Shown here piece after piece: positions 1 to 64,000 of a stretch of DNA of 64,000 nucleotides. Numbering within the stretch: the first letter of the stretch is position 1; each line of letters begins with the position of its first letter. The stretch is from contig CP060233.1 in NCBI GenBank assembly GCA_023898665.1, positions 82,801-146,800 on the forward strand, written 5' to 3'. This stretch comes from Candidatus Nomurabacteria bacterium. GTDB taxonomy: Bacteria > Patescibacteriota > Saccharimonadia > Saccharimonadales > HK-STAS-PATE-42. Both the position numbers and the translations under genes were made by a program. The notes under the pieces are model-generated. The model ran no database searches. It was not told the DNA's origin and saw nothing but the letters and a program-made list of their open reading frames with translations.

Positions 1-291
1 ATGCTCGTGTGGGTGGTGATGATGGAACCAGCTTAAGAACCTCTCTAATAGAAAGAAAAGTATAATACCGATTAGTGCAAAAGTTAACCCTTGTTCGTAT
101 AAGCCTTGCTCACCTGCTTCTTTTAAAAGGTCTAGGAAGGCTGCTGCGAGAAAAGTCCCTGCAGCAAAAGGTGCTCCATATTTTGCAATAGATTCAGCTC
201 TTGAGCGCTTACTAAGCAGAAGCACTCCCCCCGCAAGTGAAAATATACTGCCTATGGTTGAAAAAAGTAAGACTTGATATATGCTAGTCAT
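1..291 (-). CDS. ZIP-family divalent metal (zinc) transporter, N-terminal part; the gene runs off the window edge
   Basis: My own minus-strand translation from the ATG at 289-291 gives MTSIYQVLLFSTIGSIFSLAGGVLLL...FAAGTFLAAAFLDLLKEAGE...LERFLSWFHHHHPHEH. It shows hydrophobic helices followed by a His-rich loop, as in ZupT/ZIP proteins. It is missing from the ORF track because it is open at the edge. Confidence 0.55.
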   Translation of the reverse strand, partial: MTSIYQVLLFSTIGSIFSLAGGVLLLSKRSRAESIAKYGAPFAAGTFLAAAFLDLLKEAGEQGLYEQGLTFALIGIILFFLLERFLSWFHHHHPHEH

Positions 292-308
292 TTTTCTTTT
301 TGTATTAT

Positions 309-746
309 TTATTGATTTATTAACCTGCGTAGTTCTTGTAGCTCAGAGAAAATGTTATTAGACTTATCTTTTGGAGCCGGTAAATCTTTTATTATTAATA
401 CTTTTTCTCCATTTGCCGCTAGATTGAAATTCTCTTTTAGTGCTTTTTCTTGATACTCTTTTGAGGAATAATAGTTTTTTTGAAGAGCAAGATTCTTATT
501 GGCTTCTTCAAGTAATTGGGCTTTATTTTGTAGTGTCTCTAGTTTTGTTTGGAGTTTTTGATTATGCCTAATTGCCACTCCAGTATTCCAGACGAAATAA
601 ATACTAAAGAATATAACAATATAATTTATCCAATTACTTCGAGATGTAGCCTTCTTAAGCTTGGCTTTAAACTCAGATGAGTCAGTATCTTTTATACTCG
701 ATACGGTGGGAAAAGAGTCTAAACTAAGATTTTTAGTGAACTTCAT
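309..746 (-). CDS. FtsB/DivIC-like septum formation initiator (membrane-anchored coiled-coil protein)
   Basis: 145 aa. A single TM helix (WINYIVIFFSIYFVW) is followed by a heptad coiled coil (KLQTKLETLQNKAQLLEEANKNLALQ). The call rests on architecture only. Confidence 0.5.
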   Translation of the reverse strand: MKFTKNLSLDSFPTVSSIKDTDSSEFKAKLKKATSRSNWINYIVIFFSIYFVWNTGVAIRHNQKLQTKLETLQNKAQLLEEANKNLALQKNYYSSKEYQEKALKENFNLAANGEKVLIIKDLPAPKDKSNNIFSELQELRRLINQ

Positions 747-852
747 TTTTTTGATTTTTATTTTTAGTAGATCTTCAATTTGATTATAACATGACTATCA
801 AACTGTTAAAGCGCATTTGTTTAAAACTAAGGTATAAGGTATAACTTGAGCC

Positions 853-1572
853 ATGAATCAAAGTAATGGCGAAAAAGAAATTTTGAGAATTTATAACGAA
901 CTTGACAAGTTCTTTAGAACTTCTATTGGGCAAGATGAAGTGATTGATCATGCGGCAGTTTTACAAAGAATTTCTAGGATTAATCCCGAGGTTAACAGAT
1001 ATACTTATGAGCTTAGGTCTTTTTCTAAATTAAGGAACATGCTGGTCCATGATAGTAATGGGGCTAATCAAATGCCCTTGATTGAGCCCACAGAGTTTGC
1101 AGTTAAGAGATACCAAGAGCTTGCCGATTTGATTATGAAGCCAAAAAGAGCTCTTAATATTGCTGTTCGAGCAAGCCATGTTTTTACAGTGAAATTAAGT
1201 GATCACGCTACTAAAGTTATGGCCGAAATGAATAGAAAGACTTTTACCCATGCTCCAGTTATTCAAGATGGGAAGATGATCGGCGTGTTCAGTGAGAATA
1301 CTGTCTTTGCATATTTAGTGAAAGAGAAACAAAGCTTAATTGATGAACAAACTACAATTGGAGATTTTAAGGATTTTATTGGCTTTAATGATCATCCTAG
1401 CGAAAAGTTTGTTTTTGTATCATCAAACTCAACTGCAATGGAAATTCGCGAGATGTTCAGTGAGGCTGTTAAGAATGGAGTTAGGATCGGGATGATTTTT
1501 GTAACAGCAAATGGTAAGCCAAAAGAGAGTTTACTCGGAGTGATTACTGCCTGGGATTTAGCTAAGGCTTAA
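853..1572 (+). CDS. HEPN-like (Rx4H) domain fused to a CBS-pair domain protein
   Basis: 239 aa. The N-terminal helical region carries LRNMLVH, an R-x4-H motif typical of HEPN domains. The C-terminal half looks like tandem CBS motifs (HAPVIQDGKMIGVFSENTVFAYL ... GMIFVTANGKPKESLLGVITAWDL). Confidence 0.55.
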   Translation: MNQSNGEKEILRIYNELDKFFRTSIGQDEVIDHAAVLQRISRINPEVNRYTYELRSFSKLRNMLVHDSNGANQMPLIEPTEFAVKRYQELADLIMKPKRALNIAVRASHVFTVKLSDHATKVMAEMNRKTFTHAPVIQDGKMIGVFSENTVFAYLVKEKQSLIDEQTTIGDFKDFIGFNDHPSEKFVFVSSNSTAMEIREMFSEAVKNGVRIGMIFVTANGKPKESLLGVITAWDLAKA

Positions 1573-3307
1573 TTCGGTGCTTTTTCTTACCTGTATGGTC
1601 GCCCGCTCTTATTCGGAGTTTTTCTCGCCTCAACCTCAATAACTCGATCTCTGTCTGGAATTCATTACTACCCCCTATCATCGTGAATATCGGAGATTTC
1701 GTCGCTAGGTGAGTTTCTTCGCCATTCGTCATCCAATCTTTAACTTCCATTACAGAGAACCTCTCATGAATCTTTCTAAACGTGCCCTTATATGTGTAGC
1801 CAGCCAGCATACCATTAACCGTATCAATTAATCTTTGTCTTGCAACCCTTAATCTGGCTGTACTTCCAATAGTATCGGATTCTTGGCCAGGCTCGCCTCT
1901 ATGATTAATAATCCCCCATGGGAAAGTTATATACTCTCCAAATGGCTTAAGCTTTAGTCCTAGATTCACCATTGCTTCGGCAACATATGCAGCCATCTCG
2001 TCTGCTTCGGTATATGTTTTTGGAGCTTCAGTGTAAAACGGCCATGACTCAATGCTCGTTATCAACGATAACTTATCAGGTATACGAGGGTCGTGGCCCG
2101 CATCTTCTATCCTGCATGTTATATGATCCGGATCACCCTTAAGAAGTCTTTCCCTTTCTCTTCTAAACATACCTGTTGCCTTAGCCTCTTCATCCATACC
2201 AAGTTCAGCTTCATGAGCTATAACTTTTGGATCTAGCATATCCAGACTCATAAAACGTGAGGGACAAGCATGTCCGTGGGTTACGGCAAAAGCTGCGGCC
2301 TTGTTCGCAATGGCCACATAAAATTTTCCAATTTTCTCAGGATCGAACCTATATACTCGAGTTGATTCTGCTTTAATTTGGTAAGCTTCCTTTCTATATT
2401 GATTGGCTGTATCACTATCTCCCTCCCTTTTTGCAAGTTTAGCCAGTTCAAAGAGATAGCCAACCTGCTCAGACACCTTTGGGTCTACTATTATTCTGCT
2501 TGTGTTCGTAATTTGTTCAGCAGCAGTAGTTCCAGATAGAGTATCGTTGAAAGCATCTACTCGCCATCTTCTTTCTATAGGTATGTATTTCTCGTCTTCC
2601 ACCTTCATATTCATTCTTTCGGCTACAGCCTGTAATGAGGAGGATCCATAATCTCGCCGGTCTTCTCGATCAATAATTTGAGTAGCATTATGACCGAGAT
2701 ATATTAACGAATGTCTAATATAATCCTGGATCCTTAACCGATCACCAGATAGTTCGAGAGGAATTGTCGCTAAAGAAATTTGAATGTGCGAAGTAAGAGT
2801 TCGATAGAATTCGGTGCCTCTTGCTCCATGTTCGGCATGAATTATGTTTGTCATCTGACTATCAGCATCGATGTTCTCCCCTATCTCAAAAACTCCTTCG
2901 AGTGTTAGCCCCGTGATTAAAGAAGCTAGGTCTCCACATTTTCGAAACCATATTGACCTACGTGCCTCAGGATATATCCCAAAAGATGCTCCAATATCTA
3001 AAGCTATTATTGCTTCATGAGGGTAGGTCTTCCACATGACTTCTCTCAATTGTTTAAATCTATCAAGAAATACTGGTACTCTCAGCCAAGCATATACATC
3101 ACTTGCACTCACTAAAGCGCTGGCACTAGTATCGGCCGGATCTCGCCTTGCTTCATCGCTTGCTTTTTTGAGGTCACCAAGATTACAAACTGACAATAGA
3201 TCAATTGAGTCTCTTAAGTGGTTCACATAGGTAGGGTTTAGACCAAGCTGTTCAGAGCTAACCAGCCCAGAACCTTGTTCGGCAACAATTGATCTTAACA
3301 AACTCAT
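1562..3307 (-). CDS. Hypothetical protein, 581 aa, no family recognised
   Basis: Long uninterrupted ORF, GC-richer than its neighbours. His/Cys-containing patches (IIHAEHGARG, THGHACPSRF). Its 3' end overlaps the convergent HEPN-CBS gene by 11 nt. Confidence 0.6.
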   Translation of the reverse strand: MSLLRSIVAEQGSGLVSSEQLGLNPTYVNHLRDSIDLLSVCNLGDLKKASDEARRDPADTSASALVSASDVYAWLRVPVFLDRFKQLREVMWKTYPHEAIIALDIGASFGIYPEARRSIWFRKCGDLASLITGLTLEGVFEIGENIDADSQMTNIIHAEHGARGTEFYRTLTSHIQISLATIPLELSGDRLRIQDYIRHSLIYLGHNATQIIDREDRRDYGSSSLQAVAERMNMKVEDEKYIPIERRWRVDAFNDTLSGTTAAEQITNTSRIIVDPKVSEQVGYLFELAKLAKREGDSDTANQYRKEAYQIKAESTRVYRFDPEKIGKFYVAIANKAAAFAVTHGHACPSRFMSLDMLDPKVIAHEAELGMDEEAKATGMFRRERERLLKGDPDHITCRIEDAGHDPRIPDKLSLITSIESWPFYTEAPKTYTEADEMAAYVAEAMVNLGLKLKPFGEYITFPWGIINHRGEPGQESDTIGSTARLRVARQRLIDTVNGMLAGYTYKGTFRKIHERFSVMEVKDWMTNGEETHLATKSPIFTMIGGSNEFQTEIELLRLRREKLRIRAGDHTGKKKHRIKP

Positions 3308-3394
3308 ATTCTTTAGCCATAGATTTTAACACTCTGTCAACCTGTTAACCAAAAGCACTTAGCCTCGGAATTATGATCTGCTACACTTAAAGTT

Positions 3395-4159
3395 ATGAAA
3401 AATGATGATGTTATTATGCAGGTTAAAAACCTGACAAAAATTTACGACAAAAAGAAGGTAGTTAACGGAATTGATTTTGAAGTTAAGAGGGGCGAGATTT
3501 TTGGGATCTTAGGTCCAAACGGAGCTGGAAAGACTACAACTCTTGAGATGCTAGAAGCTCTTAGACAAATTGATGGCGGCGAGGCACTACTTGATGGAGT
3601 TAATGTGGCGAAAGATCCTCAAAAGATTAAAGCCTTAATCGGAGTGCAGCCTCAAACTCCAGCATTTGCCGAGAAACTTAAGCTTACAGAAATTATTGAC
3701 ATGTTTGCTGCAGCTTATGGAGAGAAAGTAAATGCTAAAGAATTCTTAAGAGATGTTGATTTAGAAGAAAAAGCCAGTGCTTACTCTGAGAATTTATCCG
3801 GAGGACAGAGACAAAGGTTAAGCATTGCGGCAGCGTTAGTACATGGACCAAAGGTCTTCTTTTTAGATGAGCCTACTACAGGGCTTGACCCTCAGGCTAG
3901 AAGAAATCTTTGGGGATTAATTGAGGATGTCAGAAAAAAAGGTGTAACTGTCATTATGACAACTCATTATATGGACGAGGCTGAACTACTTTGTGACCGA
4001 ATTGCCATTATGGATAACGGAAAAATAGTTGCTCTAGATACACCAAAGAATTTGATTAAGAATCTACTAAAAAAAGGATTTAAGAAGGAACAAACTGTTG
4101 AGCAGGCTAATTTAGAAGATGTCTTTATAGACTTAACCGGGAAGGATTTAAGGGATTGA
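3395..4159 (+). CDS. ABC transporter ATP-binding protein (ABC-2/DrrA-like)
   Basis: Walker A GPNGAGKTT, ABC signature LSGGQRQRL and Walker B FFLDEPTTGLD. A permease gene follows 4 nt downstream. Confidence 0.9.
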   Translation: MKNDDVIMQVKNLTKIYDKKKVVNGIDFEVKRGEIFGILGPNGAGKTTTLEMLEALRQIDGGEALLDGVNVAKDPQKIKALIGVQPQTPAFAEKLKLTEIIDMFAAAYGEKVNAKEFLRDVDLEEKASAYSENLSGGQRQRLSIAAALVHGPKVFFLDEPTTGLDPQARRNLWGLIEDVRKKGVTVIMTTHYMDEAELLCDRIAIMDNGKIVALDTPKNLIKNLLKKGFKKEQTVEQANLEDVFIDLTGKDLRD

Positions 4160-4163
4160 TTTT

Positions 4164-5276
4164 ATGATTAAAAAAGAATTATTTACAATCTGGGTTTTTG
4201 CAAAGTTAGAAACTTTTAGAACATTTAGAGATAAAGTTGCTCTGTTTTTTACTTTTGTCTTCCCTTTAATCTTCTTGTTTATTTTTGGGGGAATTTTTGG
4301 AGGTAATAACTCCGTTAAGTTTAAGGTGGCAGTTTTGAATGAATCTAAGAGTGATTTTTCGCAAGGTTTTGTTAAGCAACTAACAGAAGATGAAACTTTT
4401 GATATTGATAAAGAATCTACTAGCCTAGATCTTGCTAAAGCTAAGATGGATCGAGGGCAATTAGACGCCACTATAGTTCTACCCCAAAACTTTGGTGAAA
4501 AATCAGGAAACAATGCTTACCCAAGTGGTGAGGCTCAAGTTATTTATAACCAAAATAATGAGCAGGCTGCCACAACCCTCACTTCTGTTTTAGGTGGAGC
4601 ATTTGAAAAGGTGAATGCTGGCTTTGTTAAGTCGGAGACTCCCTTCAGCGTAAAAGCTATATCTACCGCAAAGGAAGGTCAGCGAAGATTTGACTATACT
4701 TTTGCTGGTCTTGTGGGATTCTCTATCCTGGGTTTAGGTATTTTTGGGCCGACTACAGTATTCCCACAAATGAAGCAAAAAGGAATTTTAAAAAGACTTC
4801 ACACTACTACACTTAAGGTTAGACAGTACTTTATTGCGAATGCTCTTTCATCTTCAATTATAGGAATAGTCTCTGTTGCAATGATGTTTGTCGCAGCAAG
4901 AATATTCTTTGATCTCAATATGAATGGGGACTATTTAAGCTTAATGGCAATTGTTGTTTTGGGGACTATCACCTTGTTCGGAATTGGTCTCGCGATTGGT
5001 GGCTGGGCAAAAAACGAGAATCAAGCAGCGCCACTTGCTCAGATAGTCACATTCCCGATGATGTTCTTAAGTGGGGTCTTCTTCCCAAGGTTTGCAATGC
5101 CTGAGATATTACAGAGAGTTTCCTCATTCTTCCCTCTTACTCCAGTAGTGGACGGCGTAAGATTAATTGTTACTGAAGGAAGAACTATTTTTGACCTTGG
5201 CCCACAGGTAGGGTTGCTAGCAGCATGGATAGTAATAATCTATACCATCGCGTTTAGAGCGTTTAGGTGGGAATAG
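4164..5276 (+). CDS. ABC-2 type transporter permease
   Basis: 370 aa. An N-terminal TM helix and a large extracytoplasmic loop are followed by about 5 C-terminal TM helices. It is translationally coupled to the ATPase gene. Confidence 0.8.
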   Translation: MIKKELFTIWVFAKLETFRTFRDKVALFFTFVFPLIFLFIFGGIFGGNNSVKFKVAVLNESKSDFSQGFVKQLTEDETFDIDKESTSLDLAKAKMDRGQLDATIVLPQNFGEKSGNNAYPSGEAQVIYNQNNEQAATTLTSVLGGAFEKVNAGFVKSETPFSVKAISTAKEGQRRFDYTFAGLVGFSILGLGIFGPTTVFPQMKQKGILKRLHTTTLKVRQYFIANALSSSIIGIVSVAMMFVAARIFFDLNMNGDYLSLMAIVVLGTITLFGIGLAIGGWAKNENQAAPLAQIVTFPMMFLSGVFFPRFAMPEILQRVSSFFPLTPVVDGVRLIVTEGRTIFDLGPQVGLLAAWIVIIYTIAFRAFRWE

Positions 5277-5295
5277 AAATGTTATTTAATAAATT

Positions 5296-7539
5296 CTAAT
5301 TGATAGTTTGGTTTACTAATTTGTACTCATCGACAAAGTGCTTATCAAATCTATTAGACTTAACCAGTTTGTAGCGAGGATCCTTTTTTATTTTAAACTC
5401 AGGGTCTTTCTCCCAGTGTAGGTGGTAAACGGTACTAGCAAAGACGTCGTCTGTCGAGCTGACTCTGCTGGTACTAAATCTCAAAGGAGCATAACCACCG
5501 TACGGACCAAGCTCTTCTTTTGAGTAAAAACGTAGGTCACAATCTTGGTAGTAATAAGAAGAATCGATGTAAGCAAATGGATCTTCTGCTACTATAGTTG
5601 CGCTAGAACAGTCTCCAATGCTTTCTCGAATAATTTTTGAGTTTGGTTTGTTTAAGCTCTGGAAGTTGTAATTTCCTGTTTTGCTCAAATTAGTCACTCC
5701 GGAGATTAACAAACCCAGTGATAAGAATGTCAGAATTATTGAGCTTAAGTGCTTACCATTGCGCCAGGCGGAATCAAGAGTTATACCAATAAGTGCATAG
5801 CCAAAGATAATAAAGTGTGCTAAGTATCTCTCCATAAAATATGGCTTTAGTGGAGGTATAGAAATAACTGCAAAGAATAAAATTGGAACCAGAAGAATTG
5901 ATAAAAATAAGTTAAGACCGTTCTTTTCTTTTTTTAAAGCTTTAGAATAGTTATGAGAAATTAGTTTCACTAAAATAATAAAGAAAGTTAGCAGCAACAA
6001 ACTGAGAACGACTGATATTTGCCATTCTGGCTCGTAACTTATGACAAAGCTTAAGATTCTAGTTAACTCTTTAAATGTAACTGGAGAGGTTATACTTGGA
6101 AGAGCCGAATGCTGGAATTGCCCGATAAGTGTAGGGACGTATGGAGCAAAAAGTAAGCCCGCAACTCCAAATGCAATTACGAATTTTTGCTTTAGCAACG
6201 AAGGTATTAAAGAGACTTTTGTTTTGGAGTTCTTTACATCTCTAATGTATGAAGAGACTAAATAAAGTCCATGAGCAAGCCAAACAACTATACTCATATA
6301 AAGTGTATAGAGACCTAGAACTACTAGTGCTGAATATAGCAACCAGTGCTTAAGTTTATCTGATTCTTTTGCTTTTACTAAAACATATGTAGCGAGTATG
6401 CATATGAGCATGACCATTGAGTACATACGGATCTCAAAACTATAGCGCATTAAGAATGGGGAGATAATTAGGAATGGTAGTGAAATAACTGCCGATGAAG
6501 GTCTAAAGACTTTTTTAATTAACACAAACATAGCACTTAAGCTTAGGGCTGCAAAAACTGCGCTTAGAGATCTTAATGCCAATTCGCTGTAGCCGAGTAT
6601 AGTCGCCCACCCCTTTAGAATTAGGTAATAAAGTGGAGGATGGGCATCGACTGCTGTTAAACTTAGGAGATCTGAGACTGGCCTTTTAGCGAGTGTAATT
6701 GAATATCCTTCATCAAACCAAATACTCTGCTTTAAACCAATGTGCATAGAGAGCAAAAATACACCAATCATCGAAAACATCAAAATTGCTTTATAGTGTC
6801 TGTTAGCAAATCGGCCCCATGATTCTACTCTAACTAAGATTACATCAGCCAAGGTTTTGAACCCGGCCCCCATCAAGCCGTCCCCCCTCAAGCCCTCTTC
6901 CCGCTCTTCTTGCCAATCAGAAATCTCTTGTTGAGTGATTTTTAATTTATTTTCTTTTGCTAACTGGAGCATCTCTATATCGAACCCCCAGCCGTTGAGG
7001 CGCTGCCTCGTAAAGACTTTTCTTGCGGCATCTTTTTTAAAACCTTTGTAACCGCACTGAGTATCTCTTATTCTTGGGAATAGCAGAACCCTTGTTATTA
7101 AATTACTCCCTATAGAGAAAAGTGTTCTTAGTTTACCAGGATGTATTTTGCTAAGTCTTCGGACTCCAACGACTACATCACTTTCGCCTCTCAGGCTTTG
7201 AACTGTCTTGGTGATATGATGGAGCGGTGTAGCAAGATCTGCATCCATGAATATCTGGACATCACCTTGGGCATTGTCAAAACCGATTCTTACGCTTAAG
7301 CCCTTACCTCTTTTATGACCTGGATCAATAACTTTAAGTTTTTCGAATTTAGAAGAAAGTTTTCTAGCAAGTACTGCAGTATCATCGGTACCCGATGCAA
7401 TCACTATTACTTCCGTTACCCCTAAAACTTTTCTTTTTTTATACAGGTAATTAGCGAGCTTTTGGAGAGTGGACTCAATAACCACAGACTCATTGTAGGC
7501 TGGGATAATGATACTGGTATCGATCTTGGGCATTGTCAC
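5296..7539 (-). CDS. Fusion protein: GT2 polyprenyl-phosphate glycosyltransferase domain plus a multi-pass GT39/ArnT-like (PMT-type) glycosyltransferase domain
   Basis: 747 aa. The N-terminal ~230 aa have GT2 hallmarks (IIIPAYNES, DADLATP, QCGYKGF). The remainder is about 11 TM helices with a soluble C-terminal domain, as in dolichyl/undecaprenyl-phosphate-sugar-dependent transferases. Confidence 0.75.
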   Translation of the reverse strand: MTMPKIDTSIIIPAYNESVVIESTLQKLANYLYKKRKVLGVTEVIVIASGTDDTAVLARKLSSKFEKLKVIDPGHKRGKGLSVRIGFDNAQGDVQIFMDADLATPLHHITKTVQSLRGESDVVVGVRRLSKIHPGKLRTLFSIGSNLITRVLLFPRIRDTQCGYKGFKKDAARKVFTRQRLNGWGFDIEMLQLAKENKLKITQQEISDWQEEREEGLRGDGLMGAGFKTLADVILVRVESWGRFANRHYKAILMFSMIGVFLLSMHIGLKQSIWFDEGYSITLAKRPVSDLLSLTAVDAHPPLYYLILKGWATILGYSELALRSLSAVFAALSLSAMFVLIKKVFRPSSAVISLPFLIISPFLMRYSFEIRMYSMVMLICILATYVLVKAKESDKLKHWLLYSALVVLGLYTLYMSIVVWLAHGLYLVSSYIRDVKNSKTKVSLIPSLLKQKFVIAFGVAGLLFAPYVPTLIGQFQHSALPSITSPVTFKELTRILSFVISYEPEWQISVVLSLLLLTFFIILVKLISHNYSKALKKEKNGLNLFLSILLVPILFFAVISIPPLKPYFMERYLAHFIIFGYALIGITLDSAWRNGKHLSSIILTFLSLGLLISGVTNLSKTGNYNFQSLNKPNSKIIRESIGDCSSATIVAEDPFAYIDSSYYYQDCDLRFYSKEELGPYGGYAPLRFSTSRVSSTDDVFASTVYHLHWEKDPEFKIKKDPRYKLVKSNRFDKHFVDEYKLVNQTIN

Positions 7540-7590
7540 CTTTTAATCCCATTCTTTTTTATATTTATAATTTCTAATTATAAATCATCA

Positions 7591-8512
7591 TTAAAGCTGA
7601 GGGAAGCCGAGGTTCTCTATAATCTCATCCCCAAACCACCCAAGCCCATGGTGTTTATCTATATTGTCTAGATAAACGTTAAAGAGCTGATTTGTGCCAG
7701 CTAAGTGAGTGCGACGCACTTTCCTTAGATCGAAAGAGACTGGATGTAAGATGGCCATAGTATCCCTTGCCTCTTGAACAGGAATCGGCCCACCTAGTAC
7801 ATCTACCGTAATCCCAAATTTTCTTGCCCGAGCAATCACAAAGTCTTCTGTCATTGCTACTATGGTGTCTACGTCTGGAAAATGGTCAAGTTGGTCCCCT
7901 TCAATTTTCTCTGGCTGAATCGGCCCAAAGTAATGATCTATCTCTTCTGTTACACGTATCTCTTCTGCTGATATGTTTCCATCCCCAAAATAATCAGATA
8001 TGGAGCTAACTGCGTAGCCATAGGCAGCTCTTAGGACAGCTTGAAAGCCTCTCTCTTGTTTTTTTGTCCTCTGCTATTGAAGTTAGTCTAGATATTTCCA
8101 CACATCTTGGAATATCCACCGAACAAAGCAAGGATGGGAAATACTCCTCCATAGGTAAAGACTCCTCTAATGTTCCATGGACAAGTCTGGCTGTTGCAAA
8201 TAGGCTGGCCGCCCTTTTGCCGACACGCTCCATTACAACAATCCTTTCTGACCTGTGATCTAAGGCTCGAATTCTTGCAAGATCCTCCTTGCAGTTAGCA
8301 ATGATGCCTGCCTGCTGATAACTAACCTGCACAAGACGTACGGCTGCCTCATCCTCAACAGGAAGTAGGAGTCCGCTTCTGCCTGGTTCGTCTGGTAGCC
8401 TCGATATAGCGACACCAAATTTTACGTTATTTGGTGCTCCATCAAAAAAGTCTGTCTCAATTACTATCTCCGAGGGTTTAGAATTATAAGTCATTAGTCT
8501 CTTAATACCCAA
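7591..8512 (-). pseudogene. Frameshifted gene for a ~306-aa GNAT-fold N-acyltransferase-like protein (weak functional call)
   Basis: ORFs 8006..8512 and 7591..7854 plus the stretch between them read as one protein if one base is removed from the T7 run at 8059..8065. The junction reads ...VEISRLTSIAEDKK|QERGFQAVLRAAYGYAVSSISDYFGDG...VAMTEDFVIARARKFG. Confidence 0.5.
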
Positions 8513-8578
8513 TTTAATCTATGGTATCTAATCTAAAATAAGCCTAGACCCTCAGCTAGGCTTTATAGCTAGGTAAAA

Positions 8579-8654
8579 TGGTGGGGGCGGTAGGATTTGA
8601 ACCTACGACCAATCAGTTATGAGCCGACTGCTCTAACCCCTGAGCTACGCCCCC
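8579..8654 (-). tRNA. tRNA-Met (anticodon CAU; could also be a lysidine-modified Ile2 type)
   Basis: Hand-folded cloverleaf from the reverse complement: GGGGGCG TA GCTC AGGGGTTA GAGC A GTCGG CTCATAA CTGAT ... GGTTCAAATCC ... CGCCCCC ACCA. CCA is encoded. Confidence 0.88.
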
Positions 8655-8728
8655 ATTAAGTTTAATTATAACTCAATTACCTCTGTTTTTTGAAGTTTAG
8701 TAGGCTAAACTATTGTAGAATTAGATAT

Positions 8729-9715
8729 ATGGAAACAGAACAGAAGAGATCCTCAAAAAAACTACTGGGTTTAATTTTAGTGACATTATTATTTATTTTG
8801 GGGATTGTTGCTTGGAATAATAAGTGGGAAATTCATGATAGATGGGTTTCGCAGAGTTATAAATCTACCCAAGACTCCGCTGAAGTTTTGAATAATCTTC
8901 AACTTACTTCAAAGGGAGATCTGGTATACCGAGCTAGCTTAACTGAGGTTGATGATAAAGATAATTTTAGAGAAAAATGCCCTGTGCAAGCTTACGAACA
9001 GGCCAGTGTCTTGGGATGTTACGGAAATAGAAAGATCTACGTTCTTAAAGTAGATGAACCTAAACTTAACGGAGTCGAAGAAGTCACCGCAGCGCATGAG
9101 CTCCTACATGCAAAATTCGAAAGAATGGATCCTTCTGAGAAATTAAAGGTTGGGAGACTTGTTAAAAGCTTAAGGTCTAGAACAGAAGACAAAGAAACTA
9201 GAGATCTTGTGAGAAATTATGAGAGCAAACTTGGGCCAGGTGAGGAGCTGAATAATGAAATGTTCGCCATCTTTGGCACTCAGCTTAAAGATGTTGGGAG
9301 TGAGCTTGAGGATATTTATTCAGAATATTTTAAGGACAGGAGTGCGATTGTAGACTATTACCTTGCTTATAGCTCTGAATTTAAAAGAATAAACTCTGTT
9401 ATAAAAGAATACGACAAGAAACTAAGTGACTTAAGGGACCAGAAAAATAATCTAGAAGTAGAGATTAATCTTTTAAGTCTTCAGCTTGATAGAGAAAAAG
9501 ATTCGATTGATTATTTGCAAAACAGTGACAGCCAAGAAGAATATCAATCTGCTGTAGAAGAATATAACTCTAAAGTAAAAATTTTTAACTCTAAAGTAGA
9601 AGAAATTAAGTCTATAATCGGTGAATATAACAGCATTGTTGAAAAAAGGAATACTGAGGCTCTTGCTGCAAAGGGCTTAGCAGATAAGCTTAACGCAAAT
9701 GTTGAAGAACGCTAG
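8729..9715 (+). CDS. Membrane-anchored protein with an HExxH motif and a long C-terminal coiled coil
   Basis: The ORF-track frame starts at TTG 8690, but ATG 8729 (METEQKR) is the more likely start. It has a TM helix (LLGLILVTLLFILGIVAW), an AAHELLHAKFERM zinc-metalloprotease-like motif and heptad repeats near the C-terminus. Confidence 0.6.
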   Translation: METEQKRSSKKLLGLILVTLLFILGIVAWNNKWEIHDRWVSQSYKSTQDSAEVLNNLQLTSKGDLVYRASLTEVDDKDNFREKCPVQAYEQASVLGCYGNRKIYVLKVDEPKLNGVEEVTAAHELLHAKFERMDPSEKLKVGRLVKSLRSRTEDKETRDLVRNYESKLGPGEELNNEMFAIFGTQLKDVGSELEDIYSEYFKDRSAIVDYYLAYSSEFKRINSVIKEYDKKLSDLRDQKNNLEVEINLLSLQLDREKDSIDYLQNSDSQEEYQSAVEEYNSKVKIFNSKVEEIKSIIGEYNSIVEKRNTEALAAKGLADKLNANVEER

Positions 9716-9994
9716 TTAATCACCAAAGCCCAATTCTTCGTGAGGCTCATCATCAAAGTTATGATTCACAGGTGGTCTAGTAGCTAAAGCTCCTGCTGCC
9801 TTCATCCTAACGCTTCTTGCATAGCCTGAGCTACTTCCCTTTAAAGCAGCGAGCTCAGCATCACTTGGTGGTCTATTGGTTGGTCCTGCTGTATGTCTAG
9901 GAGAAGCGGCAATTGCGACCTTTTTCTCTTGCCCGCTCGGATCCGCGAGATCGAGTTTAGTCTCGTCTAATGTGTCTTGTCTTTCAATTGTCAT
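9716..9994 (-). CDS. Hypothetical small protein, predicted disordered (92 aa)
   Basis: ORF only; Pro/Ala/Ser-rich with no recognisable domain. Confidence 0.35.
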   Translation of the reverse strand: MTIERQDTLDETKLDLADPSGQEKKVAIAASPRHTAGPTNRPPSDAELAALKGSSSGYARSVRMKAAGALATRPPVNHNFDDEPHEELGFGD

Positions 9995-10069
9995 GTTTAT
10001 TGATTAAATAATTATCTAAATTGTTTAGATGTGCATAATATACACTTTTTATTGGCTTTATACAACAAT

Positions 10070-10378
10070 CTAATTTGTATAGTCCTCTAATAGGTCATAT
10101 TTACTCACAAAATGCTGTGCTCTATCAAAAGCTTTTTGTGAGGCAAGAGGATTAGGTAATAATACAGCATAAACAGTAGTTGCAACTTTACCAGCTAATT
10201 CAATCCCTGGTGTCCCTTGCATATCACCAATCGGTCTAGAGGTCTCAATTGAATCGTATACTGATCGGACAGCTCCACCTTTTTTCAAAATAAATGATAT
10301 ATCCCTTGCCAGTTCGGGCCCCGAGCTCGATCTCCCTGGAATACTTAAGTTATCATTATAAAAACCACGTAATGCCAT
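10070..10378 (-). CDS. Hypothetical protein (102 aa)
   Basis: ORF only; GC-richer than its surroundings. Confidence 0.45.
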   Translation of the reverse strand: MALRGFYNDNLSIPGRSSSGPELARDISFILKKGGAVRSVYDSIETSRPIGDMQGTPGIELAGKVATTVYAVLLPNPLASQKAFDRAQHFVSKYDLLEDYTN

Positions 10379-10511
10379 ATTCGCTCATATAATATCATCT
10401 TGTACTGTTAAAGTCAATACTAAAATGTTTGAATAATACTTTCTACCCTGTTATAATATAATGAGCAAGTAAATATAAAATAAGGTCTACGGATCATAAG
10501 AAGGAATAGTA

Positions 10512-10898
10512 ATGCCAATAATTAAATCTGCAAAAAAACGAGCTAGACAAACTCAAGTTCGTGAAGCAAGGAATAGACTAACTAAAAAGAACATGCGTGA
10601 GGCTATTAAAGCCCTTCGTGAAGATGCAAAGAATGGCGGGAAGAATGCTGCTGAACTATTCAAAAAGGCTCAGGCAACAATTGATACTGCCGTTAAAAAG
10701 AATGTTCTACATAAGAATACTGGCTCTAGAAAAAAGTCTAGACTTAATGCTGAGCTAAAAGCTATGGGAGTTAATCCTCAAGGAGCTAAGAGTACGACTA
10801 AAGCTAAGACCTCTAGCACAAAACCGGCAGAAAAGAAGCCTGCGGCTAAAAAGCCAGCTACTAAGGCTGCTGCAAAAAAAGCTCCTGCTAAGAAATAG
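10512..10898 (+). CDS. rpsT: 30S ribosomal protein bS20 with a Lys/Ala/Pro-rich C-terminal extension
   Basis: MPIIKSAKKRARQTQVREARNRLTKKNMREAIKAL is the canonical bS20 N-terminus. The last ~40 aa are AKKPAAKKPATKAAAKKAPAKK repeats. AGGA lies upstream of the ATG. Confidence 0.9.
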   Translation: MPIIKSAKKRARQTQVREARNRLTKKNMREAIKALREDAKNGGKNAAELFKKAQATIDTAVKKNVLHKNTGSRKKSRLNAELKAMGVNPQGAKSTTKAKTSSTKPAEKKPAAKKPATKAAAKKAPAKK

Positions 10899-10927
10899 AT
10901 TCTTTATAGCAAACTAGAAAATTTTAA

Positions 10928-10958
10928 AAACCGGAAGATTAAATCTCCCGGTTTTTTT
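10928..10958 (+). terminator. Rho-independent terminator after rpsT
   Basis: AAACCGGAAGA-ttaaa-TCTCCCGGTTT hairpin with one mismatch, running into a T7 tract. Confidence 0.7.
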
Positions 10959-10979
10959 CTTTGATAGAAGATACTGATC

Positions 10980-11294
10980 TTACTCTTCAAATTCTAGATC
11001 TATGCCACCTGATGTTCCTGCTACAACGTTAAAGACAAATCCGTGAACATATCCAACGGCCCATCCGAGTGCAAAGTAGACAAGTGGTACTACCACAATT
11101 GCGACTACTCCAGCAGTTAGGCCAAAGGCCATTCCGGCTAGAACGCTTGAGGTAGACTTGGCTAGCTCAATTGTACCGGCTAGGCTATAAAGTACCGCTA
11201 CTCCAAGTCCAACGATTGCCGCAAAAGTCCCTTCGAACATAGCCACTGAGCTGGCTTTAAGTCCGGTTAGTTTTTTTGTTGATGATTTTGCCAT
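10980..11294 (-). CDS. Small integral membrane protein (104 aa)
   Basis: Three Gly/Ala/Val-rich hydrophobic helices. Forms an operon with the upstream membrane protein gene. Confidence 0.6.
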   Translation of the reverse strand: MAKSSTKKLTGLKASSVAMFEGTFAAIVGLGVAVLYSLAGTIELAKSTSSVLAGMAFGLTAGVVAIVVVPLVYFALGWAVGYVHGFVFNVVAGTSGGIDLEFEE

Positions 11295-11328
11295 AATAAA
11301 TCTCCTTTTAAATTTTATGAACTTTTAT

Positions 11329-11967
11329 TTATCTTTTACTACTAGACCTTGGAAGTCCGAACTCGGCTGCAAGTGATGCGATTTGCGCTTGAGCAGCAAC
11401 CATTGATCCACCAAACCAAACTAAGAACCATAGGAATGACTGACTCATAGCCTCTAGTGAAGTTTTTACAACTCCATTATCAGCGAGTTGAGCGACAGTT
11501 AAATCTCCTGTAATCAGTAGCGCGCTGGCTAGAATCATTGCGACTCCTACATAAGAAGTTAGGTAGATCAAGAATGCCTCGGCAGTAGGATTGCGAAGGG
11601 CGTATTTGACTCCCCAAACTAAACCTGCTACATAGAGCATAAAGACTACGAAACCGTTCTCTCTTAAGCCTAGTGCAATACCTAAGAATGCCAGGGCATT
11701 TGCTACTACTAGACCCATCAGTACAACGACGGCTAGGTCGAAGAAGACGTAGGATAACACCGCAAGTAACAATCCGACTGCAAATGAGACGAACACTGCG
11801 ACTGTTGTACTAAGTGCGCCTGTACCAAATACGGCCTGAACTCCAGTAAAGCCAACCATGACTCCTGCAAACAAGCCGAAAAGTGGTAACAATGTTTTTG
11901 CGACGCGAGCTCCAAGCGTTGCGCAAAGCAAGCCTACCGCCAGTAACGCGAAAGCGAATAGAACCAT
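11329..11967 (-). CDS. Multi-pass integral membrane protein (212 aa)
   Basis: About 6-7 hydrophobic helices; no motif recognised. Confidence 0.6.
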   Translation of the reverse strand: MVLFAFALLAVGLLCATLGARVAKTLLPLFGLFAGVMVGFTGVQAVFGTGALSTTVAVFVSFAVGLLLAVLSYVFFDLAVVVLMGLVVANALAFLGIALGLRENGFVVFMLYVAGLVWGVKYALRNPTAEAFLIYLTSYVGVAMILASALLITGDLTVAQLADNGVVKTSLEAMSQSFLWFLVWFGGSMVAAQAQIASLAAEFGLPRSSSKR

Positions 11968-12071
11968 ATTTTCTCTCCTCTTTTTTAAACTTAACTGAGG
12001 TTAATTAAACTCCCGAGCTTAGTTAAAATCAATGAATGTTGTGTTAAATATCTTACTGAACTTTTTGTTGC

Positions 12072-13901
12072 TTAATCTTGGAGCAATCCTCCACTTTGGT
12101 GGGACCATAGTTTTTTATAGAGTGGTGATGATTTTAACAATTGGTCGTGAGGGCCAGAGTCTACTACTCTCCCTTTATCTACTACGATTATTCTATCCAT
12201 TTTGCGGATTGTTGAAAGACGGTGCGCTACAACTACAGTGGTTCTATCTTTCATTAATTTCTCTAAGCTTTTCTGGATATAGCTTTCAGATTCTGAGTCG
12301 AGAGCAGATGTTGCTTCGTCTAAAAGTAGAATTGGGGCATCTTTTAGAATTGCCCTAGCAATTGCAACACGTTGGCGCTGACCTCCGCTGAGCTTAACTC
12401 CGCGCTCACCTACTAAAGTGTCATAACCATCTGGAAGTGATTCTATAAACTCATCAACATAAGCCTGTTTTGCGGCTGCCTTAACTTCTTTAAGCTTAGC
12501 GTTTGGCTTAGAGTAGCCAATGTTTTCTGCAATTGAGCGGTGGAAGAGTGCGGGATCCTGTGGAACGTAAGCTATCTGCTGCCTTAGTTTTGATTGGATT
12601 ACATCTTTGACATTAATGCCATCTATTTTGACTGCGCCAGAATCTATATCATAAAACCTTAAGATTAATTTTAGTAGAGTCGACTTTCCTCCTCCACTTG
12701 GGCCAACCAAACCGATCTTTTCGCCTGGTTTAATTGTTAAGCTAAGGTTTTTAAACAGATGCTGTTCGTCTTTTATGTTTTTATTAGGTTTGTCTTCATC
12801 TTCTTTAAGCTCCTCGGATGCATTAGTGTATTTAAAACTTGCATCATTAAATTCGATCTGCCCTTTTTCAATCTTCAATTTAACAGGATATTGAGGATCT
12901 TTAATCTCAGGCTCCATCATCATAATCTCAGCCATCTCAAAGGTTGAATTATAAACCTCCTGGACATTAATCTTATAGTTACTGAGTGCGCTTATCTTGT
13001 CCACCAAGCTTCCGGCATAAGAGGTCATTATTAGAACCATTGCCAGATCGATCTTATGGTTTATATACATAAAAATTGCGAAAAGCAAAGCTACTATTGT
13101 AAAGAACTGACCCACATATCCCGTCGCCCTGCCAAGAACATTGCTGAATACCATAGCCTTAGACTTAGCATCCGTAAAAACTTTTAGTGGTTTCTTCACG
13201 TTTCTTATTTCATACTCTTCTGCACCTTCAGACTTGACCACATCTACGGACGAGATGGAGTCAGCCAAGAAGCCCTGAAACTTGGTTATTGCCAATTGCC
13301 GTTCTTTATTTAATTTTTTTCTTTTAGGTTTAGTGGCCAGGACAAATATACCGAAAACTGCCGAAGTCATTATAAATGGGATTAAGAGAATGAGACTCTT
13401 AGAGCCTACATAGATAAAAACAAGAGTCATGGTCACAATTGAAGGTATAAGGTTATAGCTATATTCATTCAATAGGGCTTGAAAACCTATCGCGAATGAG
13501 CCTACCTTATTAACTATCCCTCCCGTAAAATTATCAGCAAAAAAGCTTTTAGACTTGGTTAATATGACTTCCTGAGATTCTACAATAAGCTCACCCTGGA
13601 CTTTAGTACTAACCTTAGACCAGATATAATCTGTAAGCCCAAAAAGAGTGAATCGGGTAAGGTGAAGTACTAGAAGAATAAGTATTACAGGGATTATCTC
13701 TAGCAGCTGTGTGTACTTACCCTGTGTAGCCCTTTGAATAAAGTTAGAGTATATTATGGGAGTAATATTTATGGCTATGATATTCCCCAAAAGGAAAAAT
13801 AAAGGAGCTAGATATCCCAACTTGTTTTGGTTAAGTTTCTTTAGGTAGTAAGATCTTGTAAATTGATCCGCGCTCTTATTGCTCATTTTTTTATCATTCA
13901 T
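12072..13901 (-). CDS. ABC exporter, fused permease/ATP-binding protein (MsbA/type I exporter-like)
   Basis: 609 aa. The N-terminal half has 6 TM helices. The C-terminal NBD has Walker A GPSGGGKST, signature LSGGQRQRV and Walker B LLLDEATSALD. Confidence 0.9.
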   Translation of the reverse strand: MNDKKMSNKSADQFTRSYYLKKLNQNKLGYLAPLFFLLGNIIAINITPIIYSNFIQRATQGKYTQLLEIIPVILILLVLHLTRFTLFGLTDYIWSKVSTKVQGELIVESQEVILTKSKSFFADNFTGGIVNKVGSFAIGFQALLNEYSYNLIPSIVTMTLVFIYVGSKSLILLIPFIMTSAVFGIFVLATKPKRKKLNKERQLAITKFQGFLADSISSVDVVKSEGAEEYEIRNVKKPLKVFTDAKSKAMVFSNVLGRATGYVGQFFTIVALLFAIFMYINHKIDLAMVLIMTSYAGSLVDKISALSNYKINVQEVYNSTFEMAEIMMMEPEIKDPQYPVKLKIEKGQIEFNDASFKYTNASEELKEDEDKPNKNIKDEQHLFKNLSLTIKPGEKIGLVGPSGGGKSTLLKLILRFYDIDSGAVKIDGINVKDVIQSKLRQQIAYVPQDPALFHRSIAENIGYSKPNAKLKEVKAAAKQAYVDEFIESLPDGYDTLVGERGVKLSGGQRQRVAIARAILKDAPILLLDEATSALDSESESYIQKSLEKLMKDRTTVVVAHRLSTIRKMDRIIVVDKGRVVDSGPHDQLLKSSPLYKKLWSHQSGGLLQD

Positions 13902-13988
13902 AATCTTTTTGATTTTAGCGGGTTTGACATTGTTTGAATAGTCTTGTTTTGTAGTTATTGATTATGTTATAATCTTAAGCAAGTTAAA

Positions 13989-14008
13989 GAGCTCCGTTTT
14001 TGGAGCTC
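13989..14008. terminator. Perfect 7-bp hairpin (GAGCTCC-gttttt-GGAGCTC), possibly a terminator for the 14094..14435 gene
   Basis: Inverted repeat read directly, with T-rich flanks on both strands. It lies ~85 nt downstream of the minus-strand gene end. Confidence 0.35.
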
Positions 14009-14093
14009 ATTTTATGTTTTAGAGATCCTGAGACCGTGGCATGTCGCCATGACGTGCGAGTTCAGGATGATTCTTGCTATGTTTTAACTATAT

Positions 14094-14435
14094 TTATGAT
14101 TCTATAGACTTCCTAGCTCCGCCCTCAACTGGTTTGCCACCAGCCATCTTGTTGAACTCTGTCTGTAATACAGCCTGTCCAACCACGCTTGCTAAGAACA
14201 GCAACAAGAAGCTTACGCCTGCTGTGTACTTGCCTTTAGTAACCTGCTCAACTCCTTCGGAGTACTTCCAGAGCCACCAGATATTCCCAATTGGGACGAT
14301 TAGCCACCAAGCGGTTGGAATGTCTGCCCCAAGCCCGTTCATCTCTCCTTTAACTTTGACCTGCCAGACGATCCCATAAATCCCAAGTGTAATTAAAGTA
14401 AGTGCTAACGATTTCCAAATCTCTCGATATTTCAT
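14094..14435 (-). CDS. Small membrane protein, DUF4234-like
   Basis: 113 aa. The N-terminal LTLITLGIYGIVWQVKVKGEMN resembles the DUF4234 signature; three TM helices. Confidence 0.55.
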   Translation of the reverse strand: MKYREIWKSLALTLITLGIYGIVWQVKVKGEMNGLGADIPTAWWLIVPIGNIWWLWKYSEGVEQVTKGKYTAGVSFLLLFLASVVGQAVLQTEFNKMAGGKPVEGGARKSIES

Positions 14436-14475
14436 ATTAATTATATTGTATTAAACTTAACTTTATTATTGGAAA

Positions 14476-15414
14476 CTATAGCACAGTAATTTGCATCAAT
14501 GCAGAATCTAGCATTGGCCAAGGTTCTGTTTTGTTAACTGTTTTTAAAGATAGATCAAGCCAGTTTATGATTTTAGAAATGTTAAGAGACTTTTGTTTAT
14601 TAATATTTTGAGATCTAACAAGCTTAGCTTGTTGAGAGGCTACAAATGGGTGGATACCGATATCGCCAGCTATAGACTGAAGTGATTTACCAGCTTCATT
14701 CCCTAAAGCTACAGCAACAAGTGAGTGGGCTTGAGAGCATAATAGAGCCACTATCTGATAGGGGTCTTCCCTAAATAGCTCAAGCTCTTTTAAGGATTTC
14801 TGGAATTTTTTAGAATCTTTTCTTAGGGCAGATTCTAGCAAATTAAAAGCTGTTTCGGAGCATGAAGGAGCTAGAAAAATATCTAAATCATCTTTATCTA
14901 TAGACTCTTTTTGGAGGTGAGAGAGTTGATTTAAGCAAATCCAGATCTCCTGCTGATCTTGATTTGTTCTGATCATTAGATCTTGCAAAACGTCATGAGA
15001 AAAAGTAAAGCCAAGTTTTTTTGATGTTTGCGTAATCCAAGTTTTAAGCTTAGCTTCTGGCAGGCTTTGGAAATCTGTAAATCCGGTGTGTTTTCGAATT
15101 TGTTTATACTCGTTAGTTCTTTTGTCTAGTGAGTTTATTAATAAAATTATCTCATTAGGATTATGCTCTAAATTTGATTCAATAATTTTATTAAGTAGAT
15201 TTAAGTTATCTTCTAATCTTTTGATAATTATTAGTTCTTTAGTGGCGAACAGTCCGGAGGATGATATATCTGATATAAAAATGTTTGGACTTTGCTCTTC
15301 TGCCGAGAACTCTCTTACAGAGTATTCTCCATTTTTTTCTATAAATTCTTTCTTAAGCTTAGATACTTCTAAGCGTTTGGCAAAAGTATTTTGGCCATAA
15401 AAAATCTTCAACAT
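14476..15414 (-). CDS. holA: DNA polymerase III subunit delta
   Basis: 312 aa. The N-terminus MLKIFYGQNTFAKRLEVSKLKKEF and the overall length and helical C-terminal organisation fit HolA. Confidence 0.75.
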   Translation of the reverse strand: MLKIFYGQNTFAKRLEVSKLKKEFIEKNGEYSVREFSAEEQSPNIFISDISSSGLFATKELIIIKRLEDNLNLLNKIIESNLEHNPNEIILLINSLDKRTNEYKQIRKHTGFTDFQSLPEAKLKTWITQTSKKLGFTFSHDVLQDLMIRTNQDQQEIWICLNQLSHLQKESIDKDDLDIFLAPSCSETAFNLLESALRKDSKKFQKSLKELELFREDPYQIVALLCSQAHSLVAVALGNEAGKSLQSIAGDIGIHPFVASQQAKLVRSQNINKQKSLNISKIINWLDLSLKTVNKTEPWPMLDSALMQITVL

Positions 15415-15519
15415 AGTTAGCTCTTATTTTACATCTAATCTGCACCGCGCCAAAGCCCGAGGACTTAAAGTCGAGCAGGTATAATTTATTTTCTAAACAA
15501 AGTAATTTAGTATTGGATT

Positions 15520-16383
15520 CTATATTTTCTGGCACTTAGGGCAAATGCGGGTTCCACGCCCAGCTGCGACTGTTCGAATTAATTCTGTACCACATCTTTT
15601 GCAGGGCTTACCTTCTCTTTTATAAACGTTTGCAAATGTGAGGTATGATCCTACTTTGCCGTCTACCTTGATATAGTTGACAGAAGATGAACCGCCTTTC
15701 TCGATACTTAAGTTTAGTACTGCTTGGAGCTCTGTAAAAAGATTCTTAAGTTTAGATTCTGGAATCTCGGAGATCTTTTTTTGAGGATGAATCTGAGCTG
15801 CCCATAAAGATTCGTCGGCATAAATATTGCCCACTCCGGCAAGAACGTTTTGGTCTAAAAGCTTAGCTTTAATCTGGGCTTTTGGAAATCTATATAAAGC
15901 TTGCTTAAACTTAATGTAGTCTATCTCCAGAGGTTCAGGACCTAAGGATGAAATGAATTTATGCAAATGATGTTCGTCTGAGGGGATTAACTCTACCCAA
16001 CCAAATTTTCTAACATCGTTAAAAAAGAGTTCAGAATTATTATCTAGCTTAAAGTGAATTCGAGTTGTTTTGTCTGGAAGTTTAGAAACTAGTGAATTAT
16101 TAGGATGGCCGGCTCCATACTGAAGCTTTGAAGATTTATAAACTAGCTGCCCAGTCATCTTAAGATGAATTAAAATTGAATGCTCAGAACTTAAGTTTAT
16201 GATGATCAGCTTGCCGCGACGTCTTGCAGTAATAACCCTAGAGCCTTCAATCTCTTTTTTAAAAATCTCAAGTGGAGTCTTGATTGTTTTTGGCCAATCA
16301 AAATCAAAAGATTTAATTGTATGTCCAACGAGATGTTCATTTAGACCACGAACAACGGTTTCTACTTCTGGTAGCTCAGGCAT
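15520..16383 (-). CDS. mutM: Formamidopyrimidine-DNA glycosylase
   Basis: MPELPEVETV catalytic N-terminus, an H2TH region, and a C-terminal zinc finger CKRCGTELIRTVAAGRGTRICPKCQ. Confidence 0.93.
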   Translation of the reverse strand: MPELPEVETVVRGLNEHLVGHTIKSFDFDWPKTIKTPLEIFKKEIEGSRVITARRRGKLIIINLSSEHSILIHLKMTGQLVYKSSKLQYGAGHPNNSLVSKLPDKTTRIHFKLDNNSELFFNDVRKFGWVELIPSDEHHLHKFISSLGPEPLEIDYIKFKQALYRFPKAQIKAKLLDQNVLAGVGNIYADESLWAAQIHPQKKISEIPESKLKNLFTELQAVLNLSIEKGGSSSVNYIKVDGKVGSYLTFANVYKREGKPCKRCGTELIRTVAAGRGTRICPKCQKI

Positions 16384-16412
16384 ACCTTAAGTTTAGCAAA
16401 AAGGTTACTTAT

Positions 16413-16664
16413 TTAGACTTGAGAGCCTTCCAGCTGAGCCCTTAGACTTTCAATGGCTTGTCTCACTTCTGGAGCGAATACGACGTACTCTGAATCAACT
16501 GGGTGTTGATGACCATTTGGACAGGTTGCATAAAAAACGATTGTCTGAGCTGTTTTGTCGATGTGGACGACATCTTCTCTGCTTACTTCGAAGTATCCAG
16601 TATTACCGTGACAGTTGTCACAGTGCATCCTAAATGTTGGTTTTTCTACTATTAGATCTCCCAT
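16413..16664 (-). CDS. Hypothetical small Cys/His protein (possible zinc ribbon)
   Basis: 83 aa with CDNCHGN...CPNGHQH. GC-richer than the flanking genes. Confidence 0.5.
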   Translation of the reverse strand: MGDLIVEKPTFRMHCDNCHGNTGYFEVSREDVVHIDKTAQTIVFYATCPNGHQHPVDSEYVVFAPEVRQAIESLRAQLEGSQV

Positions 16665-16751
16665 GATAAATTCTATCTGTTTTTACAATAGTATTAATAG
16701 TTTACTTAATATCGAGATTATAGCAATCTTTGTGCTCAGGAGTCAACTTGG

Positions 16752-17054
16752 CTAACTTGTGTATGGATTCGTCGGCTCAAAAGATGCTAATAGGTCTAGC
16801 CATCTTTCATCAGTGGCTGCAATGAATCCGGCTATTTGAACATGCTCTGATGGATTAAAAATGGCATGAGGGTCACCGACTCTTCTGCCGAAACCGTCAG
16901 TTCCTAGCGTTAAGAAGCTAGGAGACTCACTAAACGCCTGGGATGGGGTCCTATTTGAACCATAAGGCCCTAGGTCAACTGGGGTAACCGTTGGTTTCTC
17001 TAAAGAGCCGCCTTTATTAATCCCGATCAATCTAAGATGTGTTCCTCTGTACAT
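16752..17054 (-). CDS. Hypothetical protein (100 aa)
   Basis: ORF only. Its start lies 15 nt after the stop of the upstream fragment. Confidence 0.45.
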   Translation of the reverse strand: MYRGTHLRLIGINKGGSLEKPTVTPVDLGPYGSNRTPSQAFSESPSFLTLGTDGFGRRVGDPHAIFNPSEHVQIAGFIAATDERWLDLLASFEPTNPYTS

Positions 17055-17069
17055 AGTTACTCTTTCGTC

Positions 17070-17469
17070 TTACCATATCATTGCGTTAACCAAAGGAATA
17101 CATATTTCTGCAAGCTGATTTTTTGGTCGCGGGTATGAAGTAGATCCAGGAGTTAGGGTAGCATCACCTAGATTTAATGGTGGCACTTCAAGGCTATCCT
17201 GCGGGTACTCTTCACTATACTCGCCAGTGCTATCACCTTTATTGAATATAATTACATAAAAGATCTCCTGCCACCTCGCCCGCAACACGTACTTGAGCAA
17301 CGCTCCGGGCCGTATTTGGTTTAAGAGGCGTTAGCTTCGGATTTGCTAATTCAACCCCTTCGCTAGCACCTACGGCTATATCCTTTCCAAGGAGGCTCGA
17401 TGCTCTCTTGACCTTTTCTTCTAATGTTTTAGTTGCTGTATCAAATGTATATCTTCCCGATTCAGTCAT
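17070..17469 (-). pseudogene. Possible frameshifted hypothetical gene (two overlapping 76-aa ORFs)
   Basis: ORFs 17239..17469 and 17070..17300 overlap by 62 nt in different frames. Removing one base from the A4 run at 17258..17261 gives ...VAGEVAGDLYVIIFNKGDSTGEYSEEYPQDS.... Speculative. Confidence 0.3.
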
Positions 17470-17504
17470 ATCGTTTATTATATTAATGTAGTATGTGTCA
17501 ACAG

Positions 17505-20168
17505 TTATAACTCACCCAAGCTAGTGGCGGTTTTTGCGTCAACCTTGAGCTTAACTCCTAGATCTGGGGCAATCTGTTCCATTTCTTGTTGCATTAGTTT
17601 GGCAACTTTTTGTGCACTACTCTCATCAACCTCTACAACAATGCTGTCGTGGACCTGTAAAACTTGCTCGGCTCCTTTTGGTAATACTTTACTAAGCTTA
17701 ATCATGGCGAGTTTTGTTATATCCGCACTTGTTCCTTGGATTGGCATGTTTAGTGCGGCACGTTCTGCTGCGGCTCGGATATTAAAGTTGACAGATCTGA
17801 TATCTGGAGTTGGTCTTCTTCTGCCGTAAATTGTTTCGACATAGCCCTGCTCTTTTGCTTGCTTTATAAAATTATCGGTAAGTTCAAAAAGCTTTGACCG
17901 TATCTCTTTATACTTAAGTAGGAAGATCCGTGCTTCTCCATCTGTCATTCCAGTTACTTGAGCTAGACCGTGAGCTCCCTGTCCGTAAAGAATACCAAAA
18001 TTAACGGCCTTTGCGTTATAACGCTGCTCTTTTGTAACTTCGCTTTCTGGAATTCCGGCAAGGCTTGCAGCAGTTGCCGTATGGATATCGTGATCTTCGT
18101 TAAAAAGTTTAATTAAGTCTTTGTCATCAGACATAGCTGCCGCAATACGGAGTTCTACCTGAGAATAGTCGGCGGAAATGAGTGTTTTACCTTTTGGTGC
18201 TTCAAAAATTGAGCGGACTTCTCGACCGAGTTCTGTTCTAGCAGGGATATTTTGCATGTTAGGGTCGGCTGAGCTCAAACGCCCAGTTGCAGCGACATTT
18301 AAATTGAACGAGCCATGGACTCTGCCATCTTCTTCTGAAATAAGCTTAGGAATAGGATCGAGATAAGTGCCTTTGAGTTTAGTGATTTGTCTATATTCTT
18401 GGATAAGAGAGATTATGGGGTGAAGTAAAGCCATCTTTTCGAGTTCACCAGCCGCAGTCGATAGGCCGGTCTTCTTCTTTTTGACTCCAGTCGGTGCAAG
18501 ACCTAAATCTTGGAATAAAACTTCGCCGAGCTGTTTTGGGCTAGCAATATTAAATTCTTTGCCAGCAAGTTTATGAATTTTTTTTGTGAGCTCATCAATT
18601 CTTCGTTCAAACTTTTTAGTGATTGTGGTGACTTTTTTTTGATTAACATAAAGCCCGGATCTCTCCATTTGGACTAGAGTTGGGACTACCGCTTGGTCAA
18701 TCTCTTCTTGAACTTCTTTAAGTTTAGGGAGTTTTGAAAGCTGATGAACTTGCCTTTCGTAAAGCTCATTTAGCGCTTGGTTTATTTCTGGAAATACTGT
18801 GTCTAGATCTTCTGGGGGCAAGTCTTCTTGAAGCTTAAGCTTAACCTCTTGAGCTGCTAAATCTGTAAGGGTACTTGCGCGTGAAAGTGAGTTTAAAAGG
18901 AAAGCTACAATTTGCAGATCATGATGAACAGGAAGATTAGCCAGCCCGCCAAACTTAAGTTCAGCAAAAAAATGTAGAAGCTTTTTAGAATCGTAAGTTA
19001 CAACCTTTGTTTTTGAAAGCAAGTCTTCTAATTTATCAAGATCTTTAAAGTCTTGAGGATGAATTATGAAGCCTTCTTTTAGATTTTGAGAAATATAGAG
19101 ACGCTTAGAGTTCTTGCCAAACTTACCTTCTGAAACGCAGTAAAGATAGGTTGGTTGATCTTGTTTAATATCCAAATCATTTAAGTTATTTACACTTTTG
19201 AGTTTAAGAATCGCTTTTTGTGCGACTTTTGAGCTTTCGATAATATTAGCTTCACTTAGGGCTCCACGGTCTCTTAAAAAGCTTGGGAGATTTTTTATAA
19301 GAGTCCTGAATTCTAAGTTCTCCATTGTGGTAAGTAATTTAGAGGCATTGGCCGGGACTCCATGCATGTGTTTAATTTCTTCTTTAAGTTTAAGGGGTGC
19401 ATCGAGCATGATTGTAGCGAGCTCTTTGGACATAAAGGCAGAATTTTTGCCGGATTCCAACTTGGTTTGATACTTTGTCGGAACCTTCCAGAGGTTCTCG
19501 TAGATGTTTTCTAGAGTTTTATACTCGTTTAGAAGCTCGCACGCAGCTTTAGGACCAATGCCAGCAACGCCTGGAATGTTATCTGAGCTATCGCCAGTGA
19601 GAGATTTATAATCTACAAATTGTTCTACTTGGATCCCGTACTTATCTTCGAATGCTTTTTGGTTAAACTTTTGGATGTCTGAAAAACCTTTTTTGATATT
19701 TAAAATCTCAGTGTTCCCATCGTGAATTAACTGGAGCATATCTAGGTCTGAGGTAATAAGTTTAGTCTGCAAGCCAAACTCTTTTGCTTGGTGAGCGAGC
19801 GTGCCAAGGATGTCGTCCGCCTCGTACCCATCAAGCTCATAAAGAGGCCAGCCAAGTACTTTTAGAAAATCTTTTAAAATTGGGACTTGCTCGTAAAAAT
19901 CTGGCGGAGCCGGCTTTCTGTTGGCTTTGTAGTCTGCATAAATCTCTTTTCTTTTTGCGGTATTGGTTTTAGATTTATCCCATGCGACTGCTACAAAATC
20001 TGGCTTAAGTTTAGCAATAATTTCTAATGCTAGAGTAGCAAAGCCATAAACCCCTCCCGTGGAGACTCCATCTCTTGTAGAGAGATTCGGCATTGCGTAA
20101 TAACCACGATAAAAAACTGATTTGCCATCAATGATAGCTAATGTCTTACCTCTTAGATCCTCACTCAT
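17505..20168 (-). CDS. polA: DNA polymerase I
   Basis: 887 aa with a 5'-nuclease N-terminus (LAIIDGKSVFYRGYYA) and polymerase motifs (DYSQVELRIAA, QVHDSIVVEV). Confidence 0.95.
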   Translation of the reverse strand: MSEDLRGKTLAIIDGKSVFYRGYYAMPNLSTRDGVSTGGVYGFATLALEIIAKLKPDFVAVAWDKSKTNTAKRKEIYADYKANRKPAPPDFYEQVPILKDFLKVLGWPLYELDGYEADDILGTLAHQAKEFGLQTKLITSDLDMLQLIHDGNTEILNIKKGFSDIQKFNQKAFEDKYGIQVEQFVDYKSLTGDSSDNIPGVAGIGPKAACELLNEYKTLENIYENLWKVPTKYQTKLESGKNSAFMSKELATIMLDAPLKLKEEIKHMHGVPANASKLLTTMENLEFRTLIKNLPSFLRDRGALSEANIIESSKVAQKAILKLKSVNNLNDLDIKQDQPTYLYCVSEGKFGKNSKRLYISQNLKEGFIIHPQDFKDLDKLEDLLSKTKVVTYDSKKLLHFFAELKFGGLANLPVHHDLQIVAFLLNSLSRASTLTDLAAQEVKLKLQEDLPPEDLDTVFPEINQALNELYERQVHQLSKLPKLKEVQEEIDQAVVPTLVQMERSGLYVNQKKVTTITKKFERRIDELTKKIHKLAGKEFNIASPKQLGEVLFQDLGLAPTGVKKKKTGLSTAAGELEKMALLHPIISLIQEYRQITKLKGTYLDPIPKLISEEDGRVHGSFNLNVAATGRLSSADPNMQNIPARTELGREVRSIFEAPKGKTLISADYSQVELRIAAAMSDDKDLIKLFNEDHDIHTATAASLAGIPESEVTKEQRYNAKAVNFGILYGQGAHGLAQVTGMTDGEARIFLLKYKEIRSKLFELTDNFIKQAKEQGYVETIYGRRRPTPDIRSVNFNIRAAAERAALNMPIQGTSADITKLAMIKLSKVLPKGAEQVLQVHDSIVVEVDESSAQKVAKLMQQEMEQIAPDLGVKLKVDAKTATSLGEL

Positions 20169-20212
20169 ACAGTTTTAAGTTTAACAGAGAAACCTGCTAA
20201 GCTTAAATATTA

Positions 20213-20986
20213 ATGATTACTCTACTTGTTTCTTCTAAGACGATGCTTAAGAAAAATGTTGATTTTAAGCTCAATGGAACGAGCCCTCTTTTTGAAGCAG
20301 AAGCTAAAGCACTTAATGCTAAATTAATTAAGCTTAGTGTTAAAGACTTACAGAAGTTAATGCATATCTCTGAGAATTTAGCTAAAGAAACTAAGCTTAA
20401 GATTGATAATTGGAAAGATGCGGAAGCGTGGCCAGCCTGGCTCTATTTTAGCGGAGATGTTTATAAGGGCTTAGTTGCAGAAAGCTTAGACCAAGAAGAT
20501 TTTTTTTGGGCACAAGAAAAAGTCTGGACTCTATCCGGACTTTACGGCATCGCAAGACCGCTAGACTTAATTAAGCCTTATAGATTGGAGGCCGGATTTA
20601 AGCTTAGCGTCGCTAAAAGTAAGAACTTGTATGACTTTTGGGAAGATAAAATATCAGCTCAGATTAATGACAAATTTGTGATTAATCTTTCTTCAGAAGA
20701 ATATATAAAATTGATTAGAAAAAGTTTTAGGGGCAAAATAATTACTCCCCTATTTTTACAAGATAGAAAAAAAGGTGATAAATCAGAAGTTAAGTTTGAG
20801 GCAGTTCATGCTAAAGTTGCCAGAGGAATGATGGCTCGATGGATTATTAAAAATAGAATCGACGACCCAGAATTATTAAAAAACTTTAATGAGGATAACT
20901 ATGTCTATTCGGACAAGAAAAGCACAGAGCTTGAACCAGTTTTTATAAGAAGAGCTGAGGGCGTGATGAAGATTAAAAAAGACTAA
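20213..20986 (+). CDS. yaaA: YaaA-family peroxide stress protein (UPF0246/DUF328)
   Basis: 257 aa. LSGLYGIARPLDLIKPYRLEAGFKL, VINLSSEEY and HAKVARGMMARWII match the E. coli YaaA pattern. Confidence 0.85.
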   Translation: MITLLVSSKTMLKKNVDFKLNGTSPLFEAEAKALNAKLIKLSVKDLQKLMHISENLAKETKLKIDNWKDAEAWPAWLYFSGDVYKGLVAESLDQEDFFWAQEKVWTLSGLYGIARPLDLIKPYRLEAGFKLSVAKSKNLYDFWEDKISAQINDKFVINLSSEEYIKLIRKSFRGKIITPLFLQDRKKGDKSEVKFEAVHAKVARGMMARWIIKNRIDDPELLKNFNEDNYVYSDKKSTELEPVFIRRAEGVMKIKKD

Positions 20987-22457
20987 AGCTTTGCTTCTGG
21001 TCTTTTACCAAGGGCGGCGTAGGCGGCAAGCTTTCCTGAGACAATCGCAAAGCCTACACTTGATCCCGGATTAGTATCTTGTCCAGCATAAAATAAATTT
21101 GAGAGTTTTTTAGATTTTAAACGAGGTCTTTTTGGAAGATTTGATCTTTGTATTGGGCGAGTCCAGCAATTGAGCCTCCAGGTGCATAAAACATACTCTT
21201 GAAGTAACTTGAAGAAATGATATGCTCCGTTACAATTGCTCCTTGGATGTTGACTCCAGTAGCCACTGAGATTTTTTCGTAAGCTTGAGAAATTAATCTC
21301 TTTATAGCAGCCTCTTCGTCTGATAAACCAGCAGGAATTGGAATAGTAACTGTTAGAACCTCTCCCCCATTTGGCGCCAAGTTTGGCTCAGTGAATGTTG
21401 GACATGTCACACTAAATGTGCCAATTTGGCTTGGCCAGGCTCTTATATTTAAGTCTGAGCTACTTGGATTAGTAAAAGTATTGTGATGCAACAAATTTGG
21501 TACTTTTTGATTTAAGCCCAAAGAGACAACGATCGCCGACGGAGAATATTGTTTAGATTTCCAAAAATCAAGGCTATAAGATTGGTAGATCGGCTCGAGC
21601 ATGCTTTCTGAATTTAAGTAGTCAGAGGCTGAAATGACCACATCGGCCGGGATTCGTTCTCCTAAATCTTTTATGACCACAGCCGAAGCAACCCCGTATT
21701 GGACTTCTACTTTCTCGACCTCATAACCTTCGTAGATTTCAACTCCAAGTTTTTGGGCCAGACTTCTAAAGCCTGATACAACTGAGCTGAAGCCCCCTTC
21801 TGGGTACCAAACTCCTTGGTCAAAAACTGTGTATGGCAAGAATGAGTATGCGGCAGGAGTTCTATTGGCTGTGCCTCCGAGAAAGTGGCTAAAGCTATCG
21901 GCCATAGCCTTGCCGTCACGAGACTTTATAAACTCGGCATTTCTAGAAGCTATAGTGCCTTTTGGTAGTTTAAAGATTGTGGAAGATACTTTTGGTTTTA
22001 GCTTTGACAACTTGCTAAGCCAGTCTTCTTGCATAAGACCAAGCTTAAACCTAGAATAGACTACTTTTGATCTGTTTAACAGTCTTTTGAACCCGATTCC
22101 ATCACCATGGTTGAACGAGTCAAGCTGATCAGCCATATGCTCCGGCTCTAGGGCATCAAAATATTCACCTTCTGGAGTAAAGGTTCTAAAGGCAGGACTT
22201 AAGCGAATTAGTTTATAATGATCTTCCGGGCTAGTCCCAAAATCTTGGAAGAAGTCTTCGTATAGGTCTGGCATGATGTACCAATTTGGACCGAGATCAA
22301 ATTTGAAACCGGCATCTTGGGCGGCCTGTGCCCTGCCTCCTATTTTTTTATTTTTTTCTAAAAGAACAACACGATATCCGGCACGCGCCATGTAGCACGC
22401 TGCCGAAAGTCCGGCAAAACCCCCTCCAATTATAACCGCTTGTTTAGATCGTGCCAT
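20983..22457 (-). pseudogene. CrtI/phytoene-desaturase-family FAD-dependent oxidoreductase, interrupted by one frameshift
   Basis: ORF 21117..22457 has the FAD-binding motif VIIGGGFAGLSAA. The family's C-terminal motif (RPRLKSKKLSNLFYAGQDTNPGSSVGFAIVSGKLAAYAAL) lies in another frame at 20983..21128. Adding one base to the T5 run at 21129..21133 joins them. Confidence 0.7.
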
Positions 22458-22573
22458 TAAATCAGCTTCCCACCAAATAGATTCTTATATGCTTAAGCTT
22501 AACTATATCATTAGTTTTCGCTTAACTTCGCTTATTTTAGTTTTATTCTTATACCGGACAAGTCGCTTAGGCC

Positions 22574-22619
22574 ATAAATAAAATCCGGCATAGTTCTTAG
22601 ATTCAAGAACGAAGCCGGA
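22574..22619 (-). terminator. Rho-independent terminator downstream of tRNA-Leu(UAG)
   Basis: Minus strand reads ATCCGGC-ttc-GTTCTT-gaatct-AAGAAC-tat-GCCGGAT followed by TTTTATTTAT. Confidence 0.55.
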
Positions 22620-22704
22620 TGGTGGGCGAGAGAGGACTTGAACCTCCACACCTTGCGGTACATGCTCCTAAGGCATGCGTGTCTACCAATTCCACCACTC
22701 GCCC
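22620..22704 (-). tRNA. tRNA-Leu (anticodon UAG), long variable arm
   Basis: Reverse complement folds as GGGCGAG TG GTGG AATTGGTAGA CACG CATGC CTTAGGA GCATG ... GGAGG TTCAAGT CCTCT CTCGCCC ACCA. Confidence 0.88.
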
Positions 22705-22816
22705 ATTTTGTTAAGTTCTATATGATTTGGTCAAACAAAACTAATGTATCTATTTTATCAAAATAAGGCCTTAAATTGAACCACCGGGGTGATATATGGT
22801 AAAATAGGCTATTAAT

Positions 22817-22891
22817 GGTCCCGTCGTCTAACGGTTAGGACACCAGGTTTTCATCCTGGCAACCGGGGTTCGATTCCCCGCGGGATCACCA
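22817..22891 (+). tRNA. tRNA-Glu (anticodon UUC)
   Basis: GGTCCCG ... CCAGG TTTTCAT CCTGG ... GGGGTTCGATTCCCC ... CGGGATC ACCA. Confidence 0.88.
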
Positions 22892-23084
22892 GTCTTTGCA
22901 TAAAGCTTCGACCGGCAAAAAGCTAAATCCGATTTTGGACTAGGCAAAGAAATCCTTAACTATTGTTAAGGTTAGCACCCCTCAATCTTATAGTTAGAGT
23001 GCTTCTAGGAATAGAAGGGTGTGAGATTCTCTCTCAAAAGATAGGATGTTTGTGTAAAATGAGAGAAGGAGTTTAACAATTTGT

Positions 23085-23161
23085 GGGTGATTAGCTCAGC
23101 TGGCTAGAGCACCTCGTTTACACCGAGGGGGTCGGGGGTTCGAGTCCCTCATCACCCACCA
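23085..23161 (+). tRNA. tRNA-Val (anticodon UAC)
   Basis: GGGTGAT TA GCTC AGCTGGCTA GAGC A CCTCG TTTACAC CGAGG GGGTC GGGGG TTCGAGT CCCTC ATCACCC ACCA. Confidence 0.9.
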
Positions 23162-23172
23162 CCTTAGACATT

Positions 23173-23667
23173 ATGGAACCAGTTAAAAAAAAGAAGGCTA
23201 AGTCCGAAAAAAATTCTTCCAACAACGGAGGAGTGTCAGAACTTGAACTTAAGATAAACGAACTTACCGAGGCTCTTCAAAGGGAGCGAGCTGATGCTCA
23301 GAATCTTATTAGGAGAGCTGAGGAAGAGAAGATTAAGCTTAGTGGATTTTACAAGGCGCAGGTTATTAAAGAATTATTGCCAGTTCTCGATGCAGCTGAA
23401 AAAGCTTTAGAATTATCTTCCAAAGAGAAGTTAGATAAAACCTCTGAGGGAATGTCGGCAGTCTTAGTTAAGCTTAAGAAGACTCTTGAGAATTTAGGTC
23501 TAGAAAGAATAGAAGCTGAAGGTAAAAAGTTTGACGAGAACCTTCATGATGCGATTTCTATCGATGAGAGCAATGGCGAAAGAGATGTTGTGACTAAGGA
23601 TATGCAAGCCGGATATAGGCTTGGGGATGAGATATTGCGCCACAGTATGGTCGTTGTTAGAAGATAA
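23173..23667 (+). CDS. grpE: Nucleotide exchange factor GrpE
   Basis: 164 aa. An N-terminal coiled coil (LTEALQRERADAQNLIRRAEEEK) and a C-terminal beta domain (FDENLHDAIS...GYRLGDEILRHSMVVV) are typical of GrpE. Confidence 0.85.
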   Translation: MEPVKKKKAKSEKNSSNNGGVSELELKINELTEALQRERADAQNLIRRAEEEKIKLSGFYKAQVIKELLPVLDAAEKALELSSKEKLDKTSEGMSAVLVKLKKTLENLGLERIEAEGKKFDENLHDAISIDESNGERDVVTKDMQAGYRLGDEILRHSMVVVRR

Positions 23668-23689
23668 CAGCGTTATAATAGAAGGTATT

Positions 23690-23766
23690 GGGGTATTAGC
23701 TCAGTTGGTTAGAGCGCTTCGCTGGCAGTGAAGAGGTCAACGGTTCGAATCCGTTATACTCCACCA
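23690..23766 (+). tRNA. tRNA-Ala (anticodon GGC)
   Basis: GGGGTAT TA GCTC AGTTGGTTA GAGC G CTTCG CTGGCAG TGAAG AGGTC AACGG TTCGAAT CCGTT ATACTCC ACCA. The G3:U70 Ala identity pair is present. Confidence 0.9.
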
Positions 23767-23783
23767 AGAAATCATTTAATTGA

Positions 23784-24626
23784 TTAATTTATATCTACGT
23801 CCGCGAACTCTCCTGGGATATCGAAAAGGCCGAGCATTTGGTCGTTTACTTGTCTTCCATAGAGAGCTTCGCAGACCATTTCAGCAAAAGCGATGTCATA
23901 GACACCAGCCCGTTTATTCTTTTCATAGCTATCGAATAGTCCGGCTTCTCGGTCTCTGTCCGCGCGTTCCTTGAGTGATGGCATGTGTGCTTCGTACATA
24001 AAATCATGAAACTCGGATGGTAACGTTCCACTTGCGCTAGCTAAAAGCACAGGTGCATCTTCTTTAACCCCTAGTAACCCTTCTGGATTGAATGCTATTG
24101 AGCCAATATGAGGGTGTGTGCCCTTGCGACCTATTCTGTTTAGCCTGTTTGCTACATACCTGTAACCTTCTCCAGAATGCACTTGATTATGACCCTTAAT
24201 GTCTCTTGCTATAGCAAGCCAAGCTAATTTATCTAAAATATAAGGGAGTGCGGGACCATATCGCTCTTCGACCTCACCCGGCCTGTTGACATAATGGACG
24301 ACTTCGCCGTTAGCAGTTGTTGTGAGACATGAGCCAGTGCCTAACCACGCCCTATGAGAAGGTGAGTGCATAGATGCTAGACTCCCACCGGCCGACTTTC
24401 TTACTACATCAAAAGTTTTATCTGCCTCAAAACAATCTAAACCATATTTACCTGAGTTATAAATTGCGAGTTCTCTGATAAAATTGTCCTCAAATCTATC
24501 AGTTTGAGCAATTTTATCAGCTTTTTCTCGAAGCTCTTTAACTGCCTCCCAACGAGTATCTGAATTACCTTCAAATACTCTTGGAAGATCTTCTAAAATT
24601 AAGCTTTCTGTCCTATTTTTTGCCAT
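23784..24626 (-). CDS. Hypothetical protein (280 aa)
   Basis: Intact ORF immediately downstream (1-nt gap) of the frameshifted gene 24628..25192. No family recognised. Confidence 0.6.
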   Translation of the reverse strand: MAKNRTESLILEDLPRVFEGNSDTRWEAVKELREKADKIAQTDRFEDNFIRELAIYNSGKYGLDCFEADKTFDVVRKSAGGSLASMHSPSHRAWLGTGSCLTTTANGEVVHYVNRPGEVEERYGPALPYILDKLAWLAIARDIKGHNQVHSGEGYRYVANRLNRIGRKGTHPHIGSIAFNPEGLLGVKEDAPVLLASASGTLPSEFHDFMYEAHMPSLKERADRDREAGLFDSYEKNKRAGVYDIAFAEMVCEALYGRQVNDQMLGLFDIPGEFADVDIN

Positions 24627-24627
24627 A

Positions 24628-25192
24628 CTAATTTAAACTTCCTCCTTTAAAAATTACTTGCATCATAGAGGATGATGGCTTCTCAACGAATTTTGGATCG
24701 ACTACTGCTTGGTCACAAAAGCCAGAGAGCCTAAATACTTCAATCTCCTCGTTTCTTATATGATCTCCGATAGGCCAGGGAGCATTGATAGTGTCAGCGG
24801 TAACCCTTCCTGGCATAAATCCAGTTGCCCCCAGGAGGAAACCCGAACACCCCAATAGCTCGTCCACCTTCGAGAGCAATGCCACCAAGATAACCTTGCA
24901 TTGGCGCAATAACATCACTAGCCACCAAGTTCCTTAGCCATTCAAGAGATGTATTTGCTATATGTGCCAGATACTCATCGTGCCTGATTCTTCTGAGTTG
25001 CGCAGTTGTCGATGATGGCATCTCCAGGTATATTGAGTTGATAAAATTCCTTTTTAATATTTCAGATACATTATCTTGATTAGCAACTTCAAGTATTTCG
25101 CCCTTTGCTTCTTCCAGAGCATCGACTGGATTATCTCCTGCAGATCTTATACGGGCGTGTTGGTCTAAAATTGTTTTTTCTAAATTATTCAT
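24628..25192 (-). pseudogene. Frameshifted hypothetical gene (~188 aa when joined)
   Basis: ORFs 24794..25240 (likely start MNNLEKTIL at 25192) and 24628..24918 overlap in different frames. A one-base change in the C5 run at 24828..24832 joins ...GRAIGVFGFPPGG to ATGFMPGRVTADTINAPWPIGDHIRNEEIEVF.... Confidence 0.45.
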
Positions 25193-25270
25193 ACTAAAGA
25201 AACTTGTATATTTTGTTGTTGTGGTTGTATATTGTTGCATTTTATTGTTATATATGCTAAACTGTTCACT
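25193..25270. promoter_or_regulatory. Divergent promoter/operator region with a 9-bp direct repeat
   Basis: TTGTATATT occurs at 25204..25212 and 25225..25233 (21-bp spacing). The region lies between the TrmB-like regulator gene and the oppositely oriented hypothetical operon. Confidence 0.4.
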
Positions 25271-26071
25271 ATGTTGAACAACAAAGACGATATCCTAAAA
25301 TACCTAACAGCTTACGGTCTAACTTCTGACGAAGCGAAGGTTTATATCGCTCTTTTAGAAAAACCTTTGAGTCATTTAGAGGTTGCTAGAAAAACGGGAG
25401 TTAATAGGACAAAAGTTTATCGTATTGCTGATGATCTAGAAAAACTTAGTTTAGTGAAGCAGGAGCAACTTGATAGTGGCAAACTACTTTGCGCTTCTGA
25501 GCCTAAAAATCTGGAAGTGAGCTTAGTTAATAAAGAGGAAGAGGTCAAATCAAAAAAGATTATCTTAAATGAACTATTGCCCACTCTCTCTCAAATGTTT
25601 GACTCACAGGAAAACGATGCCAGGTTTAGTGTTAGCACTTATGAAGGTGTGGCCGGAATGAAACAGATGCTATGGAATGAGCTAAAAACAAAAGGAGAAA
25701 TCTTGGTTTTTGGTAGTGGTGTCTTAGAAGATTTAGTGGGCTCTAAAAGGTGGGCTGAAGCACATAGGCAAAGGACTTTAGATGTAGACTACACAATTCG
25801 TGAACTAAACAACCATGGTAAAAAACCGATAAACTTTACAAAGAATAGTAACTTTTATAAAAATTTTAATAGAAGGTTTATCGGCGAAGATGTCTTAGGT
25901 CTAGAACAACAAATTGTAGTCTATAACGACACAGTTGGCTTCTATCACTGGAGAGATGATCAAAAGGTCGGAGCCGAGATACATAACAAAGCCTTTGCCA
26001 ACACTATGCGGCAGATGTTTGAGATGTACTGGAGTCTCGCTGAGCCTCTAGAGGTCGAAAAGCAACAATAA
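25271..26071 (+). CDS. TrmB-family HTH transcriptional regulator
   Basis: N-terminal winged helix LTAYGLTSDEAKVYIALLEKPLSHLEVARKTGVNRTKVYRIADDLEKLSLV. ATG 25271 is preferred over the ORF-track alternative start at 25232. Confidence 0.7.
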   Translation: MLNNKDDILKYLTAYGLTSDEAKVYIALLEKPLSHLEVARKTGVNRTKVYRIADDLEKLSLVKQEQLDSGKLLCASEPKNLEVSLVNKEEEVKSKKIILNELLPTLSQMFDSQENDARFSVSTYEGVAGMKQMLWNELKTKGEILVFGSGVLEDLVGSKRWAEAHRQRTLDVDYTIRELNNHGKKPINFTKNSNFYKNFNRRFIGEDVLGLEQQIVVYNDTVGFYHWRDDQKVGAEIHNKAFANTMRQMFEMYWSLAEPLEVEKQQ

Positions 26072-26906
26072 AGCCTTGTTTGTCTCCGGGCTCAACTATA
26101 AAGTCTGGTGTGAAGCAAGCTTTATATTCTTTTTGTTTATCATCTTTAGACTTAAGCTTGGTAGTAAAAACGTAGCTTTCTTGTATTTTTAATTGATTAG
26201 AAAGTTTCTTATCATTAATCTCTAGGGTTTTTATTAAACTATTCCCAATTAAGTCTTCTTTTTTGTAGCCAAAATCAGACTTGCCACTAACCTCTAAGAT
26301 TGTTCCTTCATCATCGATAATGAAGTCCCAGTTCTCCCTACGTTTTCTGTCTTTTTGAGCTATTTTAGAGAGTACTTTTTGCTCTTGAGAGTCTGCCGCC
26401 TCTTTTCCAGCCTCGGCTAAAACAATATATATGTCTTTACCCCCAAGATGAGCTGGTCTAATTAATACTGAGAAGATCTTTTCTTCATCCTCTTTTGTTA
26501 GAAGAGGGACAATTAGGGAGCTATAGGGATTGTTTGTATGTTTGTTTTCGGCAATACTCTCGATCCAAAATAGAGCAGTTAAGTGCAATTTAGGGTTTAA
26601 GAAATCAAGAAAGCTTTTACCAGTCACCTCCTCTTGTGCATAGCCCAGCGCATCAAATAGTCCTTGACTGACAGTAAGAATTGTTCCTTCTTGAGACATC
26701 GTAGTCATAAAGCTGGGATTATCTGCAGTATAAGCATTAAACTGCTGGAGATAAACCATACGTTTACAGCGACTACACTTAACCTCTATTAAGCCTGCAA
26801 GGAAGGCTCCTTTAAATAAAAGTTTGCCACATTCGCAACGCCATTCGTTGGATTCTCTTTTTGGTTGACGGTTATTCTTTGTTAGTTCAGGATTAGAGTC
26901 TGTCAT
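26004..26906 (-). CDS. Com-type zinc-ribbon domain fused to two PAS-like domains
   Basis: 300 aa. WRCECGKLLFKGAFLAGLIEVKCSRCKRMVYLQ closely follows the phage Mu Com zinc-finger pattern (RCxxCxKLLFKA...IEIxCxRCKR). It is followed by two PAS-like repeats (TILTVSQGLFDALGYAQEEVTGKSFLDFL; TILEVSGKSDFGYKKEDLIGNSLIKTL). Confidence 0.6.
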   Translation of the reverse strand: MTDSNPELTKNNRQPKRESNEWRCECGKLLFKGAFLAGLIEVKCSRCKRMVYLQQFNAYTADNPSFMTTMSQEGTILTVSQGLFDALGYAQEEVTGKSFLDFLNPKLHLTALFWIESIAENKHTNNPYSSLIVPLLTKEDEEKIFSVLIRPAHLGGKDIYIVLAEAGKEAADSQEQKVLSKIAQKDRKRRENWDFIIDDEGTILEVSGKSDFGYKKEDLIGNSLIKTLEINDKKLSNQLKIQESYVFTTKLKSKDDKQKEYKACFTPDFIVEPGDKQGFIVAFRPLEAQRDSSTSQTSAA

Positions 26907-27083
26907 GGTGTATTTTCTATTGGTTGATTTCTGAAAAACTAGCCAAAGAGAGATCCCGCTCTTTCGTGAAATTACTTTAAGAGTAAGGACAGAAAGTATA
27001 TGCGGGACTTCTTTTTAGAATCTTTTAGAGTCTCTTTTTGGTTAAAGCACATTGTAGCTGGATGTGATAATTATTACAAGCTA

Positions 27084-29288
27084 TTAAACTTGTATGTTTT
27101 GTATACCATTTTTGTCTTCATTGATATTCTTAACTCTTGACTGCTCAAGATATGCAGAATGTCTTCTGCCATGATTAATTATTAAAATGATGGCAAGAGT
27201 TAAGATTAAGATTCCGACTAGAGTAGCTATGGACGCAATAAGCACCGGGAAGTCTTTAACATCTTCAGTTTGGTCTGGTCTCTGGCTAATATAGGAGATG
27301 AGCGAGTCCACCTTCGGGTGATCAGGATATAATGACCTGACTTCTTCTAGTTTTATTAAAGCTTTTGAGTATTTTGCCTCATAAATTAGTTCAATGGCAT
27401 CCTCCCAAGTTTTTTGTGTCGAGCTACTTTTGGCTAAACTTATATTCTTTTCGTAAACAACCTCCTTAAAGTCTGCAATGTCCCTGATGTAGTTATATAC
27501 TCCATCACCTTCTCCTGAGCCATCAATTGTATATGTAGCAATACCGACAACTTCACCAGAATCGTTAAAGGCAGGACCGCCACTATTGCCGTGCCCAATG
27601 GTCGCATCCGTTTCGATAAGCTTGCTGTCAGAACCGCTGGCTGTTTTTATGGCAGAGACTTTGCCTGAGGTTAGGGTAGCAATTGACTGACTCGCCTCAA
27701 CTAAAGGATTTGTGCTAGCGGCGCCTGGGTAGCCGATTATATTTAAGTTGCTGCCCTGGACAATACTGGAAATATCCCCGAGCTTAACGTTAGGATAATT
27801 AGAGCCAGATATCTTCAAAAGAGCTACGTCTGATGCAGTAAAGACTCCGGTCTGGGCCCCATCAACTTCCCTGTAATTATAGCCAATAAGTTCAGCTTTT
27901 TGAGTTTTTAGTGGAAGTGTATACTCCTGATTAAGCTTAGTAGCTTCGAGAAGCTTCGAGAGATCCGGCTGCTGCTCTCCCAACCCGACTAGTATGCTCT
28001 CTGATTTATTGGAGGCTGTAACTCTGTTTGTAGGGATTTTATAAAACTTGTCGATAGCTATTTTTAGCTTGTCCTTATTAGTGGAGCCGGAGTCTAGATC
28101 TGCTTGCGTTAAGCCTGAAGCGCTTGCTAATTGAGAGAAATAGAATGAGTTTCCGTTATTGATCTGCTCAAACGCGTACGTGATAGCAATACTTAGTGGG
28201 TCATTTACAACTACGTGACCGTTTGTGGCAAAATAGCCGTCACTGCTGACCAAAAATCCGCTGCCTGTTGTTGCGCTACAGCTCCGTGGAATAAATATCT
28301 TACTGTTAAGATTGATATCCATACAGTAGAAGTTGTAGATCTTTACTACTGCTGGGCCATAGAGCAAGCTAATTCTTTCTGACGGGTTATTCTCGTTTAA
28401 AAATGATTGTGCGTTAGTGCTTTTTGTAAAAGTCAGTCTATCAAGTAAAGACAAAGTGGAGCTACGGTCAGTTACTATTTGTGCGCTGTCGTTGGTTTTA
28501 ATTTTAATATTTAATGAGCTTGGGGCAGAAAAGCTAAGAGAATCTAAAGCTTCTTCAAAAAGAGATAGCACTTCATCCTCAGAGTTAAGGCCACTGTTTA
28601 CGACAACCGTAAAAGGTGAGTTATTTACTAATCCGGTATAACTTATTAAGCTTAAATCAGATGCTAGCGGTTGCTTGTGCTTCTCATTATCTGAAAGGGA
28701 CCAGTTTGATTTTAGAAAATCTAGGCCATCGATCTCTTCTGTTGAGCTGCTTTGTAAAACGAAATTTGGATAATCAACGCTAACATACTGAGCCTCTAGC
28801 TTCGCCAAATCTGCTGATACACCCAAAGGGTTATCCTGGTAATACTTTAAACTTATGTAACCACCTGTGAGTCCTGTAGTATTCGAGTTAGATGATGGGG
28901 ATATCTTTATCGTGGAGTATGGTCGGGACTCGTTAAGCTCTTTACCAACGTAAATTGAATTTGTGCTTGAGTCTAGACCACTCGCCTGCAGCCTAAATGA
29001 GTTATATAATAGAGAAAACCCGAATGAAGATATTACTTGGTCTGATTGATAACTAGTCTCCTTGTCGTTTTCTGGATCTATAAATTTAGTAATTAAGTCT
29101 TTTGCTGATCTTAGAGCATTGTTATTGTTAAGCTTAATTGAGTATAAAGAAAGTAGCGTAAATGTTATTATTGCTACTGATAGAATTAATAAGCTAAGGT
29201 GTCGTTTTCTGAAGGCTTTTGAGTGATGAGACTTTAAATCCTCAGCTTTATAACTTCTTTTTTGTTTTTTAGTCGGCTTCTTAGCCAT
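27084..29288 (-). CDS. Membrane-anchored trypsin-like (S1/HtrA-type) serine protease
   Basis: 734 aa. An N-terminal TM anchor and a long Ser/Asn-rich region precede a protease domain with GSGFLVSSDGYFATNGHVV and TDATIGHGNSGGPAFNDSGEVVGI. A second TM helix lies near the C-terminus. Confidence 0.75.
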   Translation of the reverse strand: MAKKPTKKQKRSYKAEDLKSHHSKAFRKRHLSLLILSVAIITFTLLSLYSIKLNNNNALRSAKDLITKFIDPENDKETSYQSDQVISSFGFSLLYNSFRLQASGLDSSTNSIYVGKELNESRPYSTIKISPSSNSNTTGLTGGYISLKYYQDNPLGVSADLAKLEAQYVSVDYPNFVLQSSSTEEIDGLDFLKSNWSLSDNEKHKQPLASDLSLISYTGLVNNSPFTVVVNSGLNSEDEVLSLFEEALDSLSFSAPSSLNIKIKTNDSAQIVTDRSSTLSLLDRLTFTKSTNAQSFLNENNPSERISLLYGPAVVKIYNFYCMDINLNSKIFIPRSCSATTGSGFLVSSDGYFATNGHVVVNDPLSIAITYAFEQINNGNSFYFSQLASASGLTQADLDSGSTNKDKLKIAIDKFYKIPTNRVTASNKSESILVGLGEQQPDLSKLLEATKLNQEYTLPLKTQKAELIGYNYREVDGAQTGVFTASDVALLKISGSNYPNVKLGDISSIVQGSNLNIIGYPGAASTNPLVEASQSIATLTSGKVSAIKTASGSDSKLIETDATIGHGNSGGPAFNDSGEVVGIATYTIDGSGEGDGVYNYIRDIADFKEVVYEKNISLAKSSSTQKTWEDAIELIYEAKYSKALIKLEEVRSLYPDHPKVDSLISYISQRPDQTEDVKDFPVLIASIATLVGILILTLAIILIINHGRRHSAYLEQSRVKNINEDKNGIQNIQV

Positions 29289-29294
29289 AAATTA

Positions 29295-29780
29295 TTACTT
29301 CTTTCTTACAGGATCTTGAAGGCCGTCACCATCTCTATCTTTAATCTTACTCTTATCTTTTTTAAAAATATGTAATCTATGCTCATTCACCTCTTTTTTT
29401 TGAAGTCTCTCAAGTTTTTCTCCTGTGACTTTGCTGGACATAATTGCGAAGTGCTCTTCGAGCTCAACTAACTCCTGGTCGGTGCGACTGTCGAGATCCA
29501 TGAATGCATTGCTAGCGTTCTTTTGGGTTCTAATAAGTTCGTCGAGCTTTAGATGAATCGATTTAGAGTCTCTATTCTGGGTATTTTGAATCAAGAAGAC
29601 CATTAAAAAGGTAACCACAGTTGTACCGGTATTTATTACTAATTGCCATGTGTCTGAATAGTTAAACAGAGGACCAACAGACGCCCAAATTAACACGACT
29701 AACACTGAGAGTATAAATGCCGAAGCCTTGCCTGTGGCATTAGATATTTTTGTAGAGACCTTATGAAAGAAATCACTCAT
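29295..29780 (-). CDS. Low-affinity iron permease family protein
   Basis: 161 aa. SAFILSVLVVLIWASVGPLFNYSDTWQLVINTGTTVVTFLMVFLIQNTQNRD matches the conserved core of that family. Confidence 0.7.
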   Translation of the reverse strand: MSDFFHKVSTKISNATGKASAFILSVLVVLIWASVGPLFNYSDTWQLVINTGTTVVTFLMVFLIQNTQNRDSKSIHLKLDELIRTQKNASNAFMDLDSRTDQELVELEEHFAIMSSKVTGEKLERLQKKEVNEHRLHIFKKDKSKIKDRDGDGLQDPVRKK

Positions 29781-29882
29781 ATTTAGTGTTGCTCTTATTT
29801 ATTGTTATTGTTAATTTACTTAAGCTTAATCTTATCATAATTTGTTAAGATCTATAGGGTAAAGACTATTGAAATATTTGCT

Positions 29883-30569
29883 ATGGAAGCTCCGATCGAT
29901 AAAACATGGAAGTTAGCCCTAGGTGCTGTATTTAAATCTAAAGAGTTTAAATCTTTAGCTTGTTTTATTAAAAAAGAATACTCTAGCAAGAAGATCTACC
30001 CCGAAAGCAAAAATATTTTTAGAGCCCTGAACTTAACTCCGCTAGATGAAGTAAAAGTAGTAATAATAGGCCAAGATCCTTACCATGGATCAGAAGGCGG
30101 ATTACCGCAAGCGCAAGGTTTGAGCTTTTCGGTTACAGAATATATTAAGAATCCACCGAGTCTGCAAAATATATTTAAAGAGCTTGAAGCAGAATTTAAT
30201 AAGAAGCCCGAAGCTGAGATTAAGTTTAATGGAGACCTAACAAGTTGGGCTAAGCAAGGAGTTTTACTACTTAACTCAACTCTAACAGTAGAGGCTGGCA
30301 AAGCAAACTCTCATGCAGATTTAGGCTGGGAGAGCCTAACTAATGAGATTATTAAACTCATCTCAAACAAATGTGATGGAGTAGTTTTCTTGCTTTGGGG
30401 AGCCTATGCAAGAAAAAAGAAAAAACTTATTGATGCTAATAGACACTTGGTTCTAGAGTCTGCCCATCCATCCCCATTCTCAGCATATTCAGGATTCTTC
30501 GGGAATAATCATTTTAGAAGAGTAAATGAGTGGCTCAAATATCACGGTAAAGATGAGATTGTTTGGTAG
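29883..30569 (+). CDS. ung: Uracil-DNA glycosylase (family 1)
   Basis: GQDPYHG, GLSFSV, PPSLQNIFKEL, and HPSPFSAYSGFFG (the family HPSPLSA motif). Confidence 0.92.
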   Translation: MEAPIDKTWKLALGAVFKSKEFKSLACFIKKEYSSKKIYPESKNIFRALNLTPLDEVKVVIIGQDPYHGSEGGLPQAQGLSFSVTEYIKNPPSLQNIFKELEAEFNKKPEAEIKFNGDLTSWAKQGVLLLNSTLTVEAGKANSHADLGWESLTNEIIKLISNKCDGVVFLLWGAYARKKKKLIDANRHLVLESAHPSPFSAYSGFFGNNHFRRVNEWLKYHGKDEIVW

Positions 30570-31764
30570 TTAAGTACCCAGAGATCATCACTAAACTTAG
30601 ACTAAAAAGTAAGCTTAGAGTTTGAGGCTGTCCTGTTTTTGCTAAGCTTAATGGATAATTCTGTAAGGCTTCGATCCTTGGATCTTGAGAACTAGAAGCA
30701 TTAGCAGTAGACACAGGGCCCGCACTTAGCAAAGAAGAGGCGATTGGTGTTTCGAGGTCATGAGGGTCTGCTGGATCTGTGATAATTGTTTTTGCCTGGA
30801 AGAAGGCCACAGTTGGCCCTATAAAGCTAATGTGCTCAGTATTGCCGTTGTTATTCTCTGGCTGGTCCGGAAAGTTATCATCGTCTCCTACAATAATCAA
30901 CATTCTTTTTACTAGGCTTAAGATTGAATCTGAGCCAGAACTAAATCCGATAAATCTAGTTGTATTGTGCCCACATCCCATTTTGTTGATAAGATCTGTA
31001 GTCGTATTTGCTGTGCCACAAATTGATTGGTCTAGGTCTCCGTTCGTAATCCAGTTATTTGGCGGGATAGTGCGCTCTAAGATTAACTCGTCATTGGGGT
31101 TAAAAATACGTAGAAGTGCAGGAGTACCATTGCCATCCGTTCTAGTCTCGAGATCGCCGAGCCAAACTCCGAATGCCTGAAGCGGTTCTGAGAATGTGAA
31201 TAGTAGGCCGTTTCTGTAATTATTCTGATCTCCGAACCCGTTTTGAGACTCGTTAGCATAATATTGGCCAGCAAACTGATTGGGTATGGGAGCGAAATCT
31301 TGCATAGTGTTGCCATTATAAGTATTGGCTCCGGAGCCTGGCAGATCGAGCTTGGCTTTATATTGATAGCTATCTGAAGAGCGAACTCCAAGATCATTTT
31401 GGGTACTAAGATTTCTAATATCGACATTATCGGCTGTGACTGCAACTTGCTCGTTATTTAAGTTTAAAAAAGTGTATACATTTGGTGAATCTGGGCTGAT
31501 CTGTGAAGTAGAGACTTTGAGCTCGGTATCCGGCTCTTTAAGCTTATTTAGACTTGATATCCACTCGTCATCTAGAGTATCACTTTGGTTAAAGGCCTCT
31601 TGCTGGCCAGTTCTCTTTTGGGCTGGCGTTGTACCCCAAGCTCCAACCTCTTCGGAGATAAATATATTGAGATCTGGGGTAGATTCAGCAAAGACTGATG
31701 GGTCGCTGACTAAGCTTAATAATAGAACTAAAAACGGGACGAGTAGAATTCTTGATTTGGTCAT
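30535..31764 (-). CDS. Secreted surface protein with an LPXTG-like (LAKTG) sortase sorting signal
   Basis: Signal peptide MTKSRILLVPFLVLLLSLVSDPSVFA. The C-terminus reads LAKTG, then the hydrophobic stretch SLLFSLSLVMISGYL, then a K/R tail. It overlaps the ung 3' end by 35 nt. Confidence 0.65.
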   Translation of the reverse strand: MTKSRILLVPFLVLLLSLVSDPSVFAESTPDLNIFISEEVGAWGTTPAQKRTGQQEAFNQSDTLDDEWISSLNKLKEPDTELKVSTSQISPDSPNVYTFLNLNNEQVAVTADNVDIRNLSTQNDLGVRSSDSYQYKAKLDLPGSGANTYNGNTMQDFAPIPNQFAGQYYANESQNGFGDQNNYRNGLLFTFSEPLQAFGVWLGDLETRTDGNGTPALLRIFNPNDELILERTIPPNNWITNGDLDQSICGTANTTTDLINKMGCGHNTTRFIGFSSGSDSILSLVKRMLIIVGDDDNFPDQPENNNGNTEHISFIGPTVAFFQAKTIITDPADPHDLETPIASSLLSAGPVSTANASSSQDPRIEALQNYPLSLAKTGQPQTLSLLFSLSLVMISGYLTTKQSHLYRDI

Positions 31765-31801
31765 ACGGCAATACTTTCTGGAAAATTTAGGAGATTACTT
31801 A

Positions 31802-31817
31802 CACTTAAGCTTAAGTG
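31802..31817. repeat. 16-bp perfect palindrome CACTTAAGCTTAAGTG (extended copy of the iterated TAAGCTTA word)
   Basis: Read directly; intergenic, upstream of the surface-protein gene start at 31764. Confidence 0.9.
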
Positions 31818-31981
31818 ATTTGTGATGATAAGTAAAGTGCTAAAATAGAAAATGGCCCTGCTTTTTCTGAATATTTATATGTTCAGGGAGTTCAATATTC
31901 TGATGAAGCCCTCGTGCGGATTCTATGAGAACACCCACTTGGTTTTAAACCAGGAAACATTGCAGGGCTTTTTTAAGTATG

Positions 31982-32797
31982 TTAGTATCCTCCCTTAATC
32001 TTCTTATCCCTAAGATCATTAACCTCTTTAATGGCCTCCTCAATACCGAGATTAACGAATGTATCGGGTTTTATGTGATGAGCCTGCCTAAAAACTAGCC
32101 TTTCCTTATCTTCGAGAGCTTCTGCTATATCTCTGGCCAGAGCAAAAGGAACACCTCTTCTTAGTAGAGTGTCCACTGCATTATAGAAATCGATCTCCCC
32201 TCTAAATACCTTTTCCCCTCCTAGGTCCATTATTAACTCTTCGTACATATCCCAGATATCTTGGGGTGCCTCAGAATGATTTTGCCGCCATAGTTCTGAA
32301 TGGACCGTAGCTAAGACGCAACAACCGTTCGCCATTGCCCTCCTGACTAAAGTATCCATAAACTGCGCATACTCACAAGTTTTTTTGTCTGATCTACGCC
32401 TTTTAGCACCACCTGTGTAAACCATGAAGTCAAGATTATCTACTACTAGCATCGCTCCGGCTACATCACCCAGCTCCTTTATTAATGTTTCTGTGAAGCT
32501 CCTACCGGATATACTTCCTGAGTTAATATGACATGAGATCATGGCTACTGGGGAGCCCTCTACGTAGTGCCCTCTATAGACATCTTGAGTTATATGGCTT
32601 TTCCCGGCTCCAGGGGCACCCCCAAGAACTAATCCTCCAAAAGAGGATAGTGCTCCTGAGTGATCTCTCCAATTATGGAACCAGGGATCATAACTAGACG
32701 GAGTCTCATCGTTTTCTAATACTCCATAAGCTAGCCCATACCCGTTTTTTCTTATATCAAATTCCATCTTATATATTATACAAGATGCGTTATACAC
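31982..32797 (-). CDS. RecA/KaiC-superfamily P-loop ATPase-like hypothetical protein
   Basis: Walker A GGAPGAGKSH and Walker B-like AMLVVDNLDF, then ...CCVLATVH, a layout like RepA/KaiC-type ATPases. An alternative start exists at 32767 (MEFDIRK). Confidence 0.5.
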   Translation of the reverse strand: MYNASCIIYKMEFDIRKNGYGLAYGVLENDETPSSYDPWFHNWRDHSGALSSFGGLVLGGAPGAGKSHITQDVYRGHYVEGSPVAMISCHINSGSISGRSFTETLIKELGDVAGAMLVVDNLDFMVYTGGAKRRRSDKKTCEYAQFMDTLVRRAMANGCCVLATVHSELWRQNHSEAPQDIWDMYEELIMDLGGEKVFRGEIDFYNAVDTLLRRGVPFALARDIAEALEDKERLVFRQAHHIKPDTFVNLGIEEAIKEVNDLRDKKIKGGY

Positions 32798-32812
32798 ATG
32801 TCAATAATGATT

Positions 32813-32889
32813 TGGTGCGCCCGGAGAGATTCGAACTCCCGACACCTGGTTCCGAAGACCAGTGCTCTATCCAGCTGAGCTACGGGCGC
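32813..32889 (-). tRNA. tRNA-Arg (anticodon UCG)
   Basis: Reverse complement folds as GCGCCCG TA GCTC AGCTGGATA GAGC A CTGGT CTTCGGA ACCAG GTGTC GGGAG TTCGAAT CTCTC CGGGCGC ACCA. Confidence 0.9.
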
Positions 32890-32910
32890 GCTTACTCTAT
32901 TATACCACTG

Positions 32911-33777
32911 TTACTTTGAGCTGTTAATAGCGTCAATGAGTGAATCTTCTTTTGATTTAGACTTATTTTTTAAATTCTGAGTTTTTTGTGTTTGAGAATT
33001 AGCCATATTTTGCTGCTGTGTTCGAGGTCTTTTTTGTCTGTTGGTATTGGTATTGTAAGCTTGTGTAGATTGTTTAACTTGTTGGGCAAATACGATGCGA
33101 CCTCCAGCAGTTTGGATTATTTTACTAGACTTAAGCTCTATATTCTGCCCGATTTTGTTTTGAGAGTTTTCTGCAACCACCATGGTTCCGTCTGGTAAAT
33201 AGCCAATAGCCTGACCTTTGTCGTCTCCTTTTTGGATTAGTTTAATAGTAAAGTTTTCTCCAGGAAGAATCTGTGGCTTAAGAGACTCTGCCAAGTCATT
33301 AGGACTCAAGATACTGACCCCCTCTACTTTAGCTCGCTGGGCTAGATTAAAGTCTGCCGTAAACAATTGGGCCCTTAAAGATTTTGCTAAATTTAAAAGT
33401 TGTTGATCTACCTCAAACTCTGATTTTGAAAGGTTTCTAGTTACTACACTCACTCCAGCTAGTCCTGAGAGTTTATTTAAAATGTCTAAACCATAGCGGG
33501 CACGAGATCGCTTGAAGCTATCCCCTTCATCGGCTAAATACTGGAGCTCGTCGAGAATTATATTTGTACTAATTAGCTCGGTGCTACTTAAAAAACCAGC
33601 CTCTGCCAAAGCCAAGATGCGCCCATCAATCACAGCAGAGGTGTCTAGAACAATTCTTTTTTTACTACTCTTTTTATCACTTAAAATTGGTTTGTGCTGC
33701 ACTAGTACCAGCAATAAAGTGGCTAGCTGAAAAATAGCTAAGATAGCTAAGATCAAATCAGTATTTTGAGTTGTCAT
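32911..33777 (-). CDS. PIN/TRAM domain protein (YacL-like)
   Basis: An N-terminal TM helix, a PIN-like region (VLDTSAVIDGRILALAEAGFL...LDELQYLAD) and a TRAM-like beta domain (GENFTIKLIQKGDDKGQAIGYLPDGTMVVV). Confidence 0.75.
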   Translation of the reverse strand: MTTQNTDLILAILAIFQLATLLLVLVQHKPILSDKKSSKKRIVLDTSAVIDGRILALAEAGFLSSTELISTNIILDELQYLADEGDSFKRSRARYGLDILNKLSGLAGVSVVTRNLSKSEFEVDQQLLNLAKSLRAQLFTADFNLAQRAKVEGVSILSPNDLAESLKPQILPGENFTIKLIQKGDDKGQAIGYLPDGTMVVAENSQNKIGQNIELKSSKIIQTAGGRIVFAQQVKQSTQAYNTNTNRQKRPRTQQQNMANSQTQKTQNLKNKSKSKEDSLIDAINSSK

Positions 33778-33808
33778 TTAAATAAAGTATAGCACCCTTG
33801 AGGAGATA

Positions 33809-34125
33809 TCAAAGATGAATCTGCTCGTGTTGAATTGTCAAAGCAATCTCATCTGCAGCCCCATAAGTACAGGCTCCGGCCGGGGGTACTACAGGCTCAA
33901 ATCTGCCATCCTCACTTGTAGTTCCATAGCAAAAGACTGGCGGCTGCTAAGTTTTGTCCTCCCCGAAGAGACGTCCACTTATAAAGAAAATGCTTTTTCA
34001 TCAAAGACTATATCACCTAAGTTTGAGGCTATGTACCCTAATACTTCCCCCGTTTCTTTTTGGGTAGCTTCGAAGACTCTAACAGGTGCATCACCGTAGG
34101 GTCGTCTAGACGTTTCGATCCACAT
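33809..34125 (-). pseudogene. Decayed coding remnant (three frame-shifted fragments)
   Basis: My own translation gives MWIETSRRPYGDAPVRVFEATQKETGEVLGYIASNLGDIVFDEKAFSL* / YKWTSLRGGQNLAAASLLLWNYK* / EDGRFEPVVPPAGACTYGAADEIALTIQHEQIHL* in three successive frames. Confidence 0.3.
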
Positions 34126-34127
34126 AT

Positions 34128-34436
34128 TTAAGCCCCTGGGCTCGATTCAATATCAGCCCCACGTACTCTTCTCTGAAGTTCTTCTGGTCCAAAAGTTGGT
34201 ACGGAACCATTTCTAGCTCCTTCTGCCAAGTCAGCTAACCTTTTGATTGCTTCAGGATTTGCTTGGAAATACCCAGAAATCCATTCTCCTGCTGTCATAG
34301 GGATAAGTAGTCCAACCATCTTTCCTGCATGAGTTAGTACAGCCATGGACACGCCGTCATCTCTCATTTTATCAATAGATCCAACAAGCTCGTCATCACT
34401 TAGGGCGATAGCACCATCCTCAATTCTGTATGCCAT
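34128..34436 (-). CDS. Hypothetical protein (102 aa)
   Basis: ORF only, GC-richer than its surroundings. A faint resemblance to Phd/YefM-type antitoxins (HAGKMVGLLIPMTAGEW) is not enough to call. Confidence 0.45.
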   Translation of the reverse strand: MAYRIEDGAIALSDDELVGSIDKMRDDGVSMAVLTHAGKMVGLLIPMTAGEWISGYFQANPEAIKRLADLAEGARNGSVPTFGPEELQRRVRGADIESSPGA

Positions 34437-34512
34437 AAATGTCTCCTTTGATTCTATTATTTTGATTCAATCATATTCTTGAAGCTATGTAATTGCAAGC
34501 GTAAGCTTGATG

Positions 34513-35877
34513 TTATCTGGCGATGAACCAGTTATTTAGGACTTCGCGCAGGTTTGTAGCGTCATTTATAAAGTTGGATTTTGAACCGGAACTTGGTGCC
34601 AATAAACCCACAAAGCCAAGTTTTTTTGCCTCGTTTAATCTTTTTTCTAGATTCGGTATTCTACGGATTTCTCCAGAAAGTCCGAGCTCTCCTGCGACGG
34701 CTAGATCTTGCTTTAAGCTTAGACCTTTTGCAGCTGAAGCAATTGCCATGGCAACGGCAAGGTCTGCGGCAGGTTCTGTGAGCTTTACTCCACCTACGAC
34801 ATTTATATAGATGTCATGTTCTGAGAGATTAAGCTTAGTGCGCCGAGTTAAAACTGCGACTAAAAGGTTAAGTCTATTTAAGTCAAAGCCAGAGGCAGTT
34901 CTTTTGGGATAGCCAAAACTTGTTTTATTAACTAGAGCTTGGACCTCCACTAAAATTGGGCGAGTTCCTTCTATGGCAGCAAAGACGATGGAACCGTCTG
35001 TTACCTGCCTTTCGGCGAGGAGAGATTTGGAAGGATTATCAACTTGTTCTAGACCTTTTTCGGTCATATTGAATATTCCGGCTTCAGAAGTAGAACCGTA
35101 TCTGTTTTTTACTGCTCGGAGTATTTTAAAACCGCCGTATCGGTCTCCCTCTAGATTTAAAACGACATCGACTAGATGCTCGAGCATCTTTGGTCCAGCT
35201 AATGAGCCCTCTTTGGTGACATGTCCGACAATTATTAATGCTGTGCCGGCGGATTTTGCTGCTTGAGTTAAGATGTGTGTTGAGTTCGTTACCTGAGATA
35301 CAGAGCCAGTTGCAGATGAGACCTCTGAGCAAGCCATAGTCTGGATCGAGTCGATAATGACTAGTTTGGGTTTTATTTTTAAGATAGTTTCGGCAATGTC
35401 ATCGGTCGAAGTTGAAGAGACTATCCCTAAATTGTCTGAGGAAAGATCGAGACGCGAGGCACGATGGGCAACTTGCTCGGCCGATTCTTCTCCGGATACA
35501 TAGAGGACTTGCCCTGAGCTTTGAGAAACCGAGGCTGCTATTTGCATAATTAATGTTGATTTACCGATGCCGGGCTCACCAGCGATCAAATTGACACTTG
35601 CTTCGACTATCCCGCCACCTAAGACGTCATCTACATCAGAGATATTTGTTTTAAGACGAGAAGATGTTCCAGTTCCGTCACCATTTTTAGCGATGTCTTT
35701 AATTGACTTAAACTTAAGTTCACTCCCCTGCCCAGATTTAGGATTTTTTGATAAGTTAGATTCGACAAACTCGACAAGAGTATTCCAAGCACCGCAATTC
35801 TCACACTTGCCTGTCCATTTAGGATAATCCTCTCCACAGTTAGTGCAGACGAATTTAGTCTCTCTTTTCTTAGCCAT
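34513..35877 (-). CDS. radA: DNA repair protein RadA/Sms
   Basis: N-terminal zinc finger CTNCGEDYPKWTGKCENCGAWNT, Walker A GEPGIGKST, the KNRYG motif (KNRYGSTSE) and a Lon-like C-terminal domain. Confidence 0.93.
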   Translation of the reverse strand: MAKKRETKFVCTNCGEDYPKWTGKCENCGAWNTLVEFVESNLSKNPKSGQGSELKFKSIKDIAKNGDGTGTSSRLKTNISDVDDVLGGGIVEASVNLIAGEPGIGKSTLIMQIAASVSQSSGQVLYVSGEESAEQVAHRASRLDLSSDNLGIVSSTSTDDIAETILKIKPKLVIIDSIQTMACSEVSSATGSVSQVTNSTHILTQAAKSAGTALIIVGHVTKEGSLAGPKMLEHLVDVVLNLEGDRYGGFKILRAVKNRYGSTSEAGIFNMTEKGLEQVDNPSKSLLAERQVTDGSIVFAAIEGTRPILVEVQALVNKTSFGYPKRTASGFDLNRLNLLVAVLTRRTKLNLSEHDIYINVVGGVKLTEPAADLAVAMAIASAAKGLSLKQDLAVAGELGLSGEIRRIPNLEKRLNEAKKLGFVGLLAPSSGSKSNFINDATNLREVLNNWFIAR

Positions 35878-35881
35878 CTAG

Positions 35882-36634
35882 CTATAAGTTTAACAGAAGT
35901 GGATCTATTATCTCTGCAGTCTTAATGCCTCTCTTCTCTAACCATTCTTCTGCCTCAATTGCTTTAGACAGGGCTACATCAGCACTTTGTACGATGTCTG
36001 GGCCCAACTCGCCTAATATGAATTGTGCAACATGCTTTTTAGTAATATCCACATGACCGGCTTCGTTCAAGATGAAGTTATAAGGAAGATTATGTTCTAA
36101 GATATATCTTATCTCTGCAGGATATCGAGCAATACGCTGCATTTTCCTTGACTCTTTCATACCATCCGGCCGATTCATCATCTGGCTAGAAAGATCCTCC
36201 ATACTAGACTGCAAAAGATATACGGCCTTCATATCGACTCTGGCCTTAATAATGTCAGGATTTTTAGACTCAACAATCTGCCTCACCCCGCTTACCTCTA
36301 TATCCATAACTATTGGCTGGTTATACGGAGGCACCTTAGAACCATATAGCTCGCCTGAATGCGGAGAATATTGAATATATACACCTTTTGAGATGTTGTC
36401 TTCCATGAGTTCTCTAGGTGTATTGAAATTGTATGCTAATGGATCTTCACCGTGATCTACCCTACAGGCTCTTGTTGTATCAGATATATCCAGTGCTCTT
36501 TCTTTTCCCCAAGCTAGCCTATCTAACTCAGCTAGGGTTTCTAGAATAACCGGGAGTACACTAGACTTGCCTCCTGCCATTGGCCCTGAAACAACTACGA
36601 TCTGAGGTGTTTTTATTTTGGATTTTGCTCGCAT
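35882..36634 (-). CDS. Guanylate kinase-like P-loop protein (divergent)
   Basis: VVVSGPMAGGKSS P-loop, TTRACRVDHGEDPLAYNF (the TTRxxRxxExxGxxYxF pattern) and ELYGS. The C-terminal ~70 aa are an extra helical extension. Confidence 0.55.
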   Translation of the reverse strand: MRAKSKIKTPQIVVVSGPMAGGKSSVLPVILETLAELDRLAWGKERALDISDTTRACRVDHGEDPLAYNFNTPRELMEDNISKGVYIQYSPHSGELYGSKVPPYNQPIVMDIEVSGVRQIVESKNPDIIKARVDMKAVYLLQSSMEDLSSQMMNRPDGMKESRKMQRIARYPAEIRYILEHNLPYNFILNEAGHVDITKKHVAQFILGELGPDIVQSADVALSKAIEAEEWLEKRGIKTAEIIDPLLLNL

Positions 36635-36775
36635 TTTAAACTAATTATACATAAAAAGAATTTTGCCTGAAGTTGTGAGATTTGCTATGGCTGGGGAGGG
36701 GTAAGTTGAGTAGTGATTGAGGGGTGGTGTATATTAAGCTTAGTTAATACTTATACCTCAGGAGGGTATTAAAAT

Positions 36776-37543
36776 ATGGCTGATTTAAAATCAATGTTAA
36801 AAGACGTGAATCCCGTTGCTCTGGTTGCAGAGATGCTGGGAACATTCATGCTGACTTTTGCAGTTTTAGTAGCTGCTAAGTTTGCGGCTGGTGGAGCACA
36901 ATTAGTGCAACAAAACCCACTTGCTGGCGGACTGGAGTCTGTACCAGTCTACTTTATATCTGTACCACTAATTGCGGCATTTACTGTCGGATTAGGAGTA
37001 ATGACTTTAGGTAAATTTAGTGGTGGTCACTTTAACCCAGGCATCAGCTTTGGGATGTGGACTGCTAAAAAGATTAGAACAGCGCCTGCAGTTGCTTACA
37101 TTCTAGTCCAGTTGCTCGGAGCTTTTGCAGCTTTTGGAGTAATGCAGTTATTTGTACCAGAAGTTACAGCTTTGACATTTAGTAATGCTGAGGCTTGGAA
37201 GATCTTTGCGGCTGAAGCTCTAGGTATGTTTGTGTTTGCCTTTGGAGTTAGTGCCGCTGTGAGTGAAGAGCGCTCTACATTTGAAGCAGGATTCATGGTT
37301 GGTGCATCACTCTTCTTGGGCTTAGCTTTTACTGCAGTTGCAACAGGAGATCCAGGATTCTTAAATCCAGCAGTCTTTATGGCTACTGTACGTGAATCTC
37401 TTGCTGACTTAAGTTTAGGGCCAGTGTTTGGACCGCTTGTTGGTGCGACTCTAGGAGTGGCTGTATATAACTTACTTCAAGATCCAAACTCTTTGAAGTT
37501 GACTCTTCCTAAAAAGAAAGTTGCTGTGAAGAAAAAGAAGTAG
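36776..37543 (+). CDS. MIP-family channel (aquaporin/glycerol facilitator-like)
   Basis: SGGHFNPGISFG (first NPA box reads NPG) and NPAVFMA (second NPA box); 6 TM helices. AGGAGG lies 8 nt upstream of the ATG. Confidence 0.82.
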   Translation: MADLKSMLKDVNPVALVAEMLGTFMLTFAVLVAAKFAAGGAQLVQQNPLAGGLESVPVYFISVPLIAAFTVGLGVMTLGKFSGGHFNPGISFGMWTAKKIRTAPAVAYILVQLLGAFAAFGVMQLFVPEVTALTFSNAEAWKIFAAEALGMFVFAFGVSAAVSEERSTFEAGFMVGASLFLGLAFTAVATGDPGFLNPAVFMATVRESLADLSLGPVFGPLVGATLGVAVYNLLQDPNSLKLTLPKKKVAVKKKK

Positions 37544-37570
37544 CTATAAAACACTATTTTTTGAGATATT

Positions 37571-37604
37571 AGACCCGAGAGAAAAAACCTCGGGTCTATT
37601 TCTT
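37571..37604 (+). terminator. Rho-independent terminator after the MIP channel gene
   Basis: AGACCCGAG-agaaaaaac-CTCGGGTCT, a perfect 9-bp stem, followed by ATTTCTT. Confidence 0.7.
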
Positions 37605-37718
37605 AAGTAAAACTCAATTACTAGATCCTTCGCTTGCACTCAGGATGACGGCTCAGGGAGCCACTTATAAATCCAAGGTGTAAATGTTATAATAATATCC
37701 AGTTCAGCTTGATTTGAT

Positions 37719-37812
37719 GGAGAGGTACCCAAGTGGCTGAAGGGGCGGCTTTGCTAAAGCTGTAGGGGGATGTTAAGTCCTCGCGGGGGTTCGAATCCCC
37801 CTCTCTCCGCCA
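37719..37812 (+). tRNA. tRNA-Ser (anticodon GCU), long variable arm
   Basis: GGAGAGG TA CCCAAGTGGCTGAAGGGG CGGCT TTGCTAA AGCTG + variable arm + GGGGG TTCGAAT CCCCC TCTCTCC G CCA. Confidence 0.88.
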
Positions 37813-37814
37813 TA

Positions 37815-37856
37815 AAAAATAGTCTAGACATATACTTTGGTCTAGACTATTTTTTA
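37815..37856. terminator. Bidirectional hairpin terminator between tRNA-Ser and the ftsA 3' end
   Basis: AAAAAATAGTCTAGAC-atatactttg-GTCTAGACTATTTTTT. The 12-bp perfect stem is flanked by an A-run and a T-run. Confidence 0.65.
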
Positions 37857-37863
37857 TTTGAGC

Positions 37864-39255
37864 TTAAGTTCTTAGGACCTTTTTGAAGGATTCCTTTAGC
37901 TTGGACTCTGGTTCGATGGCGATCATGGTATCTTGTCCTACCCTCAATAGTCCTAGAGCAGTAATGAAGGTATGGTCGGACACTTTTTCGGTTAGATCTT
38001 TAATGCCTTTGGCGGCGTCTGCACGAATTAGACCAACTCGTGGTTTATGGGCGAATGGAAGATCTTTAAACCAGCCCTCGGTATTGAGAGATTTTGGTAG
38101 GATCTCAAGCGAAGATCCACCCCCACAAAGCATTATGACACTAGGCAGGGCCCCGTACTTTTCTCCTTGTTCTTCTATAAACTCAGAGATACTAAGTTCA
38201 ACCCCAGCCGTCCAAACTTCGGCAGTTTTTTGAAGTGATTTTGTAGCAGCCGCTCTTTGAGATGCAGAATACTCTGATGAGCCTAAGTTTACTTTGAGCT
38301 TTTCTGCGGCAGCAAAACTAATACCAAGATCTTCTGATATGGCCTTAGTGAAGCTTCTACCACCGATACCGAATGACCGAGTGCCCTGTACTCCACCCTC
38401 CTCTACAAAGGCTATATCGGTAGTGCCGCCTCCTACATCAATTAATATTGCCGAGACTGAGCTGGATGGATCTGTGCCAATAACTGTTCGTGATACTGCA
38501 AAAGGCTCCGCAGCGATAGCCATAAGATCAAGCTCTAATTGATGAGCGACCTGTTGAAGAGCTCCAATATGGACCATTGGCGCAAACGCCGAATAAAGTC
38601 TAATTGAGAGCTTAGAACCCTGAAAGCCAATTGGGTTAGATATTTTATACCCATCTACAAACATAGCGACAATAGCGGAGTTAATAAGCTTAACGTCTAT
38701 ATCGTCTTCTCCGGTCTCTTCAGAGAGTTGCCGTGAGGCTTTTGATCTGCTTTGGTTTTGGGCTTTTTCTATGACAAACTGCATCTCCTCTGCTGTAATT
38801 TGAGCCTCTGGGTTGGATCTTTTATAGGTAATAGTATAGGTTATGCCTCTCACTAATTCTCCAGCAATACCTAGAACTGCTTTTGACACCCCAGCTCCTG
38901 CCATACTTTCGGCCTCTGCCAATGCTTGTTCACAGTTGTCGACTACTCCGGCGATATCAGCAATTGCTCCAGCGTGCATATCAGTTAGATTCTGGTGTTT
39001 TTTGCTAACGCCAATGACATTGATATTATCTCCTTCGATTTCTGCCACCAGAGCTTTTACATATTCCGTACCAATATCTAAGCCAGAGATAACACTACGA
39101 CTACTGTTATTTTGGTTCTCTGGCTCTTCGGTATTTTTCTCTTTTTTGGTAAAGAAAGATTTTTTTAAGTCTTGTAGTTTGTGGCTAGAGGCTTTTACTC
39201 CACCGAGTCTTTTATCGATTGATTCTTTAAGTTTCATTTTTTGGCGAATATTCAT
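37864..39255 (-). CDS. ftsA: Cell division protein FtsA (actin-like ATPase) with an N-terminal extension
   Basis: ISGLDIGTEYVKALVAE (phosphate 1), AILIDVGGGTTDIAF (phosphate 2) and the conserved GAIADIAGVVDNCEQALAEAESMAG block. Confidence 0.8.
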   Translation of the reverse strand: MNIRQKMKLKESIDKRLGGVKASSHKLQDLKKSFFTKKEKNTEEPENQNNSSRSVISGLDIGTEYVKALVAEIEGDNINVIGVSKKHQNLTDMHAGAIADIAGVVDNCEQALAEAESMAGAGVSKAVLGIAGELVRGITYTITYKRSNPEAQITAEEMQFVIEKAQNQSRSKASRQLSEETGEDDIDVKLINSAIVAMFVDGYKISNPIGFQGSKLSIRLYSAFAPMVHIGALQQVAHQLELDLMAIAAEPFAVSRTVIGTDPSSSVSAILIDVGGGTTDIAFVEEGGVQGTRSFGIGGRSFTKAISEDLGISFAAAEKLKVNLGSSEYSASQRAAATKSLQKTAEVWTAGVELSISEFIEEQGEKYGALPSVIMLCGGGSSLEILPKSLNTEGWFKDLPFAHKPRVGLIRADAAKGIKDLTEKVSDHTFITALGLLRVGQDTMIAIEPESKLKESFKKVLRT

Positions 39256-39378
39256 GAGTAGTTTTAGCAGAAAATTTGTACTAGTAGTTTAGCATAAGCG
39301 TGGTGGGTAGGGCAATCGACTTACGGGGTAAATATATGGCTTTTTGATTAATTTTGCGGTATAATCGTTTTTAGATTT

Positions 39379-39456
39379 GCTCCGGTAGCTCAGTTGGATT
39401 AGAGCGGGCGGCTTCTACCCGCCAGGTCATAGGTTCGAGTCCTATCCGGAGCACCA
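39379..39456 (+). tRNA. tRNA-Arg (anticodon UCU)
   Basis: GCTCCGG TA GCTC AGTTGGATTA GAGC G GGCGG CTTCTAC CCGCC AGGTC ATAGG TTCGAGT CCTAT CCGGAGC ACCA. Confidence 0.9.
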
Positions 39457-39522
39457 TTCGAAAAGCTCAAAGTAAACCCATCCTTCATAGTTATAAATAA
39501 GACTACGGAGGATTTTTTGTTA

Positions 39523-40305
39523 CTAATGACTTGGGATTTCATTCCCCTCCATTAACTCAGGGTTTTCCTCTATTAGTAGTAATCGAAGATCTTCTCTACC
39601 CATTGGCCCGATTCCATTTATACCGGTTGCCACCGCTTCTTGATAAAAAGACATAACTAAAGGATCTGACAATATGGCATGACTTACTATACCTCTTCTT
39701 TTTGTTCTTTCTTTATATTCATAATATGAACCCCAGCCTCCAATATATCCATGAACAAAAAAGGTATCTAGGTCTTCAAACCATTCTGGGTGAGTTCTTT
39801 CAACAATTAGCCTCCAAATCGGCCTAGCAATTGCCTTACATCTCGCCCACTCTTCATTGGGAACCCTAACTTTAGTAGTGCCTGGATAAGGTATGTCGGG
39901 AAGAGAATCACCACTAAGTGCACGCCTGCTATGGATAACTCTTACTAAATCCATCATCCTGTAATACATTGGTTCTAAATATGGGTAAAATTTATAATTA
40001 CTCCTAGAATTGAGGTCAACAACAGCATCAGGTAATTTACCATACAGCAGTTTGTATGTTTCTTCTCTCATTCTTGATGCGTCATCTACGTAATCTACTA
40101 TTTCTTGCATCATAGTATAGTTAAGAAAAGTTGATCTAGTAGAGGCATCTACTTTTCTTCCTATAGAAGTAAGCCTAAAACAAGTGTCAAATGGAATTTT
40201 ACCTTCTTTTATTAATTCGTTTATTTCCCCCATCGGGCCCCAGTCATGGACATAATCGTATAGGTAAAATGTCGGGGCACTTTTTTTGTCGAGAGCTGAG
40301 TCCAT
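39523..40305 (-). CDS. Hypothetical protein (260 aa)
   Basis: Intact ORF rich in aromatic residues; no family recognised. Confidence 0.55.
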   Translation of the reverse strand: MDSALDKKSAPTFYLYDYVHDWGPMGEINELIKEGKIPFDTCFRLTSIGRKVDASTRSTFLNYTMMQEIVDYVDDASRMREETYKLLYGKLPDAVVDLNSRSNYKFYPYLEPMYYRMMDLVRVIHSRRALSGDSLPDIPYPGTTKVRVPNEEWARCKAIARPIWRLIVERTHPEWFEDLDTFFVHGYIGGWGSYYEYKERTKRRGIVSHAILSDPLVMSFYQEAVATGINGIGPMGREDLRLLLIEENPELMEGNEIPSH

Positions 40306-40354
40306 TTCTATATTCTAACTGTTGCCACACCACAGTACAAATATAAGCACTTTA

Positions 40355-40645
40355 CTACTCGTTATTACTTTTTCTTTTTTTGCGCTTTTTTTCGAGGGTT
40401 TTTCTTTTTTTAATATATCTTTTTAGGTTGTTGGCTGAGTTTAATAAACTGAATCTATTGGCGTTCTTTCTGACTGGCACAACCTCTGTTTCACCATCTA
40501 TACTTACTCTATACCCTACCCATGCTGCGAACGAGCCCATCCTGCGCCACCTACCTTCACTTACGTTGTTTAGTACTTCTTGTTGTTTTTTTCTTTTCTT
40601 TTTTTCTTTTCTTCTTGCTATCTTTTTTTCGAGTGGATCTGCCAT
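40355..40645 (-). CDS. Small, highly basic protein with K/R-rich tails at both ends (96 aa)
   Basis: RRKEKKKRKKQQ at the N-terminus and KKRKTLEKKRKKRKSNNE at the C-terminus flank a ~50-aa core (GRWRRMGSFAAWVGYRVSIDGETEVVPVRK). Confidence 0.45.
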   Translation of the reverse strand: MADPLEKKIARRKEKKKRKKQQEVLNNVSEGRWRRMGSFAAWVGYRVSIDGETEVVPVRKNANRFSLLNSANNLKRYIKKRKTLEKKRKKRKSNNE

Positions 40646-40691
40646 GGAGGGTATTCTACTCCTTAAGTGAGTTTAGTTCAATAAGAAAATC

Positions 40692-42431
40692 GTGCTAAAC
40701 TTAACCTTAATGAGTAATAGTGCGAGTTTATTCACAGAATTAAGCCTAGTAGTTGCTATTGGGGCTTTTGTAGCTGGGCTTATGCATAGATTTAGACAAC
40801 CTCTGGTTATTGGGCATATTTTAACTGGTTTATTAGTTGGTCCGGCTTTTTTAAATTTAATTCACGAAGAATCAGCTTTCGGGGTTTTTGGGACGATTGG
40901 AGTATCTCTGCTTTTATTTATTATTGGTTTAGAACTCAATATAAAAGTATTTCAAAGACTCGGTAATATCGTTGTTACTACTACTGCTGTACAGGTTGGA
41001 AGTATAACAATTATAGGAGTGTTGGCTAGTAAGCTGTTAGGTTTTGGGAGTATGGAATCTTTTATTATCGGTTTAGCTTTGGCGCTTAGTAGCACGATAA
41101 TTATTATTAAGATCTTAAATGATAAGAAAGAGACTACCAGGCTTTATGCTCAAGTGGCGATTGGAGTCTTAATTTTACAGGATCTTGTTGCAACAGCTGG
41201 AAAGATCTTTATCTCTGCCCAATCTGGGGATGCCGGATCTTTTTTTAGTATTTTGTTTTTGCTCGTAAGAGGAGCTGCGGTTGCTGGGGTACTCTATTGG
41301 GCGAGCAAAGAGCTACTACCTAGATTAACTAAGGAGCTAGAAGGATCTAAAGAATTACTACTTTTGTTTGCAATGGGTTGGGGGTTAGGTTTTGCTGTTC
41401 TATTTGAGAAGGTAGGGTTTTCTACAGAAATCGGGGCTCTCTTTGCTGGAGTCAGTATGGCTACCTTGCCATATAGTCATGAAGTCGGGGCTAGATTGAA
41501 ACCACTAAGAGACTTCTTTATTGTTATCTTCTTTATAACACTTGGTTATGGAATCGTACCGGGACAGCTTTTTGAGGTATTATTCCCGGCGATTATATTA
41601 AGCTTAATAGTTGTTATGATCAAGCCAGTGGTCGTAATGTCGAGTATGGGATTCTCGGGCTATACAAAAAGGGCAAGTTTTAAAGCCGCTGTCGCACTTG
41701 GACAAGTCAGTGAGTTTTCTTTAGTTTTCCTATTCTCTGCTGTTGGTTATGGGTTGGCAAGTGACAAAGCAAAATCTACAGTAACTCTTGTTGCTTTAAT
41801 AACTTTTGCAACTTCTACTTATATGATGAAGTATGATGATGAATTGTTTAATAAGTTAGAGAAGCACTTAAGATTATTTGAGAGAAAGGTGACTAAGTTA
41901 GAGCAAAAAACAGCGATGCAAAGATACCCAGTTGTACTACTGGGCTATAGAAAAGGTGGGGCAGAGTTTATCAGAACTTTTGTAAAAATGAAGAAGAGAT
42001 TTGTCGTAGTAGATTATGATCCTGAAGTGATAGAACTACTTGAGAGACAAAAACTAAACTTAATTTATGGGGATGTAACAGACCCTGAGATGACCGAGGA
42101 GCTACAGCTTGATTCTGCCAAGTTAATTGTCTCGACAATTTCTGACTTTAATACCAATGAGTACTTGGCTCACTGGCTCACAAATCATAATCCAGGGGCA
42201 GTATTCATATGTGGCGCTGAGACAGCAAATGATGCGGCTGAGTTATACTCTAGAGGTGCAGCATATGTAATGATGCCCCATTTTATTGGATCGGAGAAGA
42301 TTGGTAATTTCTTACAGAAGAGTGGTCTTAGTAAATCTGAGTTTAAAAAGTTTAGAGAGAAACATTTACAACATCTAGAGACTTACTTTTCGGAAGAGAT
42401 AAATAACGAACCGATTGAAGAAGATCTTTAG
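40692..42431 (+). CDS. CPA2-family cation:proton antiporter with a C-terminal RCK/TrkA-N domain
   Basis: About 12 TM helices (Kef-like) followed by a Rossmann-like domain (VVLLGYRKGGAEFIRTF...VVVDYDPE). GTG start at 40692; an alternative ATG lies at 40710. Confidence 0.85.
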   Translation: MLNLTLMSNSASLFTELSLVVAIGAFVAGLMHRFRQPLVIGHILTGLLVGPAFLNLIHEESAFGVFGTIGVSLLLFIIGLELNIKVFQRLGNIVVTTTAVQVGSITIIGVLASKLLGFGSMESFIIGLALALSSTIIIIKILNDKKETTRLYAQVAIGVLILQDLVATAGKIFISAQSGDAGSFFSILFLLVRGAAVAGVLYWASKELLPRLTKELEGSKELLLLFAMGWGLGFAVLFEKVGFSTEIGALFAGVSMATLPYSHEVGARLKPLRDFFIVIFFITLGYGIVPGQLFEVLFPAIILSLIVVMIKPVVVMSSMGFSGYTKRASFKAAVALGQVSEFSLVFLFSAVGYGLASDKAKSTVTLVALITFATSTYMMKYDDELFNKLEKHLRLFERKVTKLEQKTAMQRYPVVLLGYRKGGAEFIRTFVKMKKRFVVVDYDPEVIELLERQKLNLIYGDVTDPEMTEELQLDSAKLIVSTISDFNTNEYLAHWLTNHNPGAVFICGAETANDAAELYSRGAAYVMMPHFIGSEKIGNFLQKSGLSKSEFKKFREKHLQHLETYFSEEINNEPIEEDL

Positions 42432-42474
42432 TCTTATCGTTATTTTAATTTAAGCTTAAGTTAATTCAGGTTTC

Positions 42475-45216
42475 TTAGGGCTGGTTATTGTTTACCGTAA
42501 CAGTTATTGAGGATTCACCGATATAGTAGCCCGCATCCTGCACGACTACTTTTAGCGTGTGCGTTCCGTTAGTTAAGTTTTGGGGATACACCTTCACTCC
42601 TGGTGAAGCAGTTAGATTCTGTGTTAGGTTGCCATCTACATATAACGAGGCAGTCTGTAGAGCGTGGGTCCCTTGCCCTAAGTTAACTGTAATTGAATAC
42701 TTACCTGATGTGCCTACTGCAGAAAGACTTACTGTTGGTTTGACATCTGAACATTGGTGGAAATCGTCATTATTCTTAAGGTCGTATCCTTCGGCTTGGT
42801 ATTCGACATCATTTGGACCTGATCCCCTTACTCCAATAGCTTGGACCCTTTCTTTAGCAGCTTCTGGAGTACACTCGGTTGCAAGCTTTTTAGAAACCCT
42901 ATCCACTAGGAACTCTTTTCCTGGTAGTGGCTTTGGGGCTTTGAACCAACTCTGGAACCAATCTGTACGACCGTCTACTGTTAACTTTTGGATACCAGCA
43001 GGGCGCTCAAAGAAGTCTTCTGACTTCCAGCCTTTTAGTTGGTAAACACCTTTCATATAGTTGGTCCAAATCGGACCTGTCATACGGCTTGTGATAGCAT
43101 GCATACCTCCACGGTCACTTCTATCTACAAGAACTCCTGTTACTAGTTTAGGAGTAAATCCCATTTGCCAACCTTCTGCGTTTCTGTTTGTTGTACCAGT
43201 TTTAACTCCGTTTTTTATACCGGGTATAGTTAAGTCTCGACTGTTTCTTCCAAAGGTACCGGACCTGGCTTCGTCATCGCTTAATATATCGGTTAATAGC
43301 CATGCGATTTCTGCATTCAATGCTTGCTCTCCTGGAGTATCCTTCCATTCTTCTAATATTTCTCCGCTACCTGTTTGTATTCTTAAGACCTTTGCTTGTG
43401 GTTTATATTTTCCAGCTCTAACAAAAGTTGAGTAAGCATTCACATGCTCTTCGAGCTTAACTTCGCATCCACCAAGAACAACAGCTATGTTATAGCTTTT
43501 GCCAGCTGCTTTTGTCAACTCACACAAGTCTTTATCTCCCATCGATTTAGCAAGCTGCACAGTAGGCTCTACCCCTGCTATCTCAATTGCACGAAGTGCT
43601 GGCAAATTCCTAGACTCTGGCAAAGCTTTTCTTATAGGCATTGGTCCTTTAAATTTATTATCGAAATTGTTTGGAGAGTAGTCATTTCCGTCACCACCTA
43701 AGCCTTTCCAGGTTTTTGGAGTATCAAGTATTGTGCTACCTGGACCCCAGTCTGAGCTTTGCATTAACTTCGCGTAAGCGAATGGCTTAATACTACTTCC
43801 TGGTTGACGAGGTTCTGTGGCTTCGTTATACTGCCCAAAACCTTCATATTTAAAGTCTCTGCTACCTACATACGCCATAACTTGTCCGGTTGATGGGTCT
43901 TCGGACACTAATGCAGCATTATCACCTCCGCCATTATCTATTGTCCTCATACCTCTTGCTACTGCATCCTCAGCAATTTGTTGCATGTCCCAGTCAAGGG
44001 TAGTTATAACTTTGTATCCTCCTGTTTGTAGAGCCTTGTTACCAAACTTATCTTCAAGTTCTTTTTGTACGTCTAGTACAAAGTGAGGTGCTTTTATGTC
44101 ATCATATTGTCCTTTTAGGGCGAGCTCCTTAGGCTGTATCTCATCAAGAACAGCTGTTACATCTACATTATCTGCATCTTCTTGGGAAATATACTTGAGC
44201 TCTACCATACCCTTAAGAGCCGCATTCATCCTAGCTTCTAATAATTCTGGTCTAAATGAATCTCTATAAGGGTCGTATCGTGATGGGCTTTGAGGAATTG
44301 ACGCTAAGAAGACTGACTCTCCAATTGTTAAGTCTTTAGCATGTTTTGAATCTCCAAAATAACGCTGTGAGGCTCTTTCAACTCCAGTAGCTGTACCACC
44401 ATAGTTATTTGAATTTAGGTAGAGAGTTAGAATTTGATCTTTTGAATAAGTCCTTTCAACCTCAATGGCGAGAATAAGCTCTTTAAGTTTTCTTGAAATA
44501 CTTTTTTCGGTTGTTAATAACTCATTCTTTACCAACTGTTGTGTAATTGTGGATCCACCTTGGCTAGTGGCATTTCCACTCGAACTATTTCGTAGCACTG
44601 CCCTAAGGAGGCCTTTAGGGTCAAATCCTCTATGACTATTGAAGTTTCTATCCTCAAGCGCGATTGTGGCATGTTTAATGTTGTCTGATATTTTGTCACT
44701 TTCAATAACTGTTCTGTCTTTTTGGCCTTTTTGTTCCCACAGTAGAACCTGTCCTGTCCTGTCGTAGTATTTAACTCCACTATTGTTAATCCTATTAGCT
44801 ATCTCTTCTGGTTTAAGTTTATTTAAGTCTTTGCGGTAGTATGCAAACAACCCAAAAACAAAAAGCCCGAAAAGTAGGATACCGATACCAAATGCTTTAA
44901 GGCTAAAAATTGCTCCTTCTCGAGAAAAAAGAAATTTAAAGAATCTTTTTGGGTGGGCGTACCAGAGTGCTTTCTTAATCTTTCCTACAGGTGGTTTGCC
45001 TAAACCAGCTACTGTCGATCTTGACCCAGTTATTTCACGAGAGTTCAGTAACCCCCTTTTAGTTGGAGTTTTTGAACCAGGACTGGAAAGGTTTTTATAG
45101 GCGAGTGATGAGTTAGATTTAACTCGGCTATTTTTTTTTGTAACGTTATTGATGCCGTTTTTAACGGATTTAGAAAGCTTATCTTTACTGGCTTTCAAAC
45201 TGTTCTTATTAATCAT
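42475..45216 (-). CDS. Class A penicillin-binding protein (transglycosylase/transpeptidase, PBP1A-like) with a C-terminal Ig-like domain
   Basis: 913 aa. GT51 motifs (ALEDRNFNSHRGFD, GGSTITQQLVKN), transpeptidase motifs (PGSSIKPF, KTGTTN) and a beta-rich C-terminal ~90 aa. Confidence 0.92.
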   Translation of the reverse strand: MINKNSLKASKDKLSKSVKNGINNVTKKNSRVKSNSSLAYKNLSSPGSKTPTKRGLLNSREITGSRSTVAGLGKPPVGKIKKALWYAHPKRFFKFLFSREGAIFSLKAFGIGILLFGLFVFGLFAYYRKDLNKLKPEEIANRINNSGVKYYDRTGQVLLWEQKGQKDRTVIESDKISDNIKHATIALEDRNFNSHRGFDPKGLLRAVLRNSSSGNATSQGGSTITQQLVKNELLTTEKSISRKLKELILAIEVERTYSKDQILTLYLNSNNYGGTATGVERASQRYFGDSKHAKDLTIGESVFLASIPQSPSRYDPYRDSFRPELLEARMNAALKGMVELKYISQEDADNVDVTAVLDEIQPKELALKGQYDDIKAPHFVLDVQKELEDKFGNKALQTGGYKVITTLDWDMQQIAEDAVARGMRTIDNGGGDNAALVSEDPSTGQVMAYVGSRDFKYEGFGQYNEATEPRQPGSSIKPFAYAKLMQSSDWGPGSTILDTPKTWKGLGGDGNDYSPNNFDNKFKGPMPIRKALPESRNLPALRAIEIAGVEPTVQLAKSMGDKDLCELTKAAGKSYNIAVVLGGCEVKLEEHVNAYSTFVRAGKYKPQAKVLRIQTGSGEILEEWKDTPGEQALNAEIAWLLTDILSDDEARSGTFGRNSRDLTIPGIKNGVKTGTTNRNAEGWQMGFTPKLVTGVLVDRSDRGGMHAITSRMTGPIWTNYMKGVYQLKGWKSEDFFERPAGIQKLTVDGRTDWFQSWFKAPKPLPGKEFLVDRVSKKLATECTPEAAKERVQAIGVRGSGPNDVEYQAEGYDLKNNDDFHQCSDVKPTVSLSAVGTSGKYSITVNLGQGTHALQTASLYVDGNLTQNLTASPGVKVYPQNLTNGTHTLKVVVQDAGYYIGESSITVTVNNNQP

Positions 45217-45352
45217 AAATTTCTATTCCACCACCTGAAAAGATATATTTTATAGGAAACTAATAGTGCAAAATACAGATCTCTTCTTATAGTCTCTATT
45301 ATATAACAGAAGTGACTAATCAATCAAAGTATACTTTTAAATAAATAAAAGC

Positions 45353-46489
45353 TTAAGTGTTTAGAGGCATTATAAGATGGATATGGGTTATAGTTGTTTT
45401 AGATTCTTTTGAGCCGTTTGGTGAGATAATAAGAGGTGTTATACCTTGAGAAAAACGAATATCAAGTATATCTTCTTTAAATGAGTTTAATGCTTCTAGT
45501 AAATATCTTGAATTAAGATTAATTGATCCAGTTTCATCTGTGGAGATAGAAATTTGAGAATGGTTTTCTCCTACTTGATTTGCGATAGAGTTAATTGTCA
45601 AAAGTTGATCGTCTTTATCAACCTGAAGTGATATAGTGCCCGCTGATTCTCTTGCAAAAAGTGAGGCAACTTTCACGGTTTGTAAAAGCTCGTCTTTATC
45701 TACAGAGAAGTTAATGTCACTAGTTGCTGGAATTAAGTTTTTATAAGCAGGGTAATCCCCAGCAACCAAACGACTAATAATAGTAGTATTATCCATAACA
45801 AAACTTATTTGATCATCCTCAGCTATAATATGTACTCTATCTGGGTTTTGAGATTGAATGACTTTTTGTACATCTTGAATGGTTTGGTTTGGTACAATTA
45901 TATTTTCTATGGTATTTTTTACGGCATCTATTTGAATGGTTTGCTCTGCAAGTCTGTAGCTATCCGTTGCAACTAAGCATAGAGTGTCATTGGTTGGTGT
46001 ATAAAACAATGTTCCCCCTAAGACTGGTCTTGTGTCGTCTTTACTAGAGGTGAAAGAGACGTTATTCACTGCTTCTTTAAAGTAGGTAGTAGTAACCTCT
46101 ATCTTGTTTTCATTAGCAATTGACGGGATCGCTGGAAAATCTTCTGGGTTTAATAAATAAATTGTTGATTGATGGTTTTTAGTACTAAGCTTAAGTTTAA
46201 GATTTTTGCATTCTTCTAGAGTAACTGTTTCATCATTTATCGATGAGAGAAACTCTGTAGTAATACGAGCTGGCACAGCAATCTTCCCGTCATTAATCAC
46301 TCTAGCATTTAGTTTGGATAATATTGCCTGGTTTAAGTTTGTAGAAGTTAAGTTTAAAGAAGATTGATCTTTGTCGGCTGAAATAAGCACTGAACTTAAG
46401 ATTGGTAACTCAGCATTTTGGTGTGCACCACGAGACTCTAACTGAAGTATATTTAGTAAGGTTTGACGGTTGACTTCAATTTTTAACAT
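45353..46489 (-). CDS. dnaN: DNA polymerase III subunit beta (sliding clamp)
   Basis: 378 aa, immediately downstream of dnaA. Three-domain clamp length and conserved blocks (PILSSVLISA, RPVLGGTLF, LVATDSYRLA). Confidence 0.93.
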   Translation of the reverse strand: MLKIEVNRQTLLNILQLESRGAHQNAELPILSSVLISADKDQSSLNLTSTNLNQAILSKLNARVINDGKIAVPARITTEFLSSINDETVTLEECKNLKLKLSTKNHQSTIYLLNPEDFPAIPSIANENKIEVTTTYFKEAVNNVSFTSSKDDTRPVLGGTLFYTPTNDTLCLVATDSYRLAEQTIQIDAVKNTIENIIVPNQTIQDVQKVIQSQNPDRVHIIAEDDQISFVMDNTTIISRLVAGDYPAYKNLIPATSDINFSVDKDELLQTVKVASLFARESAGTISLQVDKDDQLLTINSIANQVGENHSQISISTDETGSINLNSRYLLEALNSFKEDILDIRFSQGITPLIISPNGSKESKTTITHIHLIMPLNT

Positions 46490-46860
46490 ATAATTTCTCT
46501 TGCTCCTTAAAGGTAGGTTTAATTGTAGATGTTTATTAGCCCAAATGTTAGTGAATACTTTTTTTGATTAATGTTTTTAGTATTACTTATATTAAAAGTA
46601 GTAGTAGTAGTATTTGTGGAAAGAGTGTTAAAAAGGTTTATAACAGGGTGGTAAGTTACAGCTATAGAGCTGTTAAACTTTGATTGTGGATTGCGTGTGT
46701 AAGAAGTGTGAGGTTTTCTTAAAAGTGTTACTTTTTTAGCAACAGGGACTATATAAAAAATGTGAACAAGTTGTAAGATATACACATTCAATCCACTCGT
46801 TATGAACATAAGTTTACACATAATTAAATTTAATACTCTCATAAAATTAAACCCTTCATG
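46490..46860. promoter_or_regulatory. dnaA-dnaN spacer with DnaA-box-like 9-mers (candidate oriC part)
   Basis: TGTGGATTG at 46685..46693 and ATATACACA at 46778..46786 (consensus TTATNCACA / TGTGNATAA); very AT-rich. The track ORF 46519..46842 looks spurious. Confidence 0.45.
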
Positions 46861-48264
46861 TTACTCATAAAGTTTTTGTCTAATTGCTCCAACATGTCGT
46901 CTTAGATTGAAATCATCATCTAGATTTTTTGTAATCTTACCAATAGAGTGCATAGCAGTAGTGTGGTCCTTTCTGCCAACTGCAGAAGAAATTTTTGGCA
47001 AGGACATCTTAAGTTCTGTACGCATTAGATACATTGCTATTTGACGTGTTAAAGCGATCTCCTTGTCTCGACGCGAGCTAAGTACGTCTGACTCTTCTAT
47101 ACCGAAGTGATCGCAACAGACTGTAATAATTTGTCGTGATGTGAATCTCGTAGGAGTTTTTGTACTAGACTTAAGAATATTCTTAACTAGGTCTAAATCT
47201 GGTTTAATATTTTGAACTTGACATAAGACAATTATTTGATTTATAGCCCCTTCTAACTCTCGTATATTATTTTTAATATTAGAGGCTATAAACTCTACTA
47301 CTTCATATTCGAGCTCTATATCTTGTGATTTAGCCTTAGACTGAACAATTGCACACCTTGTTTCGAAGTCTGGAGATTGTATATCTACGGTCATTCCCCA
47401 TTCAAATCTCGATCTAAGTCTATCTGGCAGTGTTGGTATGGATCTTGGAGGTTGATCTGCTGACAAAATGATCTGTTTGTTATTTTGATGGAGGATATTA
47501 AAAGTATGAAAGAATTCTTCCATCGTTTTGTCTTTTCCGGCTATAAATTGAATATCATCAATTACTAACACATCTGCATTATTGTAGACTTCAGAGAAAC
47601 TACTGGCCGTTTTATTTCGTATGCTGTCGAGAAAATCGTTTATGTATGTTTGAGTGGAAGTGTAAACGACATTCTTCTCGGGAAAGTTTTCTATAATTGC
47701 ATTGGCAACTGCTTGCATAAGGTGTGTCTTACCAAGACCTACTCCGCCATATAAAAAAAGAGGATTAAATCTTTGTCCTGGTTCTTTCGCTATTGCTTGA
47801 GCTACTGTGTATGCTAACTCGTTACTACCACCCACGATGAAATTATTAAAACTGTATTTTGGATTAATAGGCAGAATAATACCTCTACGGTCTTTTTTTG
47901 TATTAAACGATGTAGTACTGTAAGAATTTCTTTGAGAAGTAGTTTTACTTGATTGATCTAGTTCTGACGCTGTTGTTTTACGCGCGCTACTTCTTTTTGA
48001 GCCAGCAACTTTAAAATCAATCCGTGTCACTTCGGTTATTGGGTAATGCTTTTTAAGAAGAGTTAATATTCGGTTTATATAACGATCCTGAAGATTCTTA
48101 CTAACAAAATTATTAGGTGTAGTTATAACTGCCGAGGCAGTCTTATCATCTATACTGTCAAGACGAGTTGATAGAAACCACGTTTTGAAGTTAGCTTCAC
48201 TTAGCTCCTTTTTAACGTCTTCTAAGACGCTTTGCCATACAAGTGAATAGTCGGCTTGATCCAT
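46861..48264 (-). CDS. dnaA: Chromosomal replication initiator protein DnaA
   Basis: 467 aa. AAA+ Walker A GGVGLGKTHL, a box VII region and the C-terminal DNA-binding signature (RKDHTTAMHSIGKI). Confidence 0.95.
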   Translation of the reverse strand: MDQADYSLVWQSVLEDVKKELSEANFKTWFLSTRLDSIDDKTASAVITTPNNFVSKNLQDRYINRILTLLKKHYPITEVTRIDFKVAGSKRSSARKTTASELDQSSKTTSQRNSYSTTSFNTKKDRRGIILPINPKYSFNNFIVGGSNELAYTVAQAIAKEPGQRFNPLFLYGGVGLGKTHLMQAVANAIIENFPEKNVVYTSTQTYINDFLDSIRNKTASSFSEVYNNADVLVIDDIQFIAGKDKTMEEFFHTFNILHQNNKQIILSADQPPRSIPTLPDRLRSRFEWGMTVDIQSPDFETRCAIVQSKAKSQDIELEYEVVEFIASNIKNNIRELEGAINQIIVLCQVQNIKPDLDLVKNILKSSTKTPTRFTSRQIITVCCDHFGIEESDVLSSRRDKEIALTRQIAMYLMRTELKMSLPKISSAVGRKDHTTAMHSIGKITKNLDDDFNLRRHVGAIRQKLYE

Positions 48265-48596
48265 TGTACCCTCTCCCAGTAACTTTTCTTATAAGTCTTA
48301 AGTATAAGTTAAATTAAATGAGTTTTCCACAGGTGTTGTGTGGTATACGTAGTAAGAGTCTTTAAAATAACTATAAGTTATACACATACAGTAAGGTTTA
48401 ACCTGTTAGAGGGTGTGGATTTATGGTGTGAAAACATTGATTTGTGCAAATAATTGAAGTATAATGTTGTACACTAGCTGAGTATTTAATTTATACAGTC
48501 TAGGGGTGGTTTACGCTAAATCTTATTAGTAATCTAATTTATTAAGTATAAAAAATATTTTAATTTGAGATGATAGCGTAAGGAGGAAGTATTCGT
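48265..48596. promoter_or_regulatory. Region upstream of dnaA with DnaA-box-like 9-mers and an AT-rich tract (candidate oriC / dnaA promoter)
   Basis: TTTTCCACA at 48323..48331, TTATACACA at 48378..48386 (perfect to TTATNCACA) and TGTGGATTT at 48414..48422. An AT-rich stretch lies at ~48535..48570. Confidence 0.5.
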
Positions 48597-49769
48597 ATTA
48601 GAAGAAAAACCCTGATTAGGGAACAGAAATTTAAAAAACTAAATTTAATAAAACCCTTAAGGGCGAGATTAAGTTTAGTTAATAGAAAAAAGTTATTTAC
48701 GGTCTTAACAGGTGTTGTTATTACCTCTGTTGTAGCGCTCTTTGTTCTTGGAGCAAAGCCTCAAAGTTTGAGTTCAAGACCTGCATCTGAAACTTTTATT
48801 AGTGCCAGAATTAGTGAGTCAAAAAACTCTCCACTGAGCGTGTTGAATACTTCTAAAGATGAGATAAATGCTTCAACATCTGATATTCAATCGGCCGATT
48901 TAGCTGCTGTCGTTGGACAAGAGTCGAACATGTTAGTTGAAAGCAATGTAAATGAATATAGGGATACATTAGTTCTACAAAAGGTTGTTGCGCCAATTCA
49001 GGCTGATATTGTTGATAAGCCTCAAACTACTATTGCTAGTGATTCTGTTAGAGAAGTCACTGAATATGTAACAGTTAACGGAGACACGGTTCCGGGAGTT
49101 GCTGATAAATTCTCTATTACGCCGGATACAGTGAGATGGGCGAATAACCTAATTGGCGATTCTGTTGCGCCAGGTACTACACTTAAGATATTACCAATAA
49201 CTGGTGTATTGGTAGTTGCTAAATCAGGCGATACACCTAAGAGCATTGCTGATAGCACAAGCTCATCGGCAGAGGAGATTGCTCTCTTTAATGATATTGA
49301 TATCAATGCTCAGATTCCTGCTGGCAGGCAAATTATTGTCCCTAACGGAAGTCCAAGAACTACTGTAGTTGCAAGGAGTTCTCGAAGAGCGTCTTCTGCT
49401 GCAACTAGTTATGGTTACGCTGCTAACCCTGTTTTTGGTGGAGGTAACACTTATAGTCGTGGCTATTGTACTTGGCATGCAGCCAATAGAAGAGCGGGTA
49501 TAGGACGACCAATCCCTAATAGAATGGGGAATGCAATTAGATGGGCATCAGTTGCATCTTCTCTAGGTTATGCTGTTGATGGTAATCCGAGAGCAGGTGA
49601 TGTATTGTGGCACAGAAATATTGGTGGAGCTGGCCACGTGGCCTTTGTAGAGGGAGTTAATAGTGACGGCAGTTTGCTAGTTAGTGATATGAATTACCCT
49701 ACATGGGGAAGAGTTACCTATAGAACTGTCCCTACTAGTGAGTTCGGCAAGTACCTATTTATCCATTAA
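48597..49769 (+). CDS. Peptidoglycan hydrolase: signal anchor, two LysM domains and a CHAP (NlpC/P60-like) domain
   Basis: LysM-like repeats (YVTVNGDTVPGVADKFSITPDTVRWANNL; VVAKSGDTPKSIADSTSSSAEEIALFNDI). The CHAP domain has a Cys (GYCTWHAANR) and a His (GHVAFVEGV). The track starts at TTG 48768, but the frame is open from 48582 and encodes a TM helix. The start codon is uncertain (see findings). Confidence 0.75.
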   Translation: MRRKTLIREQKFKKLNLIKPLRARLSLVNRKKLFTVLTGVVITSVVALFVLGAKPQSLSSRPASETFISARISESKNSPLSVLNTSKDEINASTSDIQSADLAAVVGQESNMLVESNVNEYRDTLVLQKVVAPIQADIVDKPQTTIASDSVREVTEYVTVNGDTVPGVADKFSITPDTVRWANNLIGDSVAPGTTLKILPITGVLVVAKSGDTPKSIADSTSSSAEEIALFNDIDINAQIPAGRQIIVPNGSPRTTVVARSSRRASSAATSYGYAANPVFGGGNTYSRGYCTWHAANRRAGIGRPIPNRMGNAIRWASVASSLGYAVDGNPRAGDVLWHRNIGGAGHVAFVEGVNSDGSLLVSDMNYPTWGRVTYRTVPTSEFGKYLFIH

Positions 49770-49823
49770 GATAGAAGATTAATTATCTAAACTATTTTTT
49801 GTTAGGGTATACTTAACGTATAA

Positions 49824-51149
49824 ATGTCTTTAAATATAAGTGTAATTCTTAAGAAGCAAACAAAGAGATTTCTGATTGGTCTGTACGGTCATTACGTAAG
49901 GAGGTTCCTTAAGCTTAATAGCCAGATGAAGTTGATCGGGATCTCAGGAAGCGTAGGAAAGACTTCTACGAAATTTGCTGTAGTAGAGATATTGAGGTCC
50001 TCTGGCAAAAAGGTACTTGTGCACGAGGGTGCCTATAATGATCCGTTTGCCTCTATGTTTGTTTTGTTGGGTGTAGATTACCCAAATGTACAAAGTCCAG
50101 TATCAGTTTTAAAAGCTTTTTTTAAGCTTAAAAGAGCTAGTAAAATAGATATTGATTATGACTATGCTGTAATTGAGATCGGTACTGATACACCTGGAGA
50201 GATGAGGCAGTTCGGAAGATTTGGGGTCCTTGATCTCTGCGTAATAAGCGCTATTACTCCTGAGCATATGGTTAACTTTAGATCTTTTGATGAAGTCGTA
50301 CGAGAAGAGCTGGAAGTTCTTAAATATTCTAAAATGATAGTTGCTAATAGCGATTTGATACCTAAGAAGTACCAAAAAGATATTATTTTATCGGGACTTA
50401 GTATTATGTGGTTTGGTACAGAGAAGTCTAATAGTGCGGTTGTGAGAGTGGGAAGCTTGGTTGATATTGGACTTAAGACTAAGCGTGAGATTTTTGTGAA
50501 GATTGATGGTTATGATAATAAGATTAGGACTTCTCTTTTGCATCTACACTCTGGTTTTGTTATAGCTGCCGCTCTTTTGGTTGCTAAAAGCCTAAACTTA
50601 AGTACTACGGCCTCGGCAAGAGTACTAGAAAGTATATTGCCTGCCCCAGGGAGAGGAAGATTAATTGCAGGTAAGAGAGGCTCGATAATAATCGATGATA
50701 GTTACAACAATGTTGGTGCTAATGTGAGTATTGCTTCGCTGGATCTCTTATATGAATTTAATACACCGAGACGAATAGCTGTTTTGGGCGGAATTAATGA
50801 ACTTAGCACTGATATTGAACAGGAGACTCACACGGAGGTCGCTGTTTATCTAAAAGAAAAGAAGCTTCAGGAGGTCGTTTTAATTGGAGCTTTAGCTAAG
50901 AAATATTATAAGCCAATCTTAGCAACCTCTCAGATACCATTTAAATGGTTTTCTACACCATATAAAGCAGGTAACTATCTTCAGAATAAGCTAGTCGCAG
51001 GGATGGTTGTCTTGGTTAAAGGGTCTCAAAATGGTATCTATAGTGAAGAAGCAATCAAACCTCTTCTACAAGACCCTAAGGACTCTTCTCTACTTGTTAG
51101 GCAATCAAAAGCCTGGATAGAAAAGAAGAAGAAAAGCTTTGGGCCTTAA
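49824..51149 (+). CDS. Mur ligase family protein, MurF-like (short N-terminal domain)
   Basis: GISGSVGKTSTKF P-loop, EIGTDTPGEM, a central domain and a C-terminal domain with DDSYNN. Confidence 0.72.
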   Translation: MSLNISVILKKQTKRFLIGLYGHYVRRFLKLNSQMKLIGISGSVGKTSTKFAVVEILRSSGKKVLVHEGAYNDPFASMFVLLGVDYPNVQSPVSVLKAFFKLKRASKIDIDYDYAVIEIGTDTPGEMRQFGRFGVLDLCVISAITPEHMVNFRSFDEVVREELEVLKYSKMIVANSDLIPKKYQKDIILSGLSIMWFGTEKSNSAVVRVGSLVDIGLKTKREIFVKIDGYDNKIRTSLLHLHSGFVIAAALLVAKSLNLSTTASARVLESILPAPGRGRLIAGKRGSIIIDDSYNNVGANVSIASLDLLYEFNTPRRIAVLGGINELSTDIEQETHTEVAVYLKEKKLQEVVLIGALAKKYYKPILATSQIPFKWFSTPYKAGNYLQNKLVAGMVVLVKGSQNGIYSEEAIKPLLQDPKDSSLLVRQSKAWIEKKKKSFGP

Positions 51150-51150
51150 T

Positions 51151-51978
51151 TTAGCGTAAGCTGAATTCGGCACCCTGTTCTAGCTGATCTTTACTTATTG
51201 TTGCTTCTGCTTGCTCCGATATGGTGGATAGTGGTGCATCTGACTGAGCTAGGTCTTGTACTTTTTGAGCTACTTCTGGGGAGTTTATTATATGAGACTG
51301 GTTGTCACCATCATCATTAATTAAGTTAAGTGGCTGAGAAGAGAGGATTTGGCTAGCGGTACTGTTTGCTATTTGTGCAGCCTTGTCTACATCTACTTCT
51401 ACTCGCGTTGCTATTGGAGAATTGTTCGCATCGAATACGTCTATTATGTTAGATTCTTTAGGTTTGTACTTTTGCTTAAGAGCCTCTACTTCTTTAAGAC
51501 TAATTAATCTTTCGCTTTCTCCTGTTCCTAAGTCTTGAGCGTTGGCTGACATTACTCCTCGCGTTGACCATCCTCTTGTATCAAGCTTAGAGCCAAGCCC
51601 GCTAAAGTTGCTATAGACATCTTCTCTGCTAAGACCTTTTGTATAGTCTATTTCTACTTTTTTTGGTGCAGTTACAATAACATGTTGCTCATAGCCTTCT
51701 TGGTCCCAGACGCGAGTTTTGGGTGCGAACTTAAACTTAAGCCACGAAGCTAAAAATACTTCCACTGGTTGGTCATGACGCTGGTATAAACCTAGTACAA
51801 AGGTGACAAAAACAAATGGTAAGAATGGTAGAGCAAGTAGGATATTTACTCTAGCAAAGGTGTAGGCTAAAAATAGTCCGCCAAAACCTGCCAAAACAAA
51901 TAAAAACTGCTTTAAGCTCAAGAAGCCAATTAACTTATCGGCTGTTTCTACATCTTGTGGTACGGTGTGTCTTGCCAT
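51151..51978 (-). CDS. PrgI-family (VirB3-like) type IV secretion membrane protein
   Basis: The N-terminus MARHTVPQDVETADKLIGFLSLKQFLFVLAGFGGLFLAYTF matches the conserved start of PrgI-family proteins found in Gram-positive and CPR T4SS loci. Two TM helices. Confidence 0.7.
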   Translation of the reverse strand: MARHTVPQDVETADKLIGFLSLKQFLFVLAGFGGLFLAYTFARVNILLALPFLPFVFVTFVLGLYQRHDQPVEVFLASWLKFKFAPKTRVWDQEGYEQHVIVTAPKKVEIDYTKGLSREDVYSNFSGLGSKLDTRGWSTRGVMSANAQDLGTGESERLISLKEVEALKQKYKPKESNIIDVFDANNSPIATRVEVDVDKAAQIANSTASQILSSQPLNLINDDGDNQSHIINSPEVAQKVQDLAQSDAPLSTISEQAEATISKDQLEQGAEFSLR

Positions 51979-52008
51979 AGTATCTTTTCAGTTAAAGATT
52001 ATAGCAAG

Positions 52009-52185
52009 TTTAATCCAATAATGTTTTTAACTTGAAAGTCTATCTGCCCTAGCTCTTAGTCCTTTCTTTCTACCCTCCTTAACTCTCTCACCTCCGTATA
52101 TCTGCTGATGTTCTAATATCTTTCTAGTACGAGTAGTGACTGGATCAACATAGTAGAACCTTTCAAAATGACCCATGAGCGTCAT
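52009..52185 (-). CDS. Small basic hypothetical protein (58 aa)
   Basis: My own translation: MTLMGHFERFYYVDPVTTRTRKILEHQQIYGGERVKEGRKKGLRARADRLSS. Its ATG overlaps the upstream stop (ATGA). It is below the ORF-track length cutoff. Confidence 0.3.
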
Positions 52186-52463
52186 GAGTGTTTTCTTTCA
52201 GCTATATCAAAACGCCTAAAGTGGCCGCTAAGCCTTTTTTCTAGGCTCTCCTGTGTGTGATCTGGGTCTTGAGAAAGATCGTATGGCGGCAATATGCCCG
52301 GCTCAAGGGTGGGTATTGGTTGCATGTTCTCAGGGTCATTAATGTGTCTCCCTGGATGGGTTGTTTCGTAGTCGGGATCAATAACTTCATCGGACGGTAC
52401 AAATACCAGGTGTTCATCAAGTTTGCGTTTAGCATCATCTAGCAAAACTAAACGTCTTATCAT
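52182..52463 (-). CDS. Hypothetical protein (93 aa)
   Basis: ORF only; part of the GC-rich island. Confidence 0.4.
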   Translation of the reverse strand: MIRRLVLLDDAKRKLDEHLVFVPSDEVIDPDYETTHPGRHINDPENMQPIPTLEPGILPPYDLSQDPDHTQESLEKRLSGHFRRFDIAERKHS

Positions 52464-54512
52464 CGATATGCTGTGCGAGATCGCCGATTCGTATAGTCCA
52501 GTCGGATAAATCTATTCCGTTCCCTTCTGTGATCATCTCGATGGCTTCTGCACCTGTGTAAAACGCTTCTGTAGTACGACTATGTCATCGATTGGGTTAA
52601 AGGAGTCATCTTTCCATGCCGTTTGGATCGGCAGGAATAGGATTGCCTCTGTCATCCATGAAGTAGAATCTGCCGTCATCGCCTCCCTGCCTAACTCGGC
52701 CGCTTAAGTAGGTATCATCTCTTGGTACAAGCTTATATTCGTCCCCAACTTTTATGTAGAGCTCATGTAGGGTTTCTGGAAGTTGCTGGCCTAGTCCGTC
52801 TAGTCCAGGCTCGTAAATTGGGTCGCCAATCTCGTGTGGTTTAGCGCCTGGCTTGGGTGGTTTATATCCAATAACTTTAAAGCCTTGGGCAGGTTGAGAC
52901 TCAAATCTTTTACAATGTACCTCCTGCCATCAGGACCGACTACGACCTTCCCTATTCTTCCTACTTGATTCCTTGTCTCCTCGTCTTCGGATTTGCTCCT
53001 TCTCTCCTTGCCTCTCTTGTTTGCCTTTGTAAAACCGAGGTAACTTCTCCTCTAGTATCCATAGTGGCGGATATTCTTTCTTCGGTATAGCCGGCTTCAA
53101 CCATCTTGCTCTGGCGTCTGGCGTCTCTGCGTTCTCTTTTGCGGGTTTTCCTTCTTTCTGAACTTGCTGTCGGCTTTTCTGCTCTTTTATGTCTCCTCTT
53201 AGTACGGCTATGCGTCTGTTTGTCGGCCAAGGTCATGGTACCCTCGTTTGGCCTTAATCCTCCAATTGGCGAAGTTCTGTGCGGGCTTTGGCTATAAAAT
53301 GGTGTGTTTTGCGCATTGTTTGGAGTTCTCCCGTCTAAAGTCTTTTCTGGGCTACGTCGCGTAACGACATACCTAGCGGCCTGCTGCGTCTCTTAATGCT
53401 AATTGCTCTGCTTGCTCTTGAGCGCTTTTTACTGCCGCAGAAACAGTATCTAAAGTATCTTCTGTCCTTAACTCGCTGTATGGGATTGAGCTAACTGCTT
53501 CGCTAAAGTCCGTGCTTAAAGATACTGCGATATTACCTATTGCTATAGATCCGGCTTGAGCTCTTATGACATCTGGAGGAAGTGTCGGGTCTATCCATTT
53601 TCAGCCAGGTAGTTCACTATGCCTCTTGGTGCCGGTGCCGGATGAATGCGCTCTTCTCTTATTGTAGATAGATGTTTGGTCATGAGTTACTACTTTTTAA
53701 TGGACTTTTACCTATCAGCTTTGGCTTGATCCCAGGCAGTGTTTTCTACACCAGTTGCATTAATGCTCCTTGGGGCTGCTCCAAGAGGCAGAGGTGGCAG
53801 ACTTCTGTTATGGGCATCTATAGCCGTTCGCATGTCCTCGATTATGCCCGCCGCCTCTTCTGCTGCTCCGGTGTTATTTTGTTCACCGGCTGCTTGGGCC
53901 ATTGTTAGGGCATGTTGGGTGTGCTCTTAAGTTGAGCTTCAGCTTGTTCTTGAGTAATAGTGCCTGCTGCGGCTCTTGCGAGGATAGTCTGCACTTGCTG
54001 ACCCTTAACAACTCTAATGGTTTTAGCTTGCTCCAATTTAACCTTTCCTAGTCCATCATACGGTAAAGCCTTGTCTCCTGAGAATATACCATCTACACTT
54101 CCGATTGTGCTAGCCTGGTCAGTGGGGCTCAGGCTAGCAAACTCCCGCAGCATCTTGAGCGGTTGGTGCGGTAGCCTAGAGCGTTACCGGCTGCACGCCA
54201 AGTTGGTTCTGAAGCCAGCGCCCATAGAGGGCTCCGCCAATGTTGCCGGGCTGTGCTCCTCCTCCAATAATCCCTGGGGCACCAAGGTTCTGGCTGATTA
54301 GAGATGTGCCCGCCGAGATGTCGTCTGCGGTGCCCACCCCAAGTTCAGCTCCCTTGTTGAGCGCCCAAGTTGATGCCTCTGAGTCCAGGGTACCTGCTTT
54401 GCTGTTCCAGCCGGCAAGAGCCGCATTCCATTTAGCCCTGGCCTCATCAGCATTACCCCTTTGGCAACCTCTTCTTGAATAAACCTCTCGACTGCTGCCT
54501 TGGCTGCTTTTG
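52464..54512 (-). pseudogene. String of frame-broken coding fragments in a GC-rich island (no family recognised)
   Basis: Minus-strand coding sense hops between frames at least 8 times. Examples are 53373..53683 (break at the T4 run 53598..53601) and 52961..53370 (break at the T4 run 53343..53346). Four breaks lie between 52463 and 52961, and two or more lie in the apparent C-terminal extension of the VirB6-like gene (54176..54531). Confidence 0.4.
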
Positions 54513-55472
54513 TTAGGCGAAACCATACCAATTCTGAGCTCGTCTTTGGTTAGGCTCTTTAACTGCTGTGCGTTGCTCTTCAAACCTGGCCATCCTTGCC
54601 TCCATTGATCCGGCATTTTGCTGTATCGCTGCGAGCACTCTTGCATCTCTCTCTTCTTGTGTACCAATGACTGTGCGAGGGTTTGCAGCGCTTCTAAGTG
54701 CTGTATTAATCCCCCTTGTAACGAAGTTTCTACCGCCATATCTACTACCTGCCCTGGCATCAGTTCGTCGTTCTGCAACACGGCCAGCTTCCCATTTTTT
54801 GGTTTTGTCGATGAGTCCTTTGTCCTTATTGTTGACTATGCCTGCAACTTTACCTATTGCTCCGCCCGCTAGACTAAAGGCCTTACCTATCAGGAAGTAC
54901 GGAGCTATTAGTATGGCGACTGCCCCGAGTTGATAAAGCATTCCCGCTGCGCCACTATCTCCTCCTTGACTAATTATTCCTGATGCAACACGACTAAGAG
55001 CAAAAAATGCCATGACAAACGGGTACATTAGCATTAACTTGCTGAACCAGTCCCACCACTTCTTAAACCAACTTTCTGTTTGAGGTAAAATCCCTGCCGC
55101 TATGGCTAGGGGGGCCACTATTATTAAGCCGATTAAGGCAACCCTCCGAATCATAACTACTGCGAAGGCCAGTAATATGCCGGTGGCGCCCGCGACTGCT
55201 ACCCCTAAGATTGGTATAAGACCAAGCCCTACTGAGCCGATTGCGAGGCCTAGGGCAACTGCTAAGACGGCACTAAAAGTGTTGCCAGTACCGCTAAAAT
55301 CAATTGTTGTGAGTGTGCCTGAGAATGGAGCAAGAATAAGACCATACGCAGATTCACCCAGCGCGTTAACGGCTCTAATAAAAATATCCATTAGTGCCCA
55401 AGAAAGATTTATGCCCACTAAAGCCATAACAGCCCTTGGTATGATCTTTTTTATGTCGTATGCGCTAAACAT
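54513..55472 (-). CDS. VirB6/TrbL-like polytopic T4SS membrane protein (reading frame apparently continues after frame breaks)
   Basis: 319 aa with about 6 Gly/Ala-rich TM helices, next to PrgI-like and pilin genes. The C-terminal region continues in other frames down to ~54176. The functional call rests on topology and context. Confidence 0.55.
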   Translation of the reverse strand: MFSAYDIKKIIPRAVMALVGINLSWALMDIFIRAVNALGESAYGLILAPFSGTLTTIDFSGTGNTFSAVLAVALGLAIGSVGLGLIPILGVAVAGATGILLAFAVVMIRRVALIGLIIVAPLAIAAGILPQTESWFKKWWDWFSKLMLMYPFVMAFFALSRVASGIISQGGDSGAAGMLYQLGAVAILIAPYFLIGKAFSLAGGAIGKVAGIVNNKDKGLIDKTKKWEAGRVAERRTDARAGSRYGGRNFVTRGINTALRSAANPRTVIGTQEERDARVLAAIQQNAGSMEARMARFEEQRTAVKEPNQRRAQNWYGFA

Positions 55473-55483
55473 CTTTCTTTATT

Positions 55484-56920
55484 TTATCCTTTTATAGCTT
55501 TAACAAGTAATGCAATTAAGAATCCAATTATTAAGAGTATTGTTCCTAGACTTCTGAAAATATTCCAACTATCCTTTATAGATTGAGCGCCTTCGGTGCT
55601 TGTACCGATTTCGTCAACCTTAAACTTCAGAGCAGTTTCTATAGTTCCTTGGAGTACTTCCGTAAAACTTATTATTTTGTCTATCACTGGACAGACAAAC
55701 CAGCCTAAGAAATCATCAGAGCTAAGACATGCGTCAGCTTCTGAGGCACTACTGCTAGAAGATGAGGTGCCCGTGTTGTTTGTAAGGTCGTCTGCTATGC
55801 CTTCGGTTGCGATACCAAGTTGGCTTAACATTGACTTGAGGCTGGTCCCAAAGGCCGGGTCAGAAAGTAGGCAAGTTTTTAGTGTGTTAGCTTGTTCGCT
55901 TGTTGCTTCAATAGTACTAGAGCCTGCTCCAGTGTAAACGAGGTTGTCTTTAATTTCTCCTGAAATTAACCATTCTGCAATAGAATCTGTGCCTATTACT
56001 GGTAGGGACGCTGCGGCAGTACAGAATTTAATGATGTCTGGATTCGAATTTAAGAGTGAAAGCATGGGTCCTCTAACAGCACTATCTACAACTTCACTTA
56101 AATTAGAGGCACGTATATTTGCATATAGGTTTTGAGGGTTGTTGCGGAGTATACTTGTGGTGACGTTGTTTTCAGACATGAAGGTTATAAGGTCAAGATT
56201 GCCCGATTGAGCACGAGACGCGAGACGCGAACAGGTTACTTTTTCGATGTCTCCAATGCCCACAGGGATGTTTGAACCATCGTCCTTTCCGTTCACATAC
56301 TTATAGTCTTTGGAGAGTCCTGATATATCGCTTGTGCCGTCTGTTGACTCTTTAAAACATTCCGCAAATGCTATCGAATATCTTATTTTTTCAATATCAC
56401 CAGTGTCGGCTGCCCCAACAAAAAGGCTGGCAAGAAGTTTCTCAGAGGCTTTTATTCTTTCGGTTTCGTCTTTACGGTTATATTGCGAACCTACCTTGTC
56501 ATAAAAAAGATCTATAAAATCTGAGGTACTCCCGAAAGCCTCAGAAATTCTGCTTTTTCCTGGTACTACTAACTCCTCACAGGCCACAACTCCATCGTCT
56601 CCACTGACTCCTCCAGAGTATTCGAGGTCATGCCCTACGGTTAATCTCCCTTTATTGCCTTCACCTGTTCTAAAGATGTCCATTCTTGCATACTCTGAAG
56701 AGTCTAAGCTCTCTTTAAGTGCTGGACTACCCCCATCGTCTGTGGCTAGTGTGCATCTTGCAATTGCGTTAACCCAGCGAGCGGTAAGATATTGTGCCGG
56801 TATAGGGGAGTTGGTTGGTGTGGAGGCATCTGCTTGACCACTACTAACAGTTACTAATGCAGTAAGTAGTGGCAGTAAAAACAATAAACACAAGATCCTG
56901 TTTAATCTTTTTTTGATCAT
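55484..56920 (-). CDS. Secreted/extracytoplasmic protein with a C-terminal TM anchor (478 aa), T4SS-locus associated
   Basis: Signal peptide (LCLLFLLPLLTALVTVSSGQA), several Cys residues, a Ser-run linker and a terminal TM helix (LGTILLIIGFLIALLV). It sits 11 nt upstream of the VirB6-like gene. Confidence 0.62.
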   Translation of the reverse strand: MIKKRLNRILCLLFLLPLLTALVTVSSGQADASTPTNSPIPAQYLTARWVNAIARCTLATDDGGSPALKESLDSSEYARMDIFRTGEGNKGRLTVGHDLEYSGGVSGDDGVVACEELVVPGKSRISEAFGSTSDFIDLFYDKVGSQYNRKDETERIKASEKLLASLFVGAADTGDIEKIRYSIAFAECFKESTDGTSDISGLSKDYKYVNGKDDGSNIPVGIGDIEKVTCSRLASRAQSGNLDLITFMSENNVTTSILRNNPQNLYANIRASNLSEVVDSAVRGPMLSLLNSNPDIIKFCTAAASLPVIGTDSIAEWLISGEIKDNLVYTGAGSSTIEATSEQANTLKTCLLSDPAFGTSLKSMLSQLGIATEGIADDLTNNTGTSSSSSSASEADACLSSDDFLGWFVCPVIDKIISFTEVLQGTIETALKFKVDEIGTSTEGAQSIKDSWNIFRSLGTILLIIGFLIALLVKAIKG

Positions 56921-56922
56921 AC

Positions 56923-57459
56923 TTATTTTTCTTCAATTTCCCCCACTAAAAACTTTGAGGTTTCAGTAATATAGTCTAAGGATTCTTTATTCGTAGCATT
57001 GATTGTTATGAGCCATATATAGTTTTGTTTTATTCCATAAATTTTAGACATTGTTCCATTTATTGAGTCAAGTAGAAGCCTTGTTCCGTCTGAAAGCACT
57101 ACTACCTTAAGGTCGTCTTTAGGCAAATTACTCAGCTCCAGGAGACCCTTTAACTTGCTTATGTCGTCGCTTGAGCTATCTTTTTTTATAAAGCGTGTAA
57201 TTTCTATTGAGCTATTTTTTAAGTTTTCACTATCTCCAACATATGTTGAGGTAATGGACTCTGGTGTAGATGAGGTAACCTCAAAGTCTTTAGGTATGCT
57301 ATATGAGAAATATCGTCCATCTAAAGAATATAATGTATTGTCAATATTCTTATCTTTGCTGTTACCTTGAAGTAGCATACCTACTATAAGAATAGCGCTC
57401 AAAACAGCGATTCCACCAACTATGTAGATTTTATTTCGTTGATTTTTTTGAGGGGTCAT
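56923..57459 (-). CDS. Membrane-anchored hypothetical protein (178 aa), first gene of the minus-strand T4SS-like operon
   Basis: An N-terminal TM helix (IYIVGGIAVLSAILIVGMLL) and a soluble domain. Its stop is 2 nt from the next gene's start. Confidence 0.58.
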   Translation of the reverse strand: MTPQKNQRNKIYIVGGIAVLSAILIVGMLLQGNSKDKNIDNTLYSLDGRYFSYSIPKDFEVTSSTPESITSTYVGDSENLKNSSIEITRFIKKDSSSDDISKLKGLLELSNLPKDDLKVVVLSDGTRLLLDSINGTMSKIYGIKQNYIWLITINATNKESLDYITETSKFLVGEIEEK

Positions 57460-57526
57460 TTTTGATTTTACTTATATAATAATGTTAACAACAAAACTGC
57501 TTAATTTCCAGCTTATATAAGTGGTG

Positions 57527-57532
57527 TATAAT
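57527..57532 (+). promoter_or_regulatory. Candidate -10 box (TATAAT) for the pilin operon
   Basis: TATAAT ends 7 nt before the ATG at 57540 and no Shine-Dalgarno sequence is visible, which suggests a leaderless or very short leader transcript. Confidence 0.3.
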
Positions 57533-57539
57533 TTTTGAT

Positions 57540-57809
57540 ATGATCGCTGGATTAAGTTTAATTGCAGTTACTGAAACGAGGGAGCTCTCTGAGATATATG
57601 GTTATCTTGCTGACTTTACTCAGCTTTTGACTCTTTTAATTGGTGCGGTCTTAATTATAAGTACTATTGTCGCTGGAATTCAGTACACTACCGCAGGCGG
57701 TTCAAGTGAGAAGGTAGAAAAAGCTAAAGCGAGATTGGCAAGTAATGTTATGGTTTTGGCTATATATCTGTTTTCTGCGGCGGTATTAAATTGGATATTA
57801 CCAGGTTAA
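57540..57809 (+). CDS. T4SS pilin-like protein, paralogue 1 (VirB2/TrbC-like two-helix protein)
   Basis: C-terminal module LLIGAVLIISTIVAGIQYTTAGGSSEKVEKAKARLASNVMVLAIYLF aligns with the five downstream paralogues. Confidence 0.6.
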   Translation: MIAGLSLIAVTETRELSEIYGYLADFTQLLTLLIGAVLIISTIVAGIQYTTAGGSSEKVEKAKARLASNVMVLAIYLFSAAVLNWILPG

Positions 57810-57814
57810 GCTTT

Positions 57815-58312
57815 ATGAGATTTTATAAAAGAATAATTTTAGTTTTTATTTTTACTGCACTTTCACTAAGCTTAATTGGTGCAAAAAATGCTAGTGCACT
57901 GAGTGTCGGTGAATCTTGTGATGTTGAGGACAACTCGCTGTTGGGGGTGCCAACTTGGTACAAATATCTCCCTGCTGAAGGATCTTTACAGATTGTGCCA
58001 CTGAAGGCGGGGGGCTATGAAGAGAAAGTTGTTTGTCAGCCTACTTTAAAAACAATCGATGATGAGAAGATCCCAATAAATAATATTTTGCTAATTGTTG
58101 CTGCTATAACTGAGATATTGATTAGGATCGCTGGTCTTGCGGCATTTATTTACTTAATATATGGGGGGTTTATGTATCTAACGTCTGGTGGGAACTCTGA
58201 AAATATTAGCAAAGCAGGTACCACTCTTTTGAATGCGGCTATTGGTCTAGGTATTGCAATCTCAGCAACTGCATTTATTAGTTTTTTCGCAGGAAGATTA
58301 GCCCAAAAGTAA
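57815..58312 (+). CDS. T4SS pilin-like protein, paralogue 2
   Basis: Signal peptide, a variable region with 2 Cys, then IYLIYGGFMYLTSGGNSENISKAGTTLLNAAIGLGIAI. ATG 57815 is preferred over the track start at 57791. Confidence 0.7.
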   Translation: MRFYKRIILVFIFTALSLSLIGAKNASALSVGESCDVEDNSLLGVPTWYKYLPAEGSLQIVPLKAGGYEEKVVCQPTLKTIDDEKIPINNILLIVAAITEILIRIAGLAAFIYLIYGGFMYLTSGGNSENISKAGTTLLNAAIGLGIAISATAFISFFAGRLAQK

Positions 58313-58360
58313 ACTCCATTGCTTATCCCCTAATGAGTTTTTTTGTGTTAAACTAGGGTT

Positions 58361-58654
58361 ATGTTTGCTACCCTATTATTTAAGCTTTCTAATATATACG
58401 AAGATGCAGGCCTACCTAATGCGAATACTAGTAATTTGGTAACTAATGTTAAGAATCTAGTCTTTGTGGCAGCTGCTGTAGTTGCTCTCTACTTCTTAGT
58501 AATTGCAGGGATGAACTATGTGACCTCATCTGGTAATGCAGAAAAAGCCAAGAAAGCGACACAAACTATAATTTTTGCATCTTTAGGTCTATTTCTAATA
58601 TTAATGAGCTATACGATTATCACCTGGGTATTTAAGATAGGTACAGCAAAATAA
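58361..58654 (+). CDS. T4SS pilin-like protein, paralogue 3
   Basis: LVIAGMNYVTSSGNAEKAKKATQTIIFASLGLFLIL module. Confidence 0.65.
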   Translation: MFATLLFKLSNIYEDAGLPNANTSNLVTNVKNLVFVAAAVVALYFLVIAGMNYVTSSGNAEKAKKATQTIIFASLGLFLILMSYTIITWVFKIGTAK

Positions 58655-58664
58655 AATAAAAAAT

Positions 58665-59144
58665 ATGAAGAGGATAGCAAGATTATTACGAGCAGGGTTA
58701 ATGCTGAGCTATTTATTTATAGTAATGTTTTTCGGATTTGGTGCGCAGTCATCTGCTCTAGTAGATTGTGATCCTAACCCCGCTGATCCTCTAAAATGTT
58801 TCTGTGAGAACATCAAGGATGATCTACCAGAGGCAACTGATGAACAAAAGTCTATCTGTGACCTGAAAGATGTTGAGCAGAGTCCAACATCTGACGAGAC
58901 TTTGCTGGGTAAAAACGGGATTATTAAGAAGGTTCTTAACCTTCTCTCATGGCTAACAGGTTTGTTGGCAGCAGTCTATCTTATTATTGGAGGAGCTAAG
59001 ATTATTACAAGCGGTGGTAACAGTGATTCTGTCACGTCCGGTAGAAAGATGATTATTTATGCGCTTGTGGGTATTGTAGTTGTAATTTCTAGCAATTTGA
59101 TTATAAACTTTGTAATAGGATTAGTTAATAATGCAAGTAAATAA
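58665..59144 (+). CDS. T4SS pilin-like protein, paralogue 4
   Basis: Signal peptide, a 4-Cys variable head (CDPNPADPLKCFC...C), then YLIIGGAKIITSGGNSDSVTSGRKMIIYALVGIVVV. Confidence 0.72.
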   Translation: MKRIARLLRAGLMLSYLFIVMFFGFGAQSSALVDCDPNPADPLKCFCENIKDDLPEATDEQKSICDLKDVEQSPTSDETLLGKNGIIKKVLNLLSWLTGLLAAVYLIIGGAKIITSGGNSDSVTSGRKMIIYALVGIVVVISSNLIINFVIGLVNNASK

Positions 59145-59612
59145 ATGAAGAGATTAAAAAGTTTAGCGTTAAGCTTAATAATTATATTTTCTACGTTAGT
59201 AGTAGTACCAGTTGTTAGTGCGAGTAATGATGCTGGTAATCAGGCTTGTGCAGGACTAGAGAGCTTGGGAGTTGATTGTAATGCGGATGGCAGAACGGCA
59301 GAGGAGATTGCAAAGCAGCCGATAAAATCTCTTATAAATACTTTTTCTATTATTCTTGGTGCAGTTGCTGTGATAATGATAATTTATGGTGGATTTAAAT
59401 TTGTAACGAGCGGTGGAGATGCCGATAGTACTAAGGCCGCTCGAAATACTATTATTTATGCGGCGATTGGATTGGTGGTCGTGCTGATCGCGCAAAGTAT
59501 TGTCTACTTTGTATTTAGACAAGCTAAAACATTGCAGAACATTCCGGAGTCTACAGAAGACCCTGCGGCTGTTTTGATTATTGACAATAGGAACCCTGGT
59601 ACTATAAGCTAA
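59145..59612 (+). CDS. T4SS pilin-like protein, paralogue 5
   Basis: Signal peptide, a 2-Cys head, then MIIYGGFKFVTSGGDADSTKAARNTIIYAAIGLVVVLI. Its start abuts the stop of paralogue 4. Confidence 0.75.
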   Translation: MKRLKSLALSLIIIFSTLVVVPVVSASNDAGNQACAGLESLGVDCNADGRTAEEIAKQPIKSLINTFSIILGAVAVIMIIYGGFKFVTSGGDADSTKAARNTIIYAAIGLVVVLIAQSIVYFVFRQAKTLQNIPESTEDPAAVLIIDNRNPGTIS

Positions 59613-59673
59613 AGATTATAAAGGTGGTACTCTGCTAAACTACCCTAATTTAAAGAAGGTAATAATAAATACT

Positions 59674-60117
59674 ATGAAATTAATTAAAAAATTATTAAGT
59701 TTAACTGTAGCTTTTGCTTTTGTGCTAAGTTCAGTCGCTTTAGTACCAGCGCCTTCGAGTGCAGAATCGTTTAACGACGGTGTTTGTAGAGGTGTTAATA
59801 CGGTATTGAACGATACTGGTGGAACAATCAGCACAGATACTAATTGCGCTGAGGGAGACGGAAACGACCAGCTTGCACAACTTGTTAATAATCTAATTAA
59901 CCTTTTCTCAATTATCGTAGGTGCAGTATCTGTAATTATGATAATTTATGGTGGATTCAAGTACATAACGAGCGGAGGGAGTGATGATGCAACTAAGTCT
60001 GCGAAGAACACAATTCTTTATGCATTAGTCGGTTTAATTATTGTGTTGATTTCTCAGACTATCGTTAAGTTTGTATTTAGTAAGGCACTAAGCTTAAACA
60101 ATGGAGGATCAGAATAA
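59674..60117 (+). CDS. T4SS pilin-like protein, paralogue 6
   Basis: Signal peptide, a 2-Cys head, then MIIYGGFKYITSGGSDDATKSAKNTILYALVGLIIVLI. Confidence 0.75.
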   Translation: MKLIKKLLSLTVAFAFVLSSVALVPAPSSAESFNDGVCRGVNTVLNDTGGTISTDTNCAEGDGNDQLAQLVNNLINLFSIIVGAVSVIMIIYGGFKYITSGGSDDATKSAKNTILYALVGLIIVLISQTIVKFVFSKALSLNNGGSE

Positions 60118-60146
60118 TAAGTTATTCTGAATAATCATTTTAACAA

Positions 60147-60174
60147 ATAACCACCAAAATCTGGTGGTTATTTT
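60147..60174. terminator. Bidirectional hairpin terminator after the pilin array
   Basis: ATAACCACCA-aaatc-TGGTGGTTAT, a perfect 10-bp stem, followed by TTTAATTT. It lies between convergent genes. Confidence 0.7.
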
Positions 60175-60193
60175 AATTTAGTAAGAAAGATTA

Positions 60194-60403
60194 TTACTTC
60201 TTTTTTGAGGCGACTTTCTTCTTTGCTGTACTAGTAGCTTTTGAAGCGGTCTTTGAAACTTTTGCTCCAGCAGCTTTAACATCCTTGGCGTTTACTTTGC
60301 CATCTTTGTTAACATCAGCAGCCTTTACAGCTTTTTTAGCTGTTGATTCAGCTACTTTTTCTGTCTTTTTAAAAACACTTTTTAGTTTTGATGTAAGGCT
60401 CAT
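60194..60403 (-). CDS. Small Lys/Ala-rich basic protein (69 aa)
   Basis: AKKAVKAADVNKDGKVNAKDVKAAGAKVSKTASKATSTAKKKVASKKK; GGAG lies upstream of the ATG. Function unknown. Confidence 0.5.
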   Translation of the reverse strand: MSLTSKLKSVFKKTEKVAESTAKKAVKAADVNKDGKVNAKDVKAAGAKVSKTASKATSTAKKKVASKKK

Positions 60404-60509
60404 TTTATTTTCTCCTTTTGATATTAAAATTAGTTGAGCTGATTAGTAATTCTAACATAAGTATCACTTCTCTTCCAAGGGGTAAGCTCTGATATAATAC
60501 TTTAGAAGA

Positions 60510-60599
60510 GGAGAGGTGGCCGAGTGGTTGAAGGCGCACGCTTGGAAAGCGTGTATGCGTGCAAACGTATCGCAGGTTCGAATCCTGTTCTCTCCGCCA
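60510..60599 (+). tRNA. tRNA-Ser (anticodon GGA), long variable arm
   Basis: GGAGAGG TG GCCGAGTGGTTGAAGGCG CACGC TTGGAAA GCGTG + variable arm + GCAGG TTCGAAT CCTGT TCTCTCC G CCA. Confidence 0.88.
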
Positions 60600-60605
60600 G
60601 AATTG

Positions 60606-62015
60606 TTAATATTTCTTGCTGTACCCTAGTTTAGTAAGTTCTTCTTTTACTATTGCGTATTCATCCCAGGGGATCTTTACTCCGGCTATGATGCTACTTG
60701 GGTCTGTTCCTTTTCCGGTTATTAAAACAATGTCATTCTTTTTTGCTAAGCTCAAGGCTTTGGAGATTCCTTCTTTTCTGTCTTGGATCTGATAAATTCC
60801 TTTTAGTTCTGGCCTGACTTTTTTGCAGCCTTTTACGATGTCATTAATAATATCTTGAGGGTCATCGTCGTATACGTCGTCGTTACTAATGACTACTGAG
60901 TCACAATATCTAGCGGCTATCTCTCCCATGATAGGGCGCTTTTTAATGTCTCTGCCCCCTCCTTGTCCGCAGATAAGACTAATTATCTTTCCTCCTTTAG
61001 GGAGTGATTCTTTAGCCCACTCTACTAATTGTTGTAAGCCGCTTTCCTCGTGGGCATAGTCGATTACTACCGTAAAGGGCTGTCCCTGCTTTATTAGGTT
61101 CATTCTCCCAGGTACGCCACCATAACTTTCTAATCTTTTTGAAATAGTTTTTGGGTTTAGTCCAATAATCTGTGCGGTTGCTATAGCTGCTGTGGCATTT
61201 GATATGTTTATTTTGCCGGGTATATTAAGCTTAAATCTAGTGTTTTTAAGTTTAAATGTGCTGTCTTCAATACCAGACTCTATATGGGCAGGCTTAAAGT
61301 CACTTTCTTCTTTTACCGAATAGGAGAATTTTTGATCTGCTTTGAATTTTGTATATTCTCCATAGAATTCGGAATCTTTATTGGCAAGAATTGTCTTTGG
61401 GAATTTACTTCCATTTATTTTCTTTTTCTTTAACCTGTGGAAGATAGATAATAGTCTCTTGTTGTGTTTGTGTAATAGTTCTAGGCTGTTTTTATGAACG
61501 GCTAAGATCTCGTTCGTGACATTTGTAAAAATAATGATGTCGAAGTTGATGCCGATATGGCGCCAGTTTTGCTGAGCTTCACTCGGGACTTCTAGTATGG
61601 CATATTTGCATCCACTTTTTTTCATTTGTGAAAGTAACTTTTGGGTGTGCCAACGTCCAGGCATAGTTTTGTGCCAATGGTTCTTTACTCTCCTGTTACC
61701 TATTTGGATGTCCGCCGTACCGATTAAGCCGGCAGGTTTTTTTTTGTCATTTAGTATTCCCCATAAGATGTTTGCTGTGGTGGTCTTCCCTTTTGAGCCT
61801 ACAATACCAATTACCAGCAATGATCTGCTTGGATTTTTGTATATAACTTGAGCAACTCTGGCCTCTATGTAGTGCTGTAGCTGAAAGACCCAACTTGGCA
61901 GGAGCCTTCTTAGCAGGTTAAGCGTCATGTGTACTATTCTTTTTTTGGGCGACATAATTAAGCTTAATTCTAGCAGATTAACTATTATTAAGTTTTTGTT
62001 AAGACTTATGCACAT
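60606..62015 (-). CDS. murE: UDP-N-acetylmuramoyl-L-alanyl-D-glutamate--diamino acid ligase (MurE-like Mur ligase)
   Basis: [67 protein letters not shown] and ITGKGTD follow the MurE motif order. The true start is probably internal (MSPKK at 61955). Confidence 0.8.
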
Positions 62016-62137
62016 CAGTATTCTCTACTCTGTTAAAGATGTGTATAAGTGATAATTAATGTGGAAAAGACTTAAAGAAGAAAGTTGCATAAGTGTACAT
62101 GTAATGATTTAAAAAGCTTTTATTTGGTATTATTTTA

Positions 62138-62689
62138 TTGATGAGTAGTTTTGATTTAAGTGCCTTTGTTAAGAAGCCAATTGTTATGATTGGGGGTGTC
62201 ATTATTATCTTGATATTGTTGTTCATGATTTTTTTTGGAGGAGGAGGTGGTGAAGATCCTACTGCTAAATCAGTTAAAAACTTAAGTAATCAGCACCAAG
62301 CTCTTGTCAATTTAATTGATGGATATTCGAGGAGCGTAAAAAGTGCGAATCTTAAGTCTAATATATCTCAAGTTTCAATAATCCTAATAGCGAATAAGAA
62401 TGATCTGGATACTTACTTCTCTGGGTTAAGTAAGGAGAGTAGAAAAGTTAAGTCAACTGTAAGTACGAAGCCTAAAAAAGACCTTATCACTAGGCTCGAT
62501 CAGGCGAAAATCTCTAATAATCTTGATTCTGAGATTAAATCAGTGGTATTGAGTGAGCTTCAGTTGATAGAGAATGCTATTCAGAAGATTAAGAAAGAAA
62601 ATTCAAATAAAGCTAGTCTATCGGTCTTGACAGATAAACTTATATTAAATAATCAGACTATAATTACACGGCTTAATGAATCAAGGTAA
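62138..62689 (+). CDS. Membrane-anchored hypothetical protein (183 aa)
   Basis: An N-terminal TM helix (IVMIGGVIIILILLFMIFF) with a Gly run, then a helical soluble part. Confidence 0.55.
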   Translation: MMSSFDLSAFVKKPIVMIGGVIIILILLFMIFFGGGGGEDPTAKSVKNLSNQHQALVNLIDGYSRSVKSANLKSNISQVSIILIANKNDLDTYFSGLSKESRKVKSTVSTKPKKDLITRLDQAKISNNLDSEIKSVVLSELQLIENAIQKIKKENSNKASLSVLTDKLILNNQTIITRLNESR

Positions 62690-62810
62690 TATTTGATAGA
62701 TAGACCTTTATCTCATTTATCAGCGGTGTTATAATAAGCTTTTAGATACAAAGGGTATGGATTTATTAATCTTCTTTTGTTTTGCATATAAACAGTTAAA
62801 AATTTATTTA

Positions 62811-62899
62811 GCGCGGGTGGTGGAATTGGTAGACACGCAGGCTTGAGGGGCCTGTGGCCGATTTAGGCCGTGGAGGTTCAAGTCCTCTTCCGCGCACCA
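62811..62899 (+). tRNA. tRNA-Leu (anticodon GAG)
   Basis: GCGCGGG TG GTGGAATTGGTAGACACG CAGGC TTGAGGG GCCTG + variable arm + GGAGG TTCAAGT CCTCT TCCGCGC A CCA. Confidence 0.88.
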
Positions 62900-62945
62900 T
62901 GCCTCGCTTTTTTAAAGCTTTGTAGGTTAAATCATTTAAAAATTA

Positions 62946-63032
62946 GGGCGAGTGGCGGAATTGGTATACGCGACGGACTTAAAATCCGTTGAGAGCAATC
63001 TCGTGAGGGTTCAAGTCCCTCCTCGCCCACCA
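62946..63032 (+). tRNA. tRNA-Leu (anticodon UAA)
   Basis: GGGCGAG TG GCGGAATTGGTATACGCG ACGGA CTTAAAA TCCGT + variable arm + GAGGG TTCAAGT CCCTC CTCGCCC A CCA. Confidence 0.88.
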
Positions 63033-63044
63033 CTTTGGTTTGCT

Positions 63045-63410
63045 ATGTTAAAGATTGCACGCACTTCATTATGTGTAAATGCTGAGGACCTCAAGGGTCT
63101 TTTTTCGTCTAAAAATATAAGGCACGCGGCTGTAGGTCCTGGCTATGGAACCCTCGTGAGAGCTAAGATGGTCCAGGACTATTTAACAGATGGGGCTTTT
63201 AGTGCCGTATACTTTGATTGTCGGGTCCCTTGTGGCGATACTCCCACAGCTACATGGACCGAGGCTTTTGCTTGTATCTCGAAGCTTGGCGAAGAGACTG
63301 GGCTGTATGTCCCAGCTGTTATAGACCCCAGTGTACCTCGTTATATAAACGCAAATCCTGAACTTGCTGTAATAGAATTTCTCGAATTGGTGTCAGGACA
63401 ATCTGTTTAG
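63045..63410 (+). CDS. Hypothetical protein (121 aa)
   Basis: The track ORF 62952..63410 overlaps tRNA-Leu, so the internal ATG at 63045 (MLKIARTSL) is the plausible start. GC-richer than the flanks, several Cys, no family recognised. Confidence 0.4.
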   Translation: MLKIARTSLCVNAEDLKGLFSSKNIRHAAVGPGYGTLVRAKMVQDYLTDGAFSAVYFDCRVPCGDTPTATWTEAFACISKLGEETGLYVPAVIDPSVPRYINANPELAVIEFLELVSGQSV

Positions 63411-63419
63411 ATTATATCC

Positions 63420-64000
63420 TTACATCTTAGACGGGATCTCTATGCCGAGAATTCCTAATGATGACTCAAGGATACTATAGGTAAACTTAAGGAGCCAAAC
63501 TCGGGCTTCTTTTTCTTCTGGAGCGGAATTCATAATATTAACTTCTTCGTAGTATCTATTTAGCTCTTTGGCGAGTTCAAACGCATAGGTTGCTAGATGA
63601 TGGGGCTCGTACTTTTCGGCAGAAGTTCTTACTAGTTCTGGATATTTACTAAGCTTAAGTAAAAGTTCTGATTCTTCTTCGAAATTGTAATCTGATTTAA
63701 GTTCTTTTTGGTTGTCTGCGTCTTCAGCCAATTTTTGTAGGATGGATTTAATTCTTACTCCTGCATATTGAACGAATGGTCCAGAAAAACCTTGGAGGCT
63801 GAACATACGATCCCAATCGAATAAAATATTTGTTTTTCTGTCTTGGGCGAAGTCGTTAAACTTAATTGCTCCGAGAGCAATCTTGTGAATGTCTTCGAAT
63901 TTAAGATCCCTGTCCTCGACCGTCTTTGTGGCATATTCTAGCGCGCGATCAATCAGGTCTCTAATATGCATGGCGCCTTTACGGGAACTCATCTTTTCTC
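63420..64000 (-). CDS. argS: Arginine--tRNA ligase, C-terminal (DALR anticodon-binding) part; 5' end outside the window
   Basis: ALGAIKFNDFAQDRKTNILFDWDRMFSLQGFSGPFVQYAGVRIKSIL and the terminal ...IPSKM are typical of the ArgRS C-terminus. The frame is open to the window edge. Confidence 0.85.
   Translation of the reverse strand, partial: EKMSSRKGAMHIRDLIDRALEYATKTVEDRDLKFEDIHKIALGAIKFNDFAQDRKTNILFDWDRMFSLQGFSGPFVQYAGVRIKSILQKLAEDADNQKELKSDYNFEEESELLLKLSKYPELVRTSAEKYEPHHLATYAFELAKELNRYYEEVNIMNSAPEEKEARVWLLKFTYSILESSLGILGIEIPSKM

Follow-up and report, generated by a model that had tools for sequence, protein, structure and literature searches.

The window, a stretch of 64,000 nucleotides (39.6% GC), comes from a 692-kb CPR genome that carries the NCBI label 'Candidatus Nomurabacteria' and has Saccharibacteria as its nearest named relatives. 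Its genes and spacers, assigned from an ORF and tRNA map, include polA, grpE, dnaN, dnaA, a Mur ligase gene and a type IV secretion gene cluster. Within it lie 63 sites of the word 5'-TTAAGYTTAR-3', which has the core TAAGCTTA and is made of one perfect TTAAG half and a relaxed second half. These sites, the core copies with off-rule flanks and the secretion cluster are as follows (strand in parentheses where one applies):

4315..4324 (+), TTAAGTTTAA, in CDS 4164-5276(+)
4935..4944, TTAAGCTTAA, perfect palindrome, in CDS 4164-5276(+)
6537..6546 (+), TTAAGCTTAG, in CDS 5296-7539(-)
8656..8665 (+), TTAAGTTTAA, intergenic
9060..9069 (-), TTAAGTTTAG, in CDS 8690-9715(+)
11985..11994 (-), TTAAGTTTAA, intergenic
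12490..12499 (+), TTAAGCTTAG, in CDS 12072-13901(-)
14451..14460 (-), TTAAGTTTAA, intergenic
15044..15053 (+), TTAAGCTTAG, in CDS 14476-15414(-)
15353..15362 (+), TTAAGCTTAG, in CDS 14476-15414(-)
15708..15717 (+), TTAAGTTTAG, in CDS 15520-16383(-)
15746..15755 (+), TTAAGTTTAG, in CDS 15520-16383(-)
15905..15914 (-), TTAAGTTTAA, in CDS 15520-16383(-)
16387..16396 (+), TTAAGTTTAG, intergenic
17692..17701 (-), TTAAGCTTAG, in polA 17505-20168(-)
18718..18727 (+), TTAAGTTTAG, in polA
18835..18844, TTAAGCTTAA, perfect palindrome, in polA; word at the same aligned position in 4 relatives
19384..19393 (+), TTAAGTTTAA, in polA
20005..20014 (+), TTAAGTTTAG, in polA
20175..20184 (+), TTAAGTTTAA, intergenic, polA / yaaA divergent spacer
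20197..20206 (-), TTAAGCTTAG, intergenic, polA / yaaA divergent spacer
20328..20337 (+), TTAAGCTTAG, in CDS 20213-20986(+)
20391..20400 (-), TTAAGCTTAG, in CDS 20213-20986(+)
20598..20607 (+), TTAAGCTTAG, in CDS 20213-20986(+)
22493..22502, TTAAGCTTAA, intergenic, directly 3' of -10-like TATAGT and 36 nt upstream of amine-oxidase gene start; arrangement also in L051, L053 and L057
23333..23342 (+), TTAAGCTTAG, in grpE 23173-23667(+)
23468..23477, TTAAGCTTAA, in grpE
27931..27940 (+), TTAAGCTTAG, in CDS 27084-29288(-)
28646..28655, TTAAGCTTAA, in CDS 27084-29288(-)
29128..29137, TTAAGCTTAA, in CDS 27084-29288(-)
29820..29829, TTAAGCTTAA, intergenic divergent spacer, after -10-like TAAGAT on the - strand
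30220..30229 (+), TTAAGTTTAA, in CDS 29883-30569(+)
30642..30651 (-), TTAAGCTTAG, in CDS 30535-31764(-)
31458..31467 (+), TTAAGTTTAA, in CDS 30535-31764(-)
31710..31719 (-), TTAAGCTTAG, in CDS 30535-31764(-)
31805..31814, TTAAGCTTAA, intergenic, centre of the 16-bp perfect palindrome CACTTAAGCTTAAGTG (31802-31817), also in L051
34713..34722 (+), TTAAGCTTAG, in radA-like CDS 34513-35877(-)
34829..34838 (+), TTAAGCTTAG, in radA-like CDS 34513-35877(-)
35708..35717 (-), TTAAGTTTAA, in radA-like CDS 34513-35877(-)
36734..36743 (+), TTAAGCTTAG, intergenic, 33 nt upstream of MIP-channel gene start
37409..37418 (+), TTAAGTTTAG, in CDS 36776-37543(+)
40695..40704 (-), TTAAGTTTAG, in CDS 40692-42431(+)
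41598..41607, TTAAGCTTAA, in CDS 40692-42431(+)
42054..42063 (-), TTAAGTTTAG, in CDS 40692-42431(+)
42450..42459, TTAAGCTTAA, in 43-bp spacer of two convergent genes
46185..46194 (-), TTAAGCTTAG, in dnaN 45353-46489(-)
46191..46200 (+), TTAAGTTTAA, in dnaN; overlaps site 46185..46194 at 6-nt offset
46348..46357 (+), TTAAGTTTAA, in dnaN
48669..48678 (+), TTAAGTTTAG, spacer upstream of dnaA
49909..49918, TTAAGCTTAA, in CDS 49824-51149(+)
50122..50131, TTAAGCTTAA, in CDS 49824-51149(+)
50592..50601 (-), TTAAGTTTAG, in CDS 49824-51149(+)
51731..51740 (-), TTAAGTTTAA, in PrgI-family gene 51151-51978(-)
57552..57561 (+), TTAAGTTTAA, in CDS 57540-57809(+)
57866..57875 (-), TTAAGCTTAG, in T4SS pilin gene 57791-58312(+)
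59169..59178, TTAAGCTTAA, Leu-Ser-Leu codons 9-11 of T4SS pilin gene 59145-59612(+)
59695..59704 (+), TTAAGTTTAA, in T4SS pilin gene 59674-60117(+)
60088..60097 (-), TTAAGCTTAG, in T4SS pilin gene 59674-60117(+)
61225..61234, TTAAGCTTAA, in Mur ligase gene 60606-62015(-)
61246..61255 (+), TTAAGTTTAA, in Mur ligase CDS 60606-62015(-)
61958..61967, TTAAGCTTAA, in Mur ligase CDS 60606-62015(-)
63649..63658 (-), TTAAGCTTAG, in CDS 63420-63998(-)
63856..63865 (-), TTAAGTTTAA, in CDS 63420-63998(-)
3679..3686, core TAAGCTTA, off-rule flank (TTAAGCTTAC)
9685..9692, core TAAGCTTA, off-rule flank (ATAAGCTTAA)
18341..18348, core TAAGCTTA, off-rule flank (ATAAGCTTAG)
30610..30617, core TAAGCTTA, off-rule flank (GTAAGCTTAG)
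31539..31546, core TAAGCTTA, off-rule flank (TTAAGCTTAT)
38685..38692, core TAAGCTTA, off-rule flank (ATAAGCTTAA)
51979..60117, type IV secretion gene cluster, word-poor (5 family sites in 8.1 kb vs 58 in the other 55.9 kb)

Anatomy of the word

An earlier note on this DNA had described an iterated AAGCTT palindrome; the observation is confirmed and its interpretation partly supported. Exact counts in the window give 96 copies of AAGCTT, 41 of TAAGCTTA and 15 of the 10-mer TTAAGCTTAA (tallied by eye as 85-90, about 40 and at least 14), and the five coordinates quoted for the 10-mer are all correct. The unit, however, is TTAAGYTTAR rather than the AAGCTT palindrome, as the perfect 10-mer makes up only about a quarter of sites. 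The restriction (HindIII) hexamer was rejected as the unit: flank-less AAGCTT lies ~3-4-fold above what base composition predicts whether or not a relative carries the word, and thus reflects clade composition or codon habits, not the word itself. A strict palindrome was rejected as well, since just one perfect TTAAG half is required.

In the relatives, 256 sites have a strict TTAAG half vs 15 for all combinations without a perfect half, and the same rule is seen in intergenic DNA. The rule is non-additive: two changes in one half are common, while one change per half is rare. The commonest variant replaces the central C by T and is all but confined to the strand with the perfect TTAAG (TTAAGTTTAG, 60 copies, vs TTAAACTTAG, 5). 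CTAAGCTTAG is nearly excluded (2 of 192 core copies), and TAAGTTTA, the supposed precursor, is 13-fold enriched, not depleted. The word has an information content of ~18 bits, at 1-2.5 sites/kb, and contains TAA in one frame on each strand. Sites are scattered at random with Poisson-like spacing, and their strand preference relative to genes is mild (85 template vs 54 coding); the word acts on DNA in either orientation, with no strong strand rule.

Excess and placement in the window

From base composition, 20.6 copies of AAGCTT, 1.9 of TAAGCTTA and 0.17 of TTAAGCTTAA are expected, and the most over-represented 6-, 7- and 8-mers of the window are AAGCTT, TAAGCTT and TAAGCTTA. Dinucleotide shuffles yield 3.43 ± 2.16 copies of TAAGCTTA, with 0 of 100 reaching the real count. 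The suspicion that codon or dipeptide bias is insufficient was well founded: after synonymous-codon shuffling within genes, the window CDS are expected to hold 33.0 ± 5.3 AAGCTT, 4.7 ± 2.1 (or 4.9 ± 2.0) TAAGCTTA, 1.2 ± 1.0 TTAAGCTTAA and 7.3 ± 2.4 family sites, vs 80, 35, 11 and 51 observed. Non-coding DNA is enriched too, as had been claimed; the 8.7 kb of intergenic DNA holds 12 family sites and 14 AAGCTT, vs 0.34 ± 0.58 and 5.7 ± 2.3 under a first-order Markov null. The spacer copies listed earlier (20198-20205, 22493-22502, 22903-22908, 29820-29829, 31802-31817, 34503-34508, 36735-36742, 42450-42459, 62736-62741 and 62915-62920) are all intergenic. The maximal-order Markov check that had been proposed gives z-scores of 6.1 for AAGCTT, 5.9 for TAAGCTTA and -2.7 for the 10-mer, values that are modest because every sub-word is itself enriched. 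A second palindrome, CTTAAG, is also in excess (74 vs 20.9 expected), and most of this excess overlaps AARYTT words of the family. Overall, TTAAGYTTAR exceeds the chance or codon-usage expectation tens-fold in the window genome and most relatives.

In genes, the word occupies synonymous positions of X-Lys-Leu-X (nnT AAG CTT Ann) and Leu-Ser-Leu (YTA AGC TTA) runs, and AAG-CTT is the preferred Lys-Leu codon pair of the window (40 of 165). Across the lineage, other copies use the TAA of stop codons, follow -10 promoter boxes, precede ribosome-binding sites or recur next to terminators, and some of those at promoters are shared between species. TTAAGYTTAR thus occurs at whatever positions leave the sequence free, so the maintaining process reads double-stranded DNA, not protein or mRNA. 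One Leu-Ser-Leu run had been located in a pilin gene; this stands, although the codons lie at 59169-59177 rather than 59171-59179, and the pilin is one of type IV secretion (VirB2/TrbC-like), not of a type IV pilus.

The secretion cluster is compositionally distinct and word-poor both in the window and in a relative. The AAGCTT at 52729, described as alone in a GC-rich region, is indeed the sole copy between 51583 and 57808, and the 5-kb stretch 52735-57807 has none. The supposed GC-rich island is thus AAGCTT-poor, but it is part of the secretion locus. In this assembly, the locus contains a strain-specific 2.4-kb replacement.

Distribution and erosion in the clade

Relatives were sampled at one or two loci each (~190 kb; ~250 kb with the window). 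The earlier view of the word as a signature of the resident genome is borne out and extends to the clade. Five relatives (L051, L053, L057, L058 and L054; 103 kb; PolA 96-64% identical) are denser in it than the window, with 192 copies of TAAGCTTA (37-40 each; observed/expected 66) and 2.4 family sites/kb. Their CDS hold 141 family sites vs 11.0 ± 3.1 under the shuffle null, and their intergenic DNA (12.8 kb) holds 65 vs 1.06 expected. On the other hand, the word is nearly absent from L056 (1 copy; PolA 83%) and L059 (3 copies; PolA 72%); no replacement word was found adopted in these two, and L059 retains TTAAGTTTA remnants. A second locus of L056 again has 0 copies in 5.8 kb, vs 20 copies in 20.8 kb at a second locus of one word-bearing genome. 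Distant Saccharibacteria are without the word. It is a clade trait, 'on' in most relatives and lost in two, and no prior report of such a word for this group was found in the literature searched.

For 30-60% of copies, another genome with the word has one at the aligned position, vs 5-14% for control 8-mers, in orthologues just 65-74% identical in nucleotides. This conservation above controls suggests that the word is actively maintained in the lineage. The X-K-L-Z contexts able to encode the core are filled to 61% in word-bearing relatives, 29% in the window and 7% in relatives without the word. Window density is ~40% of that of the relatives, most of which are about 2.5 times denser, and the window genome looks like an intermediate, partly eroded state in which intergenic copies have been thinned more than coding ones (intergenic 1.4/kb vs 5.1/kb in relatives; CDS 0.9/kb vs 1.9/kb). 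Intergenic density is 2-3 times coding density. The ratio of C-form to T-form is 35:28 in the window vs 171:85, and stop codons lie within the word in 0 of 65 genes vs 13 of 105.

Possible causes of maintenance

We read the word as an actively maintained DNA-level signature of the class that includes the DNA-uptake sequences of Haemophilus (USS) and Neisseria (DUS) and cyanobacterial HIP1, the comparison already drawn in the earlier note. USS and DUS occur at a density of ~1/kb and are not known to be palindromic, unlike the half-palindromic TTAAGYTTAR. In density and information content the word matches HIP1, which occurs at 300-2700/Mb with an observed/expected ratio of 55-228 (PMC4390886). 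[quoted passage not shown] Saccharibacteria have been shown to be naturally competent in a ComEC-dependent way, and com genes are conserved throughout CPR (PMC10633639). The likeliest single cause, which we favour tentatively and at somewhat less than even chance, is natural transformation with kin DNA that is biased by sequence and may be coupled to methylation. A molecular drive of USS/DUS type would maintain TTAAGYTTAR: transformation would favour word-bearing kin DNA at uptake or at acceptance, perhaps via methylation as now proposed for HIP1, and recombination would propagate alleles with the word until it occupied most permissive positions. Pfam, PADLOC and ORF inspection of the window and of the relatives' ~190 kb turned up no com genes, receptor, methyltransferase or endonuclease. 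What the data show is the word's anatomy, its statistics, its distribution in the clade and its erosion; the tie to transformation, any methylation and the drive are our inference.

A HIP-type element without an uptake role is a rather unlikely alternative, though a substantial one. A sequence-specific DNA methyltransferase, either orphan or in a restriction-modification pair, could recognise the word, methylation-guided repair or mismatch correction creating and preserving it as in Elhai's HIP1 model, with gain or loss of the enzyme as the on/off switch. The palindromic core includes AGCT and AAGCTT, the latter recognised by M.HindIII, M.EcoVIII and M.LlaCI, m6A enzymes of the beta class (PMC5974420), and the patchy occurrence among close relatives mirrors HIP1 and its methyltransferases (PMC4390886). 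The skew of TTAAGTTTAG over TTAAACTTAG is the pattern expected of strand-specific m5C deamination, and the L059 remnants also fit. However, a symmetric type II enzyme would neither impose the one-perfect-half rule nor exclude CTAAGCTTAG, the ~250 kb show no methyltransferase-like ORF, and even for HIP1 the mechanism that would create copies is a hypothesis. The excess of the entire family (256 sites vs roughly 2 by a base-composition estimate) and that of TAAGTTTA tell against a repair drive confined to the central C/T position. Still less probable is that an abundant dimeric protein of the chromosome (nucleoid-associated, global regulator or chromosome-organising) binds the word, with selection keeping copies for chromosome structure or transcription. 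Partial dyad symmetry, the higher intergenic density, and the copies at promoters, ribosome-binding sites and terminators would suit it, as would the positional conservation; Xu et al. argued from a similar result for selection on individual HIP1 sites, read as a nucleoid function (PMC5861425). Nevertheless, filling 61% of permissive synonymous contexts goes far beyond a regulator's need, spacing is random, two sister lineages do without the word or a replacement, and simple dimer binding would not readily give the non-additive half-site rule.

The weakest reading, and a very improbable one, is a function in RNA or translation, whether as TAA stops hidden in the -1 frame of both strands, as a favoured codon pair for Lys-Leu or as contacts of self-complementary RNA. 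The TAA on each strand, the relatives' genes that end in the word and the AAG-CTT preference speak for it, but enrichment peaks in untranslated spacers, both orientations to transcription are used, and the word is missing from close relatives whose proteins and codon tables are similar. That no special element exists, the word simply arising from the base composition, dinucleotide bias and codon usage of an AT-rich genome, is already refuted by the null models and deserves almost no credence. The modest maximal-order z and the flank-less AAGCTT excess agree with it, yet a 7- to 60-fold excess persists after dinucleotide, synonymous-codon and codon-order shuffles and the intergenic Markov null, and sister genomes of similar GC content and codon usage lack the word.

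As counterpoints to biased uptake, the dyad symmetry, which USS and DUS are not known to share, would be at least as apt for a type II methyltransferase or for a protein that binds DNA as a dimer, and the central C-to-T variant could equally mark a methylated, deamination-prone cytosine. With regard to drive, positional conservation can also be read as selection on individual sites, as for HIP1 (PMC5861425).

Abundance of the word and the unit behind it

Exact counting bears out the enrichment that the earlier note had estimated by eye. The window (GC 39.6%) contains 96 copies of AAGCTT, 41 of its 8-mer extension TAAGCTTA and 15 of the 10-mer TTAAGCTTAA, where base composition predicts 20.6, 1.9, and 0.17, respectively, and the excess survives each null that was built; the 10-mers and spacer copies located in that note all lie where it placed them. 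Among all 6-, 7-, and 8-mers of the window, over-representation is highest for AAGCTT, TAAGCTT, and TAAGCTTA, respectively, and the observed/expected ratio of 22 for TAAGCTTA (base composition) is over-representation of the HIP class. In dinucleotide-preserving shuffles of the window, TAAGCTTA occurs 3.43 ± 2.16 times, with none of 100 shuffles reaching 41. The coding sequences remain enriched when synonymous codons are shuffled within each gene (AAGCTT, 80 observed vs. 33.0 ± 5.3; TAAGCTTA, 35 vs. 4.7 ± 2.1; TTAAGCTTAA, 11 vs. 1.2 ± 1.0), and shuffling of codon order gives numbers close to these; gene calls, in the window as in its relatives, are simple ORF calls. Through 8.7 kb of intergenic DNA, AAGCTT is found 14 times, compared to 5.7 ± 2.3 under a first-order Markov null, in keeping with the earlier view that codon or dipeptide bias is insufficient. 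Maximal-order Markov models give z-scores of just ~6 for the shorter words and negative values for the 10-mer, because every sub-word is itself inflated. Four nulls rule out codon, dipeptide, or dinucleotide bias as a full explanation. Coding and non-coding copies alike exceed codon-usage expectation by synonymous shuffles, intergenic nulls, and phase analysis, as is expected of a HIP-class word.

A palindromic hexamer, 8-mer, or 10-mer had been proposed as the unit. The 8-mer core is indeed palindromic, but the hexamer is not the unit and the rule of selection is asymmetric. A pyrimidine precedes TAAGCTTA in 95% of half-sites (T, 0.64–0.66; C, 0.27–0.31), and the two flanks depend on each other: T..A, C..A, and T..G occur often, whereas C..G is nearly missing (2 of 192 copies in relatives, 0 of 41 in the window) both inside genes and between them. 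The unit was defined by tabulating all YTAARYTTAR words in the window and in 103 kb from five word-bearing relatives.

Copies of YTAARYTTAR classes in the relatives (103 kb) and in the window
TTAAGCTTAG: relatives, 106; window, 20
TTAAGCTTAA (perfect palindrome): relatives, 65; window, 15
TTAAGTTTAG: relatives, 60; window, 11
TTAAGTTTAA: relatives, 25; window, 17
All classes without a perfect half: relatives, 15; window, 6

Since each abundant class has one perfect TTAAG half, the word tolerates two changes within one half but not one in each. Its most fitting notation is 5'-TTAAGYTTAR-3' (~18 bits). Positions 2–4 and 7–9 are strict, with transition variants at merely 5–7 copies, and conservation does not extend past the flanking Y/R position. 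The window holds 63 sites of this family, 12 of them intergenic; among the 256 sites in the relatives, the 8-mer core is palindromic in 171 and the whole 10-mer in 65. A strict palindrome surrounded by a mutational halo is rejected, as double changes within one half (TTAAGTTTAG, 60 copies) greatly outnumber one change per half (5 copies; CTAAGCTTAG, 2 copies). The HindIII hexamer fails as the unit because its flanks are strict and because, without them, its excess is ~3–4-fold, equally so in relatives that lack the word. CTTAAG (74 copies in the window, 20.9 expected) is not a second, independent palindrome, but mostly an overlap with the same family: 40 of the 74 overlap AARYTT, and a slight tendency for the 10-mer to be followed by G adds to the excess.

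Distribution among relatives and placement in genes and spacers

The PolA encoded in the window is identical to USN97587.1 (MAG: Candidatus Nomurabacteria bacterium), and the closest named relatives of this genome are Saccharibacteria, at ~45–50% PolA identity. Relatives were sampled at graded PolA distance, with one or two loci each and ~14–23 kb around polA; L057 was read from the 324-kb contig Ga0643511_0000009. The JGI contig Ga0498924_0000005 is among the word-bearing records, whereas GCA_029781075.1 and the genome of Ga0558719_05745 lack the word.

Copies of TAAGCTTA in polA loci of relatives, with PolA identity to the window
L051: 96% identity; 40 copies in 22.7 kb
L056: 83% identity; 1 copy in 14.3 kb
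L053: 79% identity; 38 copies in 22.7 kb
L057: 79% identity; 37 copies in 22.7 kb
L058: 76% identity; 38 copies in 15.6 kb
L059: 72% identity; 3 copies in 19.6 kb
L054: 64% identity; 39 copies in 22.7 kb

Base composition predicts 0.3–0.7 copies per locus. Together, the five word-bearing relatives have 192 copies in 103 kb (observed/expected 66), so the enrichment is not confined to the window; distant Saccharibacteria have 0 copies. Second loci agree with both states: 5.8 kb from elsewhere in the L056 genome contains no copy, and 20.8 kb from a 744-kb word-bearing genome contains 20. The word-less L059 retains TTAAGTTTA remnants. No replacement word was found in the L056 and L059 loci, which argues against a swap to another signature word in these lineages. 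Family density is 0.98/kb in the window vs. 2.4/kb in the relatives. These on/off counts across graded relatives and second loci indicate that the word is ancestral to the clade, has disappeared on two or more occasions, and occurs more sparsely in the window genome than in the majority of its relatives. It is a signature of the resident genome, as had been proposed, and also of a clade with two word-less relatives.

Site conservation among word-bearing genomes is above that of control words, as in the HIP class: 30–60% of copies are kept at the same aligned position in another such genome, compared to 5–14% of control 8-mers, despite orthologs that are just 65–74% identical in nucleotides. 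In genomes without the word, it is kept at 1 of 163 aligned positions.

Relative to its kin, the window genome looks eroded. Sites with C rather than T at the central Y stand at 35:28 in the window vs. 171:85 in the relatives, occupancy of permissive contexts is half that of the relatives, and none of 65 stop codons in the window lies within the word. Family density is 1.4/kb vs. 5.1/kb in intergenic DNA and 0.9/kb vs. 1.9/kb in coding DNA; the steeper intergenic loss is expected if maintenance stopped and unconstrained copies are decaying first. Maintenance may instead be weaker but still active.

Approximately 70–80% of copies lie inside genes. There, two of three phases are used, nnT-AAG-CTT-Ann (X-Lys-Leu-X) and YTA-AGC-TTA (Leu-Ser-Leu); the third would give a stop codon. 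Both stop-free phases had been recognized earlier; the codons of the Leu-Ser-Leu example exist, at 59169–59177 rather than 59171–59179, and the pilin gene that carries them is of the VirB2/TrbC type of type IV secretion, which amends the pilus type. The core fills 61% of the X-K-L-Z contexts able to encode it in the five word-bearing relatives, compared to 29% in the window and 7% in the two word-less relatives, and synonymous shuffling in the relatives gives 11.0 ± 3.1 vs. 141 observed. The intergenic DNA of the relatives is denser than their genes (65 family sites in 12.8 kb vs. 1.06 expected). Recurrent positions in spacers are immediately 5' of ribosome-binding sites and directly after -10-like TAnnnT hexamers; for instance, a copy of the latter kind in the amine-oxidase promoter is conserved in the window, L051, L053, and L057. 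The word also recurs on stop codons, as 13 of 105 genes in the relatives end with its TAA. In two cases, one TAAGCTTA even supplies the TAA stops of both convergent genes, one per strand (L057, 19750–19757; L058, 12382–12389). Some copies lie between convergent genes or just past terminator-like hairpins, and every single site has dyad symmetry; terminators made of paired sites were not observed, and in the relatives only 2 of 187 gaps between neighboring cores are <30 bp.

Spacing is Poisson-like (coefficient of variation ~1), which rules out regular spacing or clustering. Asymmetric sites fall 85 to 54 on the template and coding strands (60:40), a mild bias expected from which variants are synonymous; by strand of the DNA, they number 29:19 in the window and 82:109 in the relatives. 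Placement at synonymous positions, on stop codons, and in free spacers, in either orientation, shows that the process recognizes double-stranded DNA, whether coding or not. Explanations at the level of codon bias, RNA, or translation fail on the nulls, on strand use, and on intergenic enrichment.

Likeness to known words and possible modes of maintenance

The comparison class suggested in the earlier note (HIP1 and the USS/DUS uptake sequences) is apt, in that the word resembles its members in abundance, distribution, and phylogenetic behavior. USS of Pasteurellaceae and DUS of Neisseriaceae are 9–12-nt words present on both strands at densities of ~1/kb and above, fitted to particular reading frames as common tripeptides, denser in spacers, accompanied by enriched, tolerated one-base variants, and scarce in a compositionally distinct gene cluster. 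They are non-palindromic and often form terminators as inverted pairs; their role in uptake has been shown by experiment, and the DUS receptor is the pilin ComP. TTAAGYTTAR shares their length, density (0.98/kb in the window, 2.4/kb in the relatives, on both strands and without a strong Chi/KOPS-like skew), frame fitting, spacer density, enriched variants, and a naturally competent host group. In contrast to USS and DUS, it is dyad-symmetric, its role in uptake is putative, and it has been lost in close relatives far faster than anything described for them.

Another kind of self-recognition is that of CtsM in Campylobacter jejuni, in which methylation of RAATTY marks self-DNA in transformation. 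RAATTY resembles the core in being short, palindromic, and AT-rich, and in that it could label kin DNA; tagging of this type would reconcile a palindromic core with a role in uptake. Unlike the word, this 6-mer is not markedly over-represented, its mark being a methyl group rather than site density. Restriction targets, on the other hand, are normally avoided. The core contains AAGCTT, but a HindIII-type restriction-modification target is rejected because the hexamer is enriched, the unit is 8–10 bp with strict flanks, and the window has no restriction-modification genes. M.HindIII, M.EcoVIII, and M.LlaCI methylate the first A of AAGCTT (PMC5974420). A skewed word of the Chi/KOPS type does not fit, as a quarter of sites are palindromic and the rest are 60:40 by gene strand, explicable by coding constraints. 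Mobile short repeats such as REP or MITE (>20 nt, conserved flanks, intergenic) are rejected because ~70–80% of copies lie inside genes and flank conservation stops at Y/R.

HIP1 (GCGATCGC) occurs 300–2,700 times per Mb in cyanobacteria, at observed/expected ratios of 55–228 (PMC4390886; PMC5861425). The abundance of TAAGCTTA is comparable (640/Mb in the window, ~1,860/Mb in the relatives, observed/expected 22–66). Like the word, HIP1 and its alternate palindromes have an 8-mer palindromic core with palindrome-preserving extensions, occur in genes and spacers with positional conservation between genomes, and show a patchy phylogeny, with lineages that lost them and one-base variants biased to certain positions. 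The word is not HIP1 proper, as sequence and phylum both differ: HIP1 is GC-rich and cyanobacterial, whereas the word is AT-rich and belongs to a CPR lineage, follows an asymmetric rule with one strict half, and has no cognate methyltransferase in the window and sampled loci of relatives. HIP1 periodicity has been reported at 10–90 kb, a scale for which the 64-kb window is too short, while the short-range spacing of the word is random.

The word may serve in uptake or kin recognition and be spread by a transformation-coupled drive, a reading that we favor tentatively from its pattern in the DNA. Such a role would fit the density, information content, asymmetric strict core, and tolerated variants, as well as randomly scattered sites that are scarce in a distinct gene cluster, and disappearance of the word from sub-lineages. 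It would also fit the natural competence of Saccharibacteria (PMC10633639) and the reported boost of transformation by HIP1 (bioRxiv 10.1101/2024.09.10.611283; 10.64898/2026.06.24.733823). The 64-kb window has no com genes, just radA and a type IV secretion cluster. Maintenance of a methyltransferase target by methyl-guided repair, as in Elhai's model of HIP (PMC4390886), could operate without any uptake; the palindromic core, the on/off pattern among relatives, and in particular the strand-specific central C-to-T variants are consistent with it, but the half-site rule and the 100-fold enrichment of the whole family would go unexplained, and neither methyltransferases nor endonucleases were found in the window (Pfam, PADLOC, NCBIfam) or in the related loci (motif regex); this model appears rather unlikely. 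A Vsr-like repair drive confined to the central T/C is rejected, as the precursor T-form is itself 13-fold enriched. Binding by an abundant dimeric chromosomal protein would suit the dyad symmetry and the intergenic bias, yet with saturated synonymous sites and a word that is wholly dispensable it seems improbable. Uptake and methylation may also be one mechanism, with methylated words marking kin DNA. With somewhat more doubt than uptake itself, the word could be a CPR-lineage uptake or kin-recognition sequence that gates recombination of environmental DNA (kin, not host or prey) and that was switched off in some sub-lineages, the word then being lost within ~20% PolA divergence.

One set of restriction-like genes occurs in the sampled loci, in the most distant word-bearing relative, with no methyltransferase beside it:
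L054, 20574–22658, ~8 kb from polA: Zn-ribbon protein, Mrr_cat restriction-endonuclease-like protein (357 aa), and DEAD/ResIII helicase

In the searchable literature, we found no report of this word, nor of any uptake sequence, iterated palindrome, or such methylation motif in Saccharibacteria/Patescibacteria. To our knowledge, ultra-small episymbiotic bacteria have so far yielded no USS/DUS-like sequence, and no dyad-symmetric one is known. As far as we know, few signature words are hyper-abundant, and every one described (USS, DUS, Chi, HIP1) has led to specific DNA-handling machinery; HIP1 is still incompletely explained after 30 years. Unusual here are the AT-richness, the rule of one perfect half, and close relatives that are fully on, half decayed, or fully off. 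A second, unrelated, AT-rich example would offer a comparative system for what creates such words, in which a minimal 0.7-Mb genome and relatives that keep, are losing, or have lost the word leave few genes to compare. If the word tags kin DNA, this would bear on how competent CPR bacteria avoid swamping by host DNA, and adding the word to transforming DNA would be useful for genetic tools. The word is also a practical marker for binning and contamination in this clade.

The type IV secretion cluster and other loci

The GC-rich island of the earlier note is word-poor and GC-richer, as described, but it belongs to a type IV secretion cluster with 5 family sites in 8.1 kb vs. 58 in the other 55.9 kb of the window. 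The orthologous cluster of a word-bearing relative is likewise GC-richer, with 4 sites in 8.3 kb vs. 16 in 12.5 kb, so the cluster is compositionally distinct clade-wide and not in the window genome alone. It adjoins dnaA and dnaN, and no VirB4-like ATPase was recognized in either the window or the L228 cluster.

Loci in and beside the cluster
Window 51151–60117 and L228 1614–10837: PrgI, TrbL/VirB6, two unknown proteins, and four or five tandem VirB2/TrbC-like pilin paralogs
Window 52175–54592: strain-specific replacement inside the cluster (2.4 kb, non-alignable, GC 0.49, T-rich on the + strand, ORFs ≤93 aa)
Window 45353–46489: dnaN
Window 46861–48264, - strand: dnaA
Window 48265–48767: 0.5-kb spacer upstream of dnaA, likely the replication origin, with one family site (48669) and no AAGCTT

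On the flanks that they cover (48746–52174 and 54593–57680), five further assemblies of this species agree with the window at 98.9–100%, and their contigs carry different DNA where they reach into 52175–54592. In the longest of these contigs, L223, a 2.3-kb stretch codes for an intact 536-aa protein as well as for the C-terminal half of a 570-aa TrbL_3 protein; the window segment shows just faint, frame-hopping protein similarity (23–32%) to the 536-aa protein. The short ORFs of this segment have no Pfam matches, and no single stop codon explains the ORF-poor 52–54.5 kb, which argues against stop-codon recoding. Either a variable type IV secretion module is represented here by a broken allele that has diverged strongly, or the assembly is poorly resolved in this strain-variable region.

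Elsewhere in the window, two loci were noted:
31802–31817: 16-bp perfect palindrome CACTTAAGCTTAAGTG, flanked by TTTACTTA ... TAAGTAAA, ~40 nt upstream of a conserved 409-aa gene of unknown function
8690–9715: 341-aa protein without a Pfam family, with a weak, partial PADLOC match to the LmuB (Lamassu) AAA ATPase domain (E = 5e-6)

The palindrome, kept in L051 (~1380–1400) and in related forms in L053 and L057, could be an operator that incorporates the signature word. Orthologs of the 341-aa protein (~326–334 aa) are present in all relatives. A triple-motif pattern returned no word-rich phage or genome contig among the 43 viral and at least 120 metagenome contigs listed, its matches being local tandem or cluster repeats only. 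Among the metagenome contigs retrieved with this pattern, L160 (2300–3850), as well as L117, L123, L213, and L218, has dense AAATTTAAGCTTAAATTTAGGCTTA-type satellite arrays beside CCCTAA telomere-like repeats; these probably derive from eukaryotic subtelomeres and have no connection with the bacterial word.

What the first reader, a model, noticed from the sequence alone, without database searches (positions are those of the whole stretch)
52009..55472. GC-rich island inside the T4SS-like locus with a very high density of reading-frame breaks
Local composition jumps to roughly 55-60 %GC. Lines 54181-54300 count 38/60 and 34/60 G+C, against ~33 % in the adjacent pilin genes. Minus-strand coding sense is obvious here but hops between frames at least 8 times in ~2.3 kb.

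- The VirB6-like ORF appears to continue past its stop, via ...QNWYGF | RLTKAAKAAVERFIQEEVAKG | NADEARAKWNAALAGWNSKAG..., with one break at the C4/T3 run at 54456-54462.
- MTKHLSTIREERIHPAPAPRGIVNYLAE continues as WIDPTLPPDVIRAQAGSIAIGN... across the T4 run at 53598-53601.
- MSLRDVAQK continues as TLDGRTPNNAQ...TRRQGIK across the T4 run at 53343-53346.
- Four more breaks lie between 52463 and 52961, for example ...GKVVVGPDGRRYIVKDL | FESQPAQGFKVIGYKPPKPG....

Some small ORFs look genuine; there is an ATGA stop/start overlap at 52182-52185. The island also almost lacks the AAGCTT word that pervades the rest of the window. The most economical reading is a horizontally acquired segment that is being pseudogenised. 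The alternatives are a locally poor consensus from strain heterogeneity or long-read homopolymer errors, or, much less likely, programmed frameshifting.
Basis: partly seen in the sequence, partly recalled or inferred. Interest (0 to 1): 0.65.

Follow-up and report, generated by a model that had tools for sequence, protein, structure and literature searches.

The report
Assembly-made frameshifts in two T4SS genes
The apparent decaying foreign island is two ordinary secretion-system genes whose reading frames were most likely scrambled by uncorrected long-read sequencing errors in a hybrid metagenome assembly, so it is an artefact rather than biology.

Summary
The frame breaks are really in the deposited sequence.

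- **Provenance.** The window comes from MAG HK-STAS-PATE-42, a Saccharimonadales genome built from raw Nanopore reads and Illumina reads with Flye and then Unicycler.
- **Gene content.** The stretch is not an insertion. It holds the C-terminal tail of the TrbL/VirB6 gene and a conserved gene of about 550 aa ("gene B"). Both sit between VirB6 and PrgI in every syntenic relative.
- **Flanks.** Outside 52174-54592 the window is 99.8-100% identical to at least seven short-read contigs of the same organism (X).
- **Island.** Inside, the window carries a different version (Y) of the two genes. The same Y version occurs intact on short-read contig L007.
- **Differences from L007.** There are 39 small indels and 26 substitutions in 2.4 kb. 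No substitution creates a stop codon. Natural divergence in the neighbouring genes shows 18-27 substitutions per indel.
- **Same-run contigs.** Run SRR12358676 yields an intact X-type cassette in X-type sequence (L016) and an intact Y-type cassette in Y-type sequence (L007). Neither breaks at the window's X|Y junctions, which lack homology.
- **GC.** Part of the GC rise is intrinsic to these genes and part reflects the GC-richer Y version.

Verdict: artefact, low interest. Whether a real strain carries the Y cassette remains open.

The parts
54593..55472 (-). X-type 5' part of the TrbL/VirB6 gene: the membrane domain and the start of the tail. This part of the sequence is accurate.
   Evidence: Pfam TrbL, 26.9 bits against a 25.9 cutoff. 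99-100% identical to short-read contigs L001, L008, L009 and L016 down to 54593. The annotated ORF 54513-55472 (319 aa, USN97622.1) is truncated; relatives are 565-612 aa.
53690..54592 (-). Y-type VirB6 C-terminal tail, frame-broken in the window by 16 indel events (14 of them frame-shifting).
   Evidence: Near-identical to L007 204-1096, where it forms one open frame. Homologous to the tails of P0017 and P0018 at 54% identity.
52174..53683 (-). Y-type gene B, first ~500 codons of a ~550-aa protein of unknown function. Frame-broken in the window by 23 indel events (22 of them frame-shifting).
   Evidence: L007 carries it intact as P0011, 550 aa. My frame-corrected translation hits P0006-P0008 at 39-41% identity over 100% of its length. 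No Pfam, NCBIfam or PDB match.
52030..52173 (-). X-type 3' end of gene B (last 48 codons), joined to the Y-type part out of frame. The GHFxRF motif is duplicated at the join.
   Evidence: 100% identical to L001, L008 and L016. Junction sequence; motif homology.
54592..54593 (.). Left X|Y junction. It is in frame, and the only similarity shared by the two parents is GGAGGC.
   Evidence: Identity to L001, L008, L009 and L016 ends at 54593, and identity to L007 begins at 54592.
52173..52174 (.). Right X|Y junction. It is 1 nt out of frame, and the only similarity shared by the two parents is GG.
54784..54813 (-). Conserved 30-nt patch in VirB6 (IDKTKKWEAG). The two alternative short-read contigs L007 and L016 both start here.
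   Evidence: 30/30 identical with L007 and 28/30 with L004.
51944..51979 (-). Conserved patch at the PrgI start codon. L007 and L016 both end here.
   Evidence: 36/36 identical with L004 and 30/30 with L007.
51151..51978 (-). PrgI (VirB3-like) gene, intact.
   Evidence: Pfam PF12666, E = 3.6e-13. An identical protein is encoded on seven short-read contigs.
55484..57459 (-). Two conserved upstream genes of the locus (478 aa and 178 aa), intact.
   Evidence: Syntenic in L003, L004 and L008. The stretch 54593-57680, which contains them, is 99.84% identical to L008.
57540..60117 (+). Array of five T4SS pilin-like genes (context for the locus).
   Evidence: PF18895 matches.

Best explanation
The 2.4-kb stretch 52174-54592 is uncorrected Nanopore-derived consensus that the hybrid assembler placed between two accurate short-read-derived contigs. 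It encodes two ordinary genes of the patescibacterial T4SS-like locus: the C-terminal tail of TrbL/VirB6 and a conserved ~550-aa gene B. Both genes are intact in nature. The roughly 36 frameshifts are consensus errors, not mutations.

The stretch carries a Y-type version of the two genes, which are among the fastest-evolving in the locus. The backbone is X-type. The exact X|Y joins at 54593 and 52174 are most likely products of read recruitment and long-read bridging.

**Shown here**
- The identity pattern and the indel and substitution counts.
- Intact X-type and Y-type copies in short-read contigs of one sequencing run.
- The assembly method of this MAG.

**Inferred**
- That the stretch is a Unicycler long-read bridge.
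- That run SRR12358676 belongs to the same project as the MAG.
- Which reads supplied the Y-type sequence.

**My split.** Frameshifts artefactual, about 0.85-0.9. Given that, an in-silico mosaic and a real Y-cassette-bearing strain are about equally likely.
For: 1. **Provenance.** The window's contig is MAG HK-STAS-PATE-42: 692,464 bp, circular, Saccharimonadales f__UBA7683. It was built with Flye on raw ONT reads of mean accuracy 86.7%. Unicycler 0.4.8 hybrid assembly was then run twice per bin "to bridge the gaps". Long reads were recruited at >=70% similarity and short reads at >=80%.
2. **Flanks are essentially error-free.** L008 against the window shows 1 mismatch in 3429 nt, and 2 mismatches plus one in-frame 3-nt indel in 3088 nt. 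L010, L011 and L016 are 100% identical to the window over their flanking stretches.
3. **Island differences are indel-dominated.** Against the intact short-read copy L007 the island has 39 indels (24 insertions, 15 deletions, mostly 1-2 nt) and 26 substitutions in 2439 columns. Perfect runs of up to 265 nt separate small messy patches.
4. **Internal control.** Natural divergence in the flanking genes (window against L004) shows 1420 mismatches to 52 gap openings, and 1020 to 57.
5. **No nonsense substitutions.** With the indels removed, no internal stop remains inside the island.
6. **The genes are native and syntenic.** L004, L008 and L012 show the order VirB6 (570-585 aa), gene B (536-556 aa), PrgI.
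7. **Same-run contigs.** Run SRR12358676 yields L016 (X flanks with X cassette, 100% identical to L008) and L007 (Y flanks with Y cassette). Both are unbroken through the window's junction positions.
8. **No independent X|Y join.** No protein combining the X membrane domain with the Y tail exists among 5.8 billion proteins. The junction 35-mer is absent from the JGI metagenome contigs.
9. **Junctions lack homology.** The right one duplicates the GHFxRF motif and is 1 nt out of frame.
Against: - No reads could be inspected, so the errors are inferred from comparison with another contig.
- L007 differs from the window by about 8 isolated substitutions, so it is not necessarily the very same allele.
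- If Y-type short reads were in the bin's read set, Unicycler's Pilon step should have repaired the stretch. Why it did not is unexplained.
- Insertions outnumber deletions, and homopolymer association is weak (16 of 25 single-base indels, p = 0.05). That is not the textbook R9.4 deletion profile.
- The link between SRR12358676 and the MAG's BioProject is inferred, not verified (one search found nothing).
- The window's VirB6 differs from the other X contigs at 54932-54940, so this is a distinct strain. It could truly carry another cassette.
Confidence: 0.85

Rival explanations
1. A real strain of organism X carries the Y-type cassette, having swapped the VirB6 tail and gene B by recombination, plausibly at the conserved patches 54784-54813 and 51944-51979. 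The frameshifts are still sequencing errors, because this minor allele could not be polished. The outer ~190 nt on each side were overwritten by the majority X-type short reads.
For: - The assembler needed long reads running from X flank through Y cassette to X flank, or at least reads that align to both flanks (method).
- Both patches are identical between X and Y over 30 nt or more, and nearly so in L004. That length is my estimate of what homologous recombination needs.
- The window's junctions lie a symmetric 191 and 195 nt inside these patches.
- This strain differs from other X contigs in VirB6.
- The cassette genes evolve fast: 26-28% aa identity against 53-71% for neighbours.
Against: - No independent contig or protein shows X flanks with a Y cassette.
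- In run SRR12358676 the two pure branches are unbroken.
- Both conserved patches are also conserved in a clearly different species, L004, so they do not show that X and Y share a backbone.
- Y is closer to L004 than to X along the whole length of L007.
Confidence: 0.3
2. One reading: a horizontally acquired segment that is truly being pseudogenised in this organism, so the indels are real mutations.
For: - The deposited sequence has broken frames.
- Composition differs from the backbone.
- The stretch is phylogenetically foreign to the backbone.
Against: - Indels outnumber substitutions 1.5 to 1, against about 1 to 18-27 in natural divergence of the neighbouring genes.
- No substitution creates a stop codon.
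- Insertions outnumber deletions and all are tiny. Bacterial pseudogenes show deletional bias and larger deletions (my own knowledge: Mira, Ochman and Moran 2001).
- The flanks are about 100% identical to other strains, which leaves no time for about 39 fixed indels.
- The broken zone coincides exactly with the part not supported by short-read contigs.
- The segment is not an insertion, and there are no flanking repeats or mobility genes.
Confidence: 0.07
3. Programmed ribosomal frameshifting or slipped-strand phase variation of the VirB6 tail and gene B.
For: Some indels sit in short homopolymers such as G4/G5 and A4/A5.
Against: - About 36 shifts in both directions within 2.4 kb.
- No homologue needs any shift.
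- Many indels are not in repeats.
Confidence: 0.01

Closest known systems
Indel-rich long-read tracts in hybrid or long-read (meta)genome assemblies that split genes into false small ORFs (own knowledge: Watson and Warr 2019; Unicycler long-read bridges, Wick et al. 2017)
   Same: - The assembly came from raw ONT reads plus Unicycler.
- Differences from an accurate copy are mostly 1-2-nt indels.
- The flanks are perfect.
- The record annotates fragment ORFs of 52-93 aa as hypothetical proteins.
   Different: - The error tract is confined to one 2.4-kb strain-variable or species-variable cassette rather than scattered.
- It carries a different version of the genes than the backbone's usual one.
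- Homopolymer bias is weak.
Patescibacteria (CPR) T4SS-like locus related to monoderm conjugation machinery (bioRxiv 10.1101/2025.01.22.634366)
   Same: VirB6/TrbL, PrgI/VirB3, an array of VirB2-like pilins, a CHAP/LysM hydrolase, and a location beside dnaA and dnaN.
   Different: - No VirB4 was found among the window's ORFs I scanned.
- Gene B, about 550 aa and lying between VirB6 and PrgI, matched no Pfam or NCBIfam model. I did not see it among the components in the passages of the paper I read.
- Gene B belongs to a very small family: 16 representative clusters out of 1.84 billion.
VirB6 proteins with long C-terminal extensions, such as the Rickettsiales and Anaplasma VirB6 paralogues (PMC7648143 abstract)
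   Same: An N-terminal polytopic TrbL/VirB6 domain followed by a long hydrophilic tail that evolves fast.
   Different: - The tail here is only about 300 aa.
- I detected no sequence similarity to those extensions.
- Any role in contact with the host bacterium is conjecture.
Bacterial pseudogenes in reduced genomes
   Same: Multiple frame disruptions relative to intact orthologues.
   Different: The mutation spectrum does not fit. Indels outnumber substitutions, there are no nonsense codons, and there is no deletion bias.

Membership tests
Long-read consensus error tract in a hybrid assembly | The assembly was produced from error-prone long reads with gap bridging. | tested here: met
   MAG HK-STAS-PATE-42: Flye on raw ONT reads (86.7% mean accuracy), then Unicycler 0.4.8 run twice "to bridge the gaps".
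Long-read consensus error tract in a hybrid assembly | Differences from an accurate copy of the same sequence are dominated by small indels. | tested here: met
   39 indels against 26 substitutions in 2439 columns versus L007. Natural divergence nearby shows 18-27 substitutions per gap.
Long-read consensus error tract in a hybrid assembly | The adjacent sequence agrees with short-read assemblies. | tested here: met
   99.84-100% identity over 6.5 kb of flanks.
Long-read consensus error tract in a hybrid assembly | Read pile-ups contradict the consensus at the indel sites. | not testable with these tools
   No raw reads were available.
Bacterial pseudogene | The ORF is disrupted relative to intact homologues. 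| tested here: met
   The window's VirB6 ORF is 319 aa against 565-612 aa in relatives. Gene B is split into many pieces against 536-561 aa.
Bacterial pseudogene | A neutral mutation spectrum: substitutions outnumber indels, nonsense codons appear, and deletions are favoured. | tested here: not met
   Indels to substitutions 1.5 to 1, 0 nonsense, 24 insertions against 15 deletions.
Bacterial pseudogene | The disruptions are real in the organism's DNA. | not testable with these tools
   This needs reads or PCR.
Horizontally acquired genomic island | Composition is atypical relative to the host genome. | tested here: inconclusive
   49.0% against 39.3% GC. But the orthologous genes are also GC-elevated in L004 (46-51% against 39-44%) and in the X-type allele (44.4%).
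Horizontally acquired genomic island | The segment is an insertion absent from syntenic relatives. | tested here: not met
   The same two genes occupy the same place in L004, L005, L008 and L012.
Horizontally acquired genomic island | Mobility genes, a tRNA or direct repeats lie at the borders. | tested here: not met
   No integrase-like ORF. No flanking repeats beyond chance. The nearest tRNAs are at 39.4 and 60.5 kb.
TrbL/VirB6 (PF04610/PF19590) | A profile match above the curated threshold. | tested here: met
   PF04610 at 26.9 bits against a cutoff of 25.9. PF19590 is precomputed for P0001.
TrbL/VirB6 (PF04610/PF19590) | Full-length architecture as in the closest relatives: a membrane domain plus a ~300-aa tail. 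| tested here: not met
   This is not met in the deposited sequence, where the ORF stops at 319 aa. It is met once the indels are removed.
Patescibacterial T4SS-like locus | VirB6, PrgI/VirB3 and a VirB2-like pilin array near dnaA. | tested here: met
   Published description.
Patescibacterial T4SS-like locus | A VirB4 ATPase in the cluster. | tested here: inconclusive
   None of the 19 ORFs I scanned is VirB4. Not every ORF of the window was scanned.
Programmed ribosomal frameshifting | A shift site conserved in homologues. | tested here: not met
   All homologues are single open frames.

The most novel reading that the evidence does not exclude
Beneath the artefact, the VirB6 C-terminal tail plus gene B may form a swappable cassette. 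Two nucleotide patches bound it (54784-54813 in VirB6, and 51944-51979 at the PrgI start) and stay identical across species. Co-occurring Saccharimonadales could exchange the cassette there by homologous recombination. One backbone would then carry versions only about 26% identical, perhaps retuning which host bacterium the epibiont can attach to or feed on. On this reading the window's strain truly carries the Y cassette.
Probability: 0.2. Interest if true: 0.5.

Novelty: not a real feature. Interest (0 to 1): 0.1.

Why it matters
- **Data quality.** A genome deposited as complete and circular carries a 2.4-kb error tract. That tract truncates VirB6 and turns one ~550-aa gene into small "hypothetical proteins" (USN97616, USN97617, USN97618 and USN97620 were confirmed; six are inferred from the accession numbering). 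These now sit in nr, and one of them seeds a protein cluster.
- **Risk of misreading.** Anyone inferring T4SS loss or pseudogenisation in this Saccharimonadales lineage from the record would be misled.
- **Method lesson.** Hybrid assemblies of mixed populations can leave unpolished, possibly chimeric bridges exactly at the most variable loci.
- **Biology.** The modest residue is that the VirB6 tail and gene B are the fastest-evolving genes of this conserved locus. If gene B is part of the epibiont-host interface, it is an uncharacterised, lineage-restricted component worth testing.

Tried and rejected
- **Loci searches.** The search for related loci for gene B in the GTDB genomes and the JGI metagenomes returned no confirmed locus.
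- **Exact-match scans.** A scan for the X|Y junction 35-mer in the JGI contigs and for an island 32-mer in the GTDB genomes found nothing. I got neither independent support for the junction nor a longer Y-type contig.
- **Literature search by accession.** Searching for SRR12358676, ERZ795053, H6799 and USN97622 gave only irrelevant hits. The MAG was instead identified by its length in the paper's supplementary table.
- **Function of gene B.** Pfam, NCBIfam and a PDB profile search gave nothing. The AlphaFold2 model of P0008 from a 3-sequence alignment was poor (pLDDT 41.5), so I ran no fold search.
- **Homopolymer test.** Only a weak trend: 16 of 25 single-base indels, p = 0.05. It is not used as a main argument.
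- **Island-border repeats.** Only chance-level short matches.
- **Do the shared 30-nt contig ends show that X and Y share a backbone?** Rejected. Both patches are also conserved in the distinct species L004.
- **Is the right junction positionally homologous?** The five-protein alignment says no. GHFRRF aligns with GHFERF, so the motif is duplicated in the window.
- **My first frame-corrected path.** It assumed 14 shifts and was too simple. L007 shows 36.
Full report
**What the window is**

The 319-aa TrbL/VirB6 ORF (54513-55472, minus strand) is identical to NCBI USN97622.1, from a 692,464-bp contig named "Candidatus Nomurabacteria bacterium". A contig of exactly that length is MAG HK-STAS-PATE-42 of Liu et al. 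2021 (Microbiome 9:205, PMC8518188). That MAG is one circular contig with GC 38.4%, classified Saccharimonadia; Saccharimonadales; f__UBA7683.

The MAG was built in these steps:
- Flye 2.4.2 on raw Nanopore reads of mean accuracy 86.7%.
- Binning.
- Recruitment of long reads at >=70% similarity and short reads at >=80% similarity.
- Two rounds of Unicycler 0.4.8 hybrid assembly per bin, "to bridge the gaps".

The surrounding genes form the known patescibacterial T4SS-like locus beside dnaA and dnaN (published description):
- five T4SS pilin-like ORFs (57540-60117);
- a 178-aa and a 478-aa gene;
- TrbL/VirB6;
- PrgI (51151-51978);
- a Mur-ligase-like gene;
- a LysM/CHAP hydrolase.

**Checking the observation**

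No long ORF exists between VirB6 and PrgI, and protein-like translation hops among the three minus-strand frames. This is the only long stretch of the window without a 100-codon open frame that is not explained by tRNAs or small genes.

GC is 49.0% in 52175-54592 against 39.3% elsewhere, the highest 2.4-kb value in the window. It reaches 57-60% only around 54100-54500.

AAGCTT is about twofold over-represented in the window, with 96 sites against 46 expected. It occurs once in the finding's range, where about 5 would be expected from the window's own rate. By my arithmetic the Poisson probability is about 0.03.

**What the stretch encodes**

It is not an insertion. Syntenic loci from related organisms all have one VirB6 gene of 570-585 aa, then one gene of 536-556 aa ("gene B"), then PrgI:

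| Locus | Source | Length |
|---|---|---|
| L004 | Logan | 30.6 kb |
| L008 | ENA | 8.8 kb |
| L012 | ENA | 5.6 kb |

L005 (JGI, 5.1 kb) begins inside the upstream gene and shows gene B (556 aa) followed by PrgI.

Other evidence on the two genes:
- Other VirB6 relatives are 565-612 aa.
- My first frame-corrected translation of the window's gene B hit three full-length proteins at 39-41% identity over 100% of its length.
- Gene B has no Pfam, NCBIfam or PDB relative.
- Gene B belongs to a tiny family, 16 representative clusters among 1.84 billion.
- An AlphaFold2 model was too poor to use.

**The decisive comparisons**

*The backbone (X).* Seven or more short-read contigs from at least six samples are 99.8-100% identical to the window on both sides: L001, L008-L013 and L016. 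All lose similarity to it at exactly 54593 and 52174. Between those points they carry an intact X-type cassette, consisting of the VirB6 tail plus a 536-aa gene B.

*The island (Y).* The 93-aa ORF at 52182-52463 clusters at 90% identity with a 550-aa Logan protein, P0011. Its contig L007 (2820 bp) carries the window's version of both genes as open frames. L007 is near-identical to the window only within 54592-52174. Its own flanks are about 75% identical to the window, or unalignable.

*The differences within the island*:
- 24 insertions in the window, totalling 42 nt.
- 15 deletions in the window, totalling 20 nt.
- 26 substitutions, many clustered beside indels.
- All of this lies in 2439 alignment columns, with perfect runs of up to 265 nt between small messy patches.
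- 36 of the 39 indels shift the frame.

Removing the indels while keeping the window's substitutions leaves no internal stop inside the island.

*Two controls.* Natural divergence between the window and L004 in the flanking genes shows 18-27 substitutions per gap opening. The window's flanks differ from L008 by 3 substitutions and one in-frame 3-nt indel in 6.5 kb.

**Why this is an artefact and not decay**

- A real pseudogene with about 39 fixed indels should carry many more substitutions, some nonsense codons, and a bias towards deletions. That expectation is my own knowledge (Mira, Ochman and Moran 2001).
- The flanks should not then be identical to other strains.
- Instead the error-like tract coincides to the base with the part of the contig that short-read assemblies of this organism do not support.
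- The genome was made with a tool that, to my knowledge (Wick et al. 2017), fills short-read graph gaps with long-read consensus.

One point remains unexplained. I do not know why Unicycler's short-read polishing did not repair the tract.

Homopolymer association of the single-base indels is only a weak trend, 16 of 25 with p = 0.05. I do not lean on it.

**Is the Y cassette really in this backbone?**

Logan contigs L016 and L007 come from the same run, SRR12358676.
- L016 is 100% identical to L008. It carries X-type sequence through the whole cassette, and its ends are 100% identical to the window at 54593-54813 and 51950-52174.
- L007 is Y-type throughout, except for its terminal 30 nt.
- Both contigs begin and end at the same two 30-nt patches, so they behave as the two branches of a k=31 bubble.
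- Both run unbroken through the window's junction positions.

No contig, protein or JGI sequence shows an X|Y join.

The junctions themselves look non-biological:
- They share only GGAGGC and GG between the two parents.
- The right one is 1 nt out of frame.
- The right one duplicates the conserved GHFxRF motif.
- They lie a symmetric 191 and 195 nt inside the two conserved patches. That symmetry hints at a read-length or insert-length effect, but this is inference.

So the window's exact mosaic is probably assembly-made. Whether some X-like cells truly carry a Y cassette, joined nearer the conserved patches, cannot be decided without reads. The patches are also conserved in the distinct species L004. 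Y is closer to L004 than to X along the whole length of L007.

**The GC signal**

Part of it is intrinsic to these genes:
- The X-type cassette is 44.4% GC in a 39% genome.
- L004's VirB6 and gene B are 46-51% GC against flanks of 39-44%.

Part of it reflects the Y version. Its GC3 is 0.41-0.45, against 0.31-0.37 for X.

**Verdict**

Its stated alternative, poor consensus or long-read errors at a heterogeneous locus, is supported.

The residual biology has two parts. The VirB6 tail and gene B evolve much faster than their neighbours: 26-28% aa identity against 53-71%. And two very different versions co-occur in one sludge sample.

Noticed in passing
whole window; gap 51589-57807: The palindrome AAGCTT occurs 96 times against 46.4 +/- 6.5 expected from dinucleotide-preserving shuffles. 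Only one site (52729) lies in the 6.2 kb covering PrgI through the 178-aa gene.
   Followed up: partly
window 54784-54813 and 51944-51979: Two nucleotide patches bracket the variable cassette: VirB6 IDKTKKWEAG, and the PrgI start plus 11 codons. They are identical or nearly so across species that are otherwise about 70% identical (28/30 and 36/36 with L004). The short-read contigs L007 and L016 both start and end exactly there.
   Followed up: partly
window 54932-54940: The window's VirB6 differs from all other X-type contigs by an in-frame 3-nt indel plus one substitution (GMLYQLG against GIYKLG). The backbone is therefore a slightly different strain.
   Followed up: partly
window 52027-54153: The public record annotates at least four fragments of the two broken genes as separate hypothetical proteins: USN97616, USN97617, USN97618 and USN97620, of 52-93 aa. 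One of them is the representative of a protein cluster that also holds the intact 550-aa protein.
   Followed up: yes
window 48768-60117: The T4SS-like locus has VirB6, PrgI, five pilin-like genes and a LysM/CHAP hydrolase next to dnaA and dnaN. No VirB4 ATPase was found among the 19 ORFs scanned in the 64-kb window.
   Followed up: partly
L004 5259-8699; L008 2209-5547; L007: The VirB6 tail and gene B are the fastest-evolving genes of the locus: 27-28% aa identity between X and L004, against 53-71% for the neighbouring genes. Gene B belongs to a very small family with no known domain.
   Followed up: partly
L004 1-30 and window ~60509-60538: Logan contig L004, from a different run, begins with a 30-mer shared with the window, inside the tRNA at 60510-60596. 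This again suggests that Logan contigs break at k-mers shared between co-occurring relatives.
   Followed up: no
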